DNA of 64,000 bases, from the IMG/VR virus record IMGVR_UViG_3300007754_000852; one strand, 5' to 3'. Position numbers and translations under genes: made by a program. Origin of the DNA: a virus (lineage: Duplodnaviria; Caudoviricetes). The notes under the pieces are model-generated. The model worked only from the letters and a program-made list of their open reading frames with translations. It ran no database searches and was not told where the DNA came from. Positions 1-64,000 of the stretch are shown in pieces. Every line of letters begins with the position of its first letter. Position 1 is the first letter of the stretch.

Positions 1-1
1 C

Positions 2-400
2 TTTAGGATATAAAACGTTATGAGAGAACGGAGCTATTCCAGATGACGCCTTTGGCATTCCCTTTTCTGCAAGGGGTGCAAGATCAAATCTCTGATTGGT
101 TGCAAATGATGCTCTATCAGCCCTTCTGCTAGGATCGGCCCTGACATGGACTTGATTTATCTTTGATACGAAGTCATCGACATCGTCTAGATCATCAAAC
201 ATCTCATCAAAGAACTCATCCTCCTCGTCATCATCAAACTCATATCTCGGAGGTTCGACATAGATTCCGCTTTCTCCAGATATCGGTCTTTCAGATCCCA
301 GTCCGGTTCCCATGCTCGGGATCTTAGACTGAGACTTGCCGTAACCGTGGCCCTGTCTTGAGTCATAGTTTCCAGGATTATAATAGCTCTGTTTAGGCAT
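2..400 (-). CDS. Hypothetical acidic phage protein, partial (runs off window start)
   Basis: Not in ORF track. The ATG at 400 overlaps the upstream stop (TGATG). My translation MPKQSYYNPGNYDSRQGHGYGKSQ...FDDDEEDEFFDEMFDDLDDVDDF...NVLYPK stays open to the window edge. Confidence 0.7.
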   Translation of the reverse strand, partial: MPKQSYYNPGNYDSRQGHGYGKSQSKIPSMGTGLGSERPISGESGIYVEPPRYEFDDDEEDEFFDEMFDDLDDVDDFVSKINQVHVRADPSRRADRASFATNQRFDLAPLAEKGMPKASSGIAPFSHNVLYPK

Positions 401-903
401 CAGCCCTTGCCGTCTGAGCCCTGATATGACCTTCCAGAAATATACTGTCCGATTTTTTGTGACGCTATTCTTCCAGATGTATCAGAAGGTGACGTCTGGC
501 CACCAAGACCAGATCCAAATTCAACACCGCTCTCAGGCAGGTCACCTTCAAAAGGCGCCTGATCGTTTGGAAATACACTACCTGGACCAGGGGATGTGAT
601 GTTTGGAACATACGGTGACGAAGGAAGTCCGCCGCCGCCTGTCTTGACATCACTAAGAACAGGAGTTGGATCATTTGATGTTCCAATGAAGTCCCTGTTA
701 AATGAATTTGTTCCGAGGCCGTTTAGCACCTCACCATTCAATGCCAGGCTTTCATATTCCTCTCTTCTCTCGTCATCGGTGAGGTCACCGCTGTAAATAG
801 GTGATGACGAAAATGACTTCTGCAAGTTATTCTCATTTCTGGCACCTAGCGGGCTCTTTGATGCAGGGGCTGCCTCAACTGTTATCTGCTTAACCTCAGG
901 CAT
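400..903 (-). CDS. Hypothetical G/S/P-rich protein, probably head-associated
   Basis: 167-aa ORF packed tightly in the operon downstream of the prohead protease. Confidence 0.7.
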   Translation of the reverse strand: MPEVKQITVEAAPASKSPLGARNENNLQKSFSSSPIYSGDLTDDERREEYESLALNGEVLNGLGTNSFNRDFIGTSNDPTPVLSDVKTGGGGLPSSPYVPNITSPGPGSVFPNDQAPFEGDLPESGVEFGSGLGGQTSPSDTSGRIASQKIGQYISGRSYQGSDGKG

Positions 904-904
904 C

Positions 905-1168
905 TTATAGATCCTTCATGATCTGCGACTTGATCGCATTTCGAATTCGCCTGACACGCTTTAAGTTTTTGATTAATCTCGCCTCAGCCAATCCTAGCTT
1001 TTTGGCATGGTCAATCTTGTGAGATAGTGTTCCTGCAAGAGAATCAGCATCGACCTCTTTTGCATCGTCAGATGATGCGCCAGGAAGCCCAGACTCTTCT
1101 AACTTTCTCTTTTCATCAAGAACCATCTGCTTTAAAAGATCAGATGTTAGCTTCTTTACAGTTGACAT
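905..1168 (-). CDS. Small hypothetical protein, probably head-associated
   Basis: 87 aa, AGGAG RBS upstream, N-terminal LLKQMVLDE..KLEE helix. Confidence 0.7.
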   Translation of the reverse strand: MSTVKKLTSDLLKQMVLDEKRKLEESGLPGASSDDAKEVDADSLAGTLSHKIDHAKKLGLAEARLIKNLKRVRRIRNAIKSQIMKDL

Positions 1169-1226
1169 GATAATTCTCCTAATATATGCATGAAATACAT
1201 ATTCTAGAATTTAAAAACTATTATGT

Positions 1227-1682
1227 CTACCGTGACTTATTTGTGCTATCTGAAAATGCTAGTGCCGCCCAGTTTCCAGCTGACTCACTAAACAGATCGA
1301 GGGGATCACTCTGTGCTGCAATCATCGAGGCCCTGTCGCTTGTCGGACCAGTTCTCGTTGACGATGCCTGCTCCTGGAGAGTTGTAAGAGCTGTATCTTT
1401 AAATATTGACGCCATGACAGGATCAGATGTCATCGCTGCTGCCGCTGATTCAGCAAGGACTGACTCATCCTGGCTGTCGTCTCTATTTTGACCCCACTCT
1501 ATTCTATCAAGTGACTGTGACCGACCTGACACCTTGGGCTCTTTTATCGTTGTCATCTGTGAACGATCTTCAACACGTGATGTCTGGATGATTGATGTCC
1601 CGCTAAGACCTTCTTGCAATATTTCAACAAGACATTCCTTGACGATTCCCTTTAAGTCACCCTTGCTTAATCTTTTACTCAT
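1227..1682 (-). CDS. Hypothetical protein, probably head/core-associated
   Basis: 151 aa, N-terminus LKGIVKECLVEILQEG, directly downstream of the protease gene. Confidence 0.7.
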   Translation of the reverse strand: MSKRLSKGDLKGIVKECLVEILQEGLSGTSIIQTSRVEDRSQMTTIKEPKVSGRSQSLDRIEWGQNRDDSQDESVLAESAAAAMTSDPVMASIFKDTALTTLQEQASSTRTGPTSDRASMIAAQSDPLDLFSESAGNWAALAFSDSTNKSR

Positions 1683-1687
1683 CTTTT

Positions 1688-3358
1688 CTACCAGGATAAA
1701 ATTTCATTAAAAATTCTATCAATCTTATCCGTCTTAGTAAAAATCCTATCTAGATCTTTTTGATCTATCTTTCTTGATTCACGAAGCATGAAAGCACCGG
1801 GCGTGCTTGGCTCAGATACCATATCAAAGCAGATTAATTGAAAATCTTCCTGGACGATCTGGCTATCTCCTTGCTGTCTTGTAGACCCTACACCTCTAGA
1901 TGAAATACCCAGAGTCACGCCAGATTCAACCAGGCTCTGTAAGATCTTTCCACTGGGTGTGTTAAGTAGCTCAATTGATCCAACAACGGCGTCACCTTCC
2001 ATCCTTGCCTCACGAATAATGTGAGATGCATTTTTTAACTCAACAACACTATGTTCTGGATGATCACAGTTACCTGTCCAAAATTGCTTGCCGTTTCTTC
2101 GTGCCATCCAGTTTCCATTAGGTGTTGTAACACAGTAAACATTGCTATCATGATCAACTTCATCAATTTTCATGAATCTTAGGTCTAGACCAATGTGCTT
2201 TGCATGATTTTCAGATATCAGCCACATTGGCTTTGAATTCTCAGCAAGAATCATCCTTCCAGGCTCAATCTCTCTATCTTTTTGTAAATATGATCTCGTG
2301 TTGCTTCCAACTCCAAGCTTCATAAATAACTCACTCACATCTTGAGCAAGCTCAGGAGATGTAGTGCAATACTCTCTAACAAGCCTTCCTCTAATTACTC
2401 TATTTCTTCCATCACCTATCAAAAGCCACGTCATCAATGTTTCAAGATGCTCTTTAGACCACTCTAGAATCTCATCCGGTATTCTCTTTTGTGAACTATG
2501 CCCTAGCTCATAAAGATAGCTGTGCAAGCCTTTATGAGAGCATGTAAAGTCAATTGTTTCACCGTCTGCTCTAGCACATTCTCTCCACTCTAGCGGCATA
2601 TCCCTAAGAAGATCACGAATCATCTTTACGTTCTCTGCCTTCTTTTGTGTTATCTGCACCTTATTAGAAGAAGAATAACCACTCTTTGTTCCAGCTGCAC
2701 AGCCTTCAGAAATGTATATTCCCATAAAGCCCGCCCAGACGTGAGGATCGACATTTAAGTCAGTTCCAGGTATGTTATATATCTCTGGAGTTTCTCCAAC
2801 CCATTCTGACCTGAAGCTTAAACCGCAGTGTGATAACCAGCTTGATTCCTCATTATACAGATCATAAACTGACTGTGCTGTCATATACGTCGGCTTATTG
2901 TTCCTGTCATATAACAGCACCTTGTGGTCAGGCGTTAACTTCATATCAAGAGATCTAGCATTGTAAAAATGAAGCATTTTTCCACTATAGTGCTTATTTG
3001 TAATGTGAAGTATCTCTTGTTCTTTTAGCTCATTTGTTTCTGTATTTAATGTAAATACTCTATCATCTGGTCTTAGGTCTTTGAAGTTTAACCAGCCTCT
3101 CTTTGTAAAAATTTGAGTCTCTTCATCGACGCACTCACCCAAGGCCCTATTTTCCTTAATAAATTTTTGATAATTAAGAATCTCTCTCTCAAGAATCGAT
3201 ATAGGATATATCCTTCCGTTTTGGTTTACCGTATTTGCACGTTGCAAAACGCCCTTTAAAACAACCTTTCCGCCATTTCTATCTCTTGACTCTTTAATTG
3301 TCTGTGCACTATACTGTAGCGGAGTCCACTCAGTAAGAAGCTGTAGCTTATTTTCCAT
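1688..3358 (-). CDS. gp21: Prohead core protease (T4 gp21-like) precursor containing one intein; mature protein 201 aa
   Basis: The spliced sequence carries the gp21 motifs GVLQRANTVNQNGRIYP, RALGE|CDHP (catalytic His), LGISSRGVGS (catalytic Ser) and DMVSEPSTPGA. Confidence 0.92.
   Translation of the reverse strand: MENKLQLLTEWTPLQYSAQTIKESRDRNGGKVVLKGVLQRANTVNQNGRIYPISILEREILNYQKFIKENRALGECVDEETQIFTKRGWLNFKDLRPDDRVFTLNTETNELKEQEILHITNKHYSGKMLHFYNARSLDMKLTPDHKVLLYDRNNKPTYMTAQSVYDLYNEESSWLSHCGLSFRSEWVGETPEIYNIPGTDLNVDPHVWAGFMGIYISEGCAAGTKSGYSSSNKVQITQKKAENVKMIRDLLRDMPLEWRECARADGETIDFTCSHKGLHSYLYELGHSSQKRIPDEILEWSKEHLETLMTWLLIGDGRNRVIRGRLVREYCTTSPELAQDVSELFMKLGVGSNTRSYLQKDREIEPGRMILAENSKPMWLISENHAKHIGLDLRFMKIDEVDHDSNVYCVTTPNGNWMARRNGKQFWTGNCDHPEHSVVELKNASHIIREARMEGDAVVGSIELLNTPSGKILQSLVESGVTLGISSRGVGSTRQQGDSQIVQEDFQLICFDMVSEPSTPGAFMLRESRKIDQKDLDRIFTKTDKIDRIFNEILSW
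2069..3133 (-). mobile_element. Intein (355 aa) with LAGLIDADG homing endonuclease in the prohead protease
   Basis: Starts CVDEETQIFTKRGW, block B LTPDHKV, LAGLIDADG-like motifs FMGIYISEG and LLIGDG, ends VYCVTTPNGNWMARRNGKQFWTGN, +1 residue is Cys. Confidence 0.93.
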
Positions 3359-4208
3359 TTAATTCCTCTACTATCTCATTCTTTAGCTGTGATATGACTA
3401 GGAATCTAGATATCACCTCATCAGAAACAGATTCTGTCTGTTCAGAACTAACCTTATCACTAACTGCATCGATCTTTTCAAGGATTGTATTATTATCTGT
3501 GCTACGCTTAAGCCTATCAAGCTCACTAATCGTGTTGCTTTTAATCTCTAATAGCGTCTCACTTATTGACATACCGTTCCACCCGCTCTCAGATGAAAAC
3601 ACATATGACCTAATCAATGTCTTCTGATCGTTACTTAAAGAGCCGCCGTATCTCTTGTTGAACTTTTCTGTCATCAGCTTAATAACTAGCTCATCCACAT
3701 CGTTATTAATATTTTCCTCAATTGACTTCTCGACCTTTTCTGACAACAGCCACTCAACAACCTTTGACTCAAATTGAACAACCTTTGACAGATCTGATCT
3801 ATCGCTTTTCCTCCACTCATTTAATAACGTCTGAATTGTGGCATACGTCGTATACTCTGGAATTCTCCTGTGATAGAAGCTCTTATCGTCTAACGTGTGA
3901 TTGATATCCCTTATGAGCATTGACTTCTCACGATCAAGACGCTTAGTGTTGCATCTTCTTGCAGCATACTTGGCCTCTGTTAGGATGCTTGCTGCAACAG
4001 GTGTGTCACTAACAGTCGTCTTTGCAAGCGCGTTAAACAGCCTGAATTCCTTATATAGCTCCGTTGACTTGTGGAACCTTCTCTCAATTATATCAAGGGC
4101 CGTCTTTGCCGCTGCCTTGTCGCCTCTGATCAGTGAGTCAGATATGTTTCTGAGAAGAAGCTCATATATTATTCCGATGTTTCTCTTCTTATTATGAGAT
4201 CTTGCCAT
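3348..4208 (-). CDS. Conserved hypothetical protein between portal and protease
   Basis: 286 aa, helical, AGGAGG RBS. The N-terminus HNKKRNIGIIYELLLR resembles a protein I recall next to portal genes in large environmental phages (unchecked). Confidence 0.7.
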   Translation of the reverse strand: MARSHNKKRNIGIIYELLLRNISDSLIRGDKAAAKTALDIIERRFHKSTELYKEFRLFNALAKTTVSDTPVAASILTEAKYAARRCNTKRLDREKSMLIRDINHTLDDKSFYHRRIPEYTTYATIQTLLNEWRKSDRSDLSKVVQFESKVVEWLLSEKVEKSIEENINNDVDELVIKLMTEKFNKRYGGSLSNDQKTLIRSYVFSSESGWNGMSISETLLEIKSNTISELDRLKRSTDNNTILEKIDAVSDKVSSEQTESVSDEVISRFLVISQLKNEIVEELNGK

Positions 4209-4215
4209 TTTGGAA

Positions 4216-7200
4216 TCAATCCTCCTCTGATGAATTATCGTTCTCAGAGATCACCCTTCTACGATTACTTATGGTGTTCCCAAGAGATTTTAATGACGAC
4301 CTTACGTCTGATGTCATTTTATTCTGCGTTTCTATCTTATCATCTATCATGTCCATAAACTCTGCATCATCCATCTCAGACAGGGTGGGAATTGAAACCC
4401 TCACAAGTCCTCTGAGGTCTGATCTGTCTTGATATCTCTTTTGTTTCATCCCAAATGGGTGTGTGATTGAGTCAGATGCGTTATTTCTGTCATGTGAAAC
4501 GATCCGAGAATGATCTGTGTCATTATTGTTTCTACCTCTTCTACGTTTTCTCTTCTCATCCTCAACTTCAGCCGGTGTCTTATCGTCGTCGTCATCATCG
4601 TCATCAACAACCTCAGAGAGCCTATCAACCGTTCCCTGTGCTGTTATCGGAGATGTCTCATCCCTAATTGATAGAGAGCCAAGATCAATCTCGTCGAACT
4701 CCCTGACTCCAGAAGATGTTAGAAGGTCAAGTCCAGAGCTATTTCTGTCATCTCCCGCAAGGGCTAGATCAGCTACGGCAGGCTCCTCATCTTCAGGCTC
4801 CTCAGATTCTGGACCCATTGCTAGCTCATCTGCTCCCTCTGGCTCATCACCAGGTAGGTGGACAGCCTCGACCTTGAGATCCATCAGCCTGTCACCGAAC
4901 CTTCCCTTGGAGATCTTATCTATCTCATCGTCTGTCATGTTAAAGATGTTTCTTCTTAACCACTCTCTGTCAACAAGCCCTTCTATTCCGGATGCTGACC
5001 CTGCGATCTCGAATCTTGACCTAAACAGCTCTAGCTTCTGCTGCTGTGCGATAGTGCTTGGGTTAGATAGCTGTAATGTGAAATCTAGAAGATCCTCACC
5101 CTCAAACCCATTGCAGAACAGGTGAATGATAGCTATCTTATTCATCTCTGCAATTATTGTTCTCTGGATTCTTGCAATGGTTCTTGAAAAACGTATGTCT
5201 TCTTGAGAGTTATGAACAAATATTTCTGCAGCGAGAGCAAAGTTATGATGTGTGTCAACAGTTATGTCATAAACCAACTCTGGCTCATCTAGCTTTACTA
5301 TCTCAATATTTGCAATCTTATGGTTGGAATTAATGTTATCTTCTAATAAATTGTCTTCACAATGTGTCATCGGGCTTTCACCAATACTTAAGTCCTCTGC
5401 ATTTGTGTATAGACCATCTTTCATTAAAAACGGGTGATTATCTGTGCATTCAACAATTTTGCCATTGTCGAGTGTAACTCTATAAAGCTCAGTGACCTCT
5501 TTTGTAGCCCACGCGTTTGTGATATTTCCGAATGTTGTTCTCTTATTATCATGATCATATGAATAAACTTTTAACTTTTTGCCATCATTAAATTCATTTA
5601 CAATATCCAGAATAGAAAGTTTTCTTCCGTCAACAAGGCATATTTCTGTATTTCCTCTCAGGCATAGTGTTGCCTTTGCACCCAGGCCTTCATCATAGCC
5701 TAGATATGCCTTAGGAATCTTTAACGCTGCAAATAGCTTCTTCTGGATGTATTCGACGTCCTCGATAGCTGTTGCATTTGCCCCGCCGGCAAGTGTATCG
5801 ATCTTGGTGCCTGACTCTCCGCCGCGAACGGGAAGATAATAATCCTCATCGACCGAATTCTTAATAAAAACCCCAGATTCTATTCTCTGATCATCAGAAA
5901 AGCATCTAGAATCGCCCGGAGTTGCAAAGTTATGGTAACCTTCAATTGTTACTGCACCTACATTCTCAGTATGATCTAGAACCTCTACACATACAACTTT
6001 ATGATTAGCATACGAAGCAGCTTGTTTCATCTCAGATCGTGTTTTTCCAGACATCCACGTCCAGTAACAATCTTGTGAGCAAAATGTTTTATAGCTCTTT
6101 ATATCTGTATCACAGCCCCGGCATGCAGAATTTGGCTTATTAAATTTTCCGCCAGATAGATAGGTTGTATCAAATGATTTACCAGTATACCCGTGCGACT
6201 GCAGTATTCTCATAAAATCATATCGACTTATTCCAAAATGCCTGATTATGTCATTTCTAGAAATGTTTATACTGTTACTAGCATATATTTCTATTTCTTT
6301 CCAAGGGGCACGTAATGAAGCATAATAATCTTTTACTTCTCTTAGATTCTTGAACCCATTTTTTCTAAGTTGCTGTATGAATTGACCTTTTGACAATTTA
6401 TCATTAAATCCATTTTCAAAATTTTCATTCAGAGACCTAAGATAAGAAGTAAAATTATTGTCATTATTTAACCAGGTTCTTACCTCATATTCTCTAGCAG
6501 ACGTTGTTAGTTCATTTAATGCTTGGATTACATGGTGAATTAATTCAGAATTTGTTTTAAGAGTTAGAGCATTTACTCTTTTTTCTCTTATTTCACTATT
6601 TTGCCACATCTTTGTATAAATTTCTGGATTTAGCTTTCCAGCTTCCCAAAGATTGATCATGTTTTTTCTAGATGCTTTTCTTCCAGCGGACGACTTGTTT
6701 CTCTCTACGCAGTAATCTCCGTGAATCTTGTGATGTTCTTTCCATGTGCATGGATGCAAGTTATTAGGAGAGTTATTTGTTTTATCGAAATCTACATGAT
6801 GAACAACTTTTCCTTTAATTGCTTCAAAACCAGATTCAGCTATTATATTTGCTCGATGTGTATAAACATAATTTTGTGAATATGGATCATAGATCATTTC
6901 ATATCCATCAATTACTCGCTTATCATCACCTTTCTTTGACCAGCGCTTGTATAGTGGCATCAATGCATCATTTTCGCTTAGATTCTGTGCTTCACAGTAT
7001 TCTCCATTACGAAGCATGAATTTATGATCAGGAGTTACATCAAGCCATTTATTGTTATCTAAATGAACCCTTACTAATTTTGCATTTTCTTTTGTTATCC
7101 CCGCCCACATTACGCGGCCAGGAGCTAATTTCTTTCCATCGCGATCAATAGAATATACCCATTGATCTTTTTGGCCGTTACTTCTTTCTTCAATTAGATC

Positions 7201-9180
7201 TCCAAGAGTAATGTTTCGTCCATCTTGCAGGAATAGAAGTGTGTTCAATGAGTTACAAAGCGGGTTGTAGCGCAAATCGACGCGCCCTGTGTCCTTGTCC
7301 ACAACAGACGCCTTCTTTAGTGTCGACTGCACCTGCTCCATGTATGTGGGAATATCCTCTGGTGGGACATTTCCAACATCAACGTAGAAGACTCTTCTCT
7401 CAGGAGACCTAACGATCCTGTACACGAGCATCGCATCCTCAACAAGAATTAGCTGTCTCCAGATCCTTCTTGCAGACTCTAAAACAGACGACCCGTAAGG
7501 AAGAAATGCATCATTTCCTAATAGTCTCATGTGTGAGACCTGCCAGTTCTCCAGCGCCTGGTTTCCCTGGGTTATCCACCTGAATCTGACAGCTAGTGGG
7601 TCATCAGGATCATATCCCTCCTCCCTCTCGACCTCATTCACAGGCATCGGATATGCGTTGATAACACCGTGCTCAGGTGACACGTCATTAAAGAGAAAGA
7701 AGTCACCGTACTTGACAAGGCTCCTAACCCATGACGTCATGTTAAACTCAACATTCAAAGTATCGTAGAACAGCTCATGTAGTAGCTTCTTAATCGTCTG
7801 GTTGTCTGAGTGGATGTGTAGAACGTTTCCATGTTCATCTGCAGCAATTGACTCCTCAGAGTAGATATCCAGAGCTGAACTCACCTCCGGTGTGTACTCC
7901 ATTTCGCTGTTTGAAACAAAACACATCTCCTTTTTTGTACTTGTGTCACAGACAGCAAAATTGTGTGTTTTTGTTACAGTTATGTCAAATACCGGCTCTA
8001 CTATGTGTGTATTAACTACATTTATGATCTTATGATTAACATACAATGATTCAAAATCATCAAATGACTTATATCCTTCCCATTTTAATCTATTTAAAAC
8101 TTTATACTTAGATTGGTTAAGCTTTTTAGACAAAACCGTCAGTGTATCACCAGAAACATATTCATCATAAATATTTTGAGCTGTAAAAGATCTATCTGCA
8201 TTTGCATTTTGTAACGCTTTTTGATCTTGCCTGCCTTTGTTTCCTGTACCGGGGGGGTTTGTTTTATTTCTAAGGATCGTTTCTGCAACATTTTTTCTAT
8301 AACCGTCAGTTAGCTTTCTTTTCGCAAGATTTTCTTTTTGATTTTTACGAAGATCTCCTTCAAGAGACCATCTTAGTGTCATATGGCTAGATTGCTTTTC
8401 TCTTTCTTTCGGATCTTCAAATCTTTTATTGTTGATTCTTGCATGCAATGCTAGGTGTTCCTTAGCATCCATTAGCTCAAGATTCTCTATTCTATTGTCT
8501 TCTTTTATAAAATTCTTATGATGAACATGTAATCCATCGGCCTTTTCTATTGAACGATTATTTGAATATTCTGCAACCAATACGTGCTCTGGCTTCCACC
8601 CCCTTGAAAAACCGTAAACCCAGCGATAATTTCCACCAGTTCTTTTAGAATCAAACTTCTTCCTGTAGAATGGCATAACAGCTGTATTGGGCTGGATCGC
8701 ATCTGTTCGACAATACTCACCATTACGAAGCATAATCGGATGATTTCCCGTACATCTAAGTGTAGTACCATTATCAAACGTTATTTCGTATATTTCATCT
8801 TCTACGGTTTGCCAGGCATTTTCTACAGGAGCTAATACAGTTGAATCTGTTTCTTTATCATATGAAAAGACACATACTGTTTCTCCATTTTCAAACTTAG
8901 ATACAATATCTCGAATAGAGATTACACCTTCTTCAGTATTTGTTGCTATTAAAGTATCACCAGTCAAACAAAAATCCGAATACCTCGCCATTCTATCATA
9001 CGTGCCATACGCAGACATTGCAGTGCTGTACACGTGACTCTGATTTCTTCGAAACATGTCAAATGCTGACGAGGTGCCGCTTCCGCTTTCAAAGTCCTTC
9101 ACCCTTCTCTTGATTACAGGGCCGCTTCTAAATAGAAGTGTTAGCCTTCTAAATAGACTCTGTGAATTTTTATCAGCCAT
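4216..9180 (-). CDS. gp20: Portal vertex protein (T4 gp20-like) precursor with three inteins; mature protein about 681 aa
   Basis: The exteins carry gp20 motifs EMEYTPEVSSALDIYSEE, LILVEDAMLVYRIVRSPERRVFYVDVGNVPP, EDYYLPVRGGESGTKIDTLAGG, EDVEYIQKKLFAALKIPKAYL and QEDIRFSRTIARIQ. Confidence 0.95.
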   Translation of the reverse strand: MADKNSQSLFRRLTLLFRSGPVIKRRVKDFESGSGTSSAFDMFRRNQSHVYSTAMSAYGTYDRMARYSDFCLTGDTLIATNTEEGVISIRDIVSKFENGETVCVFSYDKETDSTVLAPVENAWQTVEDEIYEITFDNGTTLRCTGNHPIMLRNGEYCRTDAIQPNTAVMPFYRKKFDSKRTGGNYRWVYGFSRGWKPEHVLVAEYSNNRSIEKADGLHVHHKNFIKEDNRIENLELMDAKEHLALHARINNKRFEDPKEREKQSSHMTLRWSLEGDLRKNQKENLAKRKLTDGYRKNVAETILRNKTNPPGTGNKGRQDQKALQNANADRSFTAQNIYDEYVSGDTLTVLSKKLNQSKYKVLNRLKWEGYKSFDDFESLYVNHKIINVVNTHIVEPVFDITVTKTHNFAVCDTSTKKEMCFVSNSEMEYTPEVSSALDIYSEESIAADEHGNVLHIHSDNQTIKKLLHELFYDTLNVEFNMTSWVRSLVKYGDFFLFNDVSPEHGVINAYPMPVNEVEREEGYDPDDPLAVRFRWITQGNQALENWQVSHMRLLGNDAFLPYGSSVLESARRIWRQLILVEDAMLVYRIVRSPERRVFYVDVGNVPPEDIPTYMEQVQSTLKKASVVDKDTGRVDLRYNPLCNSLNTLLFLQDGRNITLGDLIEERSNGQKDQWVYSIDRDGKKLAPGRVMWAGITKENAKLVRVHLDNNKWLDVTPDHKFMLRNGEYCEAQNLSENDALMPLYKRWSKKGDDKRVIDGYEMIYDPYSQNYVYTHRANIIAESGFEAIKGKVVHHVDFDKTNNSPNNLHPCTWKEHHKIHGDYCVERNKSSAGRKASRKNMINLWEAGKLNPEIYTKMWQNSEIREKRVNALTLKTNSELIHHVIQALNELTTSAREYEVRTWLNNDNNFTSYLRSLNENFENGFNDKLSKGQFIQQLRKNGFKNLREVKDYYASLRAPWKEIEIYASNSINISRNDIIRHFGISRYDFMRILQSHGYTGKSFDTTYLSGGKFNKPNSACRGCDTDIKSYKTFCSQDCYWTWMSGKTRSEMKQAASYANHKVVCVEVLDHTENVGAVTIEGYHNFATPGDSRCFSDDQRIESGVFIKNSVDEDYYLPVRGGESGTKIDTLAGGANATAIEDVEYIQKKLFAALKIPKAYLGYDEGLGAKATLCLRGNTEICLVDGRKLSILDIVNEFNDGKKLKVYSYDHDNKRTTFGNITNAWATKEVTELYRVTLDNGKIVECTDNHPFLMKDGLYTNAEDLSIGESPMTHCEDNLLEDNINSNHKIANIEIVKLDEPELVYDITVDTHHNFALAAEIFVHNSQEDIRFSRTIARIQRTIIAEMNKIAIIHLFCNGFEGEDLLDFTLQLSNPSTIAQQQKLELFRSRFEIAGSASGIEGLVDREWLRRNIFNMTDDEIDKISKGRFGDRLMDLKVEAVHLPGDEPEGADELAMGPESEEPEDEEPAVADLALAGDDRNSSGLDLLTSSGVREFDEIDLGSLSIRDETSPITAQGTVDRLSEVVDDDDDDDDKTPAEVEDEKRKRRRGRNNNDTDHSRIVSHDRNNASDSITHPFGMKQKRYQDRSDLRGLVRVSIPTLSEMDDAEFMDMIDDKIETQNKMTSDVRSSLKSLGNTISNRRRVISENDNSSEED
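5209..5664 (-). mobile_element. Portal intein 3, mini-intein (152 aa) with no endonuclease
   Basis: KATL|CLRGNT ... CTDNHPF ... VYDITVDTHHNFALAAEIFVHN|SQEDIRF. Confidence 0.93.
5857..7257 (-). mobile_element. Portal intein 2 (467 aa) with HNH endonuclease and a Cys4 zinc-finger-like motif
   Basis: YNPL|CNSLNT ... block B VTPDHKF, HNH motif VVHHVDFDKTNNSPNNL, CRGC..FCSQDC, ends VTIEGYHNFA...VFIKN|SVDEDY. Confidence 0.9.
7909..8970 (-). mobile_element. Portal intein 1 (354 aa) with HNH endonuclease
   Basis: YSDF|CLTGDT ... block B CTGNHPI, HNH motif HVHHKNFIKEDNRIENL, ends VFDITVTKTHNFAV...FVSN|SEMEY. Confidence 0.93.
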
Positions 9181-9194
9181 CTATGTCCCTCTCT

Positions 9195-10820
9195 CTACTT
9201 ATACACCCATTCCCACTCTGAGAGAATGTTTAGTTTCTTATTCCACTCACCTGACAGCTTGCTCTTTTTGAAGTCATCTGGCTGCACCTTTGGATCTCTT
9301 GTTGCAGAGCTATATGGCCTCCCTTCTGTGATCGCACCGGGCATGTCGTCGTATGTGTTTCTTGACACAGACATTGCCTTTAGCATTGCGCTGTTAAGAG
9401 ACGATGCTGTCTGACTGTACTCTGAAGATGCATCATATAGCCACATCGCGATGGCCATGCTCATAACTAGATCGTCATTGTACCCCTTCATCGCCTGTGC
9501 CTTTTGACCCTTCCACACGAACGTCTTTAGCTCGTCATAAAATCTCGTTGAGTAGATCTTTATCTGCTTATTCCTTATTACCTCTTCGAGTTTTGCAAGA
9601 ATTAGATTTCTACTCTTTCCTGAGGTTGTGAATCCTGCGATATCACTATCCTTGCTGGGCACATAGTCCCCGACATACACTGCCTTTCTTCTCTTGTGAT
9701 AAAGATTAGGATATTGCATTTCTTTTAGCTTTAAAACAGTTGCGTACCCATAGCTGTTATTTTCAGGGCATAGTAATGCCTTATTATATCTGTGGCCGAA
9801 CTCGTGTAAAAGCTCTGCAAACTTATCTGGGGGTATCTTTCCCTTATATTCTGCAACACACTCACCTTCTGTAACGTCTATCACGTGAAATGTCGAATAG
9901 TCTCTTGAGTCACCTCTTGAGACGTCTGCAGATATGACATACTGATGCTCTGATAGCGGATATCTCCATATCCACACATTCATATCATTGCCTGCCCTAT
10001 CTATGGGAGGCTTGCACTCTAATCTTATCCAGTCTATCTCACTGTCTGACAGGAATGTCTCACCCGATGATGCGAAGTCACAGAGATACTCCTGAGAGAT
10101 CTGTCTCTGCGATAGGTTTTTAGTTGTCTCATTAAACCACGTCTCATCTCTCTCTGGGTGGATGTTCCATGGAAGCTTTATCGACCTGAACTCGTTTAAT
10201 CCTGCCTCGGCATCAGTGTATAGCTTATAATACTGACCACCAACGCCATTGGGTGTTGATAGTATGATGACTCGACCACCTGTAGAGATCGTGGGATATA
10301 ATCCCATCCACAGCTCATCAAAATTTCTAACGAATGCTGCCTCGTCGATGATGAGAAGAGATAGCGCCTCAGATCGACCGGCATCGTCAGATGTCGGTAT
10401 CGCCTTGATCGATGATCCGTGACTAAACTCTATCAGCTGCTTATTGTTTGTGACGATCTCAGGTAAGACTAACCACTTAGGCAGACTTCTAATCATCGTC
10501 TTTACCTTGCTAATAAAATTTTGAGCAACTGATAATTTTGTTGCGATAATTAAAACATTCTTATCTTTCTGAAATAATGCCAGCCACACAGAGTAGGCTG
10601 CCACAAGAGTTGACATTCCTAGCTGTCTAGACTTAAGGATTATTGAAAATCTCTCATCAATAAATGTTTCAACACAGTCATCCTGAAACGGGTATGTGTC
10701 AAACTGTATTAGACCGCGAACAGGATGCTGTATTTTTAAATAGTTGTTAAAGAAGTATACAGGATCTTTACCAGACTTAACGATCTCCTTTATCTGATTT
10801 GTCTTGTTTATTTTTGTCAT
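9195..10820 (-). CDS. terL: Terminase large subunit (T4 gp17-like)
   Basis: KSRQLGMST P-loop region, Walker B LLIIDEAAF, coupling motif LSTPNG, RNase H-like nuclease SADVSRGDSRDYS and NDDLVMS. Confidence 0.95.
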   Translation of the reverse strand: MTKINKTNQIKEIVKSGKDPVYFFNNYLKIQHPVRGLIQFDTYPFQDDCVETFIDERFSIILKSRQLGMSTLVAAYSVWLALFQKDKNVLIIATKLSVAQNFISKVKTMIRSLPKWLVLPEIVTNNKQLIEFSHGSSIKAIPTSDDAGRSEALSLLIIDEAAFVRNFDELWMGLYPTISTGGRVIILSTPNGVGGQYYKLYTDAEAGLNEFRSIKLPWNIHPERDETWFNETTKNLSQRQISQEYLCDFASSGETFLSDSEIDWIRLECKPPIDRAGNDMNVWIWRYPLSEHQYVISADVSRGDSRDYSTFHVIDVTEGECVAEYKGKIPPDKFAELLHEFGHRYNKALLCPENNSYGYATVLKLKEMQYPNLYHKRRKAVYVGDYVPSKDSDIAGFTTSGKSRNLILAKLEEVIRNKQIKIYSTRFYDELKTFVWKGQKAQAMKGYNDDLVMSMAIAMWLYDASSEYSQTASSLNSAMLKAMSVSRNTYDDMPGAITEGRPYSSATRDPKVQPDDFKKSKLSGEWNKKLNILSEWEWVYK

Positions 10821-11209
10821 TATTCACAGAGAAACCTTGTTGACCTTCTGTAATAGGCGACCTTCCTTGGTGTGTAAGGAGATGTTGTAATCATCTCGAC
10901 ACTGTCATCTGTATCCAGCTCTTTTAGCTTAAGAGATCTACTTACATCATTTTTGAATTCTTTTTTAATATTTTTGATGTATTCCTTGATTAACTTAACA
11001 GATTCTTCCTCAAAAACCTTAACCTGATCTCTCAGATTTCTTTCAGATGCTAGATGAACAACTGTGGTATATTTTAGTGTTAGTACTTCTCCGGCGAGCG
11101 ACCCTTTAATTGACATGGTTGGAGACTTTACAGTTGAGCTCTTGCCAAATGTGTCGTTTAAAATTTGTCCAATACAATTAGTTTCTTCAAAGTTTAGCAT
11201 TATTATCAC
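10820..11209 (-). CDS. Hypothetical protein upstream of terL
   Basis: 129-aa ORF whose stop overlaps the terL start. Confidence 0.7.
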   Translation of the reverse strand: MIIMLNFEETNCIGQILNDTFGKSSTVKSPTMSIKGSLAGEVLTLKYTTVVHLASERNLRDQVKVFEEESVKLIKEYIKNIKKEFKNDVSRSLKLKELDTDDSVEMITTSPYTPRKVAYYRRSTRFLCE

Positions 11210-11215
11210 CCAATA

Positions 11216-11223
11216 TAAGTATT
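11216..11223 (-). promoter_or_regulatory. Candidate late-promoter motif AATACTTA
   Basis: Lies in the short gap upstream of the 129-aa gene and terL. Related NATA(A/C/G)TTA octamers recur in other gaps. Confidence 0.4.
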
Positions 11224-11231
11224 TATCAAGT

Positions 11232-11486
11232 CTAGATTTGAAAACTAGGAGGAATTAGCTTTCTTTTTTTAATTTCCACATCTAGATCACGCTCTAACGG
11301 CCTCCAGCCTGCGATCCAGCGATCTCTATTTGGTTCGGCCCACTTGATAGCACAGTCTGAACAACATTTATATCTAGTGTAATAGACATCGTCATCAGAG
11401 TTATTCATCACAAATCTGCATACAGGACAGAATAAAGGGGTTATGTCTGACTCTCTTCCGTTAATGATGATAATTTCATCATTCAT
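11232..11486 (-). CDS. Small zinc-finger-like hypothetical protein (84 aa; start revised to MNDE)
   Basis: CPVC...CCSDC motif. The ATG at 11486 overlaps the SbcCD stop region. Confidence 0.65.
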   Translation of the reverse strand: MNDEIIIINGRESDITPLFCPVCRFVMNNSDDDVYYTRYKCCSDCAIKWAEPNRDRWIAGWRPLERDLDVEIKKRKLIPPSFQI

Positions 11487-14400
11487 GGAACACCATCGTA
11501 TCCTTTTCATTTTTCAGTATCTCAAGAGAGTTATCAACAGCATCTTTTATCGCATCAACGTGTGATATAACTATGATATTCTTGAACCACTTCTTAAGAG
11601 ACTCAAGTAATCTGCTACAGGCCTCAATGCTTGTCTCATCAAGCGCACCGAACCCCTCATCAATAATTAGCATATTTGTCTTTGGAAGAGAGCTAACGTT
11701 GATCAGTGCAACTCTCATTGCAAGTGATGCCATCATCTTTTCCATTCCAGATGCTAGCTCAATTATCCTCTTTGAGTCACCATAGTCAATAAAGATATCC
11801 ATTGCATTAGATGCAGGATCTGCAACTAACTCAACTGTAAAACCTGTAACACCCTGGAGTATCTTTAATATCTCATCATTTATTAGGGGAAGCTGGGACA
11901 TCATTATCTGGAGTGGGATTCCCTTTTTTGACATTGCCTGTATAAACATATCATACATCTTGAGATCCCTTCGTATCTTATTAAATTCACTCTTTTCGCT
12001 CTTTAGCCTCGTTATCTCAACGTTGGCACGGGCTATCTCATTAGAACACGACAGCCTTTTTTCATCTAGGCGCTCTATCTCATCCCTTAGTGATGAAATG
12101 TTGCTTTTAAGTTTGATGCACTCTGATGATGACTCTTCGTCAACTACCCTTATAAGCATGTCATCTAAGATTTTTAAATTTTCATCAACGATCCTTTCTG
12201 AATTTGATATCTTAGATTGCAACTCGCCCCTTTCAACTTCAAAGCTCGAAATTTTTCGAAGAATCTCGGCCTCCTTTTCAGAAATCTTATCAAACTTTTT
12301 AATCTTATCTTCTACGTTCTCTAGCTTTATTTTTTCAAATGCTTTTGTTGCCTTGGTTAAATTTTTAGACATACTAGAGACAGCAAGCTTTTGTGACTCA
12401 ATGCTCTTTTTATCCTTGTGAGAGTCTTTAATGAACTTACATGATGAAAACTCATCACCACACGGAACATCTAGTAGCTTTTTAACAGATCGTTTCTGAC
12501 GACTGAGTATGTTTTTTTGAACCTCGCACTCGTGCTCAAGTGAGAGCAAAGATTTTTCAAGAGACGTCTGTGATGCCAAACTCTCTCTAAGCTTCTTGAT
12601 CGGAAAGTCATTCTTTACACACTTAATTCTTAGCATTCTTTCATTTTCTTTCTTTAGATTGTCACTTAAGACTCTTAGGTCTCTTTCATAACACTCTAGC
12701 TCATCTTTATTTTTGTTAACCTTCTCCCTGTGGTCTTTGACGTCAGACGGTGTAACAATATCAATTCCGCCTGTTGTTGCTAGCTCAATGCTTAGCCTCT
12801 CAAGGATTTCTCTTTTTGTCTTTATCGTACTCTCAGTATTCACAAGACTTTCTTTATTTTTTTCAATGATTGATGTTTGATCATCAATTAACGAGTCCCA
12901 GTCCTCATGTTTCATCAGTCTGGCTTTTGATCGTGTATCAGATGAGTCATTTTTTGCAAAATCATGAAGCTTATCAAATATGTCTAGATCAAGAAAGTTT
13001 GTCAATATCATTTTTCTTGCAGTTGCCTTTTCTCTAATGAACGTATTCATCTGTCCCTGTGACGCAAGAGATGTCATTAAGAAATCTTCTGATGTTCCTA
13101 TCATATTTCTAACAATCTTTTCAGTGTTTCTTCGTTGCTCACCTGATAGGTCTGATACTATGTCGCCCGCGTCATCAATCTCATATAGGTAGAGGCTCGT
13201 TGTTGCATATGTGTCATTTTTTTTTGTTGTATTTTTGACAGTCTTTCTCTTTATTCTAAACTTTTTTCCATTCATGCTAAATTCAATTGTTGAGCTACAA
13301 CTATTCTTTCTATTATTGATTACATGAATGTTTTTTATCGGACCTCTGTCTGTAGTGTTAAATAAACCATACATCAATGATCCAATTATCGATGACTTTC
13401 CTTTTGTATTTTTTCCAAAGATTCCAGTTATTCCAGGAAGATTATCAAAATTTACCATATTTCCAGAACCGTATGCAAACGTATTATTAAACTTAAAATT
13501 ATTAATTTGCCACCTTACGTTTCTTAGCCTCTCATCCTCTAACACTATTTGAGATAGATATTTGTCAATTAGATTATCAAATTTATCAAATGTTCCTTTT
13601 CTATGGCTAATGTTATCATAATATTCTCTAATCAGCCTTTTTTGAGCTTTTGCATCTCTTAAATTATCACCACTTACACTTTTTTTATTGTTAATTTCTG
13701 ATGAATTAAATGTTGTTTCAGACTTAAACACGACCTCAGATGCAGACTTAAACGTTAACAGCTCATTTTGAACCTGTCTTGATGTTGCCTGTGTCATACT
13801 TTGGTCAGATCGTATCCTGAACCTGGAACCGTTTGGATACTTTGCAGATTCTATTAATGTCTTTTTAACGCTTCCCTTCCAGTCAATCGTTATAAATGGC
13901 TTACTGTGTGGTATCTCATGAAAAGAAACATCGAAGTCATCCTTTCCCCTGATATCCCAAAATAAAAACCCCTTGCCGACCGACTCACCGTAATTTTGCT
14001 GAATTTGTGACCCGCAATAGGCTATCTTTTTATCATCAGTTAAGAATTGAACATAGTGAATGTCAGCTAAAAGAGCATAGTCATAATCATCAAAAAAGTT
14101 TGCTGTTATCTCACCTTCAAGCTCCCAATTTGAATCAGTCTTAGAACCCTGAACACATCCGTGAAATAGTGCTATATTTACATCATCGTCAGTCGGTTTG
14201 ACATCTTTCCAGCCTGGCTCATCAAAGCATGAAAATACGTTCCAGCTAAATCCAGGATGATCTACTATGGGATATGTTCCTGAATCCTTATAAAGATATA
14301 TGTTTGGATCATTTAATGCTGACAGTATCGGTGATATCGCATCCTGTCTAGACTTATTCAAAAGAAGGCCGTCATGATTTCCAAGAATCACATGGACAGG

Positions 14401-14616
14401 TGCGATCGACGACAGCTCCCTAAACCACCAACAGATGTTGTCTATCAGCTCTGGAGATATCCCTTGCGTCTTTGAATGAACAATATCACCGCCGACGTAG
14501 ATGACATCTGGATTTAATTCTGTAGCAATCTTAAAAAAGGCTGCAAATGACTCTCGATACTCGTCGTGGCGTGAAAGTCCACGCCAGTGAATATCTCCTA
14601 AATGTATGACTTTCAT
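11479..14616 (-). CDS. sbcDC: Fused SbcD (Mre11/gp47-like nuclease) and SbcC (Rad50/gp46-like ATPase)
   Basis: Metallophosphoesterase motifs GDIH, GGDIVH, GNHD and FHG at the N-terminus. Then Walker A GKNTKGKSS, Q-loop SQGQ, coiled coil, signature LASGMEK, Walker B IIDEGFGALD and H-loop ISH. Confidence 0.92.
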   Translation of the reverse strand: MKVIHLGDIHWRGLSRHDEYRESFAAFFKIATELNPDVIYVGGDIVHSKTQGISPELIDNICWWFRELSSIAPVHVILGNHDGLLLNKSRQDAISPILSALNDPNIYLYKDSGTYPIVDHPGFSWNVFSCFDEPGWKDVKPTDDDVNIALFHGCVQGSKTDSNWELEGEITANFFDDYDYALLADIHYVQFLTDDKKIAYCGSQIQQNYGESVGKGFLFWDIRGKDDFDVSFHEIPHSKPFITIDWKGSVKKTLIESAKYPNGSRFRIRSDQSMTQATSRQVQNELLTFKSASEVVFKSETTFNSSEINNKKSVSGDNLRDAKAQKRLIREYYDNISHRKGTFDKFDNLIDKYLSQIVLEDERLRNVRWQINNFKFNNTFAYGSGNMVNFDNLPGITGIFGKNTKGKSSIIGSLMYGLFNTTDRGPIKNIHVINNRKNSCSSTIEFSMNGKKFRIKRKTVKNTTKKNDTYATTSLYLYEIDDAGDIVSDLSGEQRRNTEKIVRNMIGTSEDFLMTSLASQGQMNTFIREKATARKMILTNFLDLDIFDKLHDFAKNDSSDTRSKARLMKHEDWDSLIDDQTSIIEKNKESLVNTESTIKTKREILERLSIELATTGGIDIVTPSDVKDHREKVNKNKDELECYERDLRVLSDNLKKENERMLRIKCVKNDFPIKKLRESLASQTSLEKSLLSLEHECEVQKNILSRQKRSVKKLLDVPCGDEFSSCKFIKDSHKDKKSIESQKLAVSSMSKNLTKATKAFEKIKLENVEDKIKKFDKISEKEAEILRKISSFEVERGELQSKISNSERIVDENLKILDDMLIRVVDEESSSECIKLKSNISSLRDEIERLDEKRLSCSNEIARANVEITRLKSEKSEFNKIRRDLKMYDMFIQAMSKKGIPLQIMMSQLPLINDEILKILQGVTGFTVELVADPASNAMDIFIDYGDSKRIIELASGMEKMMASLAMRVALINVSSLPKTNMLIIDEGFGALDETSIEACSRLLESLKKWFKNIIVISHVDAIKDAVDNSLEILKNEKDTMVFHE

Positions 14617-14643
14617 ATACTCAAATTTTGCACAAGTCCAATA

Positions 14644-14673
14644 ATATTACACAACCTGTACTGGTATTTACAA
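14644..14673 (-). promoter_or_regulatory. Possible sigma70-like promoter upstream of sbcDC
   Basis: Minus strand TTGTAA-18 nt-TAATAT in one of the few intergenic gaps. Confidence 0.3.
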
Positions 14674-14697
14674 AAACATCTCATCTAATAAATAATC

Positions 14698-15669
14698 TTA
14701 AAATGATGATCCACTCTGTAGCCTTCCTATTTTCCTTAAAAGAAAATCAGACATATTCCACTCAACTGCCTCATCCCTCTTAGCTAAAAAGTCTTTCTTG
14801 CTCATATCACCCACGTCTGTGTCTTCATCAAGGCTTACCATTCTAACATGACAGCAGTATTCTGACAATAGCCTTGCATATCTGTCTGTCTTGATCACCA
14901 TGTCTGAGTCTAGCGCTAATAGAACTGGAGTGCTATTGGCTATGATTCTTTTGAATAGCATTGATTTTTCACTAAGTGACGATCCTAAAAGACATGTTGC
15001 ATTTGAATTACACTTTACAAGATCAAACGGGCCTTCGACGATCGTTAGTTCATCATTCCATCTTATGTTTATCTCATTAAACACAATAGATGTCTTGTCT
15101 AGCTTTGAATTTAGATACTTTGGCCTTACCTTATTATCAATGGTTCTAGAAGAAAAGTAGTTAAGATCACCAAATTCATCAAATGATGGTACTATTATCC
15201 TTCTTCTGTGCTCGCCGGACCTGGCTGTTCCAAACTTAAAATACCAAAAGTCTCTATCTTTTAGACCCCTGCCATAGACATAGCTGATACAAGCCTTTAT
15301 GTCAGGATCGTTACTATCAAGACTATCAGCGAGCAAGACAAAGTCATCTGGTAACCTTACACTCTCCTCTATGTCGTCTTCATGTGTAGGTTCCAGGCTT
15401 TTTCCTAAAAACTCTGACGCGTATTGTCTTGCAAGAGAGACATCTATGTATCTCTTTATTATATTTTCGAGAGTCTTTCCCTTTGTACCACACACCCAAC
15501 AGTGAAACTGCCACGTCTCTAGGTTTATCGAAAGCTTTTTCTTTCTCACCTGTCTACTGTTAGATGCACACGCAGGACACATCACAGCTATATTTTTTCC
15601 ATCTCTTGCTAGTATTGCAGGACCAAACACCCTTTTAACAAATCGAATTTTTTCACTTATGCTTTTCAT
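14698..15669 (-). CDS. dnaG: DNA primase (zinc ribbon plus TOPRIM)
   Basis: CPAC...FHCWVCG zinc ribbon, RIIVPSFD, IVEGPFD and LALDSD TOPRIM motifs. Confidence 0.88.
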   Translation of the reverse strand: MKSISEKIRFVKRVFGPAILARDGKNIAVMCPACASNSRQVRKKKLSINLETWQFHCWVCGTKGKTLENIIKRYIDVSLARQYASEFLGKSLEPTHEDDIEESVRLPDDFVLLADSLDSNDPDIKACISYVYGRGLKDRDFWYFKFGTARSGEHRRRIIVPSFDEFGDLNYFSSRTIDNKVRPKYLNSKLDKTSIVFNEINIRWNDELTIVEGPFDLVKCNSNATCLLGSSLSEKSMLFKRIIANSTPVLLALDSDMVIKTDRYARLLSEYCCHVRMVSLDEDTDVGDMSKKDFLAKRDEAVEWNMSDFLLRKIGRLQSGSSF

Positions 15670-15699
15670 GTATAACTTTAAAAATATACAATTATTTCT

Positions 15700-16242
15700 T
15701 CACGTGTTCATATGTGAATATGCACTAGCGATGACATACGCATCTGCTGAATCAAAGCACCCCTCTGACACAACAGTCTGCCCCTTTCTCGGTCCGCTTT
15801 TTAGCACTCTCGTCTCCCAGATATGATCAGGAATTTTTGATGATACCCACTCAAGAATCTGTTCCTTTGTCGTCTTATCAGATTTTCTATCAAGCTTTAG
15901 CCCGACAGACTTTCTAGCAACGTTGACATTAATGTGGTCAGGCTTCATGTTAAACCTGTCGTAGCAGATATACGATATAATTCCATTAAATCTGGCAAGA
16001 GTCATTAATGTCTTAGCTGATGATAGCCCAGGTCTAAATGCCTGTAAGTTTTCTTCAATTAAGATTTTTTGTATCGCGTGTTTTTTAAAAACATCTGACA
16101 GATCGTCGGCAACCCTTGATGCCTTATCATACATTTCGTCTATCTTTTTTAAAGAGATAAACCCAATATCGACAAGAGATCCGTCATAATCAATAACACA
16201 CCAGCCTGTACAACTTGTTGAAACATCGAGGCCAAGTATCAT
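15700..16242 (-). CDS. ruvC: RuvC-like Holliday junction resolvase
   Basis: ILGLDVSTSCTGW, ILIEE and DSADAYVIA catalytic motifs. Confidence 0.85.
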   Translation of the reverse strand: MILGLDVSTSCTGWCVIDYDGSLVDIGFISLKKIDEMYDKASRVADDLSDVFKKHAIQKILIEENLQAFRPGLSSAKTLMTLARFNGIISYICYDRFNMKPDHINVNVARKSVGLKLDRKSDKTTKEQILEWVSSKIPDHIWETRVLKSGPRKGQTVVSEGCFDSADAYVIASAYSHMNT

Positions 16243-16247
16243 TTTAA

Positions 16248-19094
16248 TTAAAAATCTTCCCTTATCTTAAAGAGCATCTCATCTGAGCGTCGCTTTTTAA
16301 CAGGCTGTGCCAGCTTTACCTTCATTATAACATTTAAATTATCATCGTGAAAGTTTATTCCGTCGATATATACAAACTTTGGATCATGATCATTTGCATC
16401 AAATGACGCTGACACAACCTGATACTGCGGGTTTGATGATGAATTATGAAGACCTACGTCACACGGTACATTTATCGTTAATATGTGAGAGCTTTGCTCT
16501 CCCTTAAAACTAACCTTATACTGATCTTTTCCAAAGAACGGAATGTTTGGAGATTTTATAAGAACTATCCCTTCATCATAGAAAATATTTCCTACGCTGG
16601 CCCACTTAGGGTGCGGCGTCAGGGAATCAGACCTGTAAATGCTTCCTTTTCCATTGTCACTTAATGTCATCTTGACGGCACCACTAGATCCGGTGACATC
16701 GTAGTCCTCTATCTTGAAGCTTCCAGGGAGTATTCTGTTTCCATAGTATAGATTTGATATGTCAAATATCACTATCTCATTAGAGCTAACGTCTCTAGTT
16801 CTCTGTGCAACAGCAAGGCTTGCTATTTCAGGCGCTCCTGATGCCTTTTCAGGTGTTGCACCGAGCAAAGTTTTTGCAAATGCATTACTGGGCACTGCCA
16901 TGCCGTCATACCACAATCTTGGATTTCCACCAGACGCTATCAGTTTATCTATGTTAATTACGCTTAGATTAAGATCTCCAAGATCACCTTTAAACCGTGA
17001 CATAGGCCCGCTAATAAGAGACTCAGGCAGCGTGCCACTTCTAAGGATCTCATAATCAGGAAAGAATAGACCGTTATCACACGGTAAGACAGTTAGATTT
17101 CTCTTTCTAGCTGATCCGCGGAGAACGTCTTCCCACTTTGAATTAGAAACAGCTAGAGATCCTGTTGAGCTTGCATAAAAATACTCATTAAATGACCACT
17201 CTGTATTATCGCTGTGCGATCTGGCAACGCCGACATCGCTTCCTACGTTGTTTGTGGTTGTCGGGCCTGTTGAACCGGTTAACCTGTATAGGCGTGGGTG
17301 ATTGTTTGTGATGAAATCTCTAACAAAGTTTTCAAGGTTTAAGACATGACCGCCGACTGCAAGAGACGCTGTGACGTTAAATGGAGTATTTGTCTGTGCA
17401 GTTTTATCAAAAAACGGTGTCTTAAGTATTTTTCTCGGACGACTTTCCTTAACAAAGTATGGTGGAAGATAAAACAGCATGCTTCCTGTTGACGTCTGCC
17501 CGATAATAGATGCGCTGTGAACGATGTTATCATCAACATACTCTGTAAATATCTTTACGTCATGGATCTCAGCATTTAACGGATGGTTTAGCTCGAATCC
17601 TGAATCGCCTTTTGATCCTGTTGGGTCTCCTTTGAAGCCCAGGTCAACAACTCCCTCATTTGACGCCGCCGTCGAATTAAAAAATTTAGCTGAATTTGCC
17701 CCTGCCTCATTGTCATTTTGATCAATTACATCTGATCCGCTATAATAGTTTCCAATAAATAAGGCACCAGCTGTTTTAAATGCTGTCGAACCAGCGCCAG
17801 GCTGTATTGATGATGAGTTTATTGTAAATGGATATGATGCATCATCAACCCTTATGCTTCCCTCACCATTATTAAATAAATTCGTTCCCCATCTAATCGA
17901 TATATGATGCCAGTGATTTCTCTGCAGTGAGTTATCTGGTGTGATAAACATCAGTCCAGACTCACTAGACTGTGGTGCAGCCATCGCTACCTGATTTTTA
18001 TATTTTGAATTTGATGATGATACCTCAACGGGAATCTGTGACGGCTCCCAGTGTTCACAGCTTTCTGCCAACTGAAGCAGTATCCTGTATCCTTTTGTCA
18101 GACCATTTTCATCACGCTCTGACCCTGACACAAGAGATATAGCATAGTTGTTTGGAAGATGCATGATGGTTCCAGGCTTGAAATCCTGATCTGATGCACC
18201 ATTATGATATCTTGGATTTATATAGAAGTCAAATGTAAATGAACCACTAAGTGTATATGGAGGAATTGTACTAAAAATCGGTACAGCGCTAGAAAATACT
18301 GCCCACCTGTACGGAACCATATTATCTGGGTTGTCTGATCCACCTCTTGGATCTAGCTGCTTTCTAAGATACCCTGATCTATACGGTCCAAAGGTATGGG
18401 CAAATCCTGGGCTGAGAGATGTCACGGTGCTATACCCTCTCAACGCACCTGAATTTGGATATATCAGTGCAGAATCACTAGGAACATTTGATGCTGTAAA
18501 AAAGTTTAATGAGTGATAGTTTGTATATGAGTACTCACAGGAATCATACTTTGAACGATAAAATGGCATCAGTGAATTCTTGATCGTAGACTTGATCATT
18601 GATCCTGTAGACATCGCGGACTGCTCATATGCGTAAGCCATGTCAGAATTAGCATTTCTAACCTCATAATAGAAATCATTTTCACCATATCTTCTTATAG
18701 GGATCATCTTTCTATTTCTAGGGAGAACATTACCGCTATGAACGTATGACATATATTCATCAATAACAGACGAAATATTGACGCTCTGTTGCTGTCTGGT
18801 CGCACTTAAAACCTGCCTTGACGCTCCGACAAGGTCATCCTCTGCTGCAAATCCTCCTAGACCCTGTGAGCTAAACGCGTTTTTGTTTTCTGCAGATATA
18901 GAAAAATCCTTGACATCCTTGATAAATGGACTAGGTCTAGCAGACACGCTAACAGACCCAGACATCTGACTGGGCACTGTGTGTGCATTATTTGAGCGAT
19001 CACTTGCCTTTGACGACGAAACAAAAGTAACATCTGGATGTAAGGTTAAAGACGTATTCTCAAAGAATTCTGATAGTATCTTTATAAGAGACAC
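16248..19094 (-). CDS. Virion structural (baseplate/tail) protein with a LamG-like domain and C-terminal tail-collar-like domain
   Basis: LamG-like FTFDFYINP..WHHISIRW..LFIGNY..EIHDVKIF. C-terminal YIDGINFHDDNLNVIMKVKLAQPVKK. Confidence 0.65.
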   Translation of the reverse strand: MSLIKILSEFFENTSLTLHPDVTFVSSSKASDRSNNAHTVPSQMSGSVSVSARPSPFIKDVKDFSISAENKNAFSSQGLGGFAAEDDLVGASRQVLSATRQQQSVNISSVIDEYMSYVHSGNVLPRNRKMIPIRRYGENDFYYEVRNANSDMAYAYEQSAMSTGSMIKSTIKNSLMPFYRSKYDSCEYSYTNYHSLNFFTASNVPSDSALIYPNSGALRGYSTVTSLSPGFAHTFGPYRSGYLRKQLDPRGGSDNPDNMVPYRWAVFSSAVPIFSTIPPYTLSGSFTFDFYINPRYHNGASDQDFKPGTIMHLPNNYAISLVSGSERDENGLTKGYRILLQLAESCEHWEPSQIPVEVSSSNSKYKNQVAMAAPQSSESGLMFITPDNSLQRNHWHHISIRWGTNLFNNGEGSIRVDDASYPFTINSSSIQPGAGSTAFKTAGALFIGNYYSGSDVIDQNDNEAGANSAKFFNSTAASNEGVVDLGFKGDPTGSKGDSGFELNHPLNAEIHDVKIFTEYVDDNIVHSASIIGQTSTGSMLFYLPPYFVKESRPRKILKTPFFDKTAQTNTPFNVTASLAVGGHVLNLENFVRDFITNNHPRLYRLTGSTGPTTTNNVGSDVGVARSHSDNTEWSFNEYFYASSTGSLAVSNSKWEDVLRGSARKRNLTVLPCDNGLFFPDYEILRSGTLPESLISGPMSRFKGDLGDLNLSVINIDKLIASGGNPRLWYDGMAVPSNAFAKTLLGATPEKASGAPEIASLAVAQRTRDVSSNEIVIFDISNLYYGNRILPGSFKIEDYDVTGSSGAVKMTLSDNGKGSIYRSDSLTPHPKWASVGNIFYDEGIVLIKSPNIPFFGKDQYKVSFKGEQSSHILTINVPCDVGLHNSSSNPQYQVVSASFDANDHDPKFVYIDGINFHDDNLNVIMKVKLAQPVKKRRSDEMLFKIREDF

Positions 19095-19113
19095 ATGACC
19101 TCACAATTAGAAA

Positions 19114-20385
19114 TTAAAAATCAAGTCTAACTCTAATTGTCAGATCTTTCTCATTATTTTTCTCAATTGGTCGGCTAAGCTTAGCCACAGCTAGCAAGTT
19201 ATCATTGGCATCATACAGCCCAACAGATGTAAAGAATGAGAATGACTTCTGTGTGCTCTCCTGTCCTGCCTCGATCACCTGTATGTCATTGCTAGAGTCA
19301 ACATAGGTTGGATTTGCTGAGTAGTTGAACTCGTCAGCTGTAGCACGACAGAATATCAACGTAGAGTTAATGTTTGTAATATTTTGGAATGTTATTGCTG
19401 TCTGTGATCCTGAGCTGAATCTACAGCCACAGATATGATTGACAATATCATCAATCGATGCCGACACCACTAGATCTGGAATGAACTTGGCATCAGCATT
19501 TCCGCTTAGATCTGCTGTTCCTCCCTGTGTTCCTCCTCCGATAACCATCTTTCCTGTTCCGACAGATCCCGGATTATTCTCATTCATCGCTGAAATTGCA
19601 CCAGAGACATGCTGTCCGCCAGACAAGATCTTCTTCATGTCAAATATGGCTGTTCCTTGCTGATAAAACAGCACACCGACTGACTCTGCAGTATTAGCAG
19701 CATTAACAATATTTCCAGCTGATCCTCCAAATGTAGTCTCTTGATTTGATGCTGCCCCAATGTCTGCAAATATCTTTGATCCGCTTATCGTCGTTCTGTT
19801 GAGATTCGTATACGCCGGTCCTGCAACAGATCCATTTCTAGCTGTTGTATCCTCGGTATCAATGCAAGCAGTTGCAAAGAATCTCATAGCAAAGCTCTCA
19901 CGCTTTATCTGATCTCTTGTAAACAGACGCTTAAAGTTAATAAACATCGCCTCATCTATTCCGTCTTCAGATCCAGCGTTGCTAATTGGTGCTGTAAATC
20001 GTGCGCTTGCATCACCAAGAAGAAGCTTTGCATGCTGCCTGTAGATGTCAACTTTCTCTCTCATCATCACTGACTGAGATGGGAATAGCAGCTTTCCTGC
20101 TGAATCCTGCCCTGTCGCAGATCCTGTAACTGTTGCACTGCCGCTATAGAGGCCCATCGTTATATCAAATACCGGATTTGATGTTTGTAATGTGAAATCT
20201 TGATCATGCACTGTTTGGAATAGTGACGACGTTACACCTGGACCTATTCCGCCTGTAACAAATACCTGATATTTTTTTCTTGTTGTAGACCCAGATATAT
20301 CTTCCTGGATCACATCAACAAGTTGATTTAGAAATGATCTACTTGTCTTAATGTCTGATGCTGCTATTTGTTTAAATGTAGCCAC
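19114..20385 (-). CDS. Virion structural protein with C-terminal tail-collar-like domain
   Basis: GTG start with GGAG RBS. The C-terminal FTSVGLYDANDNLLAVAKLSRPIEK is paralogous to the end of 16248..19094. Confidence 0.65.
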   Translation of the reverse strand: MATFKQIAASDIKTSRSFLNQLVDVIQEDISGSTTRKKYQVFVTGGIGPGVTSSLFQTVHDQDFTLQTSNPVFDITMGLYSGSATVTGSATGQDSAGKLLFPSQSVMMREKVDIYRQHAKLLLGDASARFTAPISNAGSEDGIDEAMFINFKRLFTRDQIKRESFAMRFFATACIDTEDTTARNGSVAGPAYTNLNRTTISGSKIFADIGAASNQETTFGGSAGNIVNAANTAESVGVLFYQQGTAIFDMKKILSGGQHVSGAISAMNENNPGSVGTGKMVIGGGTQGGTADLSGNADAKFIPDLVVSASIDDIVNHICGCRFSSGSQTAITFQNITNINSTLIFCRATADEFNYSANPTYVDSSNDIQVIEAGQESTQKSFSFFTSVGLYDANDNLLAVAKLSRPIEKNNEKDLTIRVRLDF

Positions 20386-20400
20386 TTAAAGAACTCCAAC

Positions 20401-21102
20401 CTACGAAATCTGAACTTTGAAGCTTGTAAATGCACCTGAATTCATGCCAGATATCTCTACAACCTTTTCTACAACTGAGCCGCCTTTCTGCTTATATGTC
20501 GTGTGAACTGAATTTGACACAGATTTTGCCTGGACTGTCATGGTTAAGGCGCCTAAGTTTGATGTGTTTGTTATGGGATCAGCAGGTATAATGTATGTTG
20601 CAATGTTATCAGCGTTAACAGAGTCAGGACCTCCTACGCCGGGAATTGACAAAAATAGATTATCTATTGTCACCTTAAACGAAGCATCTGTTAGCTCTGG
20701 TGCCAAGACACCTCCACCTGACACAGCTTGCTCAACAGTCACCTTCTTTGATATGTCACCTGCAGTTGTTGACCTTGTGAGTGAAAGCGTGCTATCTGAC
20801 ACACCTGTGAGCGTTAAGTTAGGAAGCTTTGTCAAATTTGGATTGCTAATGCTTACCAGCCTGTACTTTTGTCCAAGATTTCCCCTAGTTAACGCTTCAA
20901 GAACTGGTGTGTTCTTTTCAATCTTTTCCTTGCCGACGGTTCTACCAAACTTTTTAATAATTGAATAGTCTATCTCATCATCCCCTAGTGCAAATTTAAC
21001 AATAGAAAATGATCCGTCATTTCTCGCTAGAAATTGACGACCGACATCTGTTAAAACAGCGTCGAGAATAATGTTGTTAGTCGAATGATCAAGATACCCG
21101 AT
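20401..21102 (-). CDS. Virion structural protein, 233 aa, extended from the ORF track and apparently starting at ATC
   Basis: The frame is open from ATC at 21102 (xGYLDHSTNNIILDAVLTDVGRQFLARNDGSFSIVKFALGDDEIDY...) with an AGAGGTG RBS and an in-frame TGA five codons upstream. The N-terminus is paralogous to 30280..31398. Confidence 0.75.
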   Translation of the reverse strand: MGYLDHSTNNIILDAVLTDVGRQFLARNDGSFSIVKFALGDDEIDYSIIKKFGRTVGKEKIEKNTPVLEALTRGNLGQKYRLVSISNPNLTKLPNLTLTGVSDSTLSLTRSTTAGDISKKVTVEQAVSGGGVLAPELTDASFKVTIDNLFLSIPGVGGPDSVNADNIATYIIPADPITNTSNLGALTMTVQAKSVSNSVHTTYKQKGGSVVEKVVEISGMNSGAFTSFKVQIS

Positions 21103-21146
21103 GATACACCTCTTTTTTCAACAGGCCGTGCCTGAACTTCTATCAA

Positions 21147-21169
21147 TAATTATACAAATCTTAATTATT
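21147..21169 (-). promoter_or_regulatory. Two candidate late-promoter motifs (AATAATTA, TATAATTA)
   Basis: Located at 21162-21169 and 21147-21154 in the gap upstream of the ATC-start gene. Confidence 0.35.
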
Positions 21170-21197
21170 CACAGTAAATAGAATTATTTATCTATCT

Positions 21198-23192
21198 TCA
21201 GCTACCCTGACCTGAATTTCCTAACATTGCAAGCGTTGTAACGTTTGCTGAAGACTCTGCAACTGACTGCGGTTCTGTTCTAACATTACTTAGATATATG
21301 TCAACTGTTTTTGCACTTTGAAGATCTGTATTAAGAATCTGCAGCTTGTATGCAGGATAAGACGGTTCTGACTCATCAAGTCCACGAATTAAAGATAAAT
21401 CATTGCTCTTCGTATCCCAGCCTCCTGACTGCGTCTGTAACACCTCTCTCTTATATACCTTGAGAAATTCGGGATCAGAATATATTTTTATTCTACTGTG
21501 GCCTGAATCTTTCATTGTATCGACAAACACATCACCATCTAGATATAAATTTGGATAAGATTTAGGTGCACCAGATCGTGATATCATCTTGACATTTAGC
21601 TTATTTTTTAATTTATCAAATGACACCTCAAGCTGCATAGAATAATTTGATGATAGACCTCTTGCATCAATTGAAGCCAGCGTATAGACGTACTTTGAGC
21701 TTTTTGTAAAATATGCATCTCTAAATGACTTCTTAGGATGCTTCATTCTCTGTGATATCGATGCCGGTGCTCTCTCAAGAGGCTGTGTTATTGATGTCGA
21801 ATTGTCAAAATTATACTCTCTAATCAGGGTAAATGGGTGTCTTATATTTCCTCGTCTAAATATTTGAAATCTCTTAATGTCTCTCTGTGGGTTTATTGGA
21901 AACTCCCAGAATATTATCAGGCCCCCTTTCTTAAAATCATACTTAAATCTCACATCAACTGGTGGTGGCGGTGGCATGTCTTCCTTGCACATCACAGTTG
22001 TGCTTATTCCAGATGACGCTATTAGTGTGCTGGCCATAACAACCTGATCAGCTGTCGACGTAGATATTCTTCTTGCTTCAAATCTAGACAATGATATCGC
22101 ATGAACCTTATACAGATATTCTCCTCCATACATGACCTCAGTATCGATAACTGATGTAATATCTGCTGAATCAACAGGTATTGATCTCATTTTTGACAGG
22201 CTTCCGTCACCCTTTATCTCAAACTTTTGAATTAAAAATCCGATTAAAACAGACCCTTCGTTGGCATTTGTCCCTCCTTGAGCGGATGCATTGACTAGCT
22301 CCTGATCAATCGGAATAACAACAGGTTCATAATCTGTCTCTGACACCTGTGTGGGATTTGCACTATTAATTGTCGCATTTTGTACAAACTCAGCAGACTG
22401 TAGTATTCCACTTAGCTCATCTGCATATACGTTTATATTATCGATGATTGAACCGCTAACTATTGTTCCAAACACCAGATTGTTAGCATTGAAGTCAAGC
22501 TGAAGACTTCTAACATGTAAGAGAGGATCAGATACAACAGATTCCTTTATATCAGTCTTAGAATATGTTACACCTTTTGACTGTAGATTTCCAAGAACAG
22601 ATCGAACAGAAAAAGGATCAACAGACGTTACACTGTTTGGCATCTGAGCTGTCGGAGATGAAAAGCCTGAAAGCGCCGCTGACGAGCTAAGAGATGTATA
22701 AAATTTTCTATCAACACCTGTATCCATTAGATTTACACTGCTAAATGACGTATTTGATATCGCATCTTCGAACATTATATTACTAACATTCTCAGACACC
22801 TTGACATTCTCAAATATCGTATTCATCGCTGCAGATGACAGATTTCCTCCTTGTTCACTAGCAAGTGTGTTGAACGAGGGAGGAGAAAATGTGATCCTAA
22901 CAAATCGAGGAACCCTATCTGTGCCGGCCAAAAACTCTAGCTCATCTCTTGTTGTATCGTTAATTGATATGTTTATCTGTTTAGAGCTTTGATTTGTTTT
23001 TTCATCAGGCATAAAATAAACGTAATTAAACTCTGCATTTAGCTGTGACACCTCTGGTATGTCGATCTGTGTTACCGGCTTTGAAGGATATGACGAGGGA
23101 AGCGTGCTATTGCTAATTGAATCGACACCTTCAACACCATCTGTTGGAGTTATACCCTTGTAGGTATTGTTATAAAATTCCTGTGTTGTCAT
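21198..23192 (-). CDS. Large hypothetical virion protein with possible Fn3/Ig-like domains
   Basis: 664 aa, PPPPVDVRF..IIFWE..RFQIFRR..YVYTLASID pattern, within the structural block. Confidence 0.6.
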   Translation of the reverse strand: MTTQEFYNNTYKGITPTDGVEGVDSISNSTLPSSYPSKPVTQIDIPEVSQLNAEFNYVYFMPDEKTNQSSKQINISINDTTRDELEFLAGTDRVPRFVRITFSPPSFNTLASEQGGNLSSAAMNTIFENVKVSENVSNIMFEDAISNTSFSSVNLMDTGVDRKFYTSLSSSAALSGFSSPTAQMPNSVTSVDPFSVRSVLGNLQSKGVTYSKTDIKESVVSDPLLHVRSLQLDFNANNLVFGTIVSGSIIDNINVYADELSGILQSAEFVQNATINSANPTQVSETDYEPVVIPIDQELVNASAQGGTNANEGSVLIGFLIQKFEIKGDGSLSKMRSIPVDSADITSVIDTEVMYGGEYLYKVHAISLSRFEARRISTSTADQVVMASTLIASSGISTTVMCKEDMPPPPPVDVRFKYDFKKGGLIIFWEFPINPQRDIKRFQIFRRGNIRHPFTLIREYNFDNSTSITQPLERAPASISQRMKHPKKSFRDAYFTKSSKYVYTLASIDARGLSSNYSMQLEVSFDKLKNKLNVKMISRSGAPKSYPNLYLDGDVFVDTMKDSGHSRIKIYSDPEFLKVYKREVLQTQSGGWDTKSNDLSLIRGLDESEPSYPAYKLQILNTDLQSAKTVDIYLSNVRTEPQSVAESSANVTTLAMLGNSGQGS

Positions 23193-23228
23193 ATCTTTTG
23201 TCCGTGATATTCTGTCTATATCGTTTAA

Positions 23229-26200
23229 TCACCTATGAAGGCTTAAAGGCTTTTGTGCAAGCTCTACTGTTACAAAGAAGTTATAATAGCTTGGATCATC
23301 AACACCCCACATCTCACTTGAATCACTTCCCGTATTTCCAAAATTAGAACTGCTACTTGTGTCACCTGATGTGTTAGATTGATTTGTGATAGGTCTTATT
23401 GCACCTTCGGCCATCATCACAGGTACACCTGTCGGCGTCTGGTCGTTAGCATCTCCAGACATAAACGAAGGGTTCTGTTCGTGAACAAGAAGGCAAAAAA
23501 CTCTATCAAATTTTTTAGCCTGGAGGACCCTATTTGCATATTTTTGCTTGCTAAAGGGTAAAGATCTTGCTATCTCACTTGACAATCTGCTAAATTCAAT
23601 TGCCTCCTCTGTCGTCTTTACCGTAAACTGACTAAGATTTTGAAGCGCACTCGTCATTGCCTTCTCGTATGTCTGTGATGTATTAGCAACAATGGCTTCC
23701 TTAGCAACTGATGTTCCAAGAGACACAGAGTCTGGTCCAGATCGTAATGTGCTAGCGGTATCATGTTGAAATACATCCTCATAGATGTCTATTCCCATCA
23801 CTGTCTTAAGATAAATTTTTAGATAGTGATCTGACAAGTGATTGTTTCTTATATGATCTTTAAGATTAGTTGATGTACCGTACTTACCTAAGTCAACAGG
23901 ATTGGGTGTCAATACCTTTGTTTCAACTTCGTCATGCTTGTTTAAGATGTGAAATGACCTGATATTTGCATCATTTAGCATGCTTGCTGTACCATAGGGT
24001 GAGGGATCACTAGGTGCGAGACTTATCATGTCATCCTGTCCTTCGATTCCCTCTACTATGTGATTAGCTGTGTCAAAATAATATACAAGAGGCCCTGGAT
24101 TCTCACTATCACTAACGAGATTTTGCCTGTGAACAACTATCTTAATAGTTGTCGCATCACCGTAGTACGAGTCACCTGTCTGACTTTCTGATGCATCCCT
24201 AAGATACTCTAATAATCCGGCCGGAAGACCTACAGTCATTATTCTTGGTCGTCCGCCAACTTGAATTGCATCTGGGCTGAAAACGTCTTGTGTCATCCAG
24301 GATAGCATGTTTAGAACCTGCTTAGAGTGAATCGTCTTGCCGGCAGGAAATGCGGGATACTCACGAGACGGACTAAGAAGAGAATGATATAGCGCTCCGC
24401 TTAAAGACAGCTGATCTCTTGTTAGGTTTTGACATAAAAACCTGCCGCTTTCAGTATTCAAATTAGTCAAAGTATTTGCGTAGGGACCACTGCTATGATT
24501 TAAGCTATTCTGAACTGATGTCGATGTCGTATTTAGCACGTCCTTTATTTTTTGCAGATAGTGAAGAATGTTAAATATATGCACATCCTCATTAAAAAGA
24601 TTTATCTTAATGTCAGACATATTAGAAAAAACTCTTAATGCATCAGATATCGCTTCTTGAACTTGATCATCTCTTAGACTAGCCATGTCTGAGCTGAAGC
24701 TTGTTGGCTCAACCCTTAGCTGTTCACCGTCTAGCCTGTTTCTTAAGCTATCTTTCAACTGACTACTGTAATCACCGGTTTTTCCTGCATCTGACCAGGC
24801 ATCCAGAGCCTCAGAAAATGCAATTGCATTCAAAAAATTATATCCAAATGACGCAGCTTGATATGTATATGCCTGATGTCCTTGGCCTCCGCCACCATCA
24901 TTACCTACACTTGCATTAACATCTGCGGTAGATGATGAAAAGTTTACAAACAAGCTATCACATAGCATCTCCATCATAACCTTCATTGCAACTGCCACTC
25001 TTCCGTAATATCCGACGCCAAGATCACCTGTAACTGTATTGAAGTTTTTTGAATCTGATTTTTGAGTTCCAGGGTCATCAGAACTTCCTAAATTAACATT
25101 AGCATCCTGTTCTGCCTCTATCTGAAATTTTCTTGCTGCCTCTAGTGGCATGTCCCAAATTTTAAACGACGATGTGCCCGTTCCGATCATTCCCTCAAGA
25201 CTACGCTGTCCAGAAGGAGCATCAGCATCTAAAACATAAAGGTTATCACGTTCACCTGGAGCAGCAAGTATTGAAACAAGACCTCTTGACAAATATGTTC
25301 TTCCGACCCTCTTTGCATCAGTCGTAGTCATTATCATCTTATTATCATAGTTTACTTCTCGATCACTGTAGTGCGACCAGATACTCTCTGCAAGATCCTG
25401 CTTTGCTTGATTATATTTGCTTACTAGTGTAGCGGGTCTATTGCTACTGCTATACTGCTGATACTCCTTTCTATACATTATCATTTTTAAAATTAACTGA
25501 AATAGGTAAGTGTTATCATTTGCAAGCATGAACATCCACAAGGAACCTATCTGGTATAGTTTAGACTCAGTCAATCCTTGCCCTCTATCTACTGTTAACT
25601 CACCCTTATCTTCAATAAAGTATTTCAACCTCTGGATGATCTTTTTAAAAAATGTTGTATTTGCAATGTGACCGGCAGTTATGACTGGAAGAATCATCTC
25701 TTGCAACGTGTCAATCTTATCTGATATATCATCAACATAGCCTGTAAATCTAGCAGGACTTAACCTTTCACCGTCATCTGATGTGAGCTGAGAATCAACA
25801 AACCAGTCTTTTCCACCCATAAATCTCTGAGACACGCCTGGCATAAGTGACTGACGATCGTGTGAGAGAAGCGGCATTTGTCTTGTAATTCCAGGCGGGT
25901 CAGGTGTCGCTACATCTACATTTGGTGATATAGCGGTAAAGATACTTGATGAGTTTCGGTCAGCGTTTAGGATCTGTGAGCTTTCGGGGCCGCCTATCGG
26001 ACCAAAGATCGTGTCAAAGACGTCAGACATCTTTTGAGCTGCCACTAGTGAAGAAACTCTTCCTGCACTACCTGGGCTAATTAGATGACCAAGCTGTGCA
26101 GACTTACTTCTAACAGTTCCGTGACTGAGCGCAAGTCTGAGATAGTAATCACGGGTTGCATAGTGGAGATTTGCTGAGGCCTTGTTTATCCATGTCACTG

Positions 26201-27707
26201 TTGAAGGCGTGTTGAATACGCTATTTGCATCAGCCTGGGTAAAATACTGACTACTTAGACTCAGTGATGTACTTACTGCGGGATCCCATCCACTAAACTC
26301 TATCTTGCCTAAACTTTTGTGGGCCTCATATCTAACTTTTGACTTTGTTCCACCATAGCCTGCGACTGTTGTTGCATGAGAAGGCATCGTTCTTGTGTCA
26401 TTCCACAGATTAAGACTAGAATGTAAAATGCTAGCCCTAAGATCAGCAAATAGCTGCATAACAAGAACAGTCTTTGTAGATGTGCTCCAAAAATCATGTG
26501 AATATTTAAGTGTTTCAAGAAAAAAGGAATAAAGAGCCTTAGTGTTTTGAGCAATGCTAACGCCAAATCCATCGTATCTATCAAAATGACTAACAAGATC
26601 AGTGCTATTAGAGATCTGTCTATATTTGTTAGAATTTCTCTTTACGTTTAATGATAGAGATATTTCCTCAAGTGCCAAAAAAATTTCGAGATATTGATTT
26701 AACTCCTCACTTGTCGTATCTCTAACAGAAGGTAGCCTGTTAGCCTCGTCAAATACAGAATTTTGAACATCTTGTGGCGCTGCTGCGGTCACCCTCAGAG
26801 GTTCGCCGCCCGTGGAGCTTGGCCAAACTCCAAAAAAATTATGAAAAATTTCATTAATTGAGTTATTTCTTGCCTGCTTTAGGATATTTTGAAGATCTAT
26901 TAGCTTTCCTGCTGAGGAGAGATGACTTCCTTCATATCTGTGTGCCGTCTTCCACGGCGGCATGAATTCAAACGACCCTAGGATGACAGGCGTGCTATAG
27001 CTAATTCCTGCAGTTGGTAAAAATCCCTGCCTTGGTGGATCTGTTGTCACCTCTGTGTCACCACCGGGAGCAGTCTCGTGAGATACCGTCTGTATATTTT
27101 GAGGAACATTAGAACCAATAGTTGCACCGCCAAGGGCACTAAATATATTTCCTATGCCAGAGTAGGTTCCCTCTGCACCTGCATTAGACTGCTGTGGCTG
27201 CTCAGTTATCGCACCGGGACCTTCAGCTATTGAAGCTCCGACGGATGGACCGCTTAAAAGCAAACCAGTGCCTGCATTGTTTAAAAGAGATGCTCCTGCC
27301 CCTTGCGTCATTGCAGAAAACTCTATATTTCCACCGCCTTCAGTCATGGCGGCGTGCACAGTGGCCCCTATTCCTCCTGTAGACAATTCTTCTGTTATTA
27401 TATTTCCACCGCCTTCAGTCATGGCGGCGTGCACAGTGGCCCCTATTCCAGAAAAGCCGCCGCCTGTAGATTCTGACTGATTGTCCTGTTGCAACTGTTG
27501 CGAAAGATTAAAGATGTTTGAGTTAGTCTGTGATGTAGACGTAGATGAAGTCTGCGATGTAGAAGAAGATGCTGACTGATTGCCCAGGGGGCCGTTAAGT
27601 ATTTCTGTGTTTGTCTGCGTTGTAGATGTGCTAGTCGTAGACGTAGTAGTTGACGAGCTCTGCTGGTGTATGTTCATGTTTCCAAATGGTCCTGGAAGTG
27701 GTGGCAT
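23229..27707 (-). CDS. Very large hypothetical virion protein with a low-complexity S/T/Q/G N-terminus
   Basis: 1492-aa uninterrupted ORF in the structural block. Confidence 0.6.
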   Translation of the reverse strand: MPPLPGPFGNMNIHQQSSSTTTSTTSTSTTQTNTEILNGPLGNQSASSSTSQTSSTSTSQTNSNIFNLSQQLQQDNQSESTGGGFSGIGATVHAAMTEGGGNIITEELSTGGIGATVHAAMTEGGGNIEFSAMTQGAGASLLNNAGTGLLLSGPSVGASIAEGPGAITEQPQQSNAGAEGTYSGIGNIFSALGGATIGSNVPQNIQTVSHETAPGGDTEVTTDPPRQGFLPTAGISYSTPVILGSFEFMPPWKTAHRYEGSHLSSAGKLIDLQNILKQARNNSINEIFHNFFGVWPSSTGGEPLRVTAAAPQDVQNSVFDEANRLPSVRDTTSEELNQYLEIFLALEEISLSLNVKRNSNKYRQISNSTDLVSHFDRYDGFGVSIAQNTKALYSFFLETLKYSHDFWSTSTKTVLVMQLFADLRASILHSSLNLWNDTRTMPSHATTVAGYGGTKSKVRYEAHKSLGKIEFSGWDPAVSTSLSLSSQYFTQADANSVFNTPSTVTWINKASANLHYATRDYYLRLALSHGTVRSKSAQLGHLISPGSAGRVSSLVAAQKMSDVFDTIFGPIGGPESSQILNADRNSSSIFTAISPNVDVATPDPPGITRQMPLLSHDRQSLMPGVSQRFMGGKDWFVDSQLTSDDGERLSPARFTGYVDDISDKIDTLQEMILPVITAGHIANTTFFKKIIQRLKYFIEDKGELTVDRGQGLTESKLYQIGSLWMFMLANDNTYLFQLILKMIMYRKEYQQYSSSNRPATLVSKYNQAKQDLAESIWSHYSDREVNYDNKMIMTTTDAKRVGRTYLSRGLVSILAAPGERDNLYVLDADAPSGQRSLEGMIGTGTSSFKIWDMPLEAARKFQIEAEQDANVNLGSSDDPGTQKSDSKNFNTVTGDLGVGYYGRVAVAMKVMMEMLCDSLFVNFSSSTADVNASVGNDGGGGQGHQAYTYQAASFGYNFLNAIAFSEALDAWSDAGKTGDYSSQLKDSLRNRLDGEQLRVEPTSFSSDMASLRDDQVQEAISDALRVFSNMSDIKINLFNEDVHIFNILHYLQKIKDVLNTTSTSVQNSLNHSSGPYANTLTNLNTESGRFLCQNLTRDQLSLSGALYHSLLSPSREYPAFPAGKTIHSKQVLNMLSWMTQDVFSPDAIQVGGRPRIMTVGLPAGLLEYLRDASESQTGDSYYGDATTIKIVVHRQNLVSDSENPGPLVYYFDTANHIVEGIEGQDDMISLAPSDPSPYGTASMLNDANIRSFHILNKHDEVETKVLTPNPVDLGKYGTSTNLKDHIRNNHLSDHYLKIYLKTVMGIDIYEDVFQHDTASTLRSGPDSVSLGTSVAKEAIVANTSQTYEKAMTSALQNLSQFTVKTTEEAIEFSRLSSEIARSLPFSKQKYANRVLQAKKFDRVFCLLVHEQNPSFMSGDANDQTPTGVPVMMAEGAIRPITNQSNTSGDTSSSSNFGNTGSDSSEMWGVDDPSYYNFFVTVELAQKPLSLHR
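27324..27449. repeat. Perfect 51-bp direct repeat, two copies (27324-27374 and 27399-27449; 75-bp period)
   Basis: tatatttccaccgccttcagtcatggcggcgtgcacagtggcccctattcc occurs twice and encodes GIGATVHAAMTEGGGNI. Confidence 0.95.
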
Positions 27708-27709
27708 GT

Positions 27710-30280
27710 CTATCTCTCAATCCTTACTGTTATCGGAGTTGATGTCGCTATGTCTCCAACTCTTCCATCTAACATCACAGGTCTCACCTCATAGTGAACA
27801 GTTCCCTCATATCCCTTCATGTCTCTATCAATAAATACATATGAACCGTTGTTATTTACGTTATGACAAGCTCCTGCGATAAATCTACCGTCAGGTCTCA
27901 CTGACACGACAATAAAGCAGTCTATCATGTTGCTATTTCCACTAACAGACCACTCAACTAACACACCTTTCTGTCCCACCTGTGTGGCCATCGGTGAACT
28001 AACAACAGAAATCCCTCCAGACAGATCGACATCAATCTCAAAAAAGTCACCGGTCGAATCCTTTTCAAATCTATCTTGTGCTGTCGACTCACTAAGAGCT
28101 GATCCGTATGCCAAGGTTCCTCTCTTGAATGAGATCCTGCTATAGAACTTACCAGAAAAGTTGGGATCAATCTCCTCATCTGATGACATAGATAGCCTGG
28201 CTGCTGGATTATCTATCTCTGACTGCGTCATCTCTGATTCAGAAAGTGATGACTTTATCTCCTCAATTAGCTCAAGAGGTGACCTCATTAATGCCGTTGC
28301 TCGATACGTGTATTTTCTACCAGAGGAAGGACCTATCTCTGCATCGTTATCAGTTACATTTCCTCCGAGAAATACGCCTAAGTTAACTGTCTCACCTGAC
28401 GTCTGATCAAACCTCTCTACATTAAACACGATAACATTCTTGAGGCTATCTTTGATCTTCTCTACGTCATCTTGAAAGAGATCTGACAGTCCTGCACTTT
28501 GAATTGCCTCTACGAGAAAGTCTGTTGCAGAGTCAATTTGCTGACCTGAGACGGTAAACGAAACACTATGGCTAGCTGATCCATTATCCTGCGATGTTGT
28601 TACGTCTGTTATACCAACAGTTGCTAGCCCAGTGGGTCTTGTGTATTTTTGAGTTCTTGATGATGATGAGAGCTGTTCAATCCCATTTCGATATCTAAGC
28701 ATGCAGCGATACTCATATGTTCGATCTGCTTTGACAAGATTGTCACTCATAGAAATTCTATCTGAGGTATTAAACACACCAGGCGTATTTCCCAAGCCTT
28801 TCTCTAAGAGAAGGTCACGCTGATAGATGCTTTCATATGTTCTTTGATTGACTGTCAGGTCTCTTCTCATTATCTCAATCGATGAAACTGTCTCAGGAAT
28901 GTCCCTTACAGACACAAAGATGCTATCGTTAGTGCATGTCGTATATATCGTACAGTGATATCTTAAAAATCTTCCTCTTGATATTGATCTTGAGGAAAAA
29001 TTTCCTAAAATCATACCGTCTGGTAGCTTCTGAACTGCCCTGTAGACAGACATACCTGACCTGTTTCCCTTTCCGGACACCTGTGTAGACGTATATACAG
29101 AAGGATGAAGAGGTCTTTCATCGTCAGATGAAATCGTTAATTTAGCAACGTATCCGCTATCAAGAAGGGATCCTGTCTCACTTATATTTCTCACAAATAA
29201 CATCATACCGCTTGCATTCACATCATTAACTGCAATCTTTACAACATCGCTTCCGTTTTCAGATGTTGATGATCTTAGAACTGGATCAGATTCAGTTATA
29301 GTAAAGTCTAGTGAATGCTGTTTAGGCTGTAGCTCAAACTCCTTTGTTTCAAGCGTGATGTTCTTGCTATTTATCATATCAACTGAAACATTTAATAGTG
29401 CAGAGGAGTTTATCTGCCAGCTTGACAGAGAAAACTTGATATTTAGATCCTTTATTCTTTTATTAGATACCGTTAAGATCGGTATCTCATGATCGCTTGC
29501 ATAGTCAGCAGCGCTATTTCTATTTGAGTGACTTCCTTCAAGACTTGTGATCATCGCTGTTCGAAGCTGGTCAATATAGTATCTTCCCGTTGAGGATCTT
29601 GTAACGCGAGATGTTCCTTCCATTGAATTTTCAATCGTAGATATTCTAGCCTTTTTATTTAAGGATGACCCTGGATCAACTCCTGCATTTAGCATCATCT
29701 TAAAGCTTCTAGAAAAAGATTGATCCTTAACAAGACTAAGATTGTCTAGGTTTAAAGAGTGACCAGAACCGTTTATCCTTTCCTCTACGCCGTTACTTAG
29801 GACCCTTTGTATGGCGGGATAGTTGCTCGAATTTAACAATGATGACGGTGTTCTAAGAGATGATGATCTCTTCGTTCCAAACGCCTCCTCGTCACTAAAC
29901 ATGTGAAGGTTTCCAGCGACAGAATTGCTCACAATTGTTGTAAGATCAACATTCTTCCTTAGAAGAACATCCTTATCACTATTTGTTAATATCTCTTTCT
30001 TTGTGTCTGATGATGAATTAAGAACAGCATCGATGACAGCCGACGTGTCCTGGCCGTCGACACCGTCAAACATTCCGGCTGCTGTCTCTGTCTTGTTATT
30101 TTTAATCGACATCCTTGCCGTTGTGATTCCACCCTGTATTATGTTTCTTGCATCAACCTTAAACGTCACAACATAGTTAAAAAATTGAATATCGTTCTCA
30201 TCCGAGCTGATTGATTCAATTTCAGCCCTGCCTGTGTCATTTTTAACAAAAAAGCTTGATGCTACATCCTTGATAATCAT
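27710..30280 (-). CDS. Large hypothetical virion protein, beta-rich with Fn3-like segments
   Basis: 856 aa with TYEYRC, KYTYRAT and VHYEVRPV Fn3-like strands. Confidence 0.6.
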   Translation of the reverse strand: MIIKDVASSFFVKNDTGRAEIESISSDENDIQFFNYVVTFKVDARNIIQGGITTARMSIKNNKTETAAGMFDGVDGQDTSAVIDAVLNSSSDTKKEILTNSDKDVLLRKNVDLTTIVSNSVAGNLHMFSDEEAFGTKRSSSLRTPSSLLNSSNYPAIQRVLSNGVEERINGSGHSLNLDNLSLVKDQSFSRSFKMMLNAGVDPGSSLNKKARISTIENSMEGTSRVTRSSTGRYYIDQLRTAMITSLEGSHSNRNSAADYASDHEIPILTVSNKRIKDLNIKFSLSSWQINSSALLNVSVDMINSKNITLETKEFELQPKQHSLDFTITESDPVLRSSTSENGSDVVKIAVNDVNASGMMLFVRNISETGSLLDSGYVAKLTISSDDERPLHPSVYTSTQVSGKGNRSGMSVYRAVQKLPDGMILGNFSSRSISRGRFLRYHCTIYTTCTNDSIFVSVRDIPETVSSIEIMRRDLTVNQRTYESIYQRDLLLEKGLGNTPGVFNTSDRISMSDNLVKADRTYEYRCMLRYRNGIEQLSSSSRTQKYTRPTGLATVGITDVTTSQDNGSASHSVSFTVSGQQIDSATDFLVEAIQSAGLSDLFQDDVEKIKDSLKNVIVFNVERFDQTSGETVNLGVFLGGNVTDNDAEIGPSSGRKYTYRATALMRSPLELIEEIKSSLSESEMTQSEIDNPAARLSMSSDEEIDPNFSGKFYSRISFKRGTLAYGSALSESTAQDRFEKDSTGDFFEIDVDLSGGISVVSSPMATQVGQKGVLVEWSVSGNSNMIDCFIVVSVRPDGRFIAGACHNVNNNGSYVFIDRDMKGYEGTVHYEVRPVMLDGRVGDIATSTPITVRIER

Positions 30281-31398
30281 CAGTCAATCACCATCGTAAA
30301 GATATTCACAAACGTTGGTATCCTTGCTGTGTTAAGAAATACCTTTCCAATAAAAAATACACGCTTATTAGACCTAAATCCTGGAAACGGAGTCCTTGCT
30401 ATGTTAAATTCACCAAAGTCGATCACGTCTAGCTTTGTAAACTTGCTTCCTGCAACCTCAAACATCTGCATGACAATGTTATTTTGATCTGACGTCTTTT
30501 CAAACACGATATCTTTTCTCTCTCGAGAAGATGCTTCAGTTGTTAGTGAGACAGAAAGATTCTCCATGGCAACATCTTGCATCAGCTGTTTATGATATTG
30601 TAATCCTGATCCGCCTGTAGATCCTTCTGTCTCATTAGACATTTCATTTATAGCCGTTTCTTGATCTATCACACTAGTCTCTGACTTCTCTAGTTCCATC
30701 ATCAGATCGAAATACGACATGTCATCAGCCTGATTTAAATTCTCAAACCTCCCAAGCCTTCTAGAGTCAAACGGACCTGAGCCCGGCACAACAGGCGGAA
30801 GAAACTTAAATTGATCAAGATGTGACAACCTCTTGTCTAAAAAAAACGGTTCAATGGTGTCGACATCTGCCTCAGTTACGTCACCTGATGAGAAAGGCCT
30901 TGAGTTGTCAATTGTGAAGCTTAGCCTCTCTGTATTAAGCTTTAGCTTCTTATCTAACTCAAATGTTGCCCTAGACCCTATTGAGTATAGATCGTCAAAG
31001 TGATCTGCAGACGAGCTAACAATTCCTGCAGACAGGCTTGCAAAGTCACCCTTTCCACCTGACACGAACAGATAATCAGCTAGATTCTCACCTGTGGACG
31101 ACTTATCAAACACGCTGTCTCCCACGAGAGATGTATGAGAGTCGATCTCATAACCAAGTAGATCACCACTATCATCAGTCTCAAATGTTATCATGTCCTG
31201 ATGCTGATTGGTTGCCTCAAAATAGATCCTCTGGGTCGCATCGGCTGATCCACTTGCTATGTCAGGCCTATAGAATGTTGATGAGTCAGTAAATGATGCG
31301 AACTCTATTCTCATCTTACCGCTTGCCATTTGACGTCGACCTATCTCAGTCACAAGAACATCCATTATTCTAGACTTATTATCTAAGATTCCTGCCAT
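30280..31398 (-). CDS. Virion structural protein, paralog of 20401..21102
   Basis: N-terminus MAGILDNKSRIMDVLVTEIGRRQMASGKMRIEFASFTD. Confidence 0.6.
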   Translation of the reverse strand: MAGILDNKSRIMDVLVTEIGRRQMASGKMRIEFASFTDSSTFYRPDIASGSADATQRIYFEATNQHQDMITFETDDSGDLLGYEIDSHTSLVGDSVFDKSSTGENLADYLFVSGGKGDFASLSAGIVSSSADHFDDLYSIGSRATFELDKKLKLNTERLSFTIDNSRPFSSGDVTEADVDTIEPFFLDKRLSHLDQFKFLPPVVPGSGPFDSRRLGRFENLNQADDMSYFDLMMELEKSETSVIDQETAINEMSNETEGSTGGSGLQYHKQLMQDVAMENLSVSLTTEASSRERKDIVFEKTSDQNNIVMQMFEVAGSKFTKLDVIDFGEFNIARTPFPGFRSNKRVFFIGKVFLNTARIPTFVNIFTMVID

Positions 31399-31414
31399 CT
31401 GACCCTCGTAATGA

Positions 31415-31422
31415 TAACTATC
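31415..31422 (-). promoter_or_regulatory. Candidate late-promoter motif GATAGTTA
   Basis: In the 31-bp gap upstream of 30280..31398. Confidence 0.35.
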
Positions 31423-31429
31423 CCCCTTA

Positions 31430-34400
31430 TTAAATTAGAGCGACATATTCCTCTTCTACATCCATCTCTTTAGACCTATTTCTAAACATACCGTCATAGT
31501 AAGGAACAGATGATGTGCACTCAAAGCTAAGATTAGAACACTGTGTATCACCAGGAATAACGGTCTCTGCTGATGACTCCTTGACAAAATCAACCTTGAC
31601 GACAGCTGGCTGGAGGCCTGGTGATTGCTCTGACTCCTCATCTTCTGATGCTGTTTCCATGATGTAGAACTTACCATCTTGACGTTGCTCAAGCATATCT
31701 CTAAACTGTCCGTATCTATTCCATCTAAAAACCGCACTTGAAAACTGCGGATCTATATTTTGTATTCCATAGCTAAAGCCTCTTGCTGAACCTGATATTC
31801 CACTATCTACGTCTGTCATTGGTGTTACAGCCTGTTGATCATTAAAGTCTGTTAAAACACTTCCCTTTCCTGTTTCAAATAGCATTCTCTTGGCAGCTAT
31901 GGCATTGATAAAAAGTCCTGTCGTAATATTAATAATATTCTCACCAGCAAGAAAAATTCCCTGTAACTCTGCCGCTGCGGATGGAGGTTGTTCTGGTGAT
32001 AACGTTGAATCTGGTAGTGGTGTTGCTGAGTTGAATATTTCTCCCCAGCTTTCGGGATATCGCTCTATGTTGTTGTCAAAGGGTAATTTCATTCTATTTC
32101 CATTCAGCTGTAGAACAACTGATCCAGTTACAAGAAGCATGTTTCCAACCATTCCATCATATCCAACAGAAATAGAATTTCCAATTCTTGGTGTACCTGC
32201 ACCCCCATATGTTACAAGATACTCATATATGTCTGGAAGAAAAGTATCATAATATCTCTCACTTCTAGAAGATAATCTAACAAATCTCTGCATAGATCCA
32301 CTGCCATAATATGTCTTTGTTCCGGAGCTGCCCTTAGGATTCGCTGTGCCGGATGAAAAACTTCCCATTACTGTTCTAGTAAAATCAAGCTGTTCTCTTA
32401 GTAGCTTTCCTCCATCTTCTCTAATGCCTTTTGTACCATTTGTTGTACCTGTTGCATGAATATTTCCAACAACATAGTTGTCAACATATGTTCCTATCAT
32501 CTCATCTCTGGTTGCGATATCATACTGATCAACAACAGGCTCACCTAGTATTGCCTCATGTATTGCATTAGATGTAAGATTCTGGTTTAGCGTCTCATGA
32601 TACTCCTTGCCTTCCCTGACAAGGGAACCAAACATCGTTATACTTGCACGGCCTCCGTTTACCTCTCGAATGTTGCTGTGTAGCTGGGGTGTGCATATGT
32701 TCATCCTGCTACCTGTAACAGTATAGAAGTCTTGAAAGTATGTCATTCCTATACATGCTTCAAGACCGAACACTAGCTCATCCTCTGGAAATAAAAGATA
32801 TGGACCCTTTTCTTGCAGCGAGCCTGTTGACATAGAATCAAATCCAATTTTATCAAATGTTGAATAAATATCTGGATGCTGTTCAAGCCTGTGGCTGCCT
32901 CCAAAGGGCCTATTAACCCTTGGGTCGATTTTAAGAAGACCCATGCTTCCTGATATTTTTTGTATTGGAAGCTGTGGATCATTGTGCTCATTTACACCTC
33001 TTATATCTTTGCCTGGATAAAAATCGTATGTATGCTGTCCAAATACTGTAAATGCATCGGTATCTTTACCTCCGACGGGCTCACGACTATACGATGGATT
33101 GTCAATTCCTACCCTAAATGCATCACAAGATGTTCCTCCGGGCCAATAATTAAATAAATGTGCATTTCCATTAACAAGCTTATTGTCTCCGCTCCCACCG
33201 GCCATAGTATACCCTGCACTAGAGTCTGGAACATAATGATGGCCGTGGAAGCTTGGTGCAACAACAGCGGGCTGTATTTCCATTCTAACAGATCCAGTAA
33301 ACGTTCCGCTTACCAAAAAATGAGAATGCTGATTATTTATTGAGTCGACACCGACAAGAGGATCAACTGTAAATTTATGACTAAATGCAGAGCCGTTAAA
33401 TGGTAAAAAGTTATAAGAAAGAACTCCAGGTGGGGAGAAACTATCGGGATCCATGCTTAAGGGCCTTACATTTAAAACGCCAGTATTGTAAAACGTCATA
33501 ACACCGCTGCATATTAAAAATCTATGGCTTCCTGACACTCCGTAGTGCGAGTCTCTTCCACCTAAGCTTGCTGTAACAGCAGTACCAGATGAGTGCGTTT
33601 TTGGTGCGTGGTCATTATTTCCACTATACTTCCCTCTTGCAAATGGCTTTCTCTGTTGCCTGTATACAAAAAATACATAATCTTGTTGTGGAACTTGATT
33701 GGCTCCATCAAGACCTTTTTCATGAACTGGCACTACACCAGATGTATTACTTCCTGTTCCATGAACCTGTCTTTGTGCCATGACAGGCAATTCAATAACA
33801 AGCTTCTCAAGCATAAATGGTGATGATATATAATCTGACATTTTGAGACACTGACTAGACGTTGCATGATATCTTGTGTCAAATGGTGCCATTCCTGTTA
33901 TAGTTGGATACCCTGCCCTTCGATAGTTCTGTGCAGGTAAGACAATATTAAGAGGATCCAGGGATGTATTTGCTTGCGAAGCCTGGTTTGGCGTAAATTG
34001 AAACGGGAAGCTAGTCGAACCAGATATCATATCATTATTGTTGGTTGCAAACTGACCTTCCGCATGCCAGGCCCAGTCATACTGTAAAGGTGTCTGTGAT
34101 GCAGGATCAATATTGCCTGTATCTTCCCATCTTTTTAGATCCCAATTATAGTATGAAAACCCAGTTATGTCACGATCTGCAAATTCACTGCTGGCAGTAA
34201 CAAATTTATCTCCTCCTGCACCGTCTGAGTGTCTTGAAAATCTTGTGCTATAGTGCGCTGTGGGTGCGTTGTGTGTGATATCAATTCTTATCTGTGTCTT
34301 ATCCTTGAGCGGGCTTGAAAATCCAAGAACTTGCTCGGGTGATGTTCCTGTTAGGTAAAATGCACTTTCCGATAAATAAATTCTGCTATCAACAAACGGT

Positions 34401-34753
34401 GTAATTGTTTCAGGTGCGGCACTGCCAGGAATAATACTTTGAGATATCAAGCTTGATACAAACGATGTTCCGGCAGACATCGATGAAAATGTTTCAATTG
34501 TTCCGGTCAGGCCTTGTATCATTTGACTGTTTCTTGGAAGAAGCTGCGGATATAATACATTACTGCTTCCTGTAAACACTATTGTATTTGCATCATTAAA
34601 TGTTGATGACATGAATCCCATTCTATCGTGATCGCCAGTTCTTCGAATGACAGGATATGACCCTGTTCTATTATCCTCTATCCTTATTTGTAACCTGGGA
34701 GGTATTCCAAGAAATCTTGTCTGTGTTCCGCTAATTATGTCAATACTGCTCAT
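31430..34753 (-). CDS. Large hypothetical baseplate/tail protein
   Basis: 1107 aa, rich in [S/T]GS, within the baseplate block. Confidence 0.6.
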   Translation of the reverse strand: MSSIDIISGTQTRFLGIPPRLQIRIEDNRTGSYPVIRRTGDHDRMGFMSSTFNDANTIVFTGSSNVLYPQLLPRNSQMIQGLTGTIETFSSMSAGTSFVSSLISQSIIPGSAAPETITPFVDSRIYLSESAFYLTGTSPEQVLGFSSPLKDKTQIRIDITHNAPTAHYSTRFSRHSDGAGGDKFVTASSEFADRDITGFSYYNWDLKRWEDTGNIDPASQTPLQYDWAWHAEGQFATNNNDMISGSTSFPFQFTPNQASQANTSLDPLNIVLPAQNYRRAGYPTITGMAPFDTRYHATSSQCLKMSDYISSPFMLEKLVIELPVMAQRQVHGTGSNTSGVVPVHEKGLDGANQVPQQDYVFFVYRQQRKPFARGKYSGNNDHAPKTHSSGTAVTASLGGRDSHYGVSGSHRFLICSGVMTFYNTGVLNVRPLSMDPDSFSPPGVLSYNFLPFNGSAFSHKFTVDPLVGVDSINNQHSHFLVSGTFTGSVRMEIQPAVVAPSFHGHHYVPDSSAGYTMAGGSGDNKLVNGNAHLFNYWPGGTSCDAFRVGIDNPSYSREPVGGKDTDAFTVFGQHTYDFYPGKDIRGVNEHNDPQLPIQKISGSMGLLKIDPRVNRPFGGSHRLEQHPDIYSTFDKIGFDSMSTGSLQEKGPYLLFPEDELVFGLEACIGMTYFQDFYTVTGSRMNICTPQLHSNIREVNGGRASITMFGSLVREGKEYHETLNQNLTSNAIHEAILGEPVVDQYDIATRDEMIGTYVDNYVVGNIHATGTTNGTKGIREDGGKLLREQLDFTRTVMGSFSSGTANPKGSSGTKTYYGSGSMQRFVRLSSRSERYYDTFLPDIYEYLVTYGGAGTPRIGNSISVGYDGMVGNMLLVTGSVVLQLNGNRMKLPFDNNIERYPESWGEIFNSATPLPDSTLSPEQPPSAAAELQGIFLAGENIINITTGLFINAIAAKRMLFETGKGSVLTDFNDQQAVTPMTDVDSGISGSARGFSYGIQNIDPQFSSAVFRWNRYGQFRDMLEQRQDGKFYIMETASEDEESEQSPGLQPAVVKVDFVKESSAETVIPGDTQCSNLSFECTSSVPYYDGMFRNRSKEMDVEEEYVALI

Positions 34754-35727
34754 CTCTTCAATCCTGCAAATGCAATTGAATCAGTTCCAAGAACTGTGCT
34801 GCATCCTGTATCGCTTCCGGTTACAGATATCTCTCTAAAGATAAACCCTGCTGTTGCAGACTTAAAACGTGTTCCATACGGACCTCGATCTCTAAAGCTA
34901 CCTGATATGCTCTCTATCATTAGAGAACCGCTTGCGCCTGTTGAGTGATCATCTCCTATTGCTAGCTTTGGAAATAACCCTTGTGAATCATCAAATGGAA
35001 TGACATTTGACCTAAATGATGACACAATTCCAGGCTGAAATAGATACGCAAAGCTTCCAGATATCTGCTCATTGGAGCTGCTGGCAGGTATTGCAATAGA
35101 ACCCGTCTGTATTCCTGGCAGCCTTGGACCGGATAACCCCTCAGATGACTCAAAATATGCAGACTTAGTAACTGGGCTGAATTCGATCCTTTGTGAGATC
35201 ATGACACAGTCTCTATTGGCATCCTGTGTTGCGTCTGACTGTAAGGAGGCACGTATTTTATGAGACACAAACGGAGATTCTATTGACGCACCGACAAGAC
35301 CTGCACGTATTGCGAGAGGCTCAATAACACCGTCCATCTGACCTGGGTCGAGAAAAAACGGTGTTGACAGCACAACTGGATATTGCTCACCGCCTGCATC
35401 GTTAATATAATCTTCTGGATTAACCTTTCCAATTATGTCAATAAATGGAGACGGAACTCCGTCTGGCCCTGGATCCTCATGAAGCTTTGGTTGGCCATAT
35501 AGAATGGTCTTCATCTCATGACTAAATCTATCACCAGTCCCGTCAGGAAACTCTCCACCCATGATTATGGGGCTTAGGCTCTGTCTATAGTCACTAAAGT
35601 CTCTAACACTGACACCCTGCCTAAATTGATCAACAGAGTTTCCAAGAGAGCTAGAGACAGCTGTTGCACGAGATATGATCCTGTTTACATCACGTATTCC
35701 TCGATCTCTAAACGGTACAATTGCCAT
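34750..35727 (-). CDS. Hypothetical baseplate/tail protein
   Basis: 325 aa, rich in [S/T]GS, GGAG RBS. Confidence 0.6.
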   Translation of the reverse strand: MAIVPFRDRGIRDVNRIISRATAVSSSLGNSVDQFRQGVSVRDFSDYRQSLSPIIMGGEFPDGTGDRFSHEMKTILYGQPKLHEDPGPDGVPSPFIDIIGKVNPEDYINDAGGEQYPVVLSTPFFLDPGQMDGVIEPLAIRAGLVGASIESPFVSHKIRASLQSDATQDANRDCVMISQRIEFSPVTKSAYFESSEGLSGPRLPGIQTGSIAIPASSSNEQISGSFAYLFQPGIVSSFRSNVIPFDDSQGLFPKLAIGDDHSTGASGSLMIESISGSFRDRGPYGTRFKSATAGFIFREISVTGSDTGCSTVLGTDSIAFAGLKR

Positions 35728-35741
35728 CTAACACAACTCCA

Positions 35742-38700
35742 TCACTCAGCATTTAAAAGTGCCTCGAGGACATCATCCTCAACACGCACACCTCTCGCAT
35801 CAACATCTCTCTCAAATCCTTGCAGATATATCTCATCAAATAAGTATCTAAACCTGTGTCTTTCAAGAACGTGTGACTCGATAACAAAATTAATTCCCAT
35901 AAACTTTGTCTTTCTTGGAATCACCTGCTCAATTAAAGATCCAAGCGCTGTATCAAACCACTTGAAGAAGTCAAAAAACGCCTGAACGTTTAGCTTCTTT
36001 TCAAGCCTGTTAAAGTAAACCTCTCTCATATAATCTAAATCAGGATATGTCTCGTCAAATAGAAGATTTGGCTTTCCTAAGGCATTATCAAAAAACTCTA
36101 AAGATGAGAAAAGGCTCATGATGTCCTCATTTAATGCCTTCATTGCAGAATAGTCTATTGTAAACCTCGTATCATCATCTGGAATTTCACTTGGTGTAAC
36201 ATCGAATACAGGTGACGTTGTAGCATATGAGTTATCATCTAGATACGATACATCGCTATATCCTCTTACTCGCACCTTTTCATCTGACTGACCTACATCA
36301 AAGCTAGGAGATAGCATGCTATAGTAAAACGTCTCAGGTCTTATGACTGACTTATTTGTCTCAAATCCAGATGCAGAAAAGTTAATTGAATTTTGAGAAA
36401 AATCAACAAGTGCTATATCTCCAGAACCATTTGAATTTGTAACAGCCTGGTCGGTTGAACAGTCAAGTCTCAGCCTGCCAAAAGCTCCCGTCGGCTCTGT
36501 CATAAAGTTAAAGTTTGACATAGGATCACTAACGCCGAGAGACTTAAAGTTCCTTACGTGTTCGCGCCAGTCAGCATCTGACAGCCCCTTGGACCAAAAT
36601 CTGATGTGACCTACCTTTCCAGCAAACTCTGTATTTAGATTTTCAATTCCAGAGTTGACACCAACATTCAGACAGTAGTTATTTGTCGTATCTTGTGATA
36701 TTGACTGTGATCCGACAACAAGAAACGGCCCTGAGCTATTGTAGCTAGACCCGTGCGCCTGAAAGAGATTTGAAGCAGGCGTGCCTACAGATGTTTCCTG
36801 GAAGAATGATGACGTGCTAAAGTATTCCTTTGCCTTTCCGAACGACTGTCTTCCACACCTAAGAAAATATGATGAGGATGACGCAGCACCTATCTCATCG
36901 CACCTATTTCTTCCAAATGACACGCTCCACTGATTTCCGTCAAATATATTCACACCTGTTAATGATAATGTGAATACTGGTTCATTAGTTGAGCCTATAG
37001 ACGGTCTTACAAATAATTTTAGCCCTGATCCGCTTGATGTGACATTGTTCTGTGCACCTGAGAGAACAATCAGGTTTGATAGAACCAATCCTGATCCTGA
37101 CGCTGGTGAGGTTGAACCTGTCGTGTGAATTCTAATAAGGCTCTGTGTAACAGGATACTCATTCTTTATAGGGAACTTATATATTGCCTCATATGTGAAC
37201 GATCCCGACGTGAAAAAACCGTCACCTGGTTCATTTGAGATGCCATGGAGAAACTTTCCGGCATCATCATTTATATCAAGCATTGTGCCCTTTGGCTCAG
37301 GAAATCCTGCCTCTATTCTTGAACTAGATAAGAATCCAGATACTAAATGTGGTGTTATAAACGAGCCTGTTGAAGAACCGAATCCTTGTTGGCTTAGATC
37401 AAGAATCTCATGCTTAGGGGACCATGAAAAGCTTCCAGAAAAGTCTATCATAGAGGAAACATCGGACGTTTTCTGACGTCTGTTCTTTAAAGAGAATCGT
37501 TTTGGTCCTCCATACTCTCTTATTGAAAAAACCTTGTCAGGATTTATTCCTGCTGCTCTCATTATTGACTTAACACTATGAATTGTCCCCTTTGACTGCG
37601 CTATATCCTTTATGTTAATTAAGATTCTCTTCCATATCTGATTTTGGATATATGAAAGAGACTCGCTAGAGAGGCTTTGATTAGTTTTAATGTTTTCTCC
37701 TCTAGAAAATTGCTCAAGAGGAGTGTTTGAATATATTGACGGTAGATGAAATCCATAGTATTTTGCAACAAATGGCAAAAATTTATCTGTAACAGAGTCA
37801 GCACTATCATAATCAGTATGGATAACTGAAGAAAAGTGATCAATAAACACCTTTAGTTCATCAAAAAACTTAGCCCAAATTAAAAGAAATGATGTTAATA
37901 ACTGAGCTGATCCTATCTGCCCTGATCCCGGTATTGACTTTCCTAGATATGGTTCTCCTATCTGTCCATCCTCATTGTCCATTCCTTCATCTACCTGACC
38001 CTCTAAAAGATGATGTTTGGGAATAAGTCGAGTAATAAGATTTGGATTTTCAGAATCATAGTTGCTAGCTGATGACAATAATGTTGAATTTAAATTTGCA
38101 ACTTTTGAATATTCAGGAAAGAGGATTGGTGATATATTTTTATCCTCTGCTGTCATTGGATTTGTCAATGAACCTGTAAGTCTTAGACTTGCAGTGAAGT
38201 TTGTTATTGAACTATGAAGAGAGTTTCCAGAGCTATCAATACAAACATTATTTATTCCGTATGTTCCTGTGTAATAAGGTTCATTAAGTTTAAAATATAG
38301 CTTAAGATCATTATCAGAAAAGATATTTCTAGTTCCATACAAGCCTTGACTTTCTGGTGTTCTAACATTGTGAAAAAATCTAAATTCATCAATTGCACCA
38401 GAAAATGTTTGCTGCGGTGTGAATATCGTCTTTTCTTCTCCAGGTAGATATCCTGTCTGGATGTTTTGAGCAGATCCAGATCCAATAGTTAAACTGCTTT
38501 GGTTTGTAAGAAGCCTTCCTGGTAGGGCAACATTAGATGAGCTAGCCACAAGAGACTGACTAACATAGATCATCAGCCTTCCCCTGTTGACTGATCTATC
38601 AAATACAGCACATATGTGATTCCACTTTCCCTTGTCTATAGATGCACTAGTTGCCAACCTAAGAGATCCTGAGCTTACTGCGAAAATCAAATCTGACGAT

Positions 38701-39368
38701 GCCGATCCACCTGCAGACGTTCCGTCATTTCCTGCTCTATCTAGATTAGATGCGCTTAGAGCTAAAAGAAATCCAAAACTGCCGTCGCCGCCTGTTGATC
38801 CTGATAGTTTTTGACATATGACCTGATTATCGCTTCCAGTTCTTGCAGGATATACATGTGCCTCTATTGAGAATGATGACATATCTACATCTAAAACTGC
38901 ATCGCCTGTATTTATCTTAGAAAAGTTAGGAAACTGACTGCCTGCAGAGTCTACAACCTCTACGTGTGAGGCGCTGAACATTAGAAATCCAACATTCTTT
39001 GGGAATCTTTTTAAGACATCTTTTTCAAAACCAGTTAAAGAGTCTTCAAACTTTTCTAGCTCGTCACGGGTTCCATCAAACGGAAACTCATTTATAATTC
39101 GATCAAATGCAATATTAACTTTAGACTCTGCTGAATTGAAAAACGTGTGATTTTCAAACTTTGAATAGTCAATATCAATTTCCTGTGTCGATCTTAAGCC
39201 TGTTCCAGGAGCATCATATCTAAAAGATGACGTATTTTCAATATTGGAATCAACCATCTTTTTTAGAGATAGATCACTTACAAATCCATGACTATCAACC
39301 TCATTTCTTGTCACTGATGGTGAAAATATCTTTGGCCTCTTTGATATTCGTGACTTACTGTTAGGCAT
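35742..39368 (-). CDS. Baseplate wedge-like protein with two LamG-like domains
   Basis: LamG-like FSIEAHVYP..WNHICAVFD..FSGAIDEFRFF, and a second FTYEAIYKF..FAGKVGHIRFW. Wedge-like segments QIWKRILINI..KGTIHSVKSIMRAAGI and FVIESHVLER. Confidence 0.6.
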   Translation of the reverse strand: MPNSKSRISKRPKIFSPSVTRNEVDSHGFVSDLSLKKMVDSNIENTSSFRYDAPGTGLRSTQEIDIDYSKFENHTFFNSAESKVNIAFDRIINEFPFDGTRDELEKFEDSLTGFEKDVLKRFPKNVGFLMFSASHVEVVDSAGSQFPNFSKINTGDAVLDVDMSSFSIEAHVYPARTGSDNQVICQKLSGSTGGDGSFGFLLALSASNLDRAGNDGTSAGGSASSDLIFAVSSGSLRLATSASIDKGKWNHICAVFDRSVNRGRLMIYVSQSLVASSSNVALPGRLLTNQSSLTIGSGSAQNIQTGYLPGEEKTIFTPQQTFSGAIDEFRFFHNVRTPESQGLYGTRNIFSDNDLKLYFKLNEPYYTGTYGINNVCIDSSGNSLHSSITNFTASLRLTGSLTNPMTAEDKNISPILFPEYSKVANLNSTLLSSASNYDSENPNLITRLIPKHHLLEGQVDEGMDNEDGQIGEPYLGKSIPGSGQIGSAQLLTSFLLIWAKFFDELKVFIDHFSSVIHTDYDSADSVTDKFLPFVAKYYGFHLPSIYSNTPLEQFSRGENIKTNQSLSSESLSYIQNQIWKRILINIKDIAQSKGTIHSVKSIMRAAGINPDKVFSIREYGGPKRFSLKNRRQKTSDVSSMIDFSGSFSWSPKHEILDLSQQGFGSSTGSFITPHLVSGFLSSSRIEAGFPEPKGTMLDINDDAGKFLHGISNEPGDGFFTSGSFTYEAIYKFPIKNEYPVTQSLIRIHTTGSTSPASGSGLVLSNLIVLSGAQNNVTSSGSGLKLFVRPSIGSTNEPVFTLSLTGVNIFDGNQWSVSFGRNRCDEIGAASSSSYFLRCGRQSFGKAKEYFSTSSFFQETSVGTPASNLFQAHGSSYNSSGPFLVVGSQSISQDTTNNYCLNVGVNSGIENLNTEFAGKVGHIRFWSKGLSDADWREHVRNFKSLGVSDPMSNFNFMTEPTGAFGRLRLDCSTDQAVTNSNGSGDIALVDFSQNSINFSASGFETNKSVIRPETFYYSMLSPSFDVGQSDEKVRVRGYSDVSYLDDNSYATTSPVFDVTPSEIPDDDTRFTIDYSAMKALNEDIMSLFSSLEFFDNALGKPNLLFDETYPDLDYMREVYFNRLEKKLNVQAFFDFFKWFDTALGSLIEQVIPRKTKFMGINFVIESHVLERHRFRYLFDEIYLQGFERDVDARGVRVEDDVLEALLNAE

Positions 39369-39381
39369 TGACTATTATCAC

Positions 39382-40917
39382 CTACTCAACTTTAAACTTT
39401 GTTGCCACGTTTGAAAATACCTGCTCAATTCCGTTATCATTAATAAGAAAATCAAATCCGTATGTTCTTCCTGGTGATAAGCTGTCCATATAAAATTCAA
39501 AATACATTCCCTCTGAGTCTGTCGATAGTAGTGTGCCATCTTTCTCTGTATCAAATGGAATTATTATGTCGTTAGAGTCAAAGTCTTTCACCCTGTAATA
39601 CATCTCTGTAAAAATTTTACTCTTAGATATTATTGGTTTCTTTACAAGAACTATGTCATCCTCTATATCCTCTGCAAACACTCTAAGCTTTACCCTTTGA
39701 GACTTCTTATATGAGGATTTAAGATTGATTATGTTAATAAACGGGTTGCATGTCTTATCAACAAATGCAGACCTATTAACTGTGTTTATCACAAGAGATC
39801 CTGTAAAGTATCCAACAGTCTTGTCAAGAGAACTCCACGTCTCTGTAAACGTTGCAGATCCTGCATTTATTATCTCATTTCTCAGTGTTCCAGATTCAAA
39901 TTCAGATATTGAAAATGTTGATGAGTACACACCGCTCATAAAGTTATTTCCAATCTTATGCTGTGATCCTGAAAATGTTCTCGAAAAGAATGTAGAGCTT
40001 CCGGTGCTTCCTGATGCTATTGTTACAAGTAGACAATTTGTTCCCGTTACCTTTGTTGCTGATACACCTGACAAGATGTCGAATCTTGACCCACGATGGA
40101 AGTTATTTAAAAATAGAGATCCAGTTACATCAAAGAAAAAAGATCTATGATGATCATGAATAGAGTCATTAAATCTTACGACTAACTTTGGTCTCTTTCT
40201 TGTATTGGTTGAGTGTCTTGATGCAAACCTCTTGACAAATCTCGTAAAGTGATCAGTCTCCTCACTTCCTGAAAATGATAATCTGAAACCGTGATCAGGT
40301 ATTTGTCCGGCTAGAGTTGCAGATACAACAGTTGTTATATCAATAGACAGATCCTCCTCACCCACGTTGAACTCTTGACTCTTCCAAAGGTTCACAACTC
40401 CGTTTCCATCATGAAGATTGCCACTTGAGATGATGTCAATATCATCTGATCCTAAGAGTCCATCCTTATTAGCTCCTGACATATACCACTGGACGGCCTT
40501 GCCACCTGATATTGACGACGTGTGAAAATTACATGCATCGATATCCTCAAATGTCACAACGTCTCTTCCAATGCCTTCATCAAATGACCTAGAAAGAGGA
40601 AACATTATTACATTAAAGTTAGAAGGCGTTGTCTGGCCTCCATATACATCATGCATCTTTAATGTGCAATTAAACGACGGATGTGTGATATCTAGTGTTG
40701 TTCCTGTAATAGCCTTAAGATGGCTTAGATCAAACTTAATAAGAATTCTAGATATTTCAGTAGGAGCATCAGTTCCGGAAATTAAAGATTCATCATACAA
40801 TTTAAATAAGTCTAACGTTCCTGCTGCGCCGACATTGGCATCAGTCGCTCTAAACGAGCTATTAATAATTTTATTTGTGATGTATGTGTCACTGCTTGCA
40901 GAAAGAATTCTATACAT
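39382..40917 (-). CDS. Virion structural protein (baseplate/neck region)
   Basis: 511 aa, N-terminus MYRILSASSDTYI..SRILIKFDL, directly downstream of the gp6-like gene. Confidence 0.6.
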   Translation of the reverse strand: MYRILSASSDTYITNKIINSSFRATDANVGAAGTLDLFKLYDESLISGTDAPTEISRILIKFDLSHLKAITGTTLDITHPSFNCTLKMHDVYGGQTTPSNFNVIMFPLSRSFDEGIGRDVVTFEDIDACNFHTSSISGGKAVQWYMSGANKDGLLGSDDIDIISSGNLHDGNGVVNLWKSQEFNVGEEDLSIDITTVVSATLAGQIPDHGFRLSFSGSEETDHFTRFVKRFASRHSTNTRKRPKLVVRFNDSIHDHHRSFFFDVTGSLFLNNFHRGSRFDILSGVSATKVTGTNCLLVTIASGSTGSSTFFSRTFSGSQHKIGNNFMSGVYSSTFSISEFESGTLRNEIINAGSATFTETWSSLDKTVGYFTGSLVINTVNRSAFVDKTCNPFINIINLKSSYKKSQRVKLRVFAEDIEDDIVLVKKPIISKSKIFTEMYYRVKDFDSNDIIIPFDTEKDGTLLSTDSEGMYFEFYMDSLSPGRTYGFDFLINDNGIEQVFSNVATKFKVE

Positions 40918-40922
40918 TTTAT

Positions 40923-42779
40923 CTACTCCGCGCTACCAACAATGTCATCATCTGGATACTTAATCTCAAGAATTGATCCTGGCGGAACCATCAGCACACC
41001 TTTTTTTAAATTTGATGTGATGTTAAATGTCTCGCCACTGTACTCTCTTCCATCAAGATTTCCTGATTTTGAAAGAACATCAAGCGAAACATGAGACATG
41101 ACACCCTCAGTGTTGAGGATAATATTTATTAGATCTGACATTATCAGAGGTTGATCAATTTGAAAGTTTTCAATTTTTAGATATTTTTTAAGCTCAGAGT
41201 TAACCTTTTGTATAGTTAATTCCTTGTTTGCTGTAGAGTCAACAATAATTGAATACTTTATTGCGACATTTAGAATTCTTGCATCAACAATATCAATCGC
41301 ATCAGATATCAACCTAAATTCATTTAAATATTCGCTTATATTTTCCTTAAGTGTGTCTGGAGAAACTATTAAATTATTATTTGAGTCTCTGCTTATAATA
41401 GACACAATAGATGAAAGAGGATTATTTGGATTTGATCTTATTCCAACCCTAAAGACTCTTCCAAAATTAGTAGGCATGGTATAGATTCTAGACATTAGAT
41501 CTTGCTTTGTGACAATTCTAGACTGTGAGTTTCTATGAGCTAATGCGACAGCCTTGAGCTCATTAAGTGTTAGTTCAGATTCTCCACCTGATGCTTCGAC
41601 AGGATTTGTTGTATATACTGTTGATCTAATTGATGAAACTGTTGATGACGGTACACCAGACGAAAACTTTGTAATTAGATTTTTAATAGACCTTAGAGAT
41701 TCTGATCCTACATTATGAGATAGTCCGCCTCCTGCCCTGTATCTAACTGTCACCTTGGTTCCCCTTGGTGACACACCCAGGGTTCTTGTCTTTAAAAGAG
41801 AGTTTGGATCAATAGAGAATCTTTTCATTGTGTTTTTAGACCCAAATAGTGGGAGAGACACCTCGCTAGGATCTGGAATGATATCATCATCAAGAGTCGA
41901 CGCATCACCTGATCCAAATCTAATTGTCGTCATTCCTGTATTTCTACTTGTTGTAGATATAAATCTAAACGGTGCAGGTAAAAGCTCTAAATTATCAGAT
42001 ACGAGATCACTATCATTGCTCGTATTTATCACACTTTTAAATACTGTGTCCTGCGTAAGTGAATCGACCTCATAGTATTCATTTCTCTCAGTGTCTGTAA
42101 CAGAGATAATTTCAGTGACATTTTCAGACCCAAGAACAATTGTTCTAAACGGCTTGTAGTCATCTCCTATTGTAAACGTTTCCTCAACGGTCTTACCTGA
42201 CTTGCACAACCCTGTCAACTTAACTAGATAGCTTGTAGGTAATCCAGAAGAGTCAGCCTTATCAACAACATAAGATGCAATTAAATTTCCTGACGATGTT
42301 TTTTTTGAAAAATCTAGATCCTCACCTAACTCAAATACAATTCCAGTGTTTGATGACACTGTCGTTCCTGTTTTGATGATGGGAAGATCTGTCGATCTTG
42401 GCCTTCGACCCTGCGCTGTTGTCTCATATCCCACCTTTAGAAAAAAATCAACATACACAGAAGCCGGTGCCGCACCTGATATCTTGACGCCTGCAGCCCT
42501 CACTAATCTTTCAACATTTTTATCTTCAACAGCTGTTTCAAGATCTAGCTCATTAAACTGGTGATCTAGATAAAATGACATGACATCACCAACATACGCA
42601 GCCATATCTAAAAACAGACCTCCCATGCTAGCTTCAGAAAAATCCTGTATTCTATCAGAGTAGTATGTTCTTGCATAGTCTAATAGCTCAGACCTAAATG
42701 AATTAAAGTCCCGATTTAGATATGATCGCGGTTTTTTCTGTATTAGCTTGTTTTTTATATTTTTAGAACTTTTAGACAT
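40923..42779 (-). CDS. gp6: Baseplate wedge subunit (T4 gp6 / baseplate J-like)
   Basis: YLNRDFNSFRSELLDYA..DFSEASMGGLFLDMAAYVGDVMSFYLD, IRFGSG, YRAGGG, ASGG and RIVTKQD motifs. Confidence 0.88.
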   Translation of the reverse strand: MSKSSKNIKNKLIQKKPRSYLNRDFNSFRSELLDYARTYYSDRIQDFSEASMGGLFLDMAAYVGDVMSFYLDHQFNELDLETAVEDKNVERLVRAAGVKISGAAPASVYVDFFLKVGYETTAQGRRPRSTDLPIIKTGTTVSSNTGIVFELGEDLDFSKKTSSGNLIASYVVDKADSSGLPTSYLVKLTGLCKSGKTVEETFTIGDDYKPFRTIVLGSENVTEIISVTDTERNEYYEVDSLTQDTVFKSVINTSNDSDLVSDNLELLPAPFRFISTTSRNTGMTTIRFGSGDASTLDDDIIPDPSEVSLPLFGSKNTMKRFSIDPNSLLKTRTLGVSPRGTKVTVRYRAGGGLSHNVGSESLRSIKNLITKFSSGVPSSTVSSIRSTVYTTNPVEASGGESELTLNELKAVALAHRNSQSRIVTKQDLMSRIYTMPTNFGRVFRVGIRSNPNNPLSSIVSIISRDSNNNLIVSPDTLKENISEYLNEFRLISDAIDIVDARILNVAIKYSIIVDSTANKELTIQKVNSELKKYLKIENFQIDQPLIMSDLINIILNTEGVMSHVSLDVLSKSGNLDGREYSGETFNITSNLKKGVLMVPPGSILEIKYPDDDIVGSAE

Positions 42780-42788
42780 CTTATATCA

Positions 42789-43271
42789 CTATATCGCATA
42801 TAGAATTGCGCTTATCTGCTTTTTTACTATTCTCAGCTTAGGAATGTTATACGTTATGTTTATGACTATCTTACTTAATCCTGGATCTATTCCGAATTTT
42901 TTCACACCTGTCATTCCAAAATTTGACTCATATGTTTCTAGCTCAACAAATGGAAGAAATTTATTGACTGCGCTATTTATTCGCAACATTGCCTCTGCAT
43001 CGAAGTCTATTTGAGATGACAACTCAGTGGTTAACTCTCTTAAATTTGCACCAAAGTCATATGCGCCTAACCTCTCACCGTAATTTGTAAGAATAAGGCT
43101 CTTTAGATTATCATGTATCTGACTCTCTAGATTGAAATGCATCTCAAACAATCCAGATCGACCCTCTCCTAGCCTAATGGGAGTCTTTAAACCTATGGGC
43201 TTTGAATCAGGAACATTATGAAACTTTCGTAATGTTGACTTATCACCTACACTTTTAAAGCTAATGGCCAT
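42789..43271 (-). CDS. gp25: Baseplate wedge subunit (T4 gp25 / GPW-like)
   Basis: QIHDNLKSLILTNYGERLGAYDFGANLREL...FLPFV..INITYNI. Confidence 0.88.
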   Translation of the reverse strand: MAISFKSVGDKSTLRKFHNVPDSKPIGLKTPIRLGEGRSGLFEMHFNLESQIHDNLKSLILTNYGERLGAYDFGANLRELTTELSSQIDFDAEAMLRINSAVNKFLPFVELETYESNFGMTGVKKFGIDPGLSKIVINITYNIPKLRIVKKQISAILYAI

Positions 43272-43290
43272 TTAAAATCACTCTCACTAT

Positions 43291-43298
43291 TAAGTATA
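43291..43298 (-). promoter_or_regulatory. Candidate late-promoter motif TATACTTA
   Basis: About 20 bp upstream of the gp25-like start. Confidence 0.4.
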
Positions 43299-43375
43299 CA
43301 AAAAGAGAAATGTCATCAATCATTTATGATAGATAATTAATCAGCATCGTGATCAACTATAGGATAGATATAAAT

Positions 43376-43798
43376 CTACCACGTAGACAATGACGCTCTC
43401 TTCCATATTGCTTCACCTGATGCAGCATCATCAAAATCCTTAATACAGACATATACATATGATGTTGATATTGTGATCATTCCTTTCTCATCACCCTCGC
43501 CGCCTTGGGGTGTGCTGGGATTCCATTTTCTATTTGATGACCCAGGCTGGTCATAAGGCCTGACCTGTAATCTATTTGTTCCATTGGGCCAGACACCTGA
43601 CTCCTTAATATAGTCACTAATTCCATCTGCTATGCTTTGTGATAGCGCGTCAAGTATGTCATCTTGTGTAGGTGAGTTGGTTAGAGTACCATCCTCACTT
43701 GCAGAGATAGTGCTCGCTAGATCACTAGCATCTTTAAATGCTACCTTTATCGACTCTTTAATCGCATCTAATGATGTTGTCGTATTTCCAATTGACAC
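43376..43798 (-). CDS. Small hypothetical virion protein with a fibre-associated C-terminal motif
   Basis: C-terminus GMITISTSYVYVC...WKRASLSTW resembles a motif common at the ends of phage fibre proteins (from memory). Confidence 0.5.
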   Translation of the reverse strand: MSIGNTTTSLDAIKESIKVAFKDASDLASTISASEDGTLTNSPTQDDILDALSQSIADGISDYIKESGVWPNGTNRLQVRPYDQPGSSNRKWNPSTPQGGEGDEKGMITISTSYVYVCIKDFDDAASGEAIWKRASLSTW

Positions 43799-43803
43799 AG
43801 TTA

Positions 43804-45141
43804 TTATTCTCCCTTGATTATGCCTGAGAGAGAGCTACCCATATCAAGACTATTGAGCTGTTCTTGCAAGGTTGTCATTGCTATAGCTAGAATGGGATTT
43901 GGTCCGCCAAAACCCGGAGTAGTTCCTCCCGATGAAAGCATTGATGCCATTGTTGATATCATTGTGACCAGGCTATTAAATATAGATACCATGTCATTAC
44001 CCTTTACGAATGGTTGCAACCCTGATGATCCGTCTTTTCCAATTGCTATCTCGTTTCCACACTGTATTTGAACATTACCGCTGGCATCCATAACAATGCT
44101 AGATCCAGCCTTGTGGATTATTCGTATATTTCCACTGCTGTCAGAGATAATTCTAGGATTTTCTGACTTTATAATAATATACGGACTGTCATCTACGCTG
44201 TCTACATTGGCACCTATTCCTGTAGGAGATGTTTCAAAATTTTCATCTCCGCTAGTTTTCATTGACACATAAATTCTGGAAAGATCATTGACAAAATCTG
44301 GATCACCTTCAAATATGCTATCATCTGTGGCATTTCCAGTTAGGGTGGGTGCCTTGTCAACCTCATCATATCCTCTTGTGTTGCTTACAGCGGCTGCCGG
44401 TGCTGTCGATGTCGTTGCACCTCTACCTGCAACAATATCAATCGACCCTCTTTGTAAGTCACTGCTGGTATTAAAAGATCCTGCATTCCTATCTTCACCC
44501 AGAGATATCAATGTGTTATTTGAGCCTTGAACAGTTAGATCACCACATCTCTTGCTAAATCTTGGGACAGACTCACCAGAAAATTGAGAATTATATGATA
44601 ATGACTTGCTAACAATGCTCTCATATGGATCAGATCCTGGGAGCGTGTTATGCTCCGGGTTATCGTCTTGACCTTTGGGAAAATTAGCAGGATTAAATAC
44701 CTGCCCACTTTCAGGTGACTCTGCACCGTATTTTGACACTCTATCAAGATGTGTATAGTTTAAATCATCAACAGCAATGTCAGTGGCCTTTCTTGTCATC
44801 CAATATCCAAGTGATGACTCTCTTCCGTCAGGAAATAGAACCCACACCTGCTCTCCTGGTTTTACAGGTAAGCAAAAATGAGGTGAGAAAAAAGGATAGC
44901 AAATCATTGGTTGTGCATCATTTCCAATAATTCTAGCAACTATGCTATTTCTAGGCATCCTATTAATATAGTGCTTATTAGTTATCACCCCTGCGACGTC
45001 AACAATAGAATCTCTTTGCTCAACAGGGTTTGATATAAATTCAACAACTACACCTGTCATTAAAAACTGTCTGTCACCTTCTTGAGACCTAGATCTTTCA
45101 CTTATTCCGCCGCTGACACTTAGTTGGTCAAGTAATCCCAC
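43804..45141 (-). CDS. Baseplate hub/central spike protein (gp5/VgrG/GpV-like)
   Basis: N-terminal OB-fold-like CYPFFSPHFCLPVKPGEQVWVLF..GYWM, beta-helix-like GSSIVMDASGNVQI, PFVKGN; close to gp25. Confidence 0.65.
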   Translation of the reverse strand: MGLLDQLSVSGGISERSRSQEGDRQFLMTGVVVEFISNPVEQRDSIVDVAGVITNKHYINRMPRNSIVARIIGNDAQPMICYPFFSPHFCLPVKPGEQVWVLFPDGRESSLGYWMTRKATDIAVDDLNYTHLDRVSKYGAESPESGQVFNPANFPKGQDDNPEHNTLPGSDPYESIVSKSLSYNSQFSGESVPRFSKRCGDLTVQGSNNTLISLGEDRNAGSFNTSSDLQRGSIDIVAGRGATTSTAPAAAVSNTRGYDEVDKAPTLTGNATDDSIFEGDPDFVNDLSRIYVSMKTSGDENFETSPTGIGANVDSVDDSPYIIIKSENPRIISDSSGNIRIIHKAGSSIVMDASGNVQIQCGNEIAIGKDGSSGLQPFVKGNDMVSIFNSLVTMISTMASMLSSGGTTPGFGGPNPILAIAMTTLQEQLNSLDMGSSLSGIIKGE

Positions 45142-45146
45142 TGTAG

Positions 45147-45506
45147 TTATCCATTTATCTTGTCAAAAATTGAATTTACATCAACAGCTTTATCATCTTC
45201 CTTTCCAATCATCTCAGCAAGCTTTAGTATTTGATCATTGCTCTTACACATTCTCTCAAGATACTTTGATAAAATAGGGCCAAAGACAGCATGTTGTGCA
45301 GCGTTTCCCTTTGCCTCTATTAAGAGATCTGTAAATAAGATTCTTGCATTTTCTCTATCGCTAAGAGCGTTTTCATATATCTCTTTCCATAGATATTTTT
45401 TCTTATCTTCTGTCGTCTCAAGAGAGTCAAGTAGATCACAAAATCTACTTATCTTAGCCTCTTTTTCATTAGCCTTTTCAAGCATTTCATCTATTGATTT
45501 TGTCAT
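45147..45506 (-). CDS. Helical hypothetical protein; possible terminase small subunit
   Basis: 119 aa, all-helical, GGAG RBS, weak by-eye resemblance to gp16-like helices. Confidence 0.45.
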   Translation of the reverse strand: MTKSIDEMLEKANEKEAKISRFCDLLDSLETTEDKKKYLWKEIYENALSDRENARILFTDLLIEAKGNAAQHAVFGPILSKYLERMCKSNDQILKLAEMIGKEDDKAVDVNSIFDKING

Positions 45507-45515
45507 ATCTATCTC

Positions 45516-46259
45516 CTAAAAAATATCATAATCTCCTGATTTAACTAGGCTCTTATAGTGCTTTCTGATGACTGACATTGCAACAGATAATTGTTTTGGA
45601 TTCAGGCTGGACAAATCTCTCATATAGACAAATACTGCCCTTTTGTTTAAGAAATCTAGATCTTCTATCTTTCTAAAAAGAGTTATTATTGCATCCATAC
45701 ACGCTATCTCATTTTCACCCGTTATTGTCTCTCTTATCTCAGACATTAGGTCAAATAAATTATCCATTGACTCTTTCTTAAAGATCTCTTCATCTTGAGA
45801 CGGAGCTGTCTGATGGAGCTCAATCGCGCTTAAGTCTGAACTTGATAGTGATGTTGAGTCATCTATACTAACATGTCTTCTATTTTGTTTTGTCTTCTTT
45901 TTGCTTTGAATGATTAGCCAGTTTTTTGCAACAACATTAAAATATGAGAATGCCTTTGTCCCTCTTGTGTGATCAAACTTCTCTAGAGTTTCATATAAAA
46001 ATGTAACACAGTCACTCTTTAGATCTTCAAACGATCCGTGAGGTTTTGCAAATCCGTGTATGAATATTAAATTTTCAGCAAGCTTGTCAAACGCAGGAAG
46101 AATTTCATCGATATAGATCTGAGCCTTTTCACTTTGATCATTTGAGTTCTGAAAGTTTATTATTGCATTATGTGTTCCGGAATGGAAGTACAGCTTAACT
46201 GACGGTCTTTTTGAACCCTTTCCTCTCTTTCTTCTTTTTGCCCCCTTTTTCTGACTCAT
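45516..46259 (-). CDS. Phage RNA polymerase sigma-factor-like protein
   Basis: Region-2-like EDLKSDCVTFLYETLEKFDHTRGTKAFSYFNVVAKNWL, with a C-terminal HTH-like segment. Confidence 0.7.
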   Translation of the reverse strand: MSQKKGAKRRKRGKGSKRPSVKLYFHSGTHNAIINFQNSNDQSEKAQIYIDEILPAFDKLAENLIFIHGFAKPHGSFEDLKSDCVTFLYETLEKFDHTRGTKAFSYFNVVAKNWLIIQSKKKTKQNRRHVSIDDSTSLSSSDLSAIELHQTAPSQDEEIFKKESMDNLFDLMSEIRETITGENEIACMDAIITLFRKIEDLDFLNKRAVFVYMRDLSSLNPKQLSVAMSVIRKHYKSLVKSGDYDIF

Positions 46260-46260
46260 T

Positions 46261-46548
46261 CTACTTCTCTACTGACCGATCTATAACTGTCATGTTTCTT
46301 GCAACGTTTAAAATAGAGTCTCTGCATAAATCAATATCCGTAATTACCTGTCTTATCTCAACAGAATCAAAAAAAATCGGCTTCTCTGCCACTTTACTCA
46401 TAGTCTTATATCTTTCATCAAGCTCATCAAGAGAAGATTCAATTGCATCTTGTAATTCTAAAAGAATCATTCCATGCTTATAGTTGTAGCCAATAGAGAT
46501 GACTAATAAAAATAGAAGACATACATTAGTAACTATTAAATAGATCAC
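46261..46548 (-). CDS. Small membrane-anchored protein
   Basis: N-terminal hydrophobic helix MIYLIVTNVCLLFLLVISIGY followed by a coiled coil. Confidence 0.6.
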   Translation of the reverse strand: MIYLIVTNVCLLFLLVISIGYNYKHGMILLELQDAIESSLDELDERYKTMSKVAEKPIFFDSVEIRQVITDIDLCRDSILNVARNMTVIDRSVEK

Positions 46549-47723
46549 ACAGTCTCCACGTGATCATGATAAAATTTATTATACTTTCCAATAACAGCCA
46601 AAAGTGAAAATTCTGATTGTATTTGTTTTGATAGGTCTATTGCCCACTGTTTTGGTAAGCTGTACTTGTCTCTTAGCTTCTTTATCTTCTTTTTGAAGTC
46701 ACCTTCTGAAGGATCTGCCCACTTCATTCCAGCCATAAAGATTCTATTATCAATTCTATTTTTTGGAATTTCAATAAGATCGTATTTTATTGGAATAAAC
46801 TTTCCCATACCAAGAAAGTCAAGATGTCCAGACCAGTTTGTTGCGATAACCGGTAGACCTGCTGCTGCCGCCTCTAGAAGAGGGAGGCCAAATCCCTCTC
46901 CCCTTGTCAGACTAATTAGCCCTTTTACATCTGCTCTTTTATACAGGCCGGCTATCTCGTCTGGTGATAAATTTCCGTGAATCACATGAATTCGTGGAAA
47001 CCTATCTTTTCTAACCTCTGATAACAGCTTTTTAATTGTATTTTTTGTTAGCTGTCTGTCTATCGCTGTTCCTCTTCCATGATTAACTTTTATTATTAGC
47101 CCTACATCAGGATCATCTTTGAATGTCTCACAGAACCACTTGATCGTGAAGAATATATTTTTTCTATCATTCCACGGATCGTCACCAGTAAATTGACCAA
47201 TTAATAAAAAATTAAAACTAGTATCAACGCTATCTAGCTTAGTTTCTTTAATGCTGTCATCATCAATTGATTCAATGTAGCTTTCAGGAATTACATGAAT
47301 TGGTGTCGAAACAGATCCTGTATTTTCAATTGTCTTCTTTATGTGGCTTGTTGGAATAATTACATGATCCATTAGCTCCATTCTTTCAAGCCATGCCTTG
47401 TTACAGACATCAGTTTCAACAACTGCTGACACCCCTATGTTTATCTTGGCCTTTGAAGGATCCCACTCATCTGGTAGCTGTACTTGAACTGAGATATCAT
47501 ATTTTTCACCATCTACTTCGGCATTTGTCCTTTTCATTATTCTTTCTACTAGGCCGTTTTCAAAGTCTGGATTTATCATCCAGCTTGTATTTCCCCACTG
47601 AAGAACTTGAACAGTTACATCAAAGTCGTCTCTAGACTCTAGCCATTTAAATATTTGTCTTGAGTGAACGCCGTATCCGCTTATTGATAAAACAGGCGCC
47701 CGTAAAAGTACTTTCTTTTTCAA
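46545..47723 (-). CDS. Glycosyltransferase, GT4/GT-B family
   Basis: SGYGVHSR, TRGEGFGLPLLEAAAAGLPVIATNWSG. Confidence 0.9.
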   Translation of the reverse strand: MKKKVLLRAPVLSISGYGVHSRQIFKWLESRDDFDVTVQVLQWGNTSWMINPDFENGLVERIMKRTNAEVDGEKYDISVQVQLPDEWDPSKAKINIGVSAVVETDVCNKAWLERMELMDHVIIPTSHIKKTIENTGSVSTPIHVIPESYIESIDDDSIKETKLDSVDTSFNFLLIGQFTGDDPWNDRKNIFFTIKWFCETFKDDPDVGLIIKVNHGRGTAIDRQLTKNTIKKLLSEVRKDRFPRIHVIHGNLSPDEIAGLYKRADVKGLISLTRGEGFGLPLLEAAAAGLPVIATNWSGHLDFLGMGKFIPIKYDLIEIPKNRIDNRIFMAGMKWADPSEGDFKKKIKKLRDKYSLPKQWAIDLSKQIQSEFSLLAVIGKYNKFYHDHVETV

Positions 47724-47738
47724 CTTAAAAACCTCTAG

Positions 47739-48986
47739 TTAGAATGACATGCATTCCCATCTTTTATAGTTTTTCTTCCAGCTTTCACTGGTTTCAATCA
47801 TTGTATCATGCCAATCATCGATTGTCTTCTGGTGATCAAACTGACTAAGTGCGTATTTTCTCACCTTGTCTTTTAGCTTGACTCTATCATCATCATCTAG
47901 CTCGTATATCTTCATTATTCCATCTGCCACAGTCTGACATGATGTATAGTCTTCAAAAATATATGGTACTTGTTGTGAACCTACAAGCGTTTGATTCTCA
48001 ACATCAAGAGCAACGCCATTGTGAGATCCATCTCTATGATCTACGACCTGTCTAGTGAGACCGCCCGTCTTTACAGCAATCATCGGCGTTCCTGCTTGCA
48101 TGGCTTCTAATGTTGGTAAACCGAAGCCTTCAGCGTAACTAATGTTTAGACAAAAGTCAGAAATATTATATAAAACATTCATTTTTTCAAATTCAAGCCT
48201 CTCTCGAGAGTAGAATACAGTATCTTGAATTCCTAACATCTCAGCTGTTGCAAACAGGTTTGGTCCTTCCTGATCTAGAGGTTCTGTGTGCATGATAAGG
48301 GTTGCATTCTTATGACCGTGCTTTTTCTCTAAGTCATCAAGAAAGTGCTTCCAAGACAATAATACGTCATTTGGTCTCTTTCTTTTTGCATTTCTATTTA
48401 CCCAGATACCAATAAAATGATCCTTTCTTTCAGACCCTAAAATTGACCCTCTAAACTCTCTAAGTTTACCCTTATCAAGGGGATAAAACATCTCAGGCGG
48501 TACTGAATGGGGTATGAAGTTTGTCTTTTCTGGAAACCTCTCTGCAACCATCTCGTATGTCATGTGAGAGTGACAATTAATTAGATCAATCGACTTATAT
48601 ATCGACTCATTAAATTGTGGCCAGGGGTGATTATCCCAGACATGCCACCAGACTATGGGGCATATTTGGTGGATCTCATCTTCCATCTCAAACAACCAGA
48701 TAAAAAATCTTGGATCAGTAAAGATAAAAAGAATGTCAGGTTTCTCTGTTGCAAGAGTCAATCTAATGAGTGCGGGGTCGCCGAATCCGTCAATTGGTTT
48801 TATGATAAAGTCATCATTAACAACAACGGTATTATAGTCTGTGTGTTTTAGAGCTGCACCAAACTGCCTAAATGACCACTCACCTTTCTTTATAAGCCCA
48901 TTTATTAAATGTCTTGTCTGTGTTCCAACACCTGATGTTGAAAGAGCATGATCAGATAACACAAGTACTTTCTTCTTACGCGACAT
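47739..48986 (-). CDS. Glycosyltransferase, GT4/GT-B family
   Basis: SGVGTQT, NRNAKRKR, SYAEGFGLPTLEAMQAGTP. Confidence 0.9.
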   Translation of the reverse strand: MSRKKKVLVLSDHALSTSGVGTQTRHLINGLIKKGEWSFRQFGAALKHTDYNTVVVNDDFIIKPIDGFGDPALIRLTLATEKPDILFIFTDPRFFIWLFEMEDEIHQICPIVWWHVWDNHPWPQFNESIYKSIDLINCHSHMTYEMVAERFPEKTNFIPHSVPPEMFYPLDKGKLREFRGSILGSERKDHFIGIWVNRNAKRKRPNDVLLSWKHFLDDLEKKHGHKNATLIMHTEPLDQEGPNLFATAEMLGIQDTVFYSRERLEFEKMNVLYNISDFCLNISYAEGFGLPTLEAMQAGTPMIAVKTGGLTRQVVDHRDGSHNGVALDVENQTLVGSQQVPYIFEDYTSCQTVADGIMKIYELDDDDRVKLKDKVRKYALSQFDHQKTIDDWHDTMIETSESWKKNYKRWECMSF

Positions 48987-49029
48987 AACATCTCCACAGA
49001 AATATTACAATATACAATCGTTCAGTAAA

Positions 49030-49866
49030 TCACGTGCAATATTTTGTATCTTTAAACGGACAATAATTGCATGAATTTCTATTTTTAAGAAACATGCCTC
49101 TCTTTACAGAAGAGATCATATTATTCATGATCTTGAGAGATTTTTCTAGTGCCTTAGGTCCCACAGATACTGTTACCAGCTCACAGATACGTCCTGGTTT
49201 ACCCCCGCGCTTTAATAGTATAAAACCACATCTGATGTCCTTCAGTGGCACAGAATGCTTTCTAGACCAAAAGTGCTTGTATAAAATTAGCTGTGACGTC
49301 ATGAGTATGTCCTGTTTCTTCTGTCGTCTCCAGCCATACGACCCTGCCGTCTTCCAGTCAAGAATCCAGTAGTTATGACCTTCACCTCTCTTCTTTGGAA
49401 CCTTTAAAATAGCATCGATAAAGCCTTTAAACTTTACAGGTTTACCGTCGATATCTTCATATAGCTGTTCCTCTGCCTTTACGATCTCCCAGTCAGGAAA
49501 TGTCTCATCTAAAAATGAAGGAACATCATTCCACATATTTGATGCCCACTCACACCAGGTGTCAACACCCACGTTTGAGCTCTTCTTATACCAGTCAGGC
49601 TGTCTAGCTACCCACTCAGGATCATCAAATCCATTTTTATCCCACGCTTCTCTAATTCCGCTCAAGATCTGAGACTTATCAACTGTCTTTGTCTCAAGAA
49701 GAGACTCACATCCTTCGTGAACAGCTGTTCCAAAGTCAAGAAAAGGTGAAGGTTCAAACATGTCAACCTTGTCAATCTTAGCCAGCTTATGTCTCCAGGA
49801 GCACTCTGCCCACTCTTTTATCTCTGAAAATGATATATGATTCTTACCGGTTGGAAAATTACTCAT
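49030..49866 (-). CDS. PD-(D/E)XK exonuclease, Cas4/AddB-like with a putative Fe-S cluster
   Basis: SFSEIKEWAEC, GFIDAIL, ILDWKT, QLILY and C-terminal CNYCPFKDTKYC. Confidence 0.85.
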   Translation of the reverse strand: MSNFPTGKNHISFSEIKEWAECSWRHKLAKIDKVDMFEPSPFLDFGTAVHEGCESLLETKTVDKSQILSGIREAWDKNGFDDPEWVARQPDWYKKSSNVGVDTWCEWASNMWNDVPSFLDETFPDWEIVKAEEQLYEDIDGKPVKFKGFIDAILKVPKKRGEGHNYWILDWKTAGSYGWRRQKKQDILMTSQLILYKHFWSRKHSVPLKDIRCGFILLKRGGKPGRICELVTVSVGPKALEKSLKIMNNMISSVKRGMFLKNRNSCNYCPFKDTKYCT

Positions 49867-49888
49867 AATATCATCTTAACACATTTAA

Positions 49889-50755
49889 TTAAGATTTATC
49901 AGAAACAGCACCGTCAATTTCAGCCCAGTCATGTACATCTCGAACCTCTAAGTTCTTTTTCCATGCTGCTTCTAGGACTGTGGGATCAACTCCCTCATCT
50001 TTCATCTTATAAATCATTGCATTGAGGTCCTTGACGAAACATTTGCCTCCCCATCCACGAAATCCATCATGTCCCGGCACATCAATATGAGAGTTACCAA
50101 TCCTGCCATCAGCTATAAATCCACAAATAGCGTCATTCCAGTTTACATTAATTGTCTCAGCAAGCTGTAACATCTCATTCATGTAAGATAGCTTAACAGC
50201 AAAAAAACAATTTGCCATGTACTTTATAAACTGGGCTGTTCCTACATCTGTTTTAATAATTGGTGTATAGGGAAATCTTTCTCTAAATAAGGATTCCACG
50301 TCATTACTAATTTCCTCTTCATTTGCTCCTATGATTATCCTTGCTGTGTTGATGAAATCAAGCCTTGCTGCCCTTTCTGTTAAAAACTCCGGATTAAACG
50401 CAATTCTCATGTTTGGATATCGTGATATGTATCTCTCTGTTGTTCCTGGAGTTACAGTAGATTTTATGACAAAGGTTACATTCTCATAAGAAAAATCATC
50501 ATCTTTTGGAACTGATGAAATTTCCTCAAAAACACTATCTACAATAGATAGATCAATTTTTCCACCGAGGACGTCTGTCATTGGCGTTGGAACACAGATA
50601 AAAATCACATCTGAACCGTTTACTGTATCTTTTAGTGTATGTGTAGACCTTCTGTCATCTTTGTCATATATTAAAATATCATCGACATGCAATAAAAATC
50701 CAGACACTATTGCTGATCCAACAAATCCATTTCCTATTATTCCAATAGTTGACAT
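49889..50755 (-). CDS. ugd: UDP-glucose/GDP-mannose dehydrogenase family, short form
   Basis: GIIGNGFVG, FICVPTP, IKSTVTPG, NPEFL, KYMAN, catalytic GWGGKCFVKD. Only 288 aa. Confidence 0.88.
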   Translation of the reverse strand: MSTIGIIGNGFVGSAIVSGFLLHVDDILIYDKDDRRSTHTLKDTVNGSDVIFICVPTPMTDVLGGKIDLSIVDSVFEEISSVPKDDDFSYENVTFVIKSTVTPGTTERYISRYPNMRIAFNPEFLTERAARLDFINTARIIIGANEEEISNDVESLFRERFPYTPIIKTDVGTAQFIKYMANCFFAVKLSYMNEMLQLAETINVNWNDAICGFIADGRIGNSHIDVPGHDGFRGWGGKCFVKDLNAMIYKMKDEGVDPTVLEAAWKKNLEVRDVHDWAEIDGAVSDKS

Positions 50756-50757
50756 AT

Positions 50758-51051
50758 CTATTTCCAGTCCTTTGTATTCATATTCTTATCATCAATAAAG
50801 AGATCATACACAGGCTTTCCAAACTTTAAATCATGATATCTTGCATTCCATCTTGAAAGCTGTAATACAGTAACATCTGTCCAGTCAATTCCAGTTCCTG
50901 ATCCTCTTGCTGTCCAGTATACCACAGTATGACCATCATCAAATAACTTATTTGCCTTTTCAATGTTATCACGTATCGGCTCTGCCATTGAGTAATCTCG
51001 ACTTTCAGGAGTTGTGCATATTGTTTCATCAATATCAATATAGACTATCAT
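50758..51051 (-). CDS. Capless HAD-family phosphatase (capsule-biosynthesis type), 97 aa; start revised
   Basis: MIVYIDIDET (motif I), WTARG (II), GKP (III), IDDK (IV). The ATG overlaps the neuB stop (ATGA). Confidence 0.82.
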   Translation of the reverse strand: MIVYIDIDETICTTPESRDYSMAEPIRDNIEKANKLFDDGHTVVYWTARGSGTGIDWTDVTVLQLSRWNARYHDLKFGKPVYDLFIDDKNMNTKDWK

Positions 51052-51884
51052 TTTCTTAATGTCTTCATCTTTTTTAACTCTGACTCTGACGGACATCTTG
51101 GGCCCATAGTTCCCATTGCTACTTCGATATCTCTTATTCCCTTTACTAGCTTTATCAAACCTGAGGGTTCGACAGATGAACTTTGATCTGACCCCCACAT
51201 ATTTCTATTTAATGTAACGTGCCTTTCGATCCACGTTGCGCCTAAGCCTATTGTTGCATGAGTTGTAACTAGACCATATTCATGACCACTATACCCAATT
51301 TCACGTCTGAGATATGTTTCTTTTAACCGCTTAATGTATAACAAGTTTAATTCTTCAACTGGGCATGGATATGTTGAATTTGTATGAAATATTAGGTTTG
51401 GATCACATGCAACAACAGCGTTTTCAATTTCTTTTTCTGTGCTCATTCCCGTAGAGATCATTAAATAGTCACAGTTATCTCTTGCATATTTGCAGAGATC
51501 TAAGTCAGTTATTAGTGCTGAGGGTATTTTCATAGTTACACCCTTTGACGTATTATACTTTTTCATAAAGTCAACTGAGTCATTATCCCACACACTTGCA
51601 AACCATTGAATCCTTTTTTGTTCACAGTATTTGTCAATCTCATCGTATTCATCTTCACTAAACTCTATCTTCCACTTATAGTCAAGATAAGTCATGTCTC
51701 CCCAAGGTGTAGATCTCATTACACCCTTTTGTTTATCTGGAACACAAACATCAGGATTTCTTTTCTGAAATTTGACAAAATCACACCCAGCAACAGATGA
51801 TAAGTCTATTAGTTTTTTTGCAAGATCTATATCACCATTATGATTAATTCCTATCTCTGCAATTATGTTCACTTTATTTATCAT
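51048..51884 (-). CDS. neuB: Nonulosonic acid (N-acetylneuraminate-family) synthase without the C-terminal SAF domain; start revised to MINKV
   Basis: IIAEIGINHNGD..AKKLID..VKFQKR, MKIPS, ISTGMS, HTNSTYP, GYSGHE, WIERHVTL. Confidence 0.93.
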   Translation of the reverse strand: MINKVNIIAEIGINHNGDIDLAKKLIDLSSVAGCDFVKFQKRNPDVCVPDKQKGVMRSTPWGDMTYLDYKWKIEFSEDEYDEIDKYCEQKRIQWFASVWDNDSVDFMKKYNTSKGVTMKIPSALITDLDLCKYARDNCDYLMISTGMSTEKEIENAVVACDPNLIFHTNSTYPCPVEELNLLYIKRLKETYLRREIGYSGHEYGLVTTHATIGLGATWIERHVTLNRNMWGSDQSSSVEPSGLIKLVKGIRDIEVAMGTMGPRCPSESELKKMKTLRK

Positions 51885-51889
51885 TTCAC

Positions 51890-52576
51890 CTACCACGCTG
51901 TCCAGCCGCCGTCTACTGGAATAACAGAACCATTGATATACTTTCCTTCCGGAGTACATAGCAATCTAACCAAGCCGCAAACATCACGTGCTGATGCCAT
52001 TCTCGACATCGGTGTGTGCTCACAATATCTTTCTCTAAACTCTGGATCCATGTACTCATTGTCAACTCCTCCAGGACAAACTGCATTTGCTGTAACCCTG
52101 GGGGAGAAGTGCGTTGCGATATATCTTGTCAATCCGATAACAGCATGTTTTGATGTAACGTATCCAACATGTTTTACTGTAGCTGGATATATTGACTTTT
52201 TTGGAGACCTTATTCCGTATAGTGAGCTAAAATTAACGATGCTAATTTCACCAGAATTTTCCTTAATAAACTCCCTGCACACAGAAAACAATGATGATAC
52301 ATTCACGTTGTGAAATTCATCAAGGTCAGACTTTTTAATCTCTAAAAAATCAGTGACAGATTCAGAACTTTTATCCATATGGTGATTTAACCCAAAAAGA
52401 TTGATTAGTGATGTAGCGTGGTTTTTTCTGAAAAAGAGTCTAACTTGATCTTCATCTGACAGGTCTACACCTGTTGATAAATCAGCTTCAATTACATTGA
52501 AATCACACTCTCTCATATAGTCACAGACAACACTTCCTATTAGTCCAGACGATCCTGTTATTATTACTGATTGCAT
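51890..52576 (-). CDS. SDR oxidoreductase (PtmA-like)
   Basis: TGSSGLIG, SSLYG, YVTSK, NAVCPGG, DGGWTAW. Confidence 0.88.
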   Translation of the reverse strand: MQSVIITGSSGLIGSVVCDYMRECDFNVIEADLSTGVDLSDEDQVRLFFRKNHATSLINLFGLNHHMDKSSESVTDFLEIKKSDLDEFHNVNVSSLFSVCREFIKENSGEISIVNFSSLYGIRSPKKSIYPATVKHVGYVTSKHAVIGLTRYIATHFSPRVTANAVCPGGVDNEYMDPEFRERYCEHTPMSRMASARDVCGLVRLLCTPEGKYINGSVIPVDGGWTAW

Positions 52577-53406
52577 ATTTTAACGATTAGACTTGATATA
52601 AATTTTTCACTATTATTTTTTGATGTATCATTTTTCTTAATTTTATTAAAAAAATCAATTATCTCACATTTAAACGATTCATTTCTTGGTATTCTTCTTT
52701 GATTAAAATCATATGTCACTGTTTCACCATGATGATATGTTAGCTTTAAATGACACACAGACTCCTCTTTATCCATTTTGGCAAAATATGACACAGGCAC
52801 ACCAGAACAGTTAAGCTGTGCAAAAAATGAGCTATCTCCGGGTATATCAAGATTATACTCTTTCTCAAATGACATTAAATCAAATGAACCAAATAGCTGA
52901 TATATGAGATCTAAACCATGACAAAGTGTTAGGGAAACACCGTCTATTGCTGGATATGTCTCATGATAATCTTCCCATGAATGCCAGTTCGGAAGAAAGT
53001 CTGAATGATACCATTCGATGTGAGCTACGTTAGATGTATTGATCTTCTTAAATAATTCATGAAATCTAAGATTAAAGCCTACCTGAAAAACCTTATTTGA
53101 AATATTATCTAGGGCAGCTATCTCATCCTCTCTTATAATTGCAGGTTTTTCAACAAAAATATGCTTATCTAAAAATTCTCTTATGTAGCTTTCATGAGTA
53201 TTGCTTGGTGTGCAAATTATGACAACGTCTGGATTCCATGTTTTTGCCTCACTGATGTCGGAAAAGTAAGTTGCAAATTTAAAATCACTCTCTCTTTTTT
53301 GCCTTAAGAATGCTATTTTCATAGTGTGAGGAAGAGAAGTTACTATGTTCGTTGCATGCCGAATTGCTGTAGACCCGTGCCCTATTATTAATACCTTTTC
53401 TTCCAC
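52564..53406 (-). CDS. Gfo/Idh/MocA oxidoreductase
   Basis: IIGHGS, ICTPSNTH, FVEKP, GFNLRFH, LCHGLD. Confidence 0.88.
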   Translation of the reverse strand: MEEKVLIIGHGSTAIRHATNIVTSLPHTMKIAFLRQKRESDFKFATYFSDISEAKTWNPDVVIICTPSNTHESYIREFLDKHIFVEKPAIIREDEIAALDNISNKVFQVGFNLRFHELFKKINTSNVAHIEWYHSDFLPNWHSWEDYHETYPAIDGVSLTLCHGLDLIYQLFGSFDLMSFEKEYNLDIPGDSSFFAQLNCSGVPVSYFAKMDKEESVCHLKLTYHHGETVTYDFNQRRIPRNESFKCEIIDFFNKIKKNDTSKNNSEKFISSLIVKICNQ

Positions 53407-53407
53407 A

Positions 53408-54121
53408 CTATTTTCTCATTTTATCAAGATATGATATTAAAGAATCTTTTTCTATTGATCCTGTCGTCTCAATCTTTGACAACTGATCAAGTGTATCTAC
53501 GTCAATTGTCATAGATGTCTCAAATCCAAGCACCCTATCTCCAAACGTCTTTCCAGATGATATCGTTTTTCGTTTAACAATATCAATATATCCATTACCA
53601 ATAAATGTTTTTGGAAATATCTGTCTTGGTAGATTTGTATAGTTTTTCATATTGTCAAAACTATCAAAAAACCCCCTGCAATACTTACCATCGACCCTTA
53701 AAAGCTTATATGGTGTCATTTGCACCTCAGAGATTGTTCTTAGGCCCGTTGCGTCACCTTTGTTTTTGTTGAAAAAATCAATTACATCACACATTAATTT
53801 AGGATCTCTTATGGGTGTTGTTGGTCTAATAAGTGCAATTGATTCAGAATCAACATTATCAAAAAAGTGATTTAAAAATTCAAAGTCTGTTGATGTGTCA
53901 GATGCATACTCTGCAGGTCTTTTAAATGGAATCTCTGCTCCATACATCTTTGAAATATCAATTATTTCATCATCGTCAGATGACACAATAACCTTGTCAA
54001 TTTTTTCACATAGCTTACATGCAATAATTGAATATGCAATAAGAGGATGACCACATACATCTCGTATGTTCTTCCTTGGTATTCCCTTACTTCCTCCTCT
54101 TGCAGGTATGAGAGCTATCAT
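53408..54121 (-). CDS. neuA: CMP-nonulosonic acid synthetase (acylneuraminate cytidylyltransferase)
   Basis: IPARGGSKGIPRKN, VSSDD, FKRP, RPTTP, GNGYID, DVDT. Confidence 0.93.
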   Translation of the reverse strand: MIALIPARGGSKGIPRKNIRDVCGHPLIAYSIIACKLCEKIDKVIVSSDDDEIIDISKMYGAEIPFKRPAEYASDTSTDFEFLNHFFDNVDSESIALIRPTTPIRDPKLMCDVIDFFNKNKGDATGLRTISEVQMTPYKLLRVDGKYCRGFFDSFDNMKNYTNLPRQIFPKTFIGNGYIDIVKRKTISSGKTFGDRVLGFETSMTIDVDTLDQLSKIETTGSIEKDSLISYLDKMRK

Positions 54122-54858
54122 TAAACGACTATCCTTGGTAAATCATATATGCTACTATCTGTGTTTACAAGAGCAATTTCTACATTCTTGCTAAGCTCTT
54201 TAACACGGACAGCATGAGGATAATAATCATTGATCGTCCTTCTCTTTGTTGTTACAAGCCTATCTGACTGTGGATGGAAGTATTTGTGTGTTGCACCTCC
54301 GTCAAATCCAGACAGATATATCTTAGATGCTCCAAAAAACATAGCAAGCTCAATGCACCATATTCCTGTACTGTACCACTTGCTGCCGATAATCATTTCT
54401 GCATCAAATGTTGTCTCTGGTGTTGGACTATTTGCAACATAGATCTTGTTTGGCCTGTTGAGATCATTCCATTCACAAATTAATGCATCAAGGTATTCAC
54501 TAACAGGAATGTCACCCACCCAAACATCTCTGTGATGAAGCGGATTTAATGAAAACCCCCGTTCATGACATAGTCTGTCTTTATTAGAATTATGAGCACT
54601 GACCTCTGTTATCATCTGTGAAAAAATTATAGAGCTTTCTTGTAAGTTGACATTATTTTTCTTATACCACATAAGAGACAAAGGATCATGCAGCACGTGA
54701 TAGTCAAATCGTGTATCGATGTTTCTATAGTTACATCCTAGAACTATCTTATCAGATATAAATGAATTTTTTAAATTTACAGATGAAGGACCTCCCCCAA
54801 CTATGACTATTTGTTTGTCTAGCAGCGAACCCTCTAAGTCTCTAATGTCATTAAGCAT
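54121..54858 (-). CDS. GT42/Maf(DUF115)-like transferase, candidate nonulosonic-acid transferase
   Basis: IVIVGGGPS..LGCN..STGIWCIELAMFFGASKIYLSGFD parallels the CstII-type pattern IIAGNGPS..FRCN..SG..A..LG...IYLSGID; adjacent to neuA. Confidence 0.65.
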   Translation of the reverse strand: MLNDIRDLEGSLLDKQIVIVGGGPSSVNLKNSFISDKIVLGCNYRNIDTRFDYHVLHDPLSLMWYKKNNVNLQESSIIFSQMITEVSAHNSNKDRLCHERGFSLNPLHHRDVWVGDIPVSEYLDALICEWNDLNRPNKIYVANSPTPETTFDAEMIIGSKWYSTGIWCIELAMFFGASKIYLSGFDGGATHKYFHPQSDRLVTTKRRTINDYYPHAVRVKELSKNVEIALVNTDSSIYDLPRIVV

Positions 54859-55783
54859 TTTCTTCCATGTGATCTAAAATTCTCTTACTTGTATTTCCTG
54901 AATAAAGATATTTTTCTTTTGCGTTTGGCTCGTATAATTCACTTAATATCTGATAGTCGTGAGCACAGACGTTTGTCATAGGTGTATTCATCATCACTGC
55001 TTCTTTTATTGACGATGTGTTTGTTCCAATAACCTCGTCTGCAATATACATTAATTCAAGAGTCGTTGCAGGATACCACATATCATACGTATGAAGATAT
55101 CTTTCTACATGATGCTTAAGAAACGGATGCTTTCCTCTAGACTTAAGAATTGGAATTCTGCCCATTGAATATATTGAATTACAAATTTTATCTATATCTA
55201 TCATCCCAAGTGTTTCAGGCCTTGGATATAATATTAGCACATATCTTTGATCTTTGTCAATTCCATGCCTATTGCAAATTTTCTCTCTGTCAAAGTCAAC
55301 ATCATACTTTGGTGAACCCAAATATAGATTCTTGCTATTTGTCTCTATATTTGCATCTAGACATTTTTGTGCTCCTTCGTGCCAGCTCCTTTGAGGTTTG
55401 TTAAATGTGTCCTTAAGCATGTCAACAAACCACCGTGACGGAAATACAACATAATCAACATCATCAATATATCGATAATAGTGACTAATATAGTCTAGCA
55501 TGACAGTAAGTGAATAGCAAGTCATTTTACTATTTCGAATTAATTCAGACCCTTCAATCACGACCTGTATGTCACCCTTTGATCCCTCCTGTATGTTATA
55601 TTTGCTCATTAGATTGGTAATTTGCTTTTTATTTATTTCATGTGAAGATCCGTTATATTTCCATCCAGGCTTGACATTAAAGAGTGATTTGTGTCCTCGG
55701 CTAGAAGCCTCCTTTACAAGAGGAATAAAATATCTTAAAGCAACACAATCATGAAATGAAAATACAAGATTCACTTCGTACAC
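54851..55783 (-). CDS. GT-B-fold surface carbohydrate protein (glycerophosphotransferase/sialyltransferase-like)
   Basis: LGSPKYD, KSRGKHP and TSSIKEAVMMNTP patterns; cluster context. Confidence 0.5.
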   Translation of the reverse strand: MYEVNLVFSFHDCVALRYFIPLVKEASSRGHKSLFNVKPGWKYNGSSHEINKKQITNLMSKYNIQEGSKGDIQVVIEGSELIRNSKMTCYSLTVMLDYISHYYRYIDDVDYVVFPSRWFVDMLKDTFNKPQRSWHEGAQKCLDANIETNSKNLYLGSPKYDVDFDREKICNRHGIDKDQRYVLILYPRPETLGMIDIDKICNSIYSMGRIPILKSRGKHPFLKHHVERYLHTYDMWYPATTLELMYIADEVIGTNTSSIKEAVMMNTPMTNVCAHDYQILSELYEPNAKEKYLYSGNTSKRILDHMEENA

Positions 55784-56457
55784 ACAGCAAGTATCATCTT
55801 TTCCTTTGAAAACCTTATAATCTTTCTGTCTAGTGTATTAGACATGTCAGATGTTTTCCACTTCATTGAGTCTGGAAGAAGTGCTACTATTGGCAAAAAC
55901 ATTTTCAAGAGAGGATATTTCCAGACAGTCGGAATCTGATAAAATAGCTCTATTCTTTCTACTTTAAATCTATGAACCTTTAAACAATTCATTATTGACT
56001 TTATCGTGAACGGTCTCACATGTGTGAAATCATCATAAAAATTCTTCATCTGGCTTATCCAGTCAGGCGTCATGCATATAAACACACCGCCTGGCTTTAA
56101 AACTCGGTAGATCTCAGAAAAGAAATTTTCTATATTGACAACGTGTTCACATACTGACTTACAAAATATCACATCAAAAAAGCTATCTGAAAACTGTAAC
56201 TTCTGTGTTTCAAAATCATTTTTTTTTATTTCCATACCAGATATTTCAATAGGATCTTCATCAACTCCAAATCCGTCTGCATTTAGCTTTTTACAAAAGT
56301 ACTTCAGATGCTCTCCTTTTCCACACCCTATATCAAGAACTCTATCACACTTTTTAAATGAACAAAATCTTTCAATCAAATGATCACACAGCCTTTCTGA
56401 ATAGCTGTTATTTTGATCCTCTGGGTAAACTATATCTAAATAGCTCATTTTATACAA
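55771..56457 (-). CDS. Class I SAM-dependent methyltransferase
   Basis: VLDIGCGKG, FDVIFCKSVCEHV, RVLKPGG, YDDFTH. Confidence 0.9.
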   Translation of the reverse strand: MYKMSYLDIVYPEDQNNSYSERLCDHLIERFCSFKKCDRVLDIGCGKGEHLKYFCKKLNADGFGVDEDPIEISGMEIKKNDFETQKLQFSDSFFDVIFCKSVCEHVVNIENFFSEIYRVLKPGGVFICMTPDWISQMKNFYDDFTHVRPFTIKSIMNCLKVHRFKVERIELFYQIPTVWKYPLLKMFLPIVALLPDSMKWKTSDMSNTLDRKIIRFSKEKMILAVCTK

Positions 56458-57077
56458 CTTAATAGAACATACATTTGAGGACTATCTTCCCACAATGTAA
56501 TGATATCACATGTCACTGATTTAAACAGACCAACGACATTCTCTATCTTGAGAATGCTAGGAACTTCGTCAAAAATTGCCTTCTTTACATCGTCATATCC
56601 AAATTTCTCAACCCAGTTTTCAAACTTTTTAAACTCTGTGTGCTCTTGAAAAATATCGCTCCATACCGCTGACCACAGAAGGTTATCTTCACCGTAGCAA
56701 AATTCATGCTCTCCATCTTTTACCCAGCCTATTTTAAAGTTTTCAAACCTCCAAGAATCACCTAAGCTCCAATCAACTATTAGCTTTCCACCTTTATTTA
56801 ATAGTGATAAACAATTTTCTAAAAATTTATTAGGATCTTTTGCAAAGTAGGCACATCTTGTGCACACTACGACATCATATTTCTTATCGATACTCCAGAC
56901 ATTATCATTAATATTCCAGTTTTCAAGCTGGAGATCATAAAAGTCTCTTTCTCTGGCTGGAATTTCTCGAGTAAAATCATTCTCACCCGTAAACCCTAAG
57001 AATGCTATGCTATCTATAGGCCTTAGGTTCATATGGGTAAGATACCATCTAAAGATTATAGGATCAGACTTTCCCAT
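56445..57077 (-). CDS. SAM-dependent methyltransferase-like protein; start revised to MGKSDP
   Basis: KYDVVVCTRCAYF..LLNKGGKLIVD. GAGG RBS before the ATG at 57077. Confidence 0.6.
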   Translation of the reverse strand: MGKSDPIIFRWYLTHMNLRPIDSIAFLGFTGENDFTREIPARERDFYDLQLENWNINDNVWSIDKKYDVVVCTRCAYFAKDPNKFLENCLSLLNKGGKLIVDWSLGDSWRFENFKIGWVKDGEHEFCYGEDNLLWSAVWSDIFQEHTEFKKFENWVEKFGYDDVKKAIFDEVPSILKIENVVGLFKSVTCDIITLWEDSPQMYVLLSCIK

Positions 57078-58050
57078 ACTTTGCCTCTTTTTTAGCAAGC
57101 TTAAGATCATGCTCATACATCATTTCTGCAAGATTTTTAAATGATACCTTTGGCTTCCACTTGAGATTTGATCTTGCCTTATGTGCATCACCTTCAAGAT
57201 GTGGAACCTCTTGCGGTCTAAATAATCTTTTCTTTATCACAAGATGATCATCAACATCCAGACCAGCAAGGCTAAAAACTTCTTCTAAAAACTCTCTAAC
57301 TGTATGTGTTTCACCAGTAGCTATCACATAATCATCTGGTTCATCTTGCTGGAGCATTAGCCACATTGCCTCAACGTAATCTCCGGCAAATCCCCAATCT
57401 CTCTTAGCGTCAAGATTTCCTAGCTCTATCTTTTGTTGCAATCCCATCTTTATTCTTGCTGCTGCAAGTGTGATCTTCCTTGTTACAAAAGTCTCTCCTC
57501 TCCTGGGAGACTCATGATTAAAGAGAATTCCAGACGATATGTGCATATCATAAGCGTTTCGATAATTTCTAACAAGATGATGTGCAAATACCTTTGAACA
57601 TGCATAAGGAGATGCAGGTGACAGTATTGTTTCTTCATTTTGAGGAACCTCCGGATTATCACCAAACATTTCAGATGATGATGCCTGGTATACCTTTACA
57701 TCCGATAACATTAGAAGACATGCATCTAGAATGTTAAGAGTTCCTAGTGCAACAGTCTTAAGTGTCTCTTCCGGAACATCAAATGATACTCTAACATGTG
57801 ACTGTGCAGCTAGGTTGTATATCTCATCAGGCTGATATTCTTTTAGAAGATAATATAGCCTTCCTACATCATGAACATTTCCATACACTAAATTAAATCT
57901 ATCATTATCTAAAAGATGATCAATTCTATCAGTGCAGATTGTCGACGTTCTTCTCTTCATGCCAGTCACCTCATACCCTTTATCTAAGAGTAATTCAGCA
58001 AGATATGAGCCATCTTGACCAGTTATGCCTGTAATTAATGCTGTTTTCAT
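57064..58050 (-). CDS. gmd: GDP-mannose 4,6-dehydratase (copy 1)
   Basis: TGITGQDGSYL, LAAQSHV, YQASSSEMFG, SPYACSK, FNHESPRRG, RDWG. Confidence 0.96.
   Translation of the reverse strand: MKTALITGITGQDGSYLAELLLDKGYEVTGMKRRTSTICTDRIDHLLDNDRFNLVYGNVHDVGRLYYLLKEYQPDEIYNLAAQSHVRVSFDVPEETLKTVALGTLNILDACLLMLSDVKVYQASSSEMFGDNPEVPQNEETILSPASPYACSKVFAHHLVRNYRNAYDMHISSGILFNHESPRRGETFVTRKITLAAARIKMGLQQKIELGNLDAKRDWGFAGDYVEAMWLMLQQDEPDDYVIATGETHTVREFLEEVFSLAGLDVDDHLVIKKRLFRPQEVPHLEGDAHKARSNLKWKPKVSFKNLAEMMYEHDLKLAKKEAKYGKV
57320..57381. repeat. 62-bp perfect direct repeat, copy in gmd-1
   Basis: gctatcacataatcatctggttcatcttgctggagcattagccacattgcctcaacgtaatc is identical to 63567-63628. Confidence 0.95.
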
Positions 58051-58952
58051 TTTAAATTATTCTCTATGTACCAATCATATGTTTTTTTTGCTCCAACAGA
58101 AAACGGTGTGAAACAAAAGTTTTTATCTAAAAGATTCAAAAGCTCACTATTGCTTCCATCCTTTCTAAATTGACCGTCTAAATTTCCGTTAAATGATATT
58201 TTTATATCTTTACCTGATATCTTAATAATAATTTTTGCCATCTCTAAAACTGATAGATTTTCATCTGGTGAGACTATTATCGGAATGTCTGACTTGTGAT
58301 TCACTAAAAGCTCTGGAATAATTCTACAGAGATCTGTTACATATAGCTGCTGTCTCAACGGCTTTCCTGTTCCCCATAGCTCAATCGTATCTCCGCTTTT
58401 GGACTTAGCAATTTTAGAAATTAATGAAGGGACAAAGTGAGATGACTCTGAGTCGAAGTGATCATCAGGGCCATATATGTTTGACGGACAAAATGTAGAA
58501 TATTCTACATCATGCTGACTTCTATATGATAATGTTTGAATGTATAACATTCTCTTGCTATATCCATATGAAAAATTTGTCTTTGCTGGTGGTCCAGCAA
58601 GAATATCACTTTCTGTAAATGGGTATGATCTCACAACATCTGGAAAAGCACACGTGCTTAAAGATGACAACAGTCTTTTGACACCTAGTTTATGTGCATT
58701 ATGGATAATGTTTGTATTGATCATAACGTTCTTATGAAAAAACGTCGCCTGATTCTCGAAATTATCTTTAATTCCTCCCACTCTTGCTGCAAGATGAACA
58801 ACTGCATCTGGGCGTGTGTCAAGAAACATCTGTCTTGTTGAATCATCACTAGTTAGATCATAATCTTTAGAAGAAACATACACCCAATCAGGATTGCTCT
58901 TTTTTAGGTTTTTACCTACAAAGCCATTTCCACCTGTAACAAGAACTTTCAT
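58047..58952 (-). CDS. fcl: GDP-L-fucose synthase family (Fcl/ColC-like epimerase-reductase)
   Basis: TGGNGFVG, HLAARVGGI, LSTCAFP, YGYSKR, NIYGP, HFVPSLI, WGTGKPLRQ. Confidence 0.9.
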   Translation of the reverse strand: MKVLVTGGNGFVGKNLKKSNPDWVYVSSKDYDLTSDDSTRQMFLDTRPDAVVHLAARVGGIKDNFENQATFFHKNVMINTNIIHNAHKLGVKRLLSSLSTCAFPDVVRSYPFTESDILAGPPAKTNFSYGYSKRMLYIQTLSYRSQHDVEYSTFCPSNIYGPDDHFDSESSHFVPSLISKIAKSKSGDTIELWGTGKPLRQQLYVTDLCRIIPELLVNHKSDIPIIVSPDENLSVLEMAKIIIKISGKDIKISFNGNLDGQFRKDGSNSELLNLLDKNFCFTPFSVGAKKTYDWYIENNLK

Positions 58953-60097
58953 AATGATCCTAAGATAATCGTACTAACAAAGTCTATATCTTTCTTGTCT
59001 AGTTTATCGTGACACGGAATATAAAATCCACTATTATGAACATTGAGAGCATTAGGAACATCTCTCTTTTTAATATTCCAAAAAGGTTGCTCCTGGATGC
59101 AACCACAGATTAAAGGTCTACACTCTACGTTATTTCTTATCAGATTATATACTATTCTTTCTCTATTTTCACTTATTATTCCAAACCCAAGGCTTGACAC
59201 TATATCACTATCGCTCTTTTGTATCCACACCTTTTCATCTAAATTCTTTCTATATAGCTGATAACAGTTATTTCTATTTTTAACATTGTCATCTAATTTT
59301 TTTAACTGCATTCTACCAACAAATGCGCTTAAATCAGTTGATCTTAAGTTCATTCCAGGATATACGAATGTAAACAAGCTATCAAAATCACTAATATTGT
59401 TATCTGCTAGGTGTTTTTTTCTAACATCTTCATCCATATCTCTTGTCCACCCATGAGATCTTATTGACACAAGAATGTTCTTTAAAGCATCGTCATCTGT
59501 AGAGACCATGCCACCTTCAATTGTTGACATGTGATGTCCAAAATAGAATGAAAATGAGCTCATGAGACCGAAATTTCCAACCTTTTTACTGTTATATGTC
59601 GTGCCATAAGCCTCACAGCAATCTTCTAAAAGAATCACATCATATTTTTTGCATATTCTTAAAATTTCACTCATGTTGTTTGAATGTCCCAAAACATGAA
59701 CAACTATTGCAACTGCAGGTTTTTCTTCTTTACAAATTTTTTCAAAATCTGACACTGATAATCCTAAATTATCGACATCACAGTCACAAATAATGGGATC
59801 ATACCCAAGCAAAATCGCCGGTGACACAGTTGTGACCCAGCTAATTGAAGGAACAACAACTTTTTTATTTTTAAGCATGCCAGAATATAGAAGGGAGTGA
59901 AACATTAAAAAATTTGCTGATGATCCTGAATTTACAAATATTGAACTTTTTCTATTTTGCCACTGACTCCACTCACTTTCAAAACCAATTGTCTCCTGCC
60001 CCTTTGTAAGCCTTGGATTTGTTGATAGCCAGGTTATTAAGCTATCAATATCTGACTTATCAATCGTATCTTTGACTAGATCAATTTTTTTATTCAT
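58949..60097 (-). CDS. colD: PLP-dependent GDP-4-keto-6-deoxymannose 3-dehydratase (ColD-like, DegT/DnrJ family)
   Basis: VNSGSSAN, SWVTT, EDCCEA, and SFYFGHHMSTIEGG with His where the aminotransferases have the Schiff-base Lys. Confidence 0.75.
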   Translation of the reverse strand: MNKKIDLVKDTIDKSDIDSLITWLSTNPRLTKGQETIGFESEWSQWQNRKSSIFVNSGSSANFLMFHSLLYSGMLKNKKVVVPSISWVTTVSPAILLGYDPIICDCDVDNLGLSVSDFEKICKEEKPAVAIVVHVLGHSNNMSEILRICKKYDVILLEDCCEAYGTTYNSKKVGNFGLMSSFSFYFGHHMSTIEGGMVSTDDDALKNILVSIRSHGWTRDMDEDVRKKHLADNNISDFDSLFTFVYPGMNLRSTDLSAFVGRMQLKKLDDNVKNRNNCYQLYRKNLDEKVWIQKSDSDIVSSLGFGIISENRERIVYNLIRNNVECRPLICGCIQEQPFWNIKKRDVPNALNVHNSGFYIPCHDKLDKKDIDFVSTIILGSL

Positions 60098-60808
60098 TTA
60101 GCTCGCCAGCTCCTCAATAAAGCAAAAATTAAACTCTTTGCTTGTTAAAAATTTAATTAATTCATCAGTGTGATTATCACTAAGATAATTTTTGTCCCAC
60201 TCACATGCATGATATACTATTTCAGTATTTTCATATGCCATTAGCTCTTTGTTTGGAGGATAGCAGTTTGCATATACGACGTTTTTAAAAAGCTTATCAT
60301 GCCCATCATAGCACTTTAATGCATATTCTTCTTCAATCAGAGCGAGTGTTCTTATTCCTATTTTTTTACATGCATCAAATGATCCAGGTGACATTCTCCA
60401 TGCAGGCGGTCTAAATATAGGTTTAAACTTATCAAACAGCCCTGCTCGCTTTACAACTTCAAACATTTTTTCAAGTACATGTTCAGCATCCTCGCTAGAA
60501 AGATCTCTAAATTCATCATTGTCAGAAATTCCAGGAATTCCATGATAAAATCCATGATAGCATATTTCAAAATTTCTATCTGGTAAGCCCATTAGGTCTT
60601 TACAAAAATTTGAAAAGAGATTTATTTGAAATGGTCTTTCTGATGATACGCCTGGCGTCATTGTTCTCCAATATGACACCGGTACAAATAAACTAAACTT
60701 TACATCTGGAAACTTGTCAATTACTCTATTACATTTTTCAATAACTGCAATTGATGACATGGGATGAGGAGATACATCATCTATGCTTATGTTTAAGTTA
60801 AATTGCAT
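60098..60808 (-). CDS. Polysaccharide deacetylase-like protein
   Basis: ISIDDVSP, CYHGFYH, FRPPAW, VYHA. Confidence 0.75.
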   Translation of the reverse strand: MQFNLNISIDDVSPHPMSSIAVIEKCNRVIDKFPDVKFSLFVPVSYWRTMTPGVSSERPFQINLFSNFCKDLMGLPDRNFEICYHGFYHGIPGISDNDEFRDLSSEDAEHVLEKMFEVVKRAGLFDKFKPIFRPPAWRMSPGSFDACKKIGIRTLALIEEEYALKCYDGHDKLFKNVVYANCYPPNKELMAYENTEIVYHACEWDKNYLSDNHTDELIKFLTSKEFNFCFIEELAS

Positions 60809-61695
60809 ATGATCTTTCCATATTCATCTATGACATCGTCAATTGTTCTAGTATAAGACATTAACCTTTGTCTATACTTGTCATACTCACAAAACACATG
60901 ATTGATTGACTGAATGAGAGACTCATTGTCGTCAAACGATCTTCCGTAGCCTTCACAATACTCTGGTATACTTCCACCGTTTTCATGATAGACAACAGGT
61001 AAGCCTGCTGCCATTGCCTCAAGAACATGATTAGCCCCTGCTTCCTCAACTGATGCCGTTAGATATATTCCTCCATGAAAAAGAAGCCTAGAGACTTCTT
61101 TCATAGGCTGTGGCGGAACGTGAGCAGCGTTTTTAAATGAAAATTTATCAGGAAGTCTTCCAATGAACGTGAAATTAAAGCTTAAATTTTCATCAATGAA
61201 CTCATAAACATCAAATCCTTTTTTTTGATTTGTTGACCAGTGATGTGTTATAAGCGAAATAGATTCAGGATTTGATATAGAGTTTCTATTGCCATAAAAA
61301 ATACTATGTGGACCGTTTTTGATGACTGCACAATTATCACCGTCATACATCATCATGTTTTTTGCCCAGGTGCTTGGAAAGATTATAAAGTCAGAAAGTC
61401 TTATTGACTCACTTACGAGCCTAGTCAAATCTGGCTTTCCGTGAGTCCCAATATCTCCAACCCTTTGAATTATCTTTGATCCAAACTGCCTCTTATGATT
61501 AAGAAAGTCACCATACCAGACATTATTGCTGTCAGGTCTAGGGTCGAAGCAAAAAATTATGTCTACATCGGCGTCAAGTGTATCAGAAACTATATAATCG
61601 TTATCTTTAAGATAGTCATACAGACAAGATACGAATTTATTTCCGCCGCCCCAGGGACCTGTTACAGACTTTCTATTTATAAAAACTTTATTCAT
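60793..61695 (-). CDS. Glycosyltransferase, GT4/GT-B family
   Basis: WGGGN..., IFPSTW, SVEEAGANHVLEAMAAGLPVVY. Confidence 0.85.
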   Translation of the reverse strand: MNKVFINRKSVTGPWGGGNKFVSCLYDYLKDNDYIVSDTLDADVDIIFCFDPRPDSNNVWYGDFLNHKRQFGSKIIQRVGDIGTHGKPDLTRLVSESIRLSDFIIFPSTWAKNMMMYDGDNCAVIKNGPHSIFYGNRNSISNPESISLITHHWSTNQKKGFDVYEFIDENLSFNFTFIGRLPDKFSFKNAAHVPPQPMKEVSRLLFHGGIYLTASVEEAGANHVLEAMAAGLPVVYHENGGSIPEYCEGYGRSFDDNESLIQSINHVFCEYDKYRQRLMSYTRTIDDVIDEYGKIICNLT

Positions 61696-61697
61696 TT

Positions 61698-64000
<2,303 letters not shown>

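Follow-up and report, generated by a model that had tools for sequence, protein, structure and literature searches.

The open reading frame at positions 4216 to 9180 of the window (the whole 64-kb stretch of phage DNA analysed here) very probably encodes the gp20-type portal protein of an uncultured marine T4-like phage, invaded by three independent, site-specific homing inteins that travel as selfish passengers. The original prediction had read this gene as a portal interrupted by three inteins, with 973 of 1654 residues being intein (354, 467 and 152 aa); Pfam searches of the whole precursor bear this out, with a match to Portal_T4 (PF07230; 7.3e-64) and three stretches of Intein_splicing (1e-45), the sites are empty in relatives, and boundary mapping returns the same three lengths. 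Intein makes up 58.8% of the precursor, and the spliced product comes to 681 aa and 77 kDa. The gene is divided as follows:

4216..9180, minus strand: portal precursor ORF, 1654 aa, ~189 kDa, gp20-type with three inteins; stop codon at 4216-4218
8971..9180, minus strand: N-extein, aa 1-70, with the C-terminal end RYSDF
7909..8970, minus strand: intein 1, aa 71-424, 354 aa, HNH endonuclease (Intein_splicing 3.9e-14, HNH_3 2.1e-08)
8452..8586, minus strand: HNH_3 domain of intein 1, precursor aa 199-243, motif HVHH...N...N...EH
7258..7908, minus strand: extein 2, aa 425-641, SEMEY...RYNPL, core of the Portal_T4 match
5857..7257, minus strand: intein 2, aa 642-1108, 467 aa, HNH endonuclease (Intein_splicing 2e-14, HNH_3 1.5e-05)
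6730..6864, minus strand: HNH_3 domain of intein 2, precursor aa 773-817, motif VVHH...NN...N...EHH
5665..5856, minus strand: extein 3, aa 1109-1172, SVDEDYYLPVRGG...GAKATL
5209..5664, minus strand: intein 3, aa 1173-1324, a 152-aa mini-intein with no endonuclease (Intein_splicing 3.7e-16)
4219..5208, minus strand: C-extein, aa 1325-1654, SQEDIRF..., wing and crown helices and a long acidic low-complexity tail

The exteins match the T4 gp20 structures 3JA7 and 6UZC (profile E 1e-34) and, once spliced, are collinear with portals of cultured phages (P0002 and P0003); the Portal_T4 match, together with TerL upstream and a prohead protease downstream, places the protein in the T4 gp20 type. T4 gp20 has homologous exteins, an adjacent TerL and a nearby prohead protease (PMC4493910) but is intein-free, and the portal described here is distant from it outside the stem-clip-tunnel core and carries the long acidic C-terminal tail; the mean pLDDT of the portal model is low (61.7) because this tail is disordered. 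At the nucleotide level, a megablast search with the gene gives no match in 50,697 phage records; at the protein level, the nearest cultured relatives, Microcystis phage Mel-JY01 and Flavobacterium phage immuto, are 38-47% identical. The location of the portal ORF on the minus strand had gone unmentioned in the original prediction. Its head-gene neighbours are:

9195..10820, minus strand: terminase large subunit, 541 aa, adjoining the portal upstream, intein-free (phrog_2 5.7e-52)
1688..3358, minus strand: prohead protease, gp21-like, Peptidase_S77, 556 aa, two genes downstream of the portal
2069..3133, minus strand: protease intein, aa 76-430, 355 aa, LAGLIDADG type, RALGE/C...WTGN/CDHP (slashes mark splice junctions), Cys+1

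The intein HMM finds no match in the terminase large subunit, and a custom HMM made from the portal-intein splicing domains detects no further inteins of that type among the window ORFs; it misses the LAGLIDADG intein of the protease and so cannot serve to detect inteins in general. Ten other large window ORFs, scanned with PHROGs and Pfam, show no further inteins. A gathering-threshold Rfam scan of positions 1500-11000 matches no family, introns included, so that nothing points to an intron of group I or group II.

Where exactly are the inserts placed? The precursor reads YSDF/C...VSN/SEMEY, YNPL/C...IKN/SVDEDY and KATL/C...VHN/SQEDIRF, each insert having Cys1, a terminal Asn and Ser+1, which reproduces the insertion points predicted at YSDF/SEMEY, YNPL/SVDEDY and KATL/SQEDIRF. 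In a comparison with 80 IMG/VR relatives whose extein 2 is 76-97% identical, no insert is present at the three sites in 78 of 78, 78 of 78 and 77 of 77 of those covering them, and the restored sequences RYSDF/SEMEY, RYNPL/SVDED and AKATL/SQEDI are found in 66 of 78, 62 of 78 and 59 of 77, respectively; the predicted spliced junctions are, letter for letter, the commonest uninterrupted sequences among relatives, an agreement far beyond chance. The original prediction had proposed aligning the exteins to intein-free homologues and surveying occupancy in relatives: the alignment is collinear, the uninterrupted relatives confirm the sites, and the survey finds all three empty.

By alignment to T4 gp20 (PMC4493910), extein 3 corresponds to the clip domain, the channel loop and the greater part of the tunnel loop; site 2 falls in the clip domain, close to the inner clip loop and to the entrance of the channel, and site 3 in the tunnel loop, while the T4 equivalent of site 1 is approximate, that part of the alignment lying below threshold. 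T4 gp20 itself has a serine, Ser329, at the position equivalent to +1 of site 2. The inteins occupy conserved segments with a pre-existing Ser+1, two of them in parts of the portal that line the DNA channel, and precise deletion would be the sole tolerated route of intein loss from these segments.

Each insert taken alone scores above the 35.8-bit curated cut-off of Intein_splicing (PF14890), at 53.2, 54.1 and 59.7 bits, and NrdJ-1 and DnaE inteins are among the sequence matches in the PDB. AF2 models intein 2 confidently as a HINT fold, with pLDDT 91-97 across the splicing domain, and Foldseek pairs the model with solved inteins at probability 1.00 (e.g., NpuDnaE, rmsd 1.9 Å). The HNH_3 domain (PF13392) of intein 1 scores 34.1 bits and that of intein 2 24.9 bits against a cut-off of 24.8; the HNH motif residues are invariant in the alignment of these inteins (A3), and the motifs suggest that both inteins encode intact HNH endonucleases. 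Intein 2 has, in addition, a helical region and a Cys-rich stretch. The three portal inteins are mutually paralogous (31-36% identity). That a single intein was recently copied within the gene to give all three was considered and rejected, each being closer to inteins at its own site in other phages.

In the proposed pathway, the gene would be translated as one 189-kDa precursor, from which each intein would excise itself by the class-1 route: an N-S acyl shift at Cys1, transesterification to Ser+1 and cyclisation of the terminal Asn. The four joined exteins would form a 681-aa, 77-kDa portal able to assemble into a dodecamer; the 36 splicing events per dodecamer given in the original prediction are correctly calculated, provided that the portal is, as in T4 gp20, a 12-mer (PMC4493910). 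In mixed infections, the HNH endonucleases of inteins 1 and 2 would presumably cut intein-less portal alleles, with repair copying the intein into them, while intein 3, having lost its endonuclease, would persist solely as a splicing-competent mini-intein.

The distribution of the inteins is sporadic. Only one of the 80 nearest IMG/VR relatives has a portal intein of any kind, and none of the three sites is occupied in any of the other IMG/VR relatives checked. Four inteins are present in the nearest relative (P0009/L006), whose exteins are 95% identical: those at sites 70 and 287 are unrelated to the window's (32% identity), and an extra one sits at site 86. The closest homologue of intein 1, the site-70 intein of P0069, is 80% identical to it, against 70% for the exteins of the pair, so that intein and extein histories disagree. 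When the intein tree is labelled by insertion site, it needs 11 label changes, compared with a minimum of 8 and a shuffled mean of 75.7: portal inteins cluster by insertion site and form site-specific lineages. This clustering and the intein-extein discordance point to homing by the HNH inteins.

Intein 3 is a decayed form of one such element. It has no HNH domain, as judged by Pfam and by alignment to its same-site counterpart in P0009, an HNH intein of 383 aa; it aligns to residues 1-101 and 336-383 of this counterpart and is a deletion derivative of it, with ~234 aa of endonuclease region gone. Its splicing domain is under purifying selection: in comparison with L006, pN is 0.107 and pS 0.698, giving an omega of ~0.06 (0.024 for the exteins), rough values because dS is near saturation.

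Across the marine family, 378 inteins were counted in 254 sampled portals. They occupy 18 recurrent sites, which cluster at extein residues 64-90 and 345-351, and single genes carry up to six; a portal with three is therefore no rarity. The family combines full-length and mini-inteins with Pro-1 and Gln-terminal ones. The protein collection contains 819 long, intein-bearing clusters versus at least 7999 short ones, prevalence figures that come from clustered databases in which clustering at 50% identity inflates the intein-bearing share. These counts strongly support the intein hotspot that had been offered as one reading of the gene. The accompanying remark that portals are an uncommon intein host has to be softened, as they are a common one in the marine family and have been published as hosts in mycobacteriophages and actinobacteriophages.

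Passages of the mycobacteriophage report (Kelley et al., 2016; PMC5050341) and of a 2025 actinobacteriophage survey (10.1101/2025.01.02.630785), which distinguishes five separate portal intein groups, describe inteins that, like those here, are sporadic and belong to several independent lineages. The differences lie in the portal family (IPR009279 in those papers, T4 gp20-type PF07230 here) and in the hosts (actinobacterial phages there, an uncultured marine T4-like phage with HNH portal endonucleases here); the passages concerned do not mention several inteins in one portal gene. Multi-intein genes are described as rare in a passage (PMC2874743) that also cites the ribonucleotide reductase gene of Trichodesmium erythraeum, with four inteins (Liu et al., 2003). 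That case, as described there, resembles ours in having several inteins in one essential gene of a marine organism, but its host protein is an enzyme of nucleotide metabolism, while here it is a structural protein of the virion, in a family with up to six inteins per gene. The haloarchaeal MCM helicase (PMC10643990) offers another parallel, with closely spaced sites, site-specific lineages and some alleles without a splicing nucleophile; it has four neighbouring sites, as against the 18 recurrent sites and phage hosts of the marine portal family. Searching the literature for portal inteins of marine or T4-like phages brought up no specific account, and the literature searched contains no description of the dense intein load of the marine gp20-type family.

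Taken singly, the gene is an ordinary, if heavily loaded, case of intein parasitism. The gp20-type portal of these very abundant uncultured marine T4-like phages is, however, among the most densely intein-invaded proteins documented here; the family offers a natural setting in which to study how inteins home, switch sites and decay in populations of phages, and a source of many orthogonal natural inteins. Portal inteins are also a warning for gene callers and for marker-gene surveys that rely on g20 length or sequence.

Could the inteins instead regulate head assembly? The original prediction had raised a post-translational checkpoint, in which at least one intein would splice only under a cue (redox, temperature, metal or DNA) and thereby gate head initiation, the protease intein gating a second step, head maturation. 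An intein in any essential protein ties function to splicing; two of the insertion sites map to functionally critical regions (clip domain and tunnel loop; PMC4493910); a fourth intein lies in the neighbouring prohead protease, directly ahead of its CDHP motif; and 20 of the 21 cysteines of the portal precursor sit in inteins. Conditional splicing is documented elsewhere, and the Mycobacterium smegmatis DnaB protein, which likewise has more than one intein in an essential protein, is the model for such a checkpoint (PMC6195587, PMC7360933). In DnaB, however, conditional splicing was measured; here nothing indicates conditionality, the inteins contain no identified sensor feature, and the distribution argues against a retained function. 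Lineage-wide retention would be expected of a beneficial regulatory intein, but the portal inteins are absent from 77-78 relatives and replaced at two of the sites in the closest one, despite 95% extein identity. The protease intein behaves no differently: 58 of 59 relatives have no insert at its site, and L065, in which the portal is intein-free, carries this same intein, while L006, with its four portal inteins, does not. Moreover, two of the three portal inteins keep homing endonucleases, a mark of mobile rather than domesticated elements, and the third is a decayed mini form. A checkpoint of this kind is thus improbable and the claim goes unsupported; that the four inteins of the head module jointly form a conditional gate, delaying prohead initiation and maturation until redox, metal or temperature conditions are right, is likewise hardly to be expected. 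A more modest idea in the same vein is that the HNH inteins could arm the phage against co-infecting relatives, whose portal alleles they would exclude. Sporadic, endonuclease-bearing and partly decayed, the inteins instead seem to display the gain-and-loss pattern of selfish elements, not that of a retained regulator.

The C-terminal motifs of inteins 1 and 2 and block F of intein 2 leave some room for the idea that the inserts are dead, i.e., decayed inteins that turn the gene into a pseudogene, remain in the portal as extra domains or merely cleave it. Only intein 3 (Cys1, TDNH, VYDITV..HNF, Ser+1) has the canonical ending, VHN. Intein 1 (Cys1, block B TGNH, block F FDITV..HNF, Ser+1) ends in VSN and intein 2 (Cys1, block B TPDH, Ser+1) in IKN, both without the penultimate His, and block F of intein 2 has Ala where Asp or Cys is usual (alignment A3), so the splicing efficiency of these two is uncertain. 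Several active inteins lack the penultimate His. The SN and KN endings recur in other intact portals: SN is kept in the P0069 intein, and inteins at site 287 of otherwise intact portals most often end in KN. All three inserts retain the catalytic Cys1, TxxH, Asn and Ser+1, and their 2919 nt stay open and in frame within the ORF at a GC content of 34.5% (34.4%, 34.6% and 34.4% for inteins 1, 2 and 3), versus 46.1% for the exteins; intein 3, the one tested by codon comparison, is under the purifying selection described above. The intein HMM and the ORF list reveal no second portal ORF in the 64-kb window, and twelve copies of a 54-kDa and a 17-kDa domain would not be expected to fit at the clip and tunnel loop. 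In T4 gp20 the tunnel loop protrudes into a 28-Å channel (PMC4493910). Dead inserts are accordingly very unlikely; the purifying selection on intein 3, the open frames and the occurrence of the allele in a replicating population lend indirect support to splicing.

The window is a metagenomic assembly, yet the probability that an assembler fused a portal gene with unrelated intein-bearing sequence is negligible given three precise in-frame junctions, hundreds of related intein-bearing portals, an identical portal protein independently on record (P0008), and contigs from a run of a second study (X5) that bridge five of the six intein/extein junctions with zero differences (8970/8971 is not among the pieces listed) and so speak against an artefact. 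Two studies include marine metagenome runs that contain the allele, with word depths of ~16x and ~5x, and it therefore belongs to a replicating phage population.

The portal gene is a single 1654-aa frame in the ORF list (4216-9180, minus strand); read on the plus strand, the same stretch holds many stops. Scanned whole, the precursor matches the Pfam families Portal_T4 (7.3e-64), Intein_splicing (1.4e-45, in three stretches) and HNH_3. The boundaries of inteins 1-3 were placed by locating motifs quoted in the original prediction, whose figures on the portal inteins are all correct; the strand alone had been left unstated. The three inteins, at extein residues 70, 287 and 351 (sites 1, 2 and 3), sum to 973 aa, 58.8% of the 189-kDa precursor, leaving a predicted spliced portal of 681 aa (77 kDa). 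TerL lies directly upstream of the portal; downstream come a 286-aa protein that belongs to no known family and then the prohead protease, which carries an intein of its own. With three inteins in the portal and one in the protease, a 7.5-kb stretch of the head module holds four.

Portal inteins and neighbouring head genes, in window nucleotides
9195-10820 (-): TerL, without intein
7909-8970 (-): intein 1, precursor aa 71-424, 354 aa; block A CLTGDTLIA, block B TGNH, block F FDITVTKTHNF, block G CFVSN
5857-7257 (-): intein 2, precursor aa 642-1108, 467 aa; block A CNSLNTLLFLQDG, block B TPDH, block F GAVTIEGYHNF, block G VFIKN
5209-5664 (-): intein 3, precursor aa 1173-1324, 152 aa; block A CLRGNTEICLVDG, block B TDNH, block F YDITVDTHHNF, block G IFVHN
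1688-3358 (-): prohead protease, gp21-like, 556 aa
2069-3133 (-): protease intein, LAGLIDADG, 355 aa, between RALGE and CDHP, Cys at +1

All three portal inteins begin with Cys, end with Asn and are followed by Ser, and all keep the class-1 nucleophiles. Scanned singly, inteins 1, 2 and 3 score 53.2, 54.1 and 59.7 bits, above the curated Intein_splicing threshold of 35.8 bits; inteins 1 and 2 also pass that of HNH_3. Inteins 1 and 2 lack the penultimate His. The SN ending of intein 1 is kept in P0069, another portal record, and KN outnumbers every other ending among the 32 site-287 inteins in a first sample of family portals; both endings are lineage traits shared with other intact portals. 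Intein 2 is the least canonical of the three; its AF2 model (pLDDT 91-97 at residues 1-100 and 83-96 at 420-467) matches solved inteins with probability 1.00, e.g., NpuDnaE (TM 0.61, rmsd 1.9 A). The three are mutually paralogous, at 31-36% identity (E 1e-19 and 3e-19).

Are the exteins a normal portal once these segments are removed? An extein 2 query of IMG/VR returned 80 loci, 76-97% identical, whose portal frames, taken stop to stop through the match, span 639-724 aa in the 68 complete cases, excepting L006, the locus of the nearest relative. Aligned to the predicted spliced portal and scored only where they cover a site, these relatives have no insertion at site 1 (78/78), site 2 (78/78) or site 3 (77/77). 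Their commonest sequences there are RYSDF/SEMEY (66), RYNPL/SVDED (62) and AKATL/SQEDI (59), and precise excision in the window would yield exactly these three. Because the relatives and the portals of two cultured phages, Microcystis phage Mel-JY01 and Flavobacterium phage immuto, are uninterrupted and collinear with the window exteins, the proposed insertion sites stand. Among the intein-free relatives (from the set L004-L083), the +1 residue of site 1 is Gln rather than Ser in 12/78, and that of site 3 is Ala in 9/77. Such alleles could not support splicing; by analogy with haloarchaeal MCM (PMC10643990), they may resist intein invasion.

Two studies have marine metagenome runs that contain the DNA itself; within one run from the second study, separate contigs span five of the six intein/extein junctions with zero differences, and P0008 records an identical precursor protein. 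An Rfam scan of window 1500-11000 matched no family, introns included.

Homing inteins, and portal inteins as a kind, are already known; the main interest lies in the family-wide density of portal intein sites. Published accounts describe six portal inteins in cluster C1 mycobacteriophages (PMC5050341), place those of actinobacteriophages in five polyphyletic groups (10.1101/2025.01.02.630785) and call multi-intein genes rare, the classic case being Trichodesmium RNR with four (PMC2874743). In a 5.8-billion-protein collection, extein 2 matched (E <= 1e-10) 819 long clusters of 909-2895 aa, with PF14890 annotated in 118 of the best 120, and at least 7999 shorter ones. The best 120 long clusters, plus new proteins among the best 150 50%-identity representatives, gave 254 sampled portals with 378 inteins having canonical boundaries, 17% of them mini forms; the sample is biased to long proteins, so the census shows what exists rather than how often. 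Eighteen sites are occupied two or more times, namely extein residues 64, 67, 70, 75, 80, 86, 90, 134, 210, 223, 237, 287, 314, 345, 346, 348, 349 and 351, bunched at 64-90 and 345-351. One intein is found in 146 portals, two in 45, three in 36 and four in seven; P0322 (2818 aa) is the sole case with six. No other portal in this sample has the window's combination, 70+287+351. Inteins in this gp20-type portal family are not rare, and the literature searched yielded no published description of its dense sites. The intein hotspot that the original prediction offered as one reading of the portal is thus borne out, and more strongly at family level. LR756508 (L001), a 484-kb uncultured huge phage, has a distant gp20-type portal (2713-6873, 1386 aa) with three inteins, at LPYGK/C, WKQL/C and ELEGK/C (about sites 210, 223 and 348). 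Pro-1 inteins are repeatedly found at sites 134, 287 and 314 of family portals.

The other reading was a post-translational checkpoint on head assembly, in which splicing would be conditional and the inteins retained for a regulatory role. The distribution of the portal and protease inteins offers nothing for it and speaks for homing inteins on several counts. Occupancy is sporadic: among the 80 nearest IMG/VR relatives, only L006 has portal inteins, in P0009 (3184-10140, 2319 aa, exteins 95% identical to the window's). Turnover is evident, as P0009 holds four, at sites 70, 86, 287 and 351; the window's site 86 is empty, and the P0009 inteins at 70 and 287 share just 32% identity with their window counterparts. 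The P0009 intein at site 351 is an HNH intein of 383 aa, and intein 3 matches it along residues 1-101 (81%) and 336-383 (77%); as only both ends align, intein 3 is a P0009-type intein minus the endonuclease region. Inteins and exteins are discordant: intein 1 is 80% identical to that of P0069, the exteins of the same two proteins 70%. Lineages are site-specific: in a tree of 153 splicing domains, those that share an insertion site fall together (11 label changes, against a minimum of 8 and a shuffled mean of 75.7), and every window portal intein has as its nearest neighbour an intein that occupies its own site in a different phage. Composition differs (GC 34.5% in intein DNA vs 46.1% in extein DNA). 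The protease intein is distributed independently of those in the portal: its site is uninterrupted in 58/59 relatives, and it is present in L065, where the portal is uninterrupted, and absent from L006. A retained regulatory role finds no support in this distribution, and conditional splicing is improbable; the pattern is the classic one for homing inteins that invade, lose their endonuclease and are then lost themselves. In a comparison with L006, pN is 0.107, pS 0.698 and omega ~0.06 for the intein 3 splicing domain, and omega is 0.024 for the portal exteins; these values are rough because synonymous sites are near saturation, but they point in a clear direction, toward purifying selection on the splicing domain. 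In P0009, the site-70 intein has a C-terminal Gln (ARQ/S), and the site-287 intein, with Pro first and Cys at block F position 4, looks class-3-like.

Where do the inserts fall on the portal? A profile built from relatives that lack inteins matches T4 gp20 at E 1e-34; published limits put the gp20 clip at 279-358, the channel loop at 350-359 and the tunnel loop at 374-398 (PMC4493910). Site 2 aligns with M328/S329 in the clip domain, nine residues ahead of inner clip loop R338, and its +1 residue is Ser in T4 gp20 as well. Site 3 aligns with I396/T397, at the C-terminal end of the tunnel loop and immediately ahead of helix alpha-8; site 1 is roughly Y79/R80, in a part of the alignment below threshold. 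An AF2 model of P0128, an intein-free relative with the same conserved-core numbering (pLDDT about 70-90 in the core, 61.7 overall), places site 70 within helix 60-73, site 287 in the loop preceding strand 293-297, and site 351 at the start of the long helix (350-383) that follows a low-confidence loop (341-347). Other family sites fall in the stem helix (223), channel loop (314) and tunnel loop (345-349). Of the two mapped sites, the one in the clip is close to the entrance of the DNA channel, which the tunnel loop lines. Inserts of 54 and 17 kDa would hardly fit at the clip and tunnel loop sites in twelve subunits; splicing most likely precedes, or at least accompanies, ring assembly.

The portal's C-terminal tail (4219-4900, minus strand; last ~230 residues) is acidic and low-complexity, with an eight-Asp run and then KRKRRRGR; it is predicted to be disordered in a relative's model, and its conservation falls well short of the core's (omega 0.118 vs 0.024). 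Elsewhere in the window, one 1045-aa ORF (11479-14616, minus strand) joins a Metallophos (Mre11/SbcD-like) N-terminus to an SbcC/Rad50-like ATPase (phrog_77, 2.3e-51); in T4, two distinct genes encode these parts. A series of very large ORFs (948, 664, 1492, 856, 1107, 1208 and 511 aa) follows at 16248-40917 (minus strand); they have no PHROGs match, and their sole Pfam match is a Laminin_G_3 domain in the protein of 1208 aa. These ORFs presumably encode tail, baseplate or fibre proteins of a type not yet characterised. The far window end (61698-63323, minus strand) holds an auxiliary metabolic gene for a Nol-like carbamoyltransferase (phrog_1601, 1e-108).

What the first reader, a model, noticed from the sequence alone, without database searches (positions are those of the whole stretch)
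16248..40917. Extreme enrichment of [S/T]-G-S tripeptides in six tail/baseplate proteins: candidate O-glycosylation sequon
Seen, counted by eye: about 9, 5, 12, 5, 11 and 6 [S/T]GS motifs in the 948, 423, 1107, 325, 1208 and 511-aa proteins (about 48 in 4522 aa). There are none in terminase, SbcCD or the gp6-like protein (2204 aa). The motifs usually follow a hydrophobic residue (VTGS, ISGS, FSGS, LTGS), and related [S/T]AS and [S/T]GT forms are also frequent. Inference: a dispersed acceptor sequon for the adjacent glycosyltransferases, which would link the structural block and the glycan island into one system. The alternative is a recurring beta-turn signature.
Basis: partly seen in the sequence, partly recalled or inferred. 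Interest (0 to 1): 0.75.

Follow-up and report, generated by a model that had tools for sequence, protein, structure and literature searches.

The report
Ser/Thr-Gly-Ser tag on phage baseplate proteins
Six outer baseplate and fibre proteins of this uncultured T4-like ("Far-T4") phage carry the tripeptide Ser/Thr-Gly-Ser about five times more often than chance; over a hundred related phage contigs share the excess, so it may be an attachment signal for a phage-made sugar coat, but no chemistry shows this and the enzyme is not identified.

Summary
The six proteins hold 10, 5, 12, 5, 11 and 6 [ST]GS (49 against 8.7 expected). The excess survives whole-protein shuffles, local-block shuffles (z about 12), an anagram control and a dipeptide model. 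It is coded by mixed Ser codons, so it acts on the protein.

It is a lineage trait, not a quirk of this window. The median excess is 5.2-fold across 113 related loci. It is also present in phages immuto, Mel-JY01 and RM378, and absent in T4.

The sites are semi-conserved hot spots in varied structural settings, at positions poor in hydrophobic residues. At least one nested lineage (L260) has lost the motif from several proteins while keeping fold and gene order. That argues against a structural need and for recognition by a trans-acting factor.

The leading enzyme candidate is a conserved GT4 pair, predicted to form a heterodimer. The link is suggestive only:
- LR756508 lacks GT4B and keeps only about 3-fold.
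- L260 has an unusually diverged pair.
- L262 keeps an intact pair with a marginally low count.

The window's Maf-like transferase is not shared by five related genomes.

Earlier notes of this scan report the same motif on other, related phage DNA. My confidence in a modification sequon is about 0.4.

The parts
39382..40917 (-). 511-aa baseplate protein directly after the gp6-like gene. N-terminal CBM-like jelly roll plus Ig-like sandwiches. 6 [ST]GS vs 1.0 expected.
   Evidence: Counts. Model pLDDT 95, pTM 0.92. Foldseek matches 8wab and 7vbo, both carbohydrate-binding modules. The family has 1077 clusters. 110 members hold 494 motifs vs 86.6 expected, with about 12 hot-spot columns.
35742..39368 (-). 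1208-aa baseplate protein with a LamG_3 (concanavalin-like) domain at residues 151-339. 11 [ST]GS vs 2.5 expected.
   Evidence: Pfam PF13385, E 1.5e-14. Orthologues lie at the same place in immuto, Mel-JY01, LR756508 and IMG/VR loci.
34750..35727 (-). 325-aa protein. 5 [ST]GS vs 0.8 expected, all in the C-terminal 120 residues.
   Evidence: No Pfam or PHROG family.
31430..34753 (-). 1107-aa baseplate protein. 12 [ST]GS vs 2.0 expected.
   Evidence: 120 homologues hold 1001 motifs vs 247 expected, median 4-fold. Hot-spot columns have 33-63% occupancy. The model is poor (pLDDT 64) and has no fold match.
19114..20385 (-). 423-aa fibre-like protein. 5 [ST]GS vs 0.7 expected. Its C-terminal ~85 residues are shared with many fibre genes of relatives.
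16248..19094 (-). 948-aa fibre-like protein. 10 [ST]GS vs 1.6 expected. It ends in the same C-terminal domain as the 423-aa protein.
   Evidence: Weak Laminin_G_2 hit (E 0.014).
20401..31398 (-). Block of five Ser/Thr-rich proteins (144, 664, 1492, 856, 372 aa) that lies between the enriched genes and is NOT enriched (4 vs 6.3 expected). No homologues in the related phages compared.
   Evidence: The 856-aa protein has only weak FN3-like features in the Atlas (score 0.85).
40923..42779 (-). gp6-like baseplate wedge protein. 0 motifs. It marks the inner edge of the enriched block and served as the marker for relatives.
   Evidence: phrog_219, E 1.9e-18..
47739..48986 (-). GT4A: family-4 glycosyltransferase with an intact E-x7-E motif. 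Conserved in immuto, Mel-JY01, LR756508 and RM378.
   Evidence: Pfam PF00534..
46545..47723 (-). GT4B: second family-4 glycosyltransferase with an intact E-x7-E motif. Conserved in immuto, Mel-JY01, RM378 and G002; absent from LR756508. Predicted to bind GT4A.
   Evidence: Complex score 0.86 vs best control 0.01.
49030..49866 (-). PD-(D/E)XK nuclease-family gene that precedes the GT4 pair in this phage, immuto, Mel-JY01 and clade-1 contigs.
49889..64000 (-). Variable nucleotide-sugar island. It holds a UDP-Glc dehydrogenase-like gene, NeuB, SDR and oxidoreductase genes, a CMP-sugar cytidylyltransferase, a Maf/MptE-like transferase (54121-54858), two methyltransferases, two GDP-mannose 4,6-dehydratases, an epimerase, a DegT aminotransferase, DUF2334, a short GT4-like gene and a carbamoyltransferase.
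   Evidence: The Maf-like gene was not found in five related genomes.

Best explanation
The [ST]-G-S tripeptides are exposed acceptor or recognition sites on the outward-facing baseplate and fibre proteins. A phage-directed modification of Ser/Thr, most likely O-glycosylation in the host cytoplasm before or during tail assembly, would give the tail periphery a sugar coat.

The leading enzyme candidate is the conserved GT4A-GT4B pair acting as a two-subunit enzyme. The neighbouring variable sugar genes would supply or extend the glycan; in this phage that would include a nonulosonic acid added by the Maf-like transferase.

Shown:
- The excess, its specificity and its restriction to outer virion proteins.
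- Its conservation across the Far-T4 group.
- Its dispensability for the fold.

Predicted only:
- The GT4 heterodimer.

Inferred:
- That the motif is modified at all.
- That the modification is a sugar.
- Which enzyme does it.
For: 1. Specificity beyond composition: 49 vs 8.7; anagram, block-shuffle and Markov controls. Ser codons are mixed TCN and AGY, so selection acts on the protein.

2. Letter preferences at hot spots are S/T, then G > S/A, then S far more often than T. Gly and Ser are poor strand formers (general knowledge), so this is unusual for a strand-stabilising role.

3. Distribution: none in gp6-like, the gp25-like 160-aa protein, terminase, SbcC-like protein, primase or the sugar enzymes. 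In 160 IMG/VR loci the excess begins right after gp6; the first 80 were also scored upstream and show none there.

4. It is a lineage trait:
- 113 loci have a median of 5.2-fold.
- immuto and Mel-JY01 carry it.
- RM378 has 21 vs 3.8 with clean anagram controls.
- T4 has none, and P-SSM2 and HTVC008M show no TGS-specific excess.

5. The hot spots of the pLDDT-95 model lie in varied secondary-structure settings. Where the motif is absent, the three positions are hydrophobic in only 27%, 12% and 20% of cases, against a 35% background.

6. Concerted loss:
- In L260 the orthologous 513-, 1093- and 718-aa proteins hold 0 motifs, and the whole block 3 vs 2.3. Hot spots are replaced by ISD, TNR, DSN, VDD, TTT and QGN.
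- L260 is nested among enriched sisters.
- No other tripeptide took the motif's place.

7. GT4 link:
- The PD-(D/E)XK-GT4A-GT4B module is found in all motif-bearing genomes checked for it.
- LR756508 lacks GT4B and keeps only about 3-fold.
- L260's GT4B keeps 80% of otherwise invariant residues, against 91-97% for equally diverged motif-bearing members, and has ECFG in place of EGFG.
- The predicted GT4A-GT4B complex scores 0.86 against a best control of 0.01. That mark was reached by 58 of 80 solved complexes and 2 of 110 mismatched pairs. The runs agree in at least 98% of contacts and the partner's pLDDT is 91. My own alignments were used, so the counts hold only roughly.
Against: - No chemical or proteomic evidence that any of these proteins is modified.
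- L260, and marginally L262, keep intact GT4A and GT4B genes although the motif excess is gone. L262's pair keeps 93/94 and 55/59 invariant residues.
- With about 16 pair+/motif+ loci, 2 pair+/motif-, 1 GT4B-/motif-low and 0 GT4B-/motif+, the chance that the single GT4B-less genome falls among the three low ones is 3/19. That is not significant, and the genomes are related.
- A third to a half of the sites are positionally conserved over deep divergence. Hydrophobic residues at -1, +3 and +5 show that the motif sits at strand edges, which also fits a structural preference.
- Motif counts per protein are no less variable than independent sites predict, so there is no sign of selection on density.
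- The GT4 proteins match only generic GT4 models. They sit next to a nuclease gene, and phage glycosyltransferases can instead modify DNA or host glycans (bioRxiv 10.1101/2023.12.21.572611; PMC12619734).
- Solvent exposure could not be computed, because no model coordinates are given out.
Confidence: 0.4

Rival explanations
1. Structural preference. [ST]-G-S is a favoured strand-edge, tight-turn or bulge element of the beta-sandwich domains (CBM-like, LamG, Ig-like) that build the outer baseplate of this phage group. It is inherited with the folds and is not modified.
For: Hydrophobic residues at -1, +3 and +5, and Thr at +4, in three phages. Hot-spot columns are conserved in 33-63% of distant homologues and are replaced mostly by TSS, SSS, TGT, SAS or AGS. 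Where the motif is absent the middle position is G, N, D or P, which are typical turn residues. Counts behave as independent sites.
Against: The settings are not uniform: mid-strand, strand start, strand end, loop and helix caps. T4 proteins in the corresponding baseplate and fibre positions have none. Five neighbouring Ser/Thr/Gly-rich structural proteins in the same window have none. L260 orthologues keep length and gene order with charged or bulky residues at the hot spots. Ser far exceeds Thr at the third place. A lineage-wide loss in several unrelated proteins at once is not expected of local structural elements.
Confidence: 0.3
2. Unmodified functional surface. The hydroxyl-rich tripeptides on exposed loops serve weak binding to host polysaccharide or slime, hydration or anti-aggregation. 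They rise and fall with host ecology. The GT4 pair and the sugar island do something else, such as modifying host surface glycans or phage DNA.
For: The motif sits on CBM-like and lectin-like domains. The excess varies in degree between lineages, from 1.3- to 9-fold. The GT4 pair persists where the excess is gone. The sugar islands are variable, as expected of host-interaction genes.
Against: A generic physicochemical role would not demand this exact order of letters (SGS over SSG/GSS; TGS over five anagrams; Ser over Thr at the third place) in phages of Flavobacterium, Microcystis and Rhodothermus alike.
Confidence: 0.15
3. Artefact of composition, repeats, paralogy or a DNA-level signal.
For: The six proteins are rich in Ser, Thr and Gly.
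Against: Global and block shuffles, anagram and Markov controls all fail to explain it. There is no detectable paralogy among the six beyond the fibre C-terminal domain that the 423- and 948-aa proteins share through their relatives. Codons are varied. Equally Ser/Thr/Gly-rich neighbours are not enriched.
Confidence: 0.01

Closest known systems
Virion glycosylation of mycobacteriophages by phage-encoded glycosyltransferases (Freeman et al. 2023, Cell Host Microbe; known to me through its summary in PMC12619734, the paper itself was not held)
   Same: Phage-encoded glycosyltransferases near structural genes are proposed to put glycans on the phage's own virion proteins in the host cytoplasm.
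   Different: In that system the glycans sit at the C-termini of capsid and tail-tube subunits and were shown by chemistry. Here the candidate sites are dispersed tripeptides on outer baseplate and fibre proteins, the phage group is unrelated (Far-T4 myoviruses of aquatic bacteria), and nothing is shown chemically.
GtfA-GtfB (accessory-Sec) and SdgA/SdgB: GT4-type O-glycosyltransferases that modify Ser-rich repeats of Gram-positive adhesins (from my own knowledge)
   Same: Two adjacent GT-B proteins work as a complex in the cytoplasm on Ser in short S-x-S contexts. The phage pair is predicted to heterodimerise, and [ST]-[GA]-S resembles one unit of such repeats.
   Different: No match to the GtfA/GtfB models, and only a far sub-threshold SdgA hit (E 0.0034 vs a cut-off of 800 bits). 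The substrates here are folded domains with single dispersed tripeptides, not long tandem repeats. There is no accessory Sec system.
Maf (motility-associated factor, DUF115/MptE-like) flagellin nonulosonic-acid O-glycosyltransferases (from my own knowledge)
   Same: The window encodes a 245-aa MptE-like protein beside NeuB and a CMP-sugar cytidylyltransferase. This is the gene set that decorates Ser/Thr of flagellins with pseudaminic or legionaminic acids.
   Different: The Pfam hit is below the cut-off (E 1.4e-3). The protein is far shorter than Maf enzymes. It is not found in five related genomes, four of them motif-bearing. It can therefore at most extend the glycan in this phage.
Bacterial autotransporter heptosyltransferases (Aah/TibC on AIDA-I/TibA; from my own knowledge)
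   Same: Cytoplasmic O-glycosylation of many Ser residues on beta-rich surface proteins without a long sequon.
   Different: A different enzyme family, and substrates made of regular beta-helix repeats. No sequence relation was tested or seen here.

Membership tests
Phage virion O-glycosylation system (mycobacteriophage type) | Phage-encoded glycosyltransferase genes close to the structural genes | tested here: met
   The GT4 pair at 46545-48986 lies 5.6 kb upstream of the first enriched gene. The same layout is seen in 12 or more clade-1 contigs.
Phage virion O-glycosylation system (mycobacteriophage type) | Glycan shown on virion proteins by mass spectrometry or staining | not testable with these tools
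   No proteomic data are available. No paper on such data for Far-T4 phages turned up (the Far-T4 genome paper PMC4360716 does not mention glycosyl).
Phage virion O-glycosylation system (mycobacteriophage type) | Sites at the C-termini of capsid and tail-tube subunits | tested here: not met
   Candidate sites are dispersed along baseplate and fibre proteins.
GtfA-GtfB type two-subunit Ser-repeat O-glycosyltransferase | Two adjacent GT-B proteins that form a complex | tested here: met
   Prediction only. Score 0.86 vs best control 0.01; the mark was reached by 58 of 80 solved and 2 of 110 mismatched pairs; contact agreement at least 98%; partner pLDDT 91.
GtfA-GtfB type two-subunit Ser-repeat O-glycosyltransferase | Sequence membership in the GtfA/GtfB (or SdgA/B) families | tested here: not met
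   NCBIfam lists only generic GT4 models, all far below their cut-offs. SdgA: E 0.0034, 16 bits vs 800.
GtfA-GtfB type two-subunit Ser-repeat O-glycosyltransferase | Substrate with long tandem Ser-x repeats | tested here: not met
   The motifs are single and dispersed. There is no self-similarity among the six proteins.
Maf/DUF115 nonulosonic-acid protein glycosyltransferase | MptE-like (PF01973) domain above threshold | tested here: inconclusive
   Pfam E 1.4e-3, 18.9 bits vs a cut-off of 34.6. Atlas feature score 0.94 to viral MptE-like clusters, and structural TM 0.62-0.65 to Maf-like models.
Maf/DUF115 nonulosonic-acid protein glycosyltransferase | Present wherever the candidate acceptor motif is present | tested here: not met
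   No match in immuto, Mel-JY01, RM378, G002 or LR756508.
Bacteroidetes general O-glycosylation sequon D-[ST]-[AILVMT] | Asp directly before the acceptor Ser/Thr | tested here: not met
   No Asp at -1 in any of the 49 motifs; that position is hydrophobic in 57%. The motif also occurs in phages of a cyanobacterium and of Rhodothermus.
Uniform beta-turn structural signature | The same secondary-structure setting at all sites, and need for the fold | tested here: not met
   The settings are varied in the pLDDT-95 model. L260 orthologues lack the motif.
Far-T4 phage group (Comeau and Krisch 2008; Roux et al. 2015, PMC4360716) | T4-like virion genes with relatives such as RM378, distinct from T4 and cyano-T4 phages | tested here: inconclusive
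   Terminase, the portal-like protein, the GT4 pair and the fibre C-terminal domain match RM378, immuto and Mel-JY01 better than T4. No major capsid protein tree was made; the capsid gene is outside the window.

The most novel reading that the evidence does not exclude
Far-T4 phages, a very abundant aquatic group, run a general protein O-glycosylation system of their own. It would have a defined three-residue sequon, [ST]-G-S, written many times on outer tail proteins. A conserved GT4A-GT4B heterodimer would read it, and lineage-specific sugar islands would extend the glycan. Loss or divergence of the enzyme would be followed by decay of the sequon across the virion proteome.
Probability: 0.22. 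Interest if true: 0.85.

Novelty: new variant of a known kind. Interest (0 to 1): 0.6.

Why it matters
If the motif is a glycosylation sequon, it would be the first defined sequon for a phage-encoded protein glycosylation system. A sugar coat would then be predicted on the tails of a phage group that is common in lakes and oceans. That bears on host recognition, stickiness to slime and particles, and decay of virions.

It is directly testable, because three relatives are in culture: immuto on Flavobacterium, Mel-JY01 on Microcystis and RM378 on Rhodothermus.

If it is only a structural habit of these domains, it remains a useful sequence marker for the outer virion proteins of this group, but it is ordinary biology.

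Tried and rejected
- DNA-level signal: rejected, because the codons are varied.
- Composition, local composition and dipeptide artefacts: rejected.
- Paralogy or internal repeats among the six proteins: none beyond a shared fibre C-terminal domain.
- General property of myovirus fibres: rejected. T4 has none. P-SSM2 and HTVC008M show only a weak, non-specific SGS excess.
- A replacement motif in the low-motif lineages: none.
- Selection on motif number (under-dispersion test): not seen.
- Maf-like transferase as the common enzyme: rejected.
- Structure of the 1107-aa protein: poor model (pLDDT 64) with no fold match, so it was not used for site mapping beyond a note.
- Cross-clade alignment of 511-aa orthologues: too diverged to compare hot spots. 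Only one column was shared.
- Closer relatives of the low-motif loci L260 and L262: none in IMG/VR, and only one distant hit in the metagenome scan.
- Whole genome of the window: none is held.
- Papers on Mel-JY01: none held. Freeman et al. 2023: not held.

Full report
WHAT IS THERE. All genes of the window lie on the - strand. In transcription order there is a nucleotide-sugar island (64000 to 49889), a PD-(D/E)XK nuclease gene, two family-4 glycosyltransferases (GT4A 47739-48986, GT4B 46545-47723), and a weakly sigma-70-like 247-aa protein. Small baseplate genes follow, including a 160-aa protein whose orthologues carry GPW_gp25, then a gp6-like wedge protein (40923-42779). Next come the proteins of the finding, of 511, 1208, 325 and 1107 aa. 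A block of five proteins without relatives (372, 856, 1492, 664, 144 aa) follows, then the 423- and 948-aa fibre-like proteins. The window ends with a RuvC-like gene, primase, an SbcC-like gene, terminase, a portal-like gene and a protease.

THE OBSERVATION. [ST]GS occurs 10, 5, 12, 5, 11 and 6 times in the six proteins. That is 49 against 8.7 expected, and each protein has p <= 0.001 by shuffling. TGS and SGS are the two most enriched of all tripeptides (p 1.8e-13 and 4.6e-10).

Anagrams with the same composition are not enriched: SGS 26 vs GSS 6 and SSG 10; TGS 23 vs 2-9. Shuffling inside blocks of 10-30 residues gives about 10 (z about 12). A dipeptide model still expects only 11 and 15.

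The Ser codons are a mix of TCN and AGY, so the constraint acts on the protein. The third letter is Ser, seldom Thr; SAS, SGT and TGT are at most mildly raised. Terminase, the SbcC-like protein and the gp6-like protein have none. The five intervening Ser/Thr/Gly-rich proteins have 4 against 6.3 expected.

IT IS A LINEAGE TRAIT. The gp6-like protein finds Flavobacterium phage immuto, Microcystis phage Mel-JY01 and the 484-kb uncultured phage LR756508. Gene order after gp6 is shared. In immuto and Mel-JY01 the same genes are enriched, for example 26 vs 5.9 and 11 vs 1.4, with the same anagram pattern. In immuto the tail sheath is enriched too (7 vs 1.3).

Further comparisons:
- The 1107-aa family: 120 homologues hold 1001 motifs vs 247 expected.
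- The 511-aa family (1077 clusters at 50% identity): 494 vs 86.6 in 110 members.
- 160 IMG/VR loci found with gp6: the excess starts directly after gp6, and the first 80 loci, which were also scored upstream, show none there.
- On a gp6 tree of 113 loci the median excess is 5.2-fold.
- The distant Far-T4 phage RM378 has 21 vs 3.8, with SGS 9 vs 1 and 2, and TGS 12 vs 0-3.
- T4 has none in gp6-gp12 or gp34-gp38. P-SSM2 and HTVC008M show only a weak, non-specific SGS excess.

Earlier notes of this scan report the same motif on other, related phage DNA. I treated them as leads. They gave me the name Far-T4, which led to PMC4360716; that paper does not mention glycosyltransferases.

WHERE THE MOTIFS SIT. 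Flanks are hydrophobic at -1 (57-65%), +3 and +5, with Thr at +4. In alignments the motifs fall into hot-spot columns occupied in 20-63% of homologues. Elsewhere those columns hold mostly TSS, SSS, TGT, SAS or AGS.

The 511-aa protein gives an excellent model (pLDDT 95, pTM 0.92). It has a CBM-like jelly roll (8wab, 7vbo) followed by Ig-like sandwiches. Its 11 hot spots lie mid-strand (152, 316, 372), at a strand start (265), at strand ends (46, 71, 283, 302), in a loop (291), and at a strand-to-helix (216) and a helix-to-strand (352) junction. This is not one structural element.

Where the motif is missing, the three positions are hydrophobic in 27, 12 and 20% of cases, against 35% overall. 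The middle one is mostly G, N, D, P, E or S. These are the marks of exposed, turn-like places.

THE MOTIF IS DISPENSABLE AND CAN BE LOST IN CONCERT. I looked up contigs for the 511-aa family members with the fewest motifs.

- L260 (57-kb contig, GC 33%) has the full conserved gene order. Its 513-, 1093- and 718-aa proteins hold 0 motifs, and the next 1527 residues hold 3; in all 3 vs 2.3 expected. If the usual 5-fold excess held, the proteins other than the one used for selection would give about 10. Three or fewer has a probability of about 0.01 (my Poisson estimate). The hot spots read ISD, TNR, DSN, VDD, TLD, TTT, NK and QGN.
- L262 (2 vs 1.3) and L265 (1 vs 0.8) are also low, but on short sequence. 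They are only marginal (about 0.04-0.1) and could be tails of the distribution.
- All three are nested among enriched sisters on the tree.
- No other tripeptide replaced the motif.
- The LR756508 clade keeps only about 3-fold.

A loss that hits many sites in several different proteins of one lineage speaks for a shared trans-acting reader rather than for local structural need. Against a density model, motif counts per protein vary as independent sites would.

WHICH ENZYME. The module PD-(D/E)XK-GT4A-GT4B is conserved next to otherwise different sugar genes in immuto, Mel-JY01 and clade-1 contigs. RM378 has the GT4 pair after a different gene, annotated as similar to DNA polymerase I. The 100%-complete contig G002 has GT4B. 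Both proteins keep the E-x7-E motif. They are predicted to bind each other: score 0.86 vs best control 0.01; the mark was reached by 58 of 80 solved and 2 of 110 mismatched pairs; contact agreement at least 98%; partner pLDDT 91. My own alignments were used, so the counts hold only roughly, and a pass may reflect likeness to solved GT-B pairs.

For a link:
- Among the window's genes, GT4B is the only one whose match in LR756508 is missing without an obvious reason while immuto and Mel-JY01 have it. The 511-aa protein also finds no match there, but a 420-aa gene sits in its place. LR756508 has the weak excess.
- In L260 the GT4B keeps 80% of otherwise invariant residues, against 91-97% in equally diverged motif-bearing members, and reads ECFG for EGFG.

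Against a link:
- L260 and L262 still have both genes, and L262's pair is well conserved.
- The 2x2 table (about 16, 2, 0, 1) is not significant.
- The proteins match only generic GT4 models.
- Phage glycosyltransferases may instead modify DNA or host glycans (10.1101/2023.12.21.572611; PMC12619734).

The window's island encodes NeuB, a cytidylyltransferase and a 245-aa MptE/Maf-like protein. That is the gene set used to put nonulosonic acids on flagellin Ser/Thr. This gene was not found in five related genomes. It can therefore only be a local elaboration.

VERDICT. The best reading is an exposed acceptor motif for a phage-directed Ser/Thr modification, probably glycosylation, with the GT4 heterodimer as the leading but unproven enzyme (confidence about 0.4). 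The main rival is a structural strand-edge preference of these domains (0.3). Next comes an unmodified functional surface (0.15). Chemistry on a cultured relative would decide.

Noticed in passing
window 45516-46259 (-): The 247-aa protein just downstream of the GT4 pair is weakly sigma-70/ECF-like (TIGR02937, E 6e-5, below cut-off). It is conserved at this place in immuto, Mel-JY01, LR756508 and the IMG/VR loci, so it may be a late sigma factor. Its clade-2 orthologues carry 2-3 [ST]GS against about 0.0 expected, which is odd for a non-virion protein.
   Followed up: partly
window 11479-14616 (-): The 1045-aa SbcC-like protein starts with a metallophosphoesterase (SbcD-like) stretch, so SbcD and SbcC look fused. 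In LR756508 the matching parts are two separate genes (L003 37763-38494 and 39403-41874).
   Followed up: no
window 1688-3358 (-): The 556-aa protein combines a PhoH-like or helicase-like N-terminal part (residues 39-432) with a prohead-protease match (residues 426-530). This is an unusual fusion.
   Followed up: no
window 4216-9180 (-): A 1654-aa protein matches the T4 gp20 portal region and the portal genes of relatives (immuto's 'capsid assembly protein Gp20' is 617 aa). It is far longer than a usual portal, so it carries a large extra part of unknown role.
   Followed up: no
window 57064-58050 and 63320-63985 (-): Two GDP-mannose 4,6-dehydratase genes, 54% identical over 214 residues. The second is cut by the window's end.
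   Followed up: no
window 50758-52576 (-): The ORFs 50758-51198 (146 aa, no family), 51048-51959 (NeuB) and 51890-52576 (short-chain dehydrogenase) overlap by 150 and 70 bases. Start codons may be miscalled, or the 146-aa frame may be a shifted tail of NeuB.
   Followed up: no
window 61698-63323 (-): The carbamoyltransferase of the island has close relatives in Pelagibacter phage HTVC008M (E 7e-72) and Prochlorococcus phage P-SSM2 (E 6e-62). The core of the island is not shared with the nearer relatives immuto and Mel-JY01. The island therefore looks like a mosaic of widely exchanged marine phage sugar genes.
   Followed up: no
window 20401-31398 (-): Five large Ser/Thr-rich proteins have no family, no relatives in the compared phages and no motif excess. 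They are inserted between conserved enriched genes. They are possibly recently acquired host-specific fibres; the 856-aa one has faint FN3-like features.
   Followed up: partly
L002 (Mel-JY01) 17918-18949; Mel-JY01 record 635-4591: In Mel-JY01 a 'putative chitinase' upstream of the baseplate genes (4 vs 0.3) and two proteins at the genome's start (37 vs 19; 13 vs 2.5) are also enriched. The set of motif-bearing proteins therefore differs between phages.
   Followed up: no
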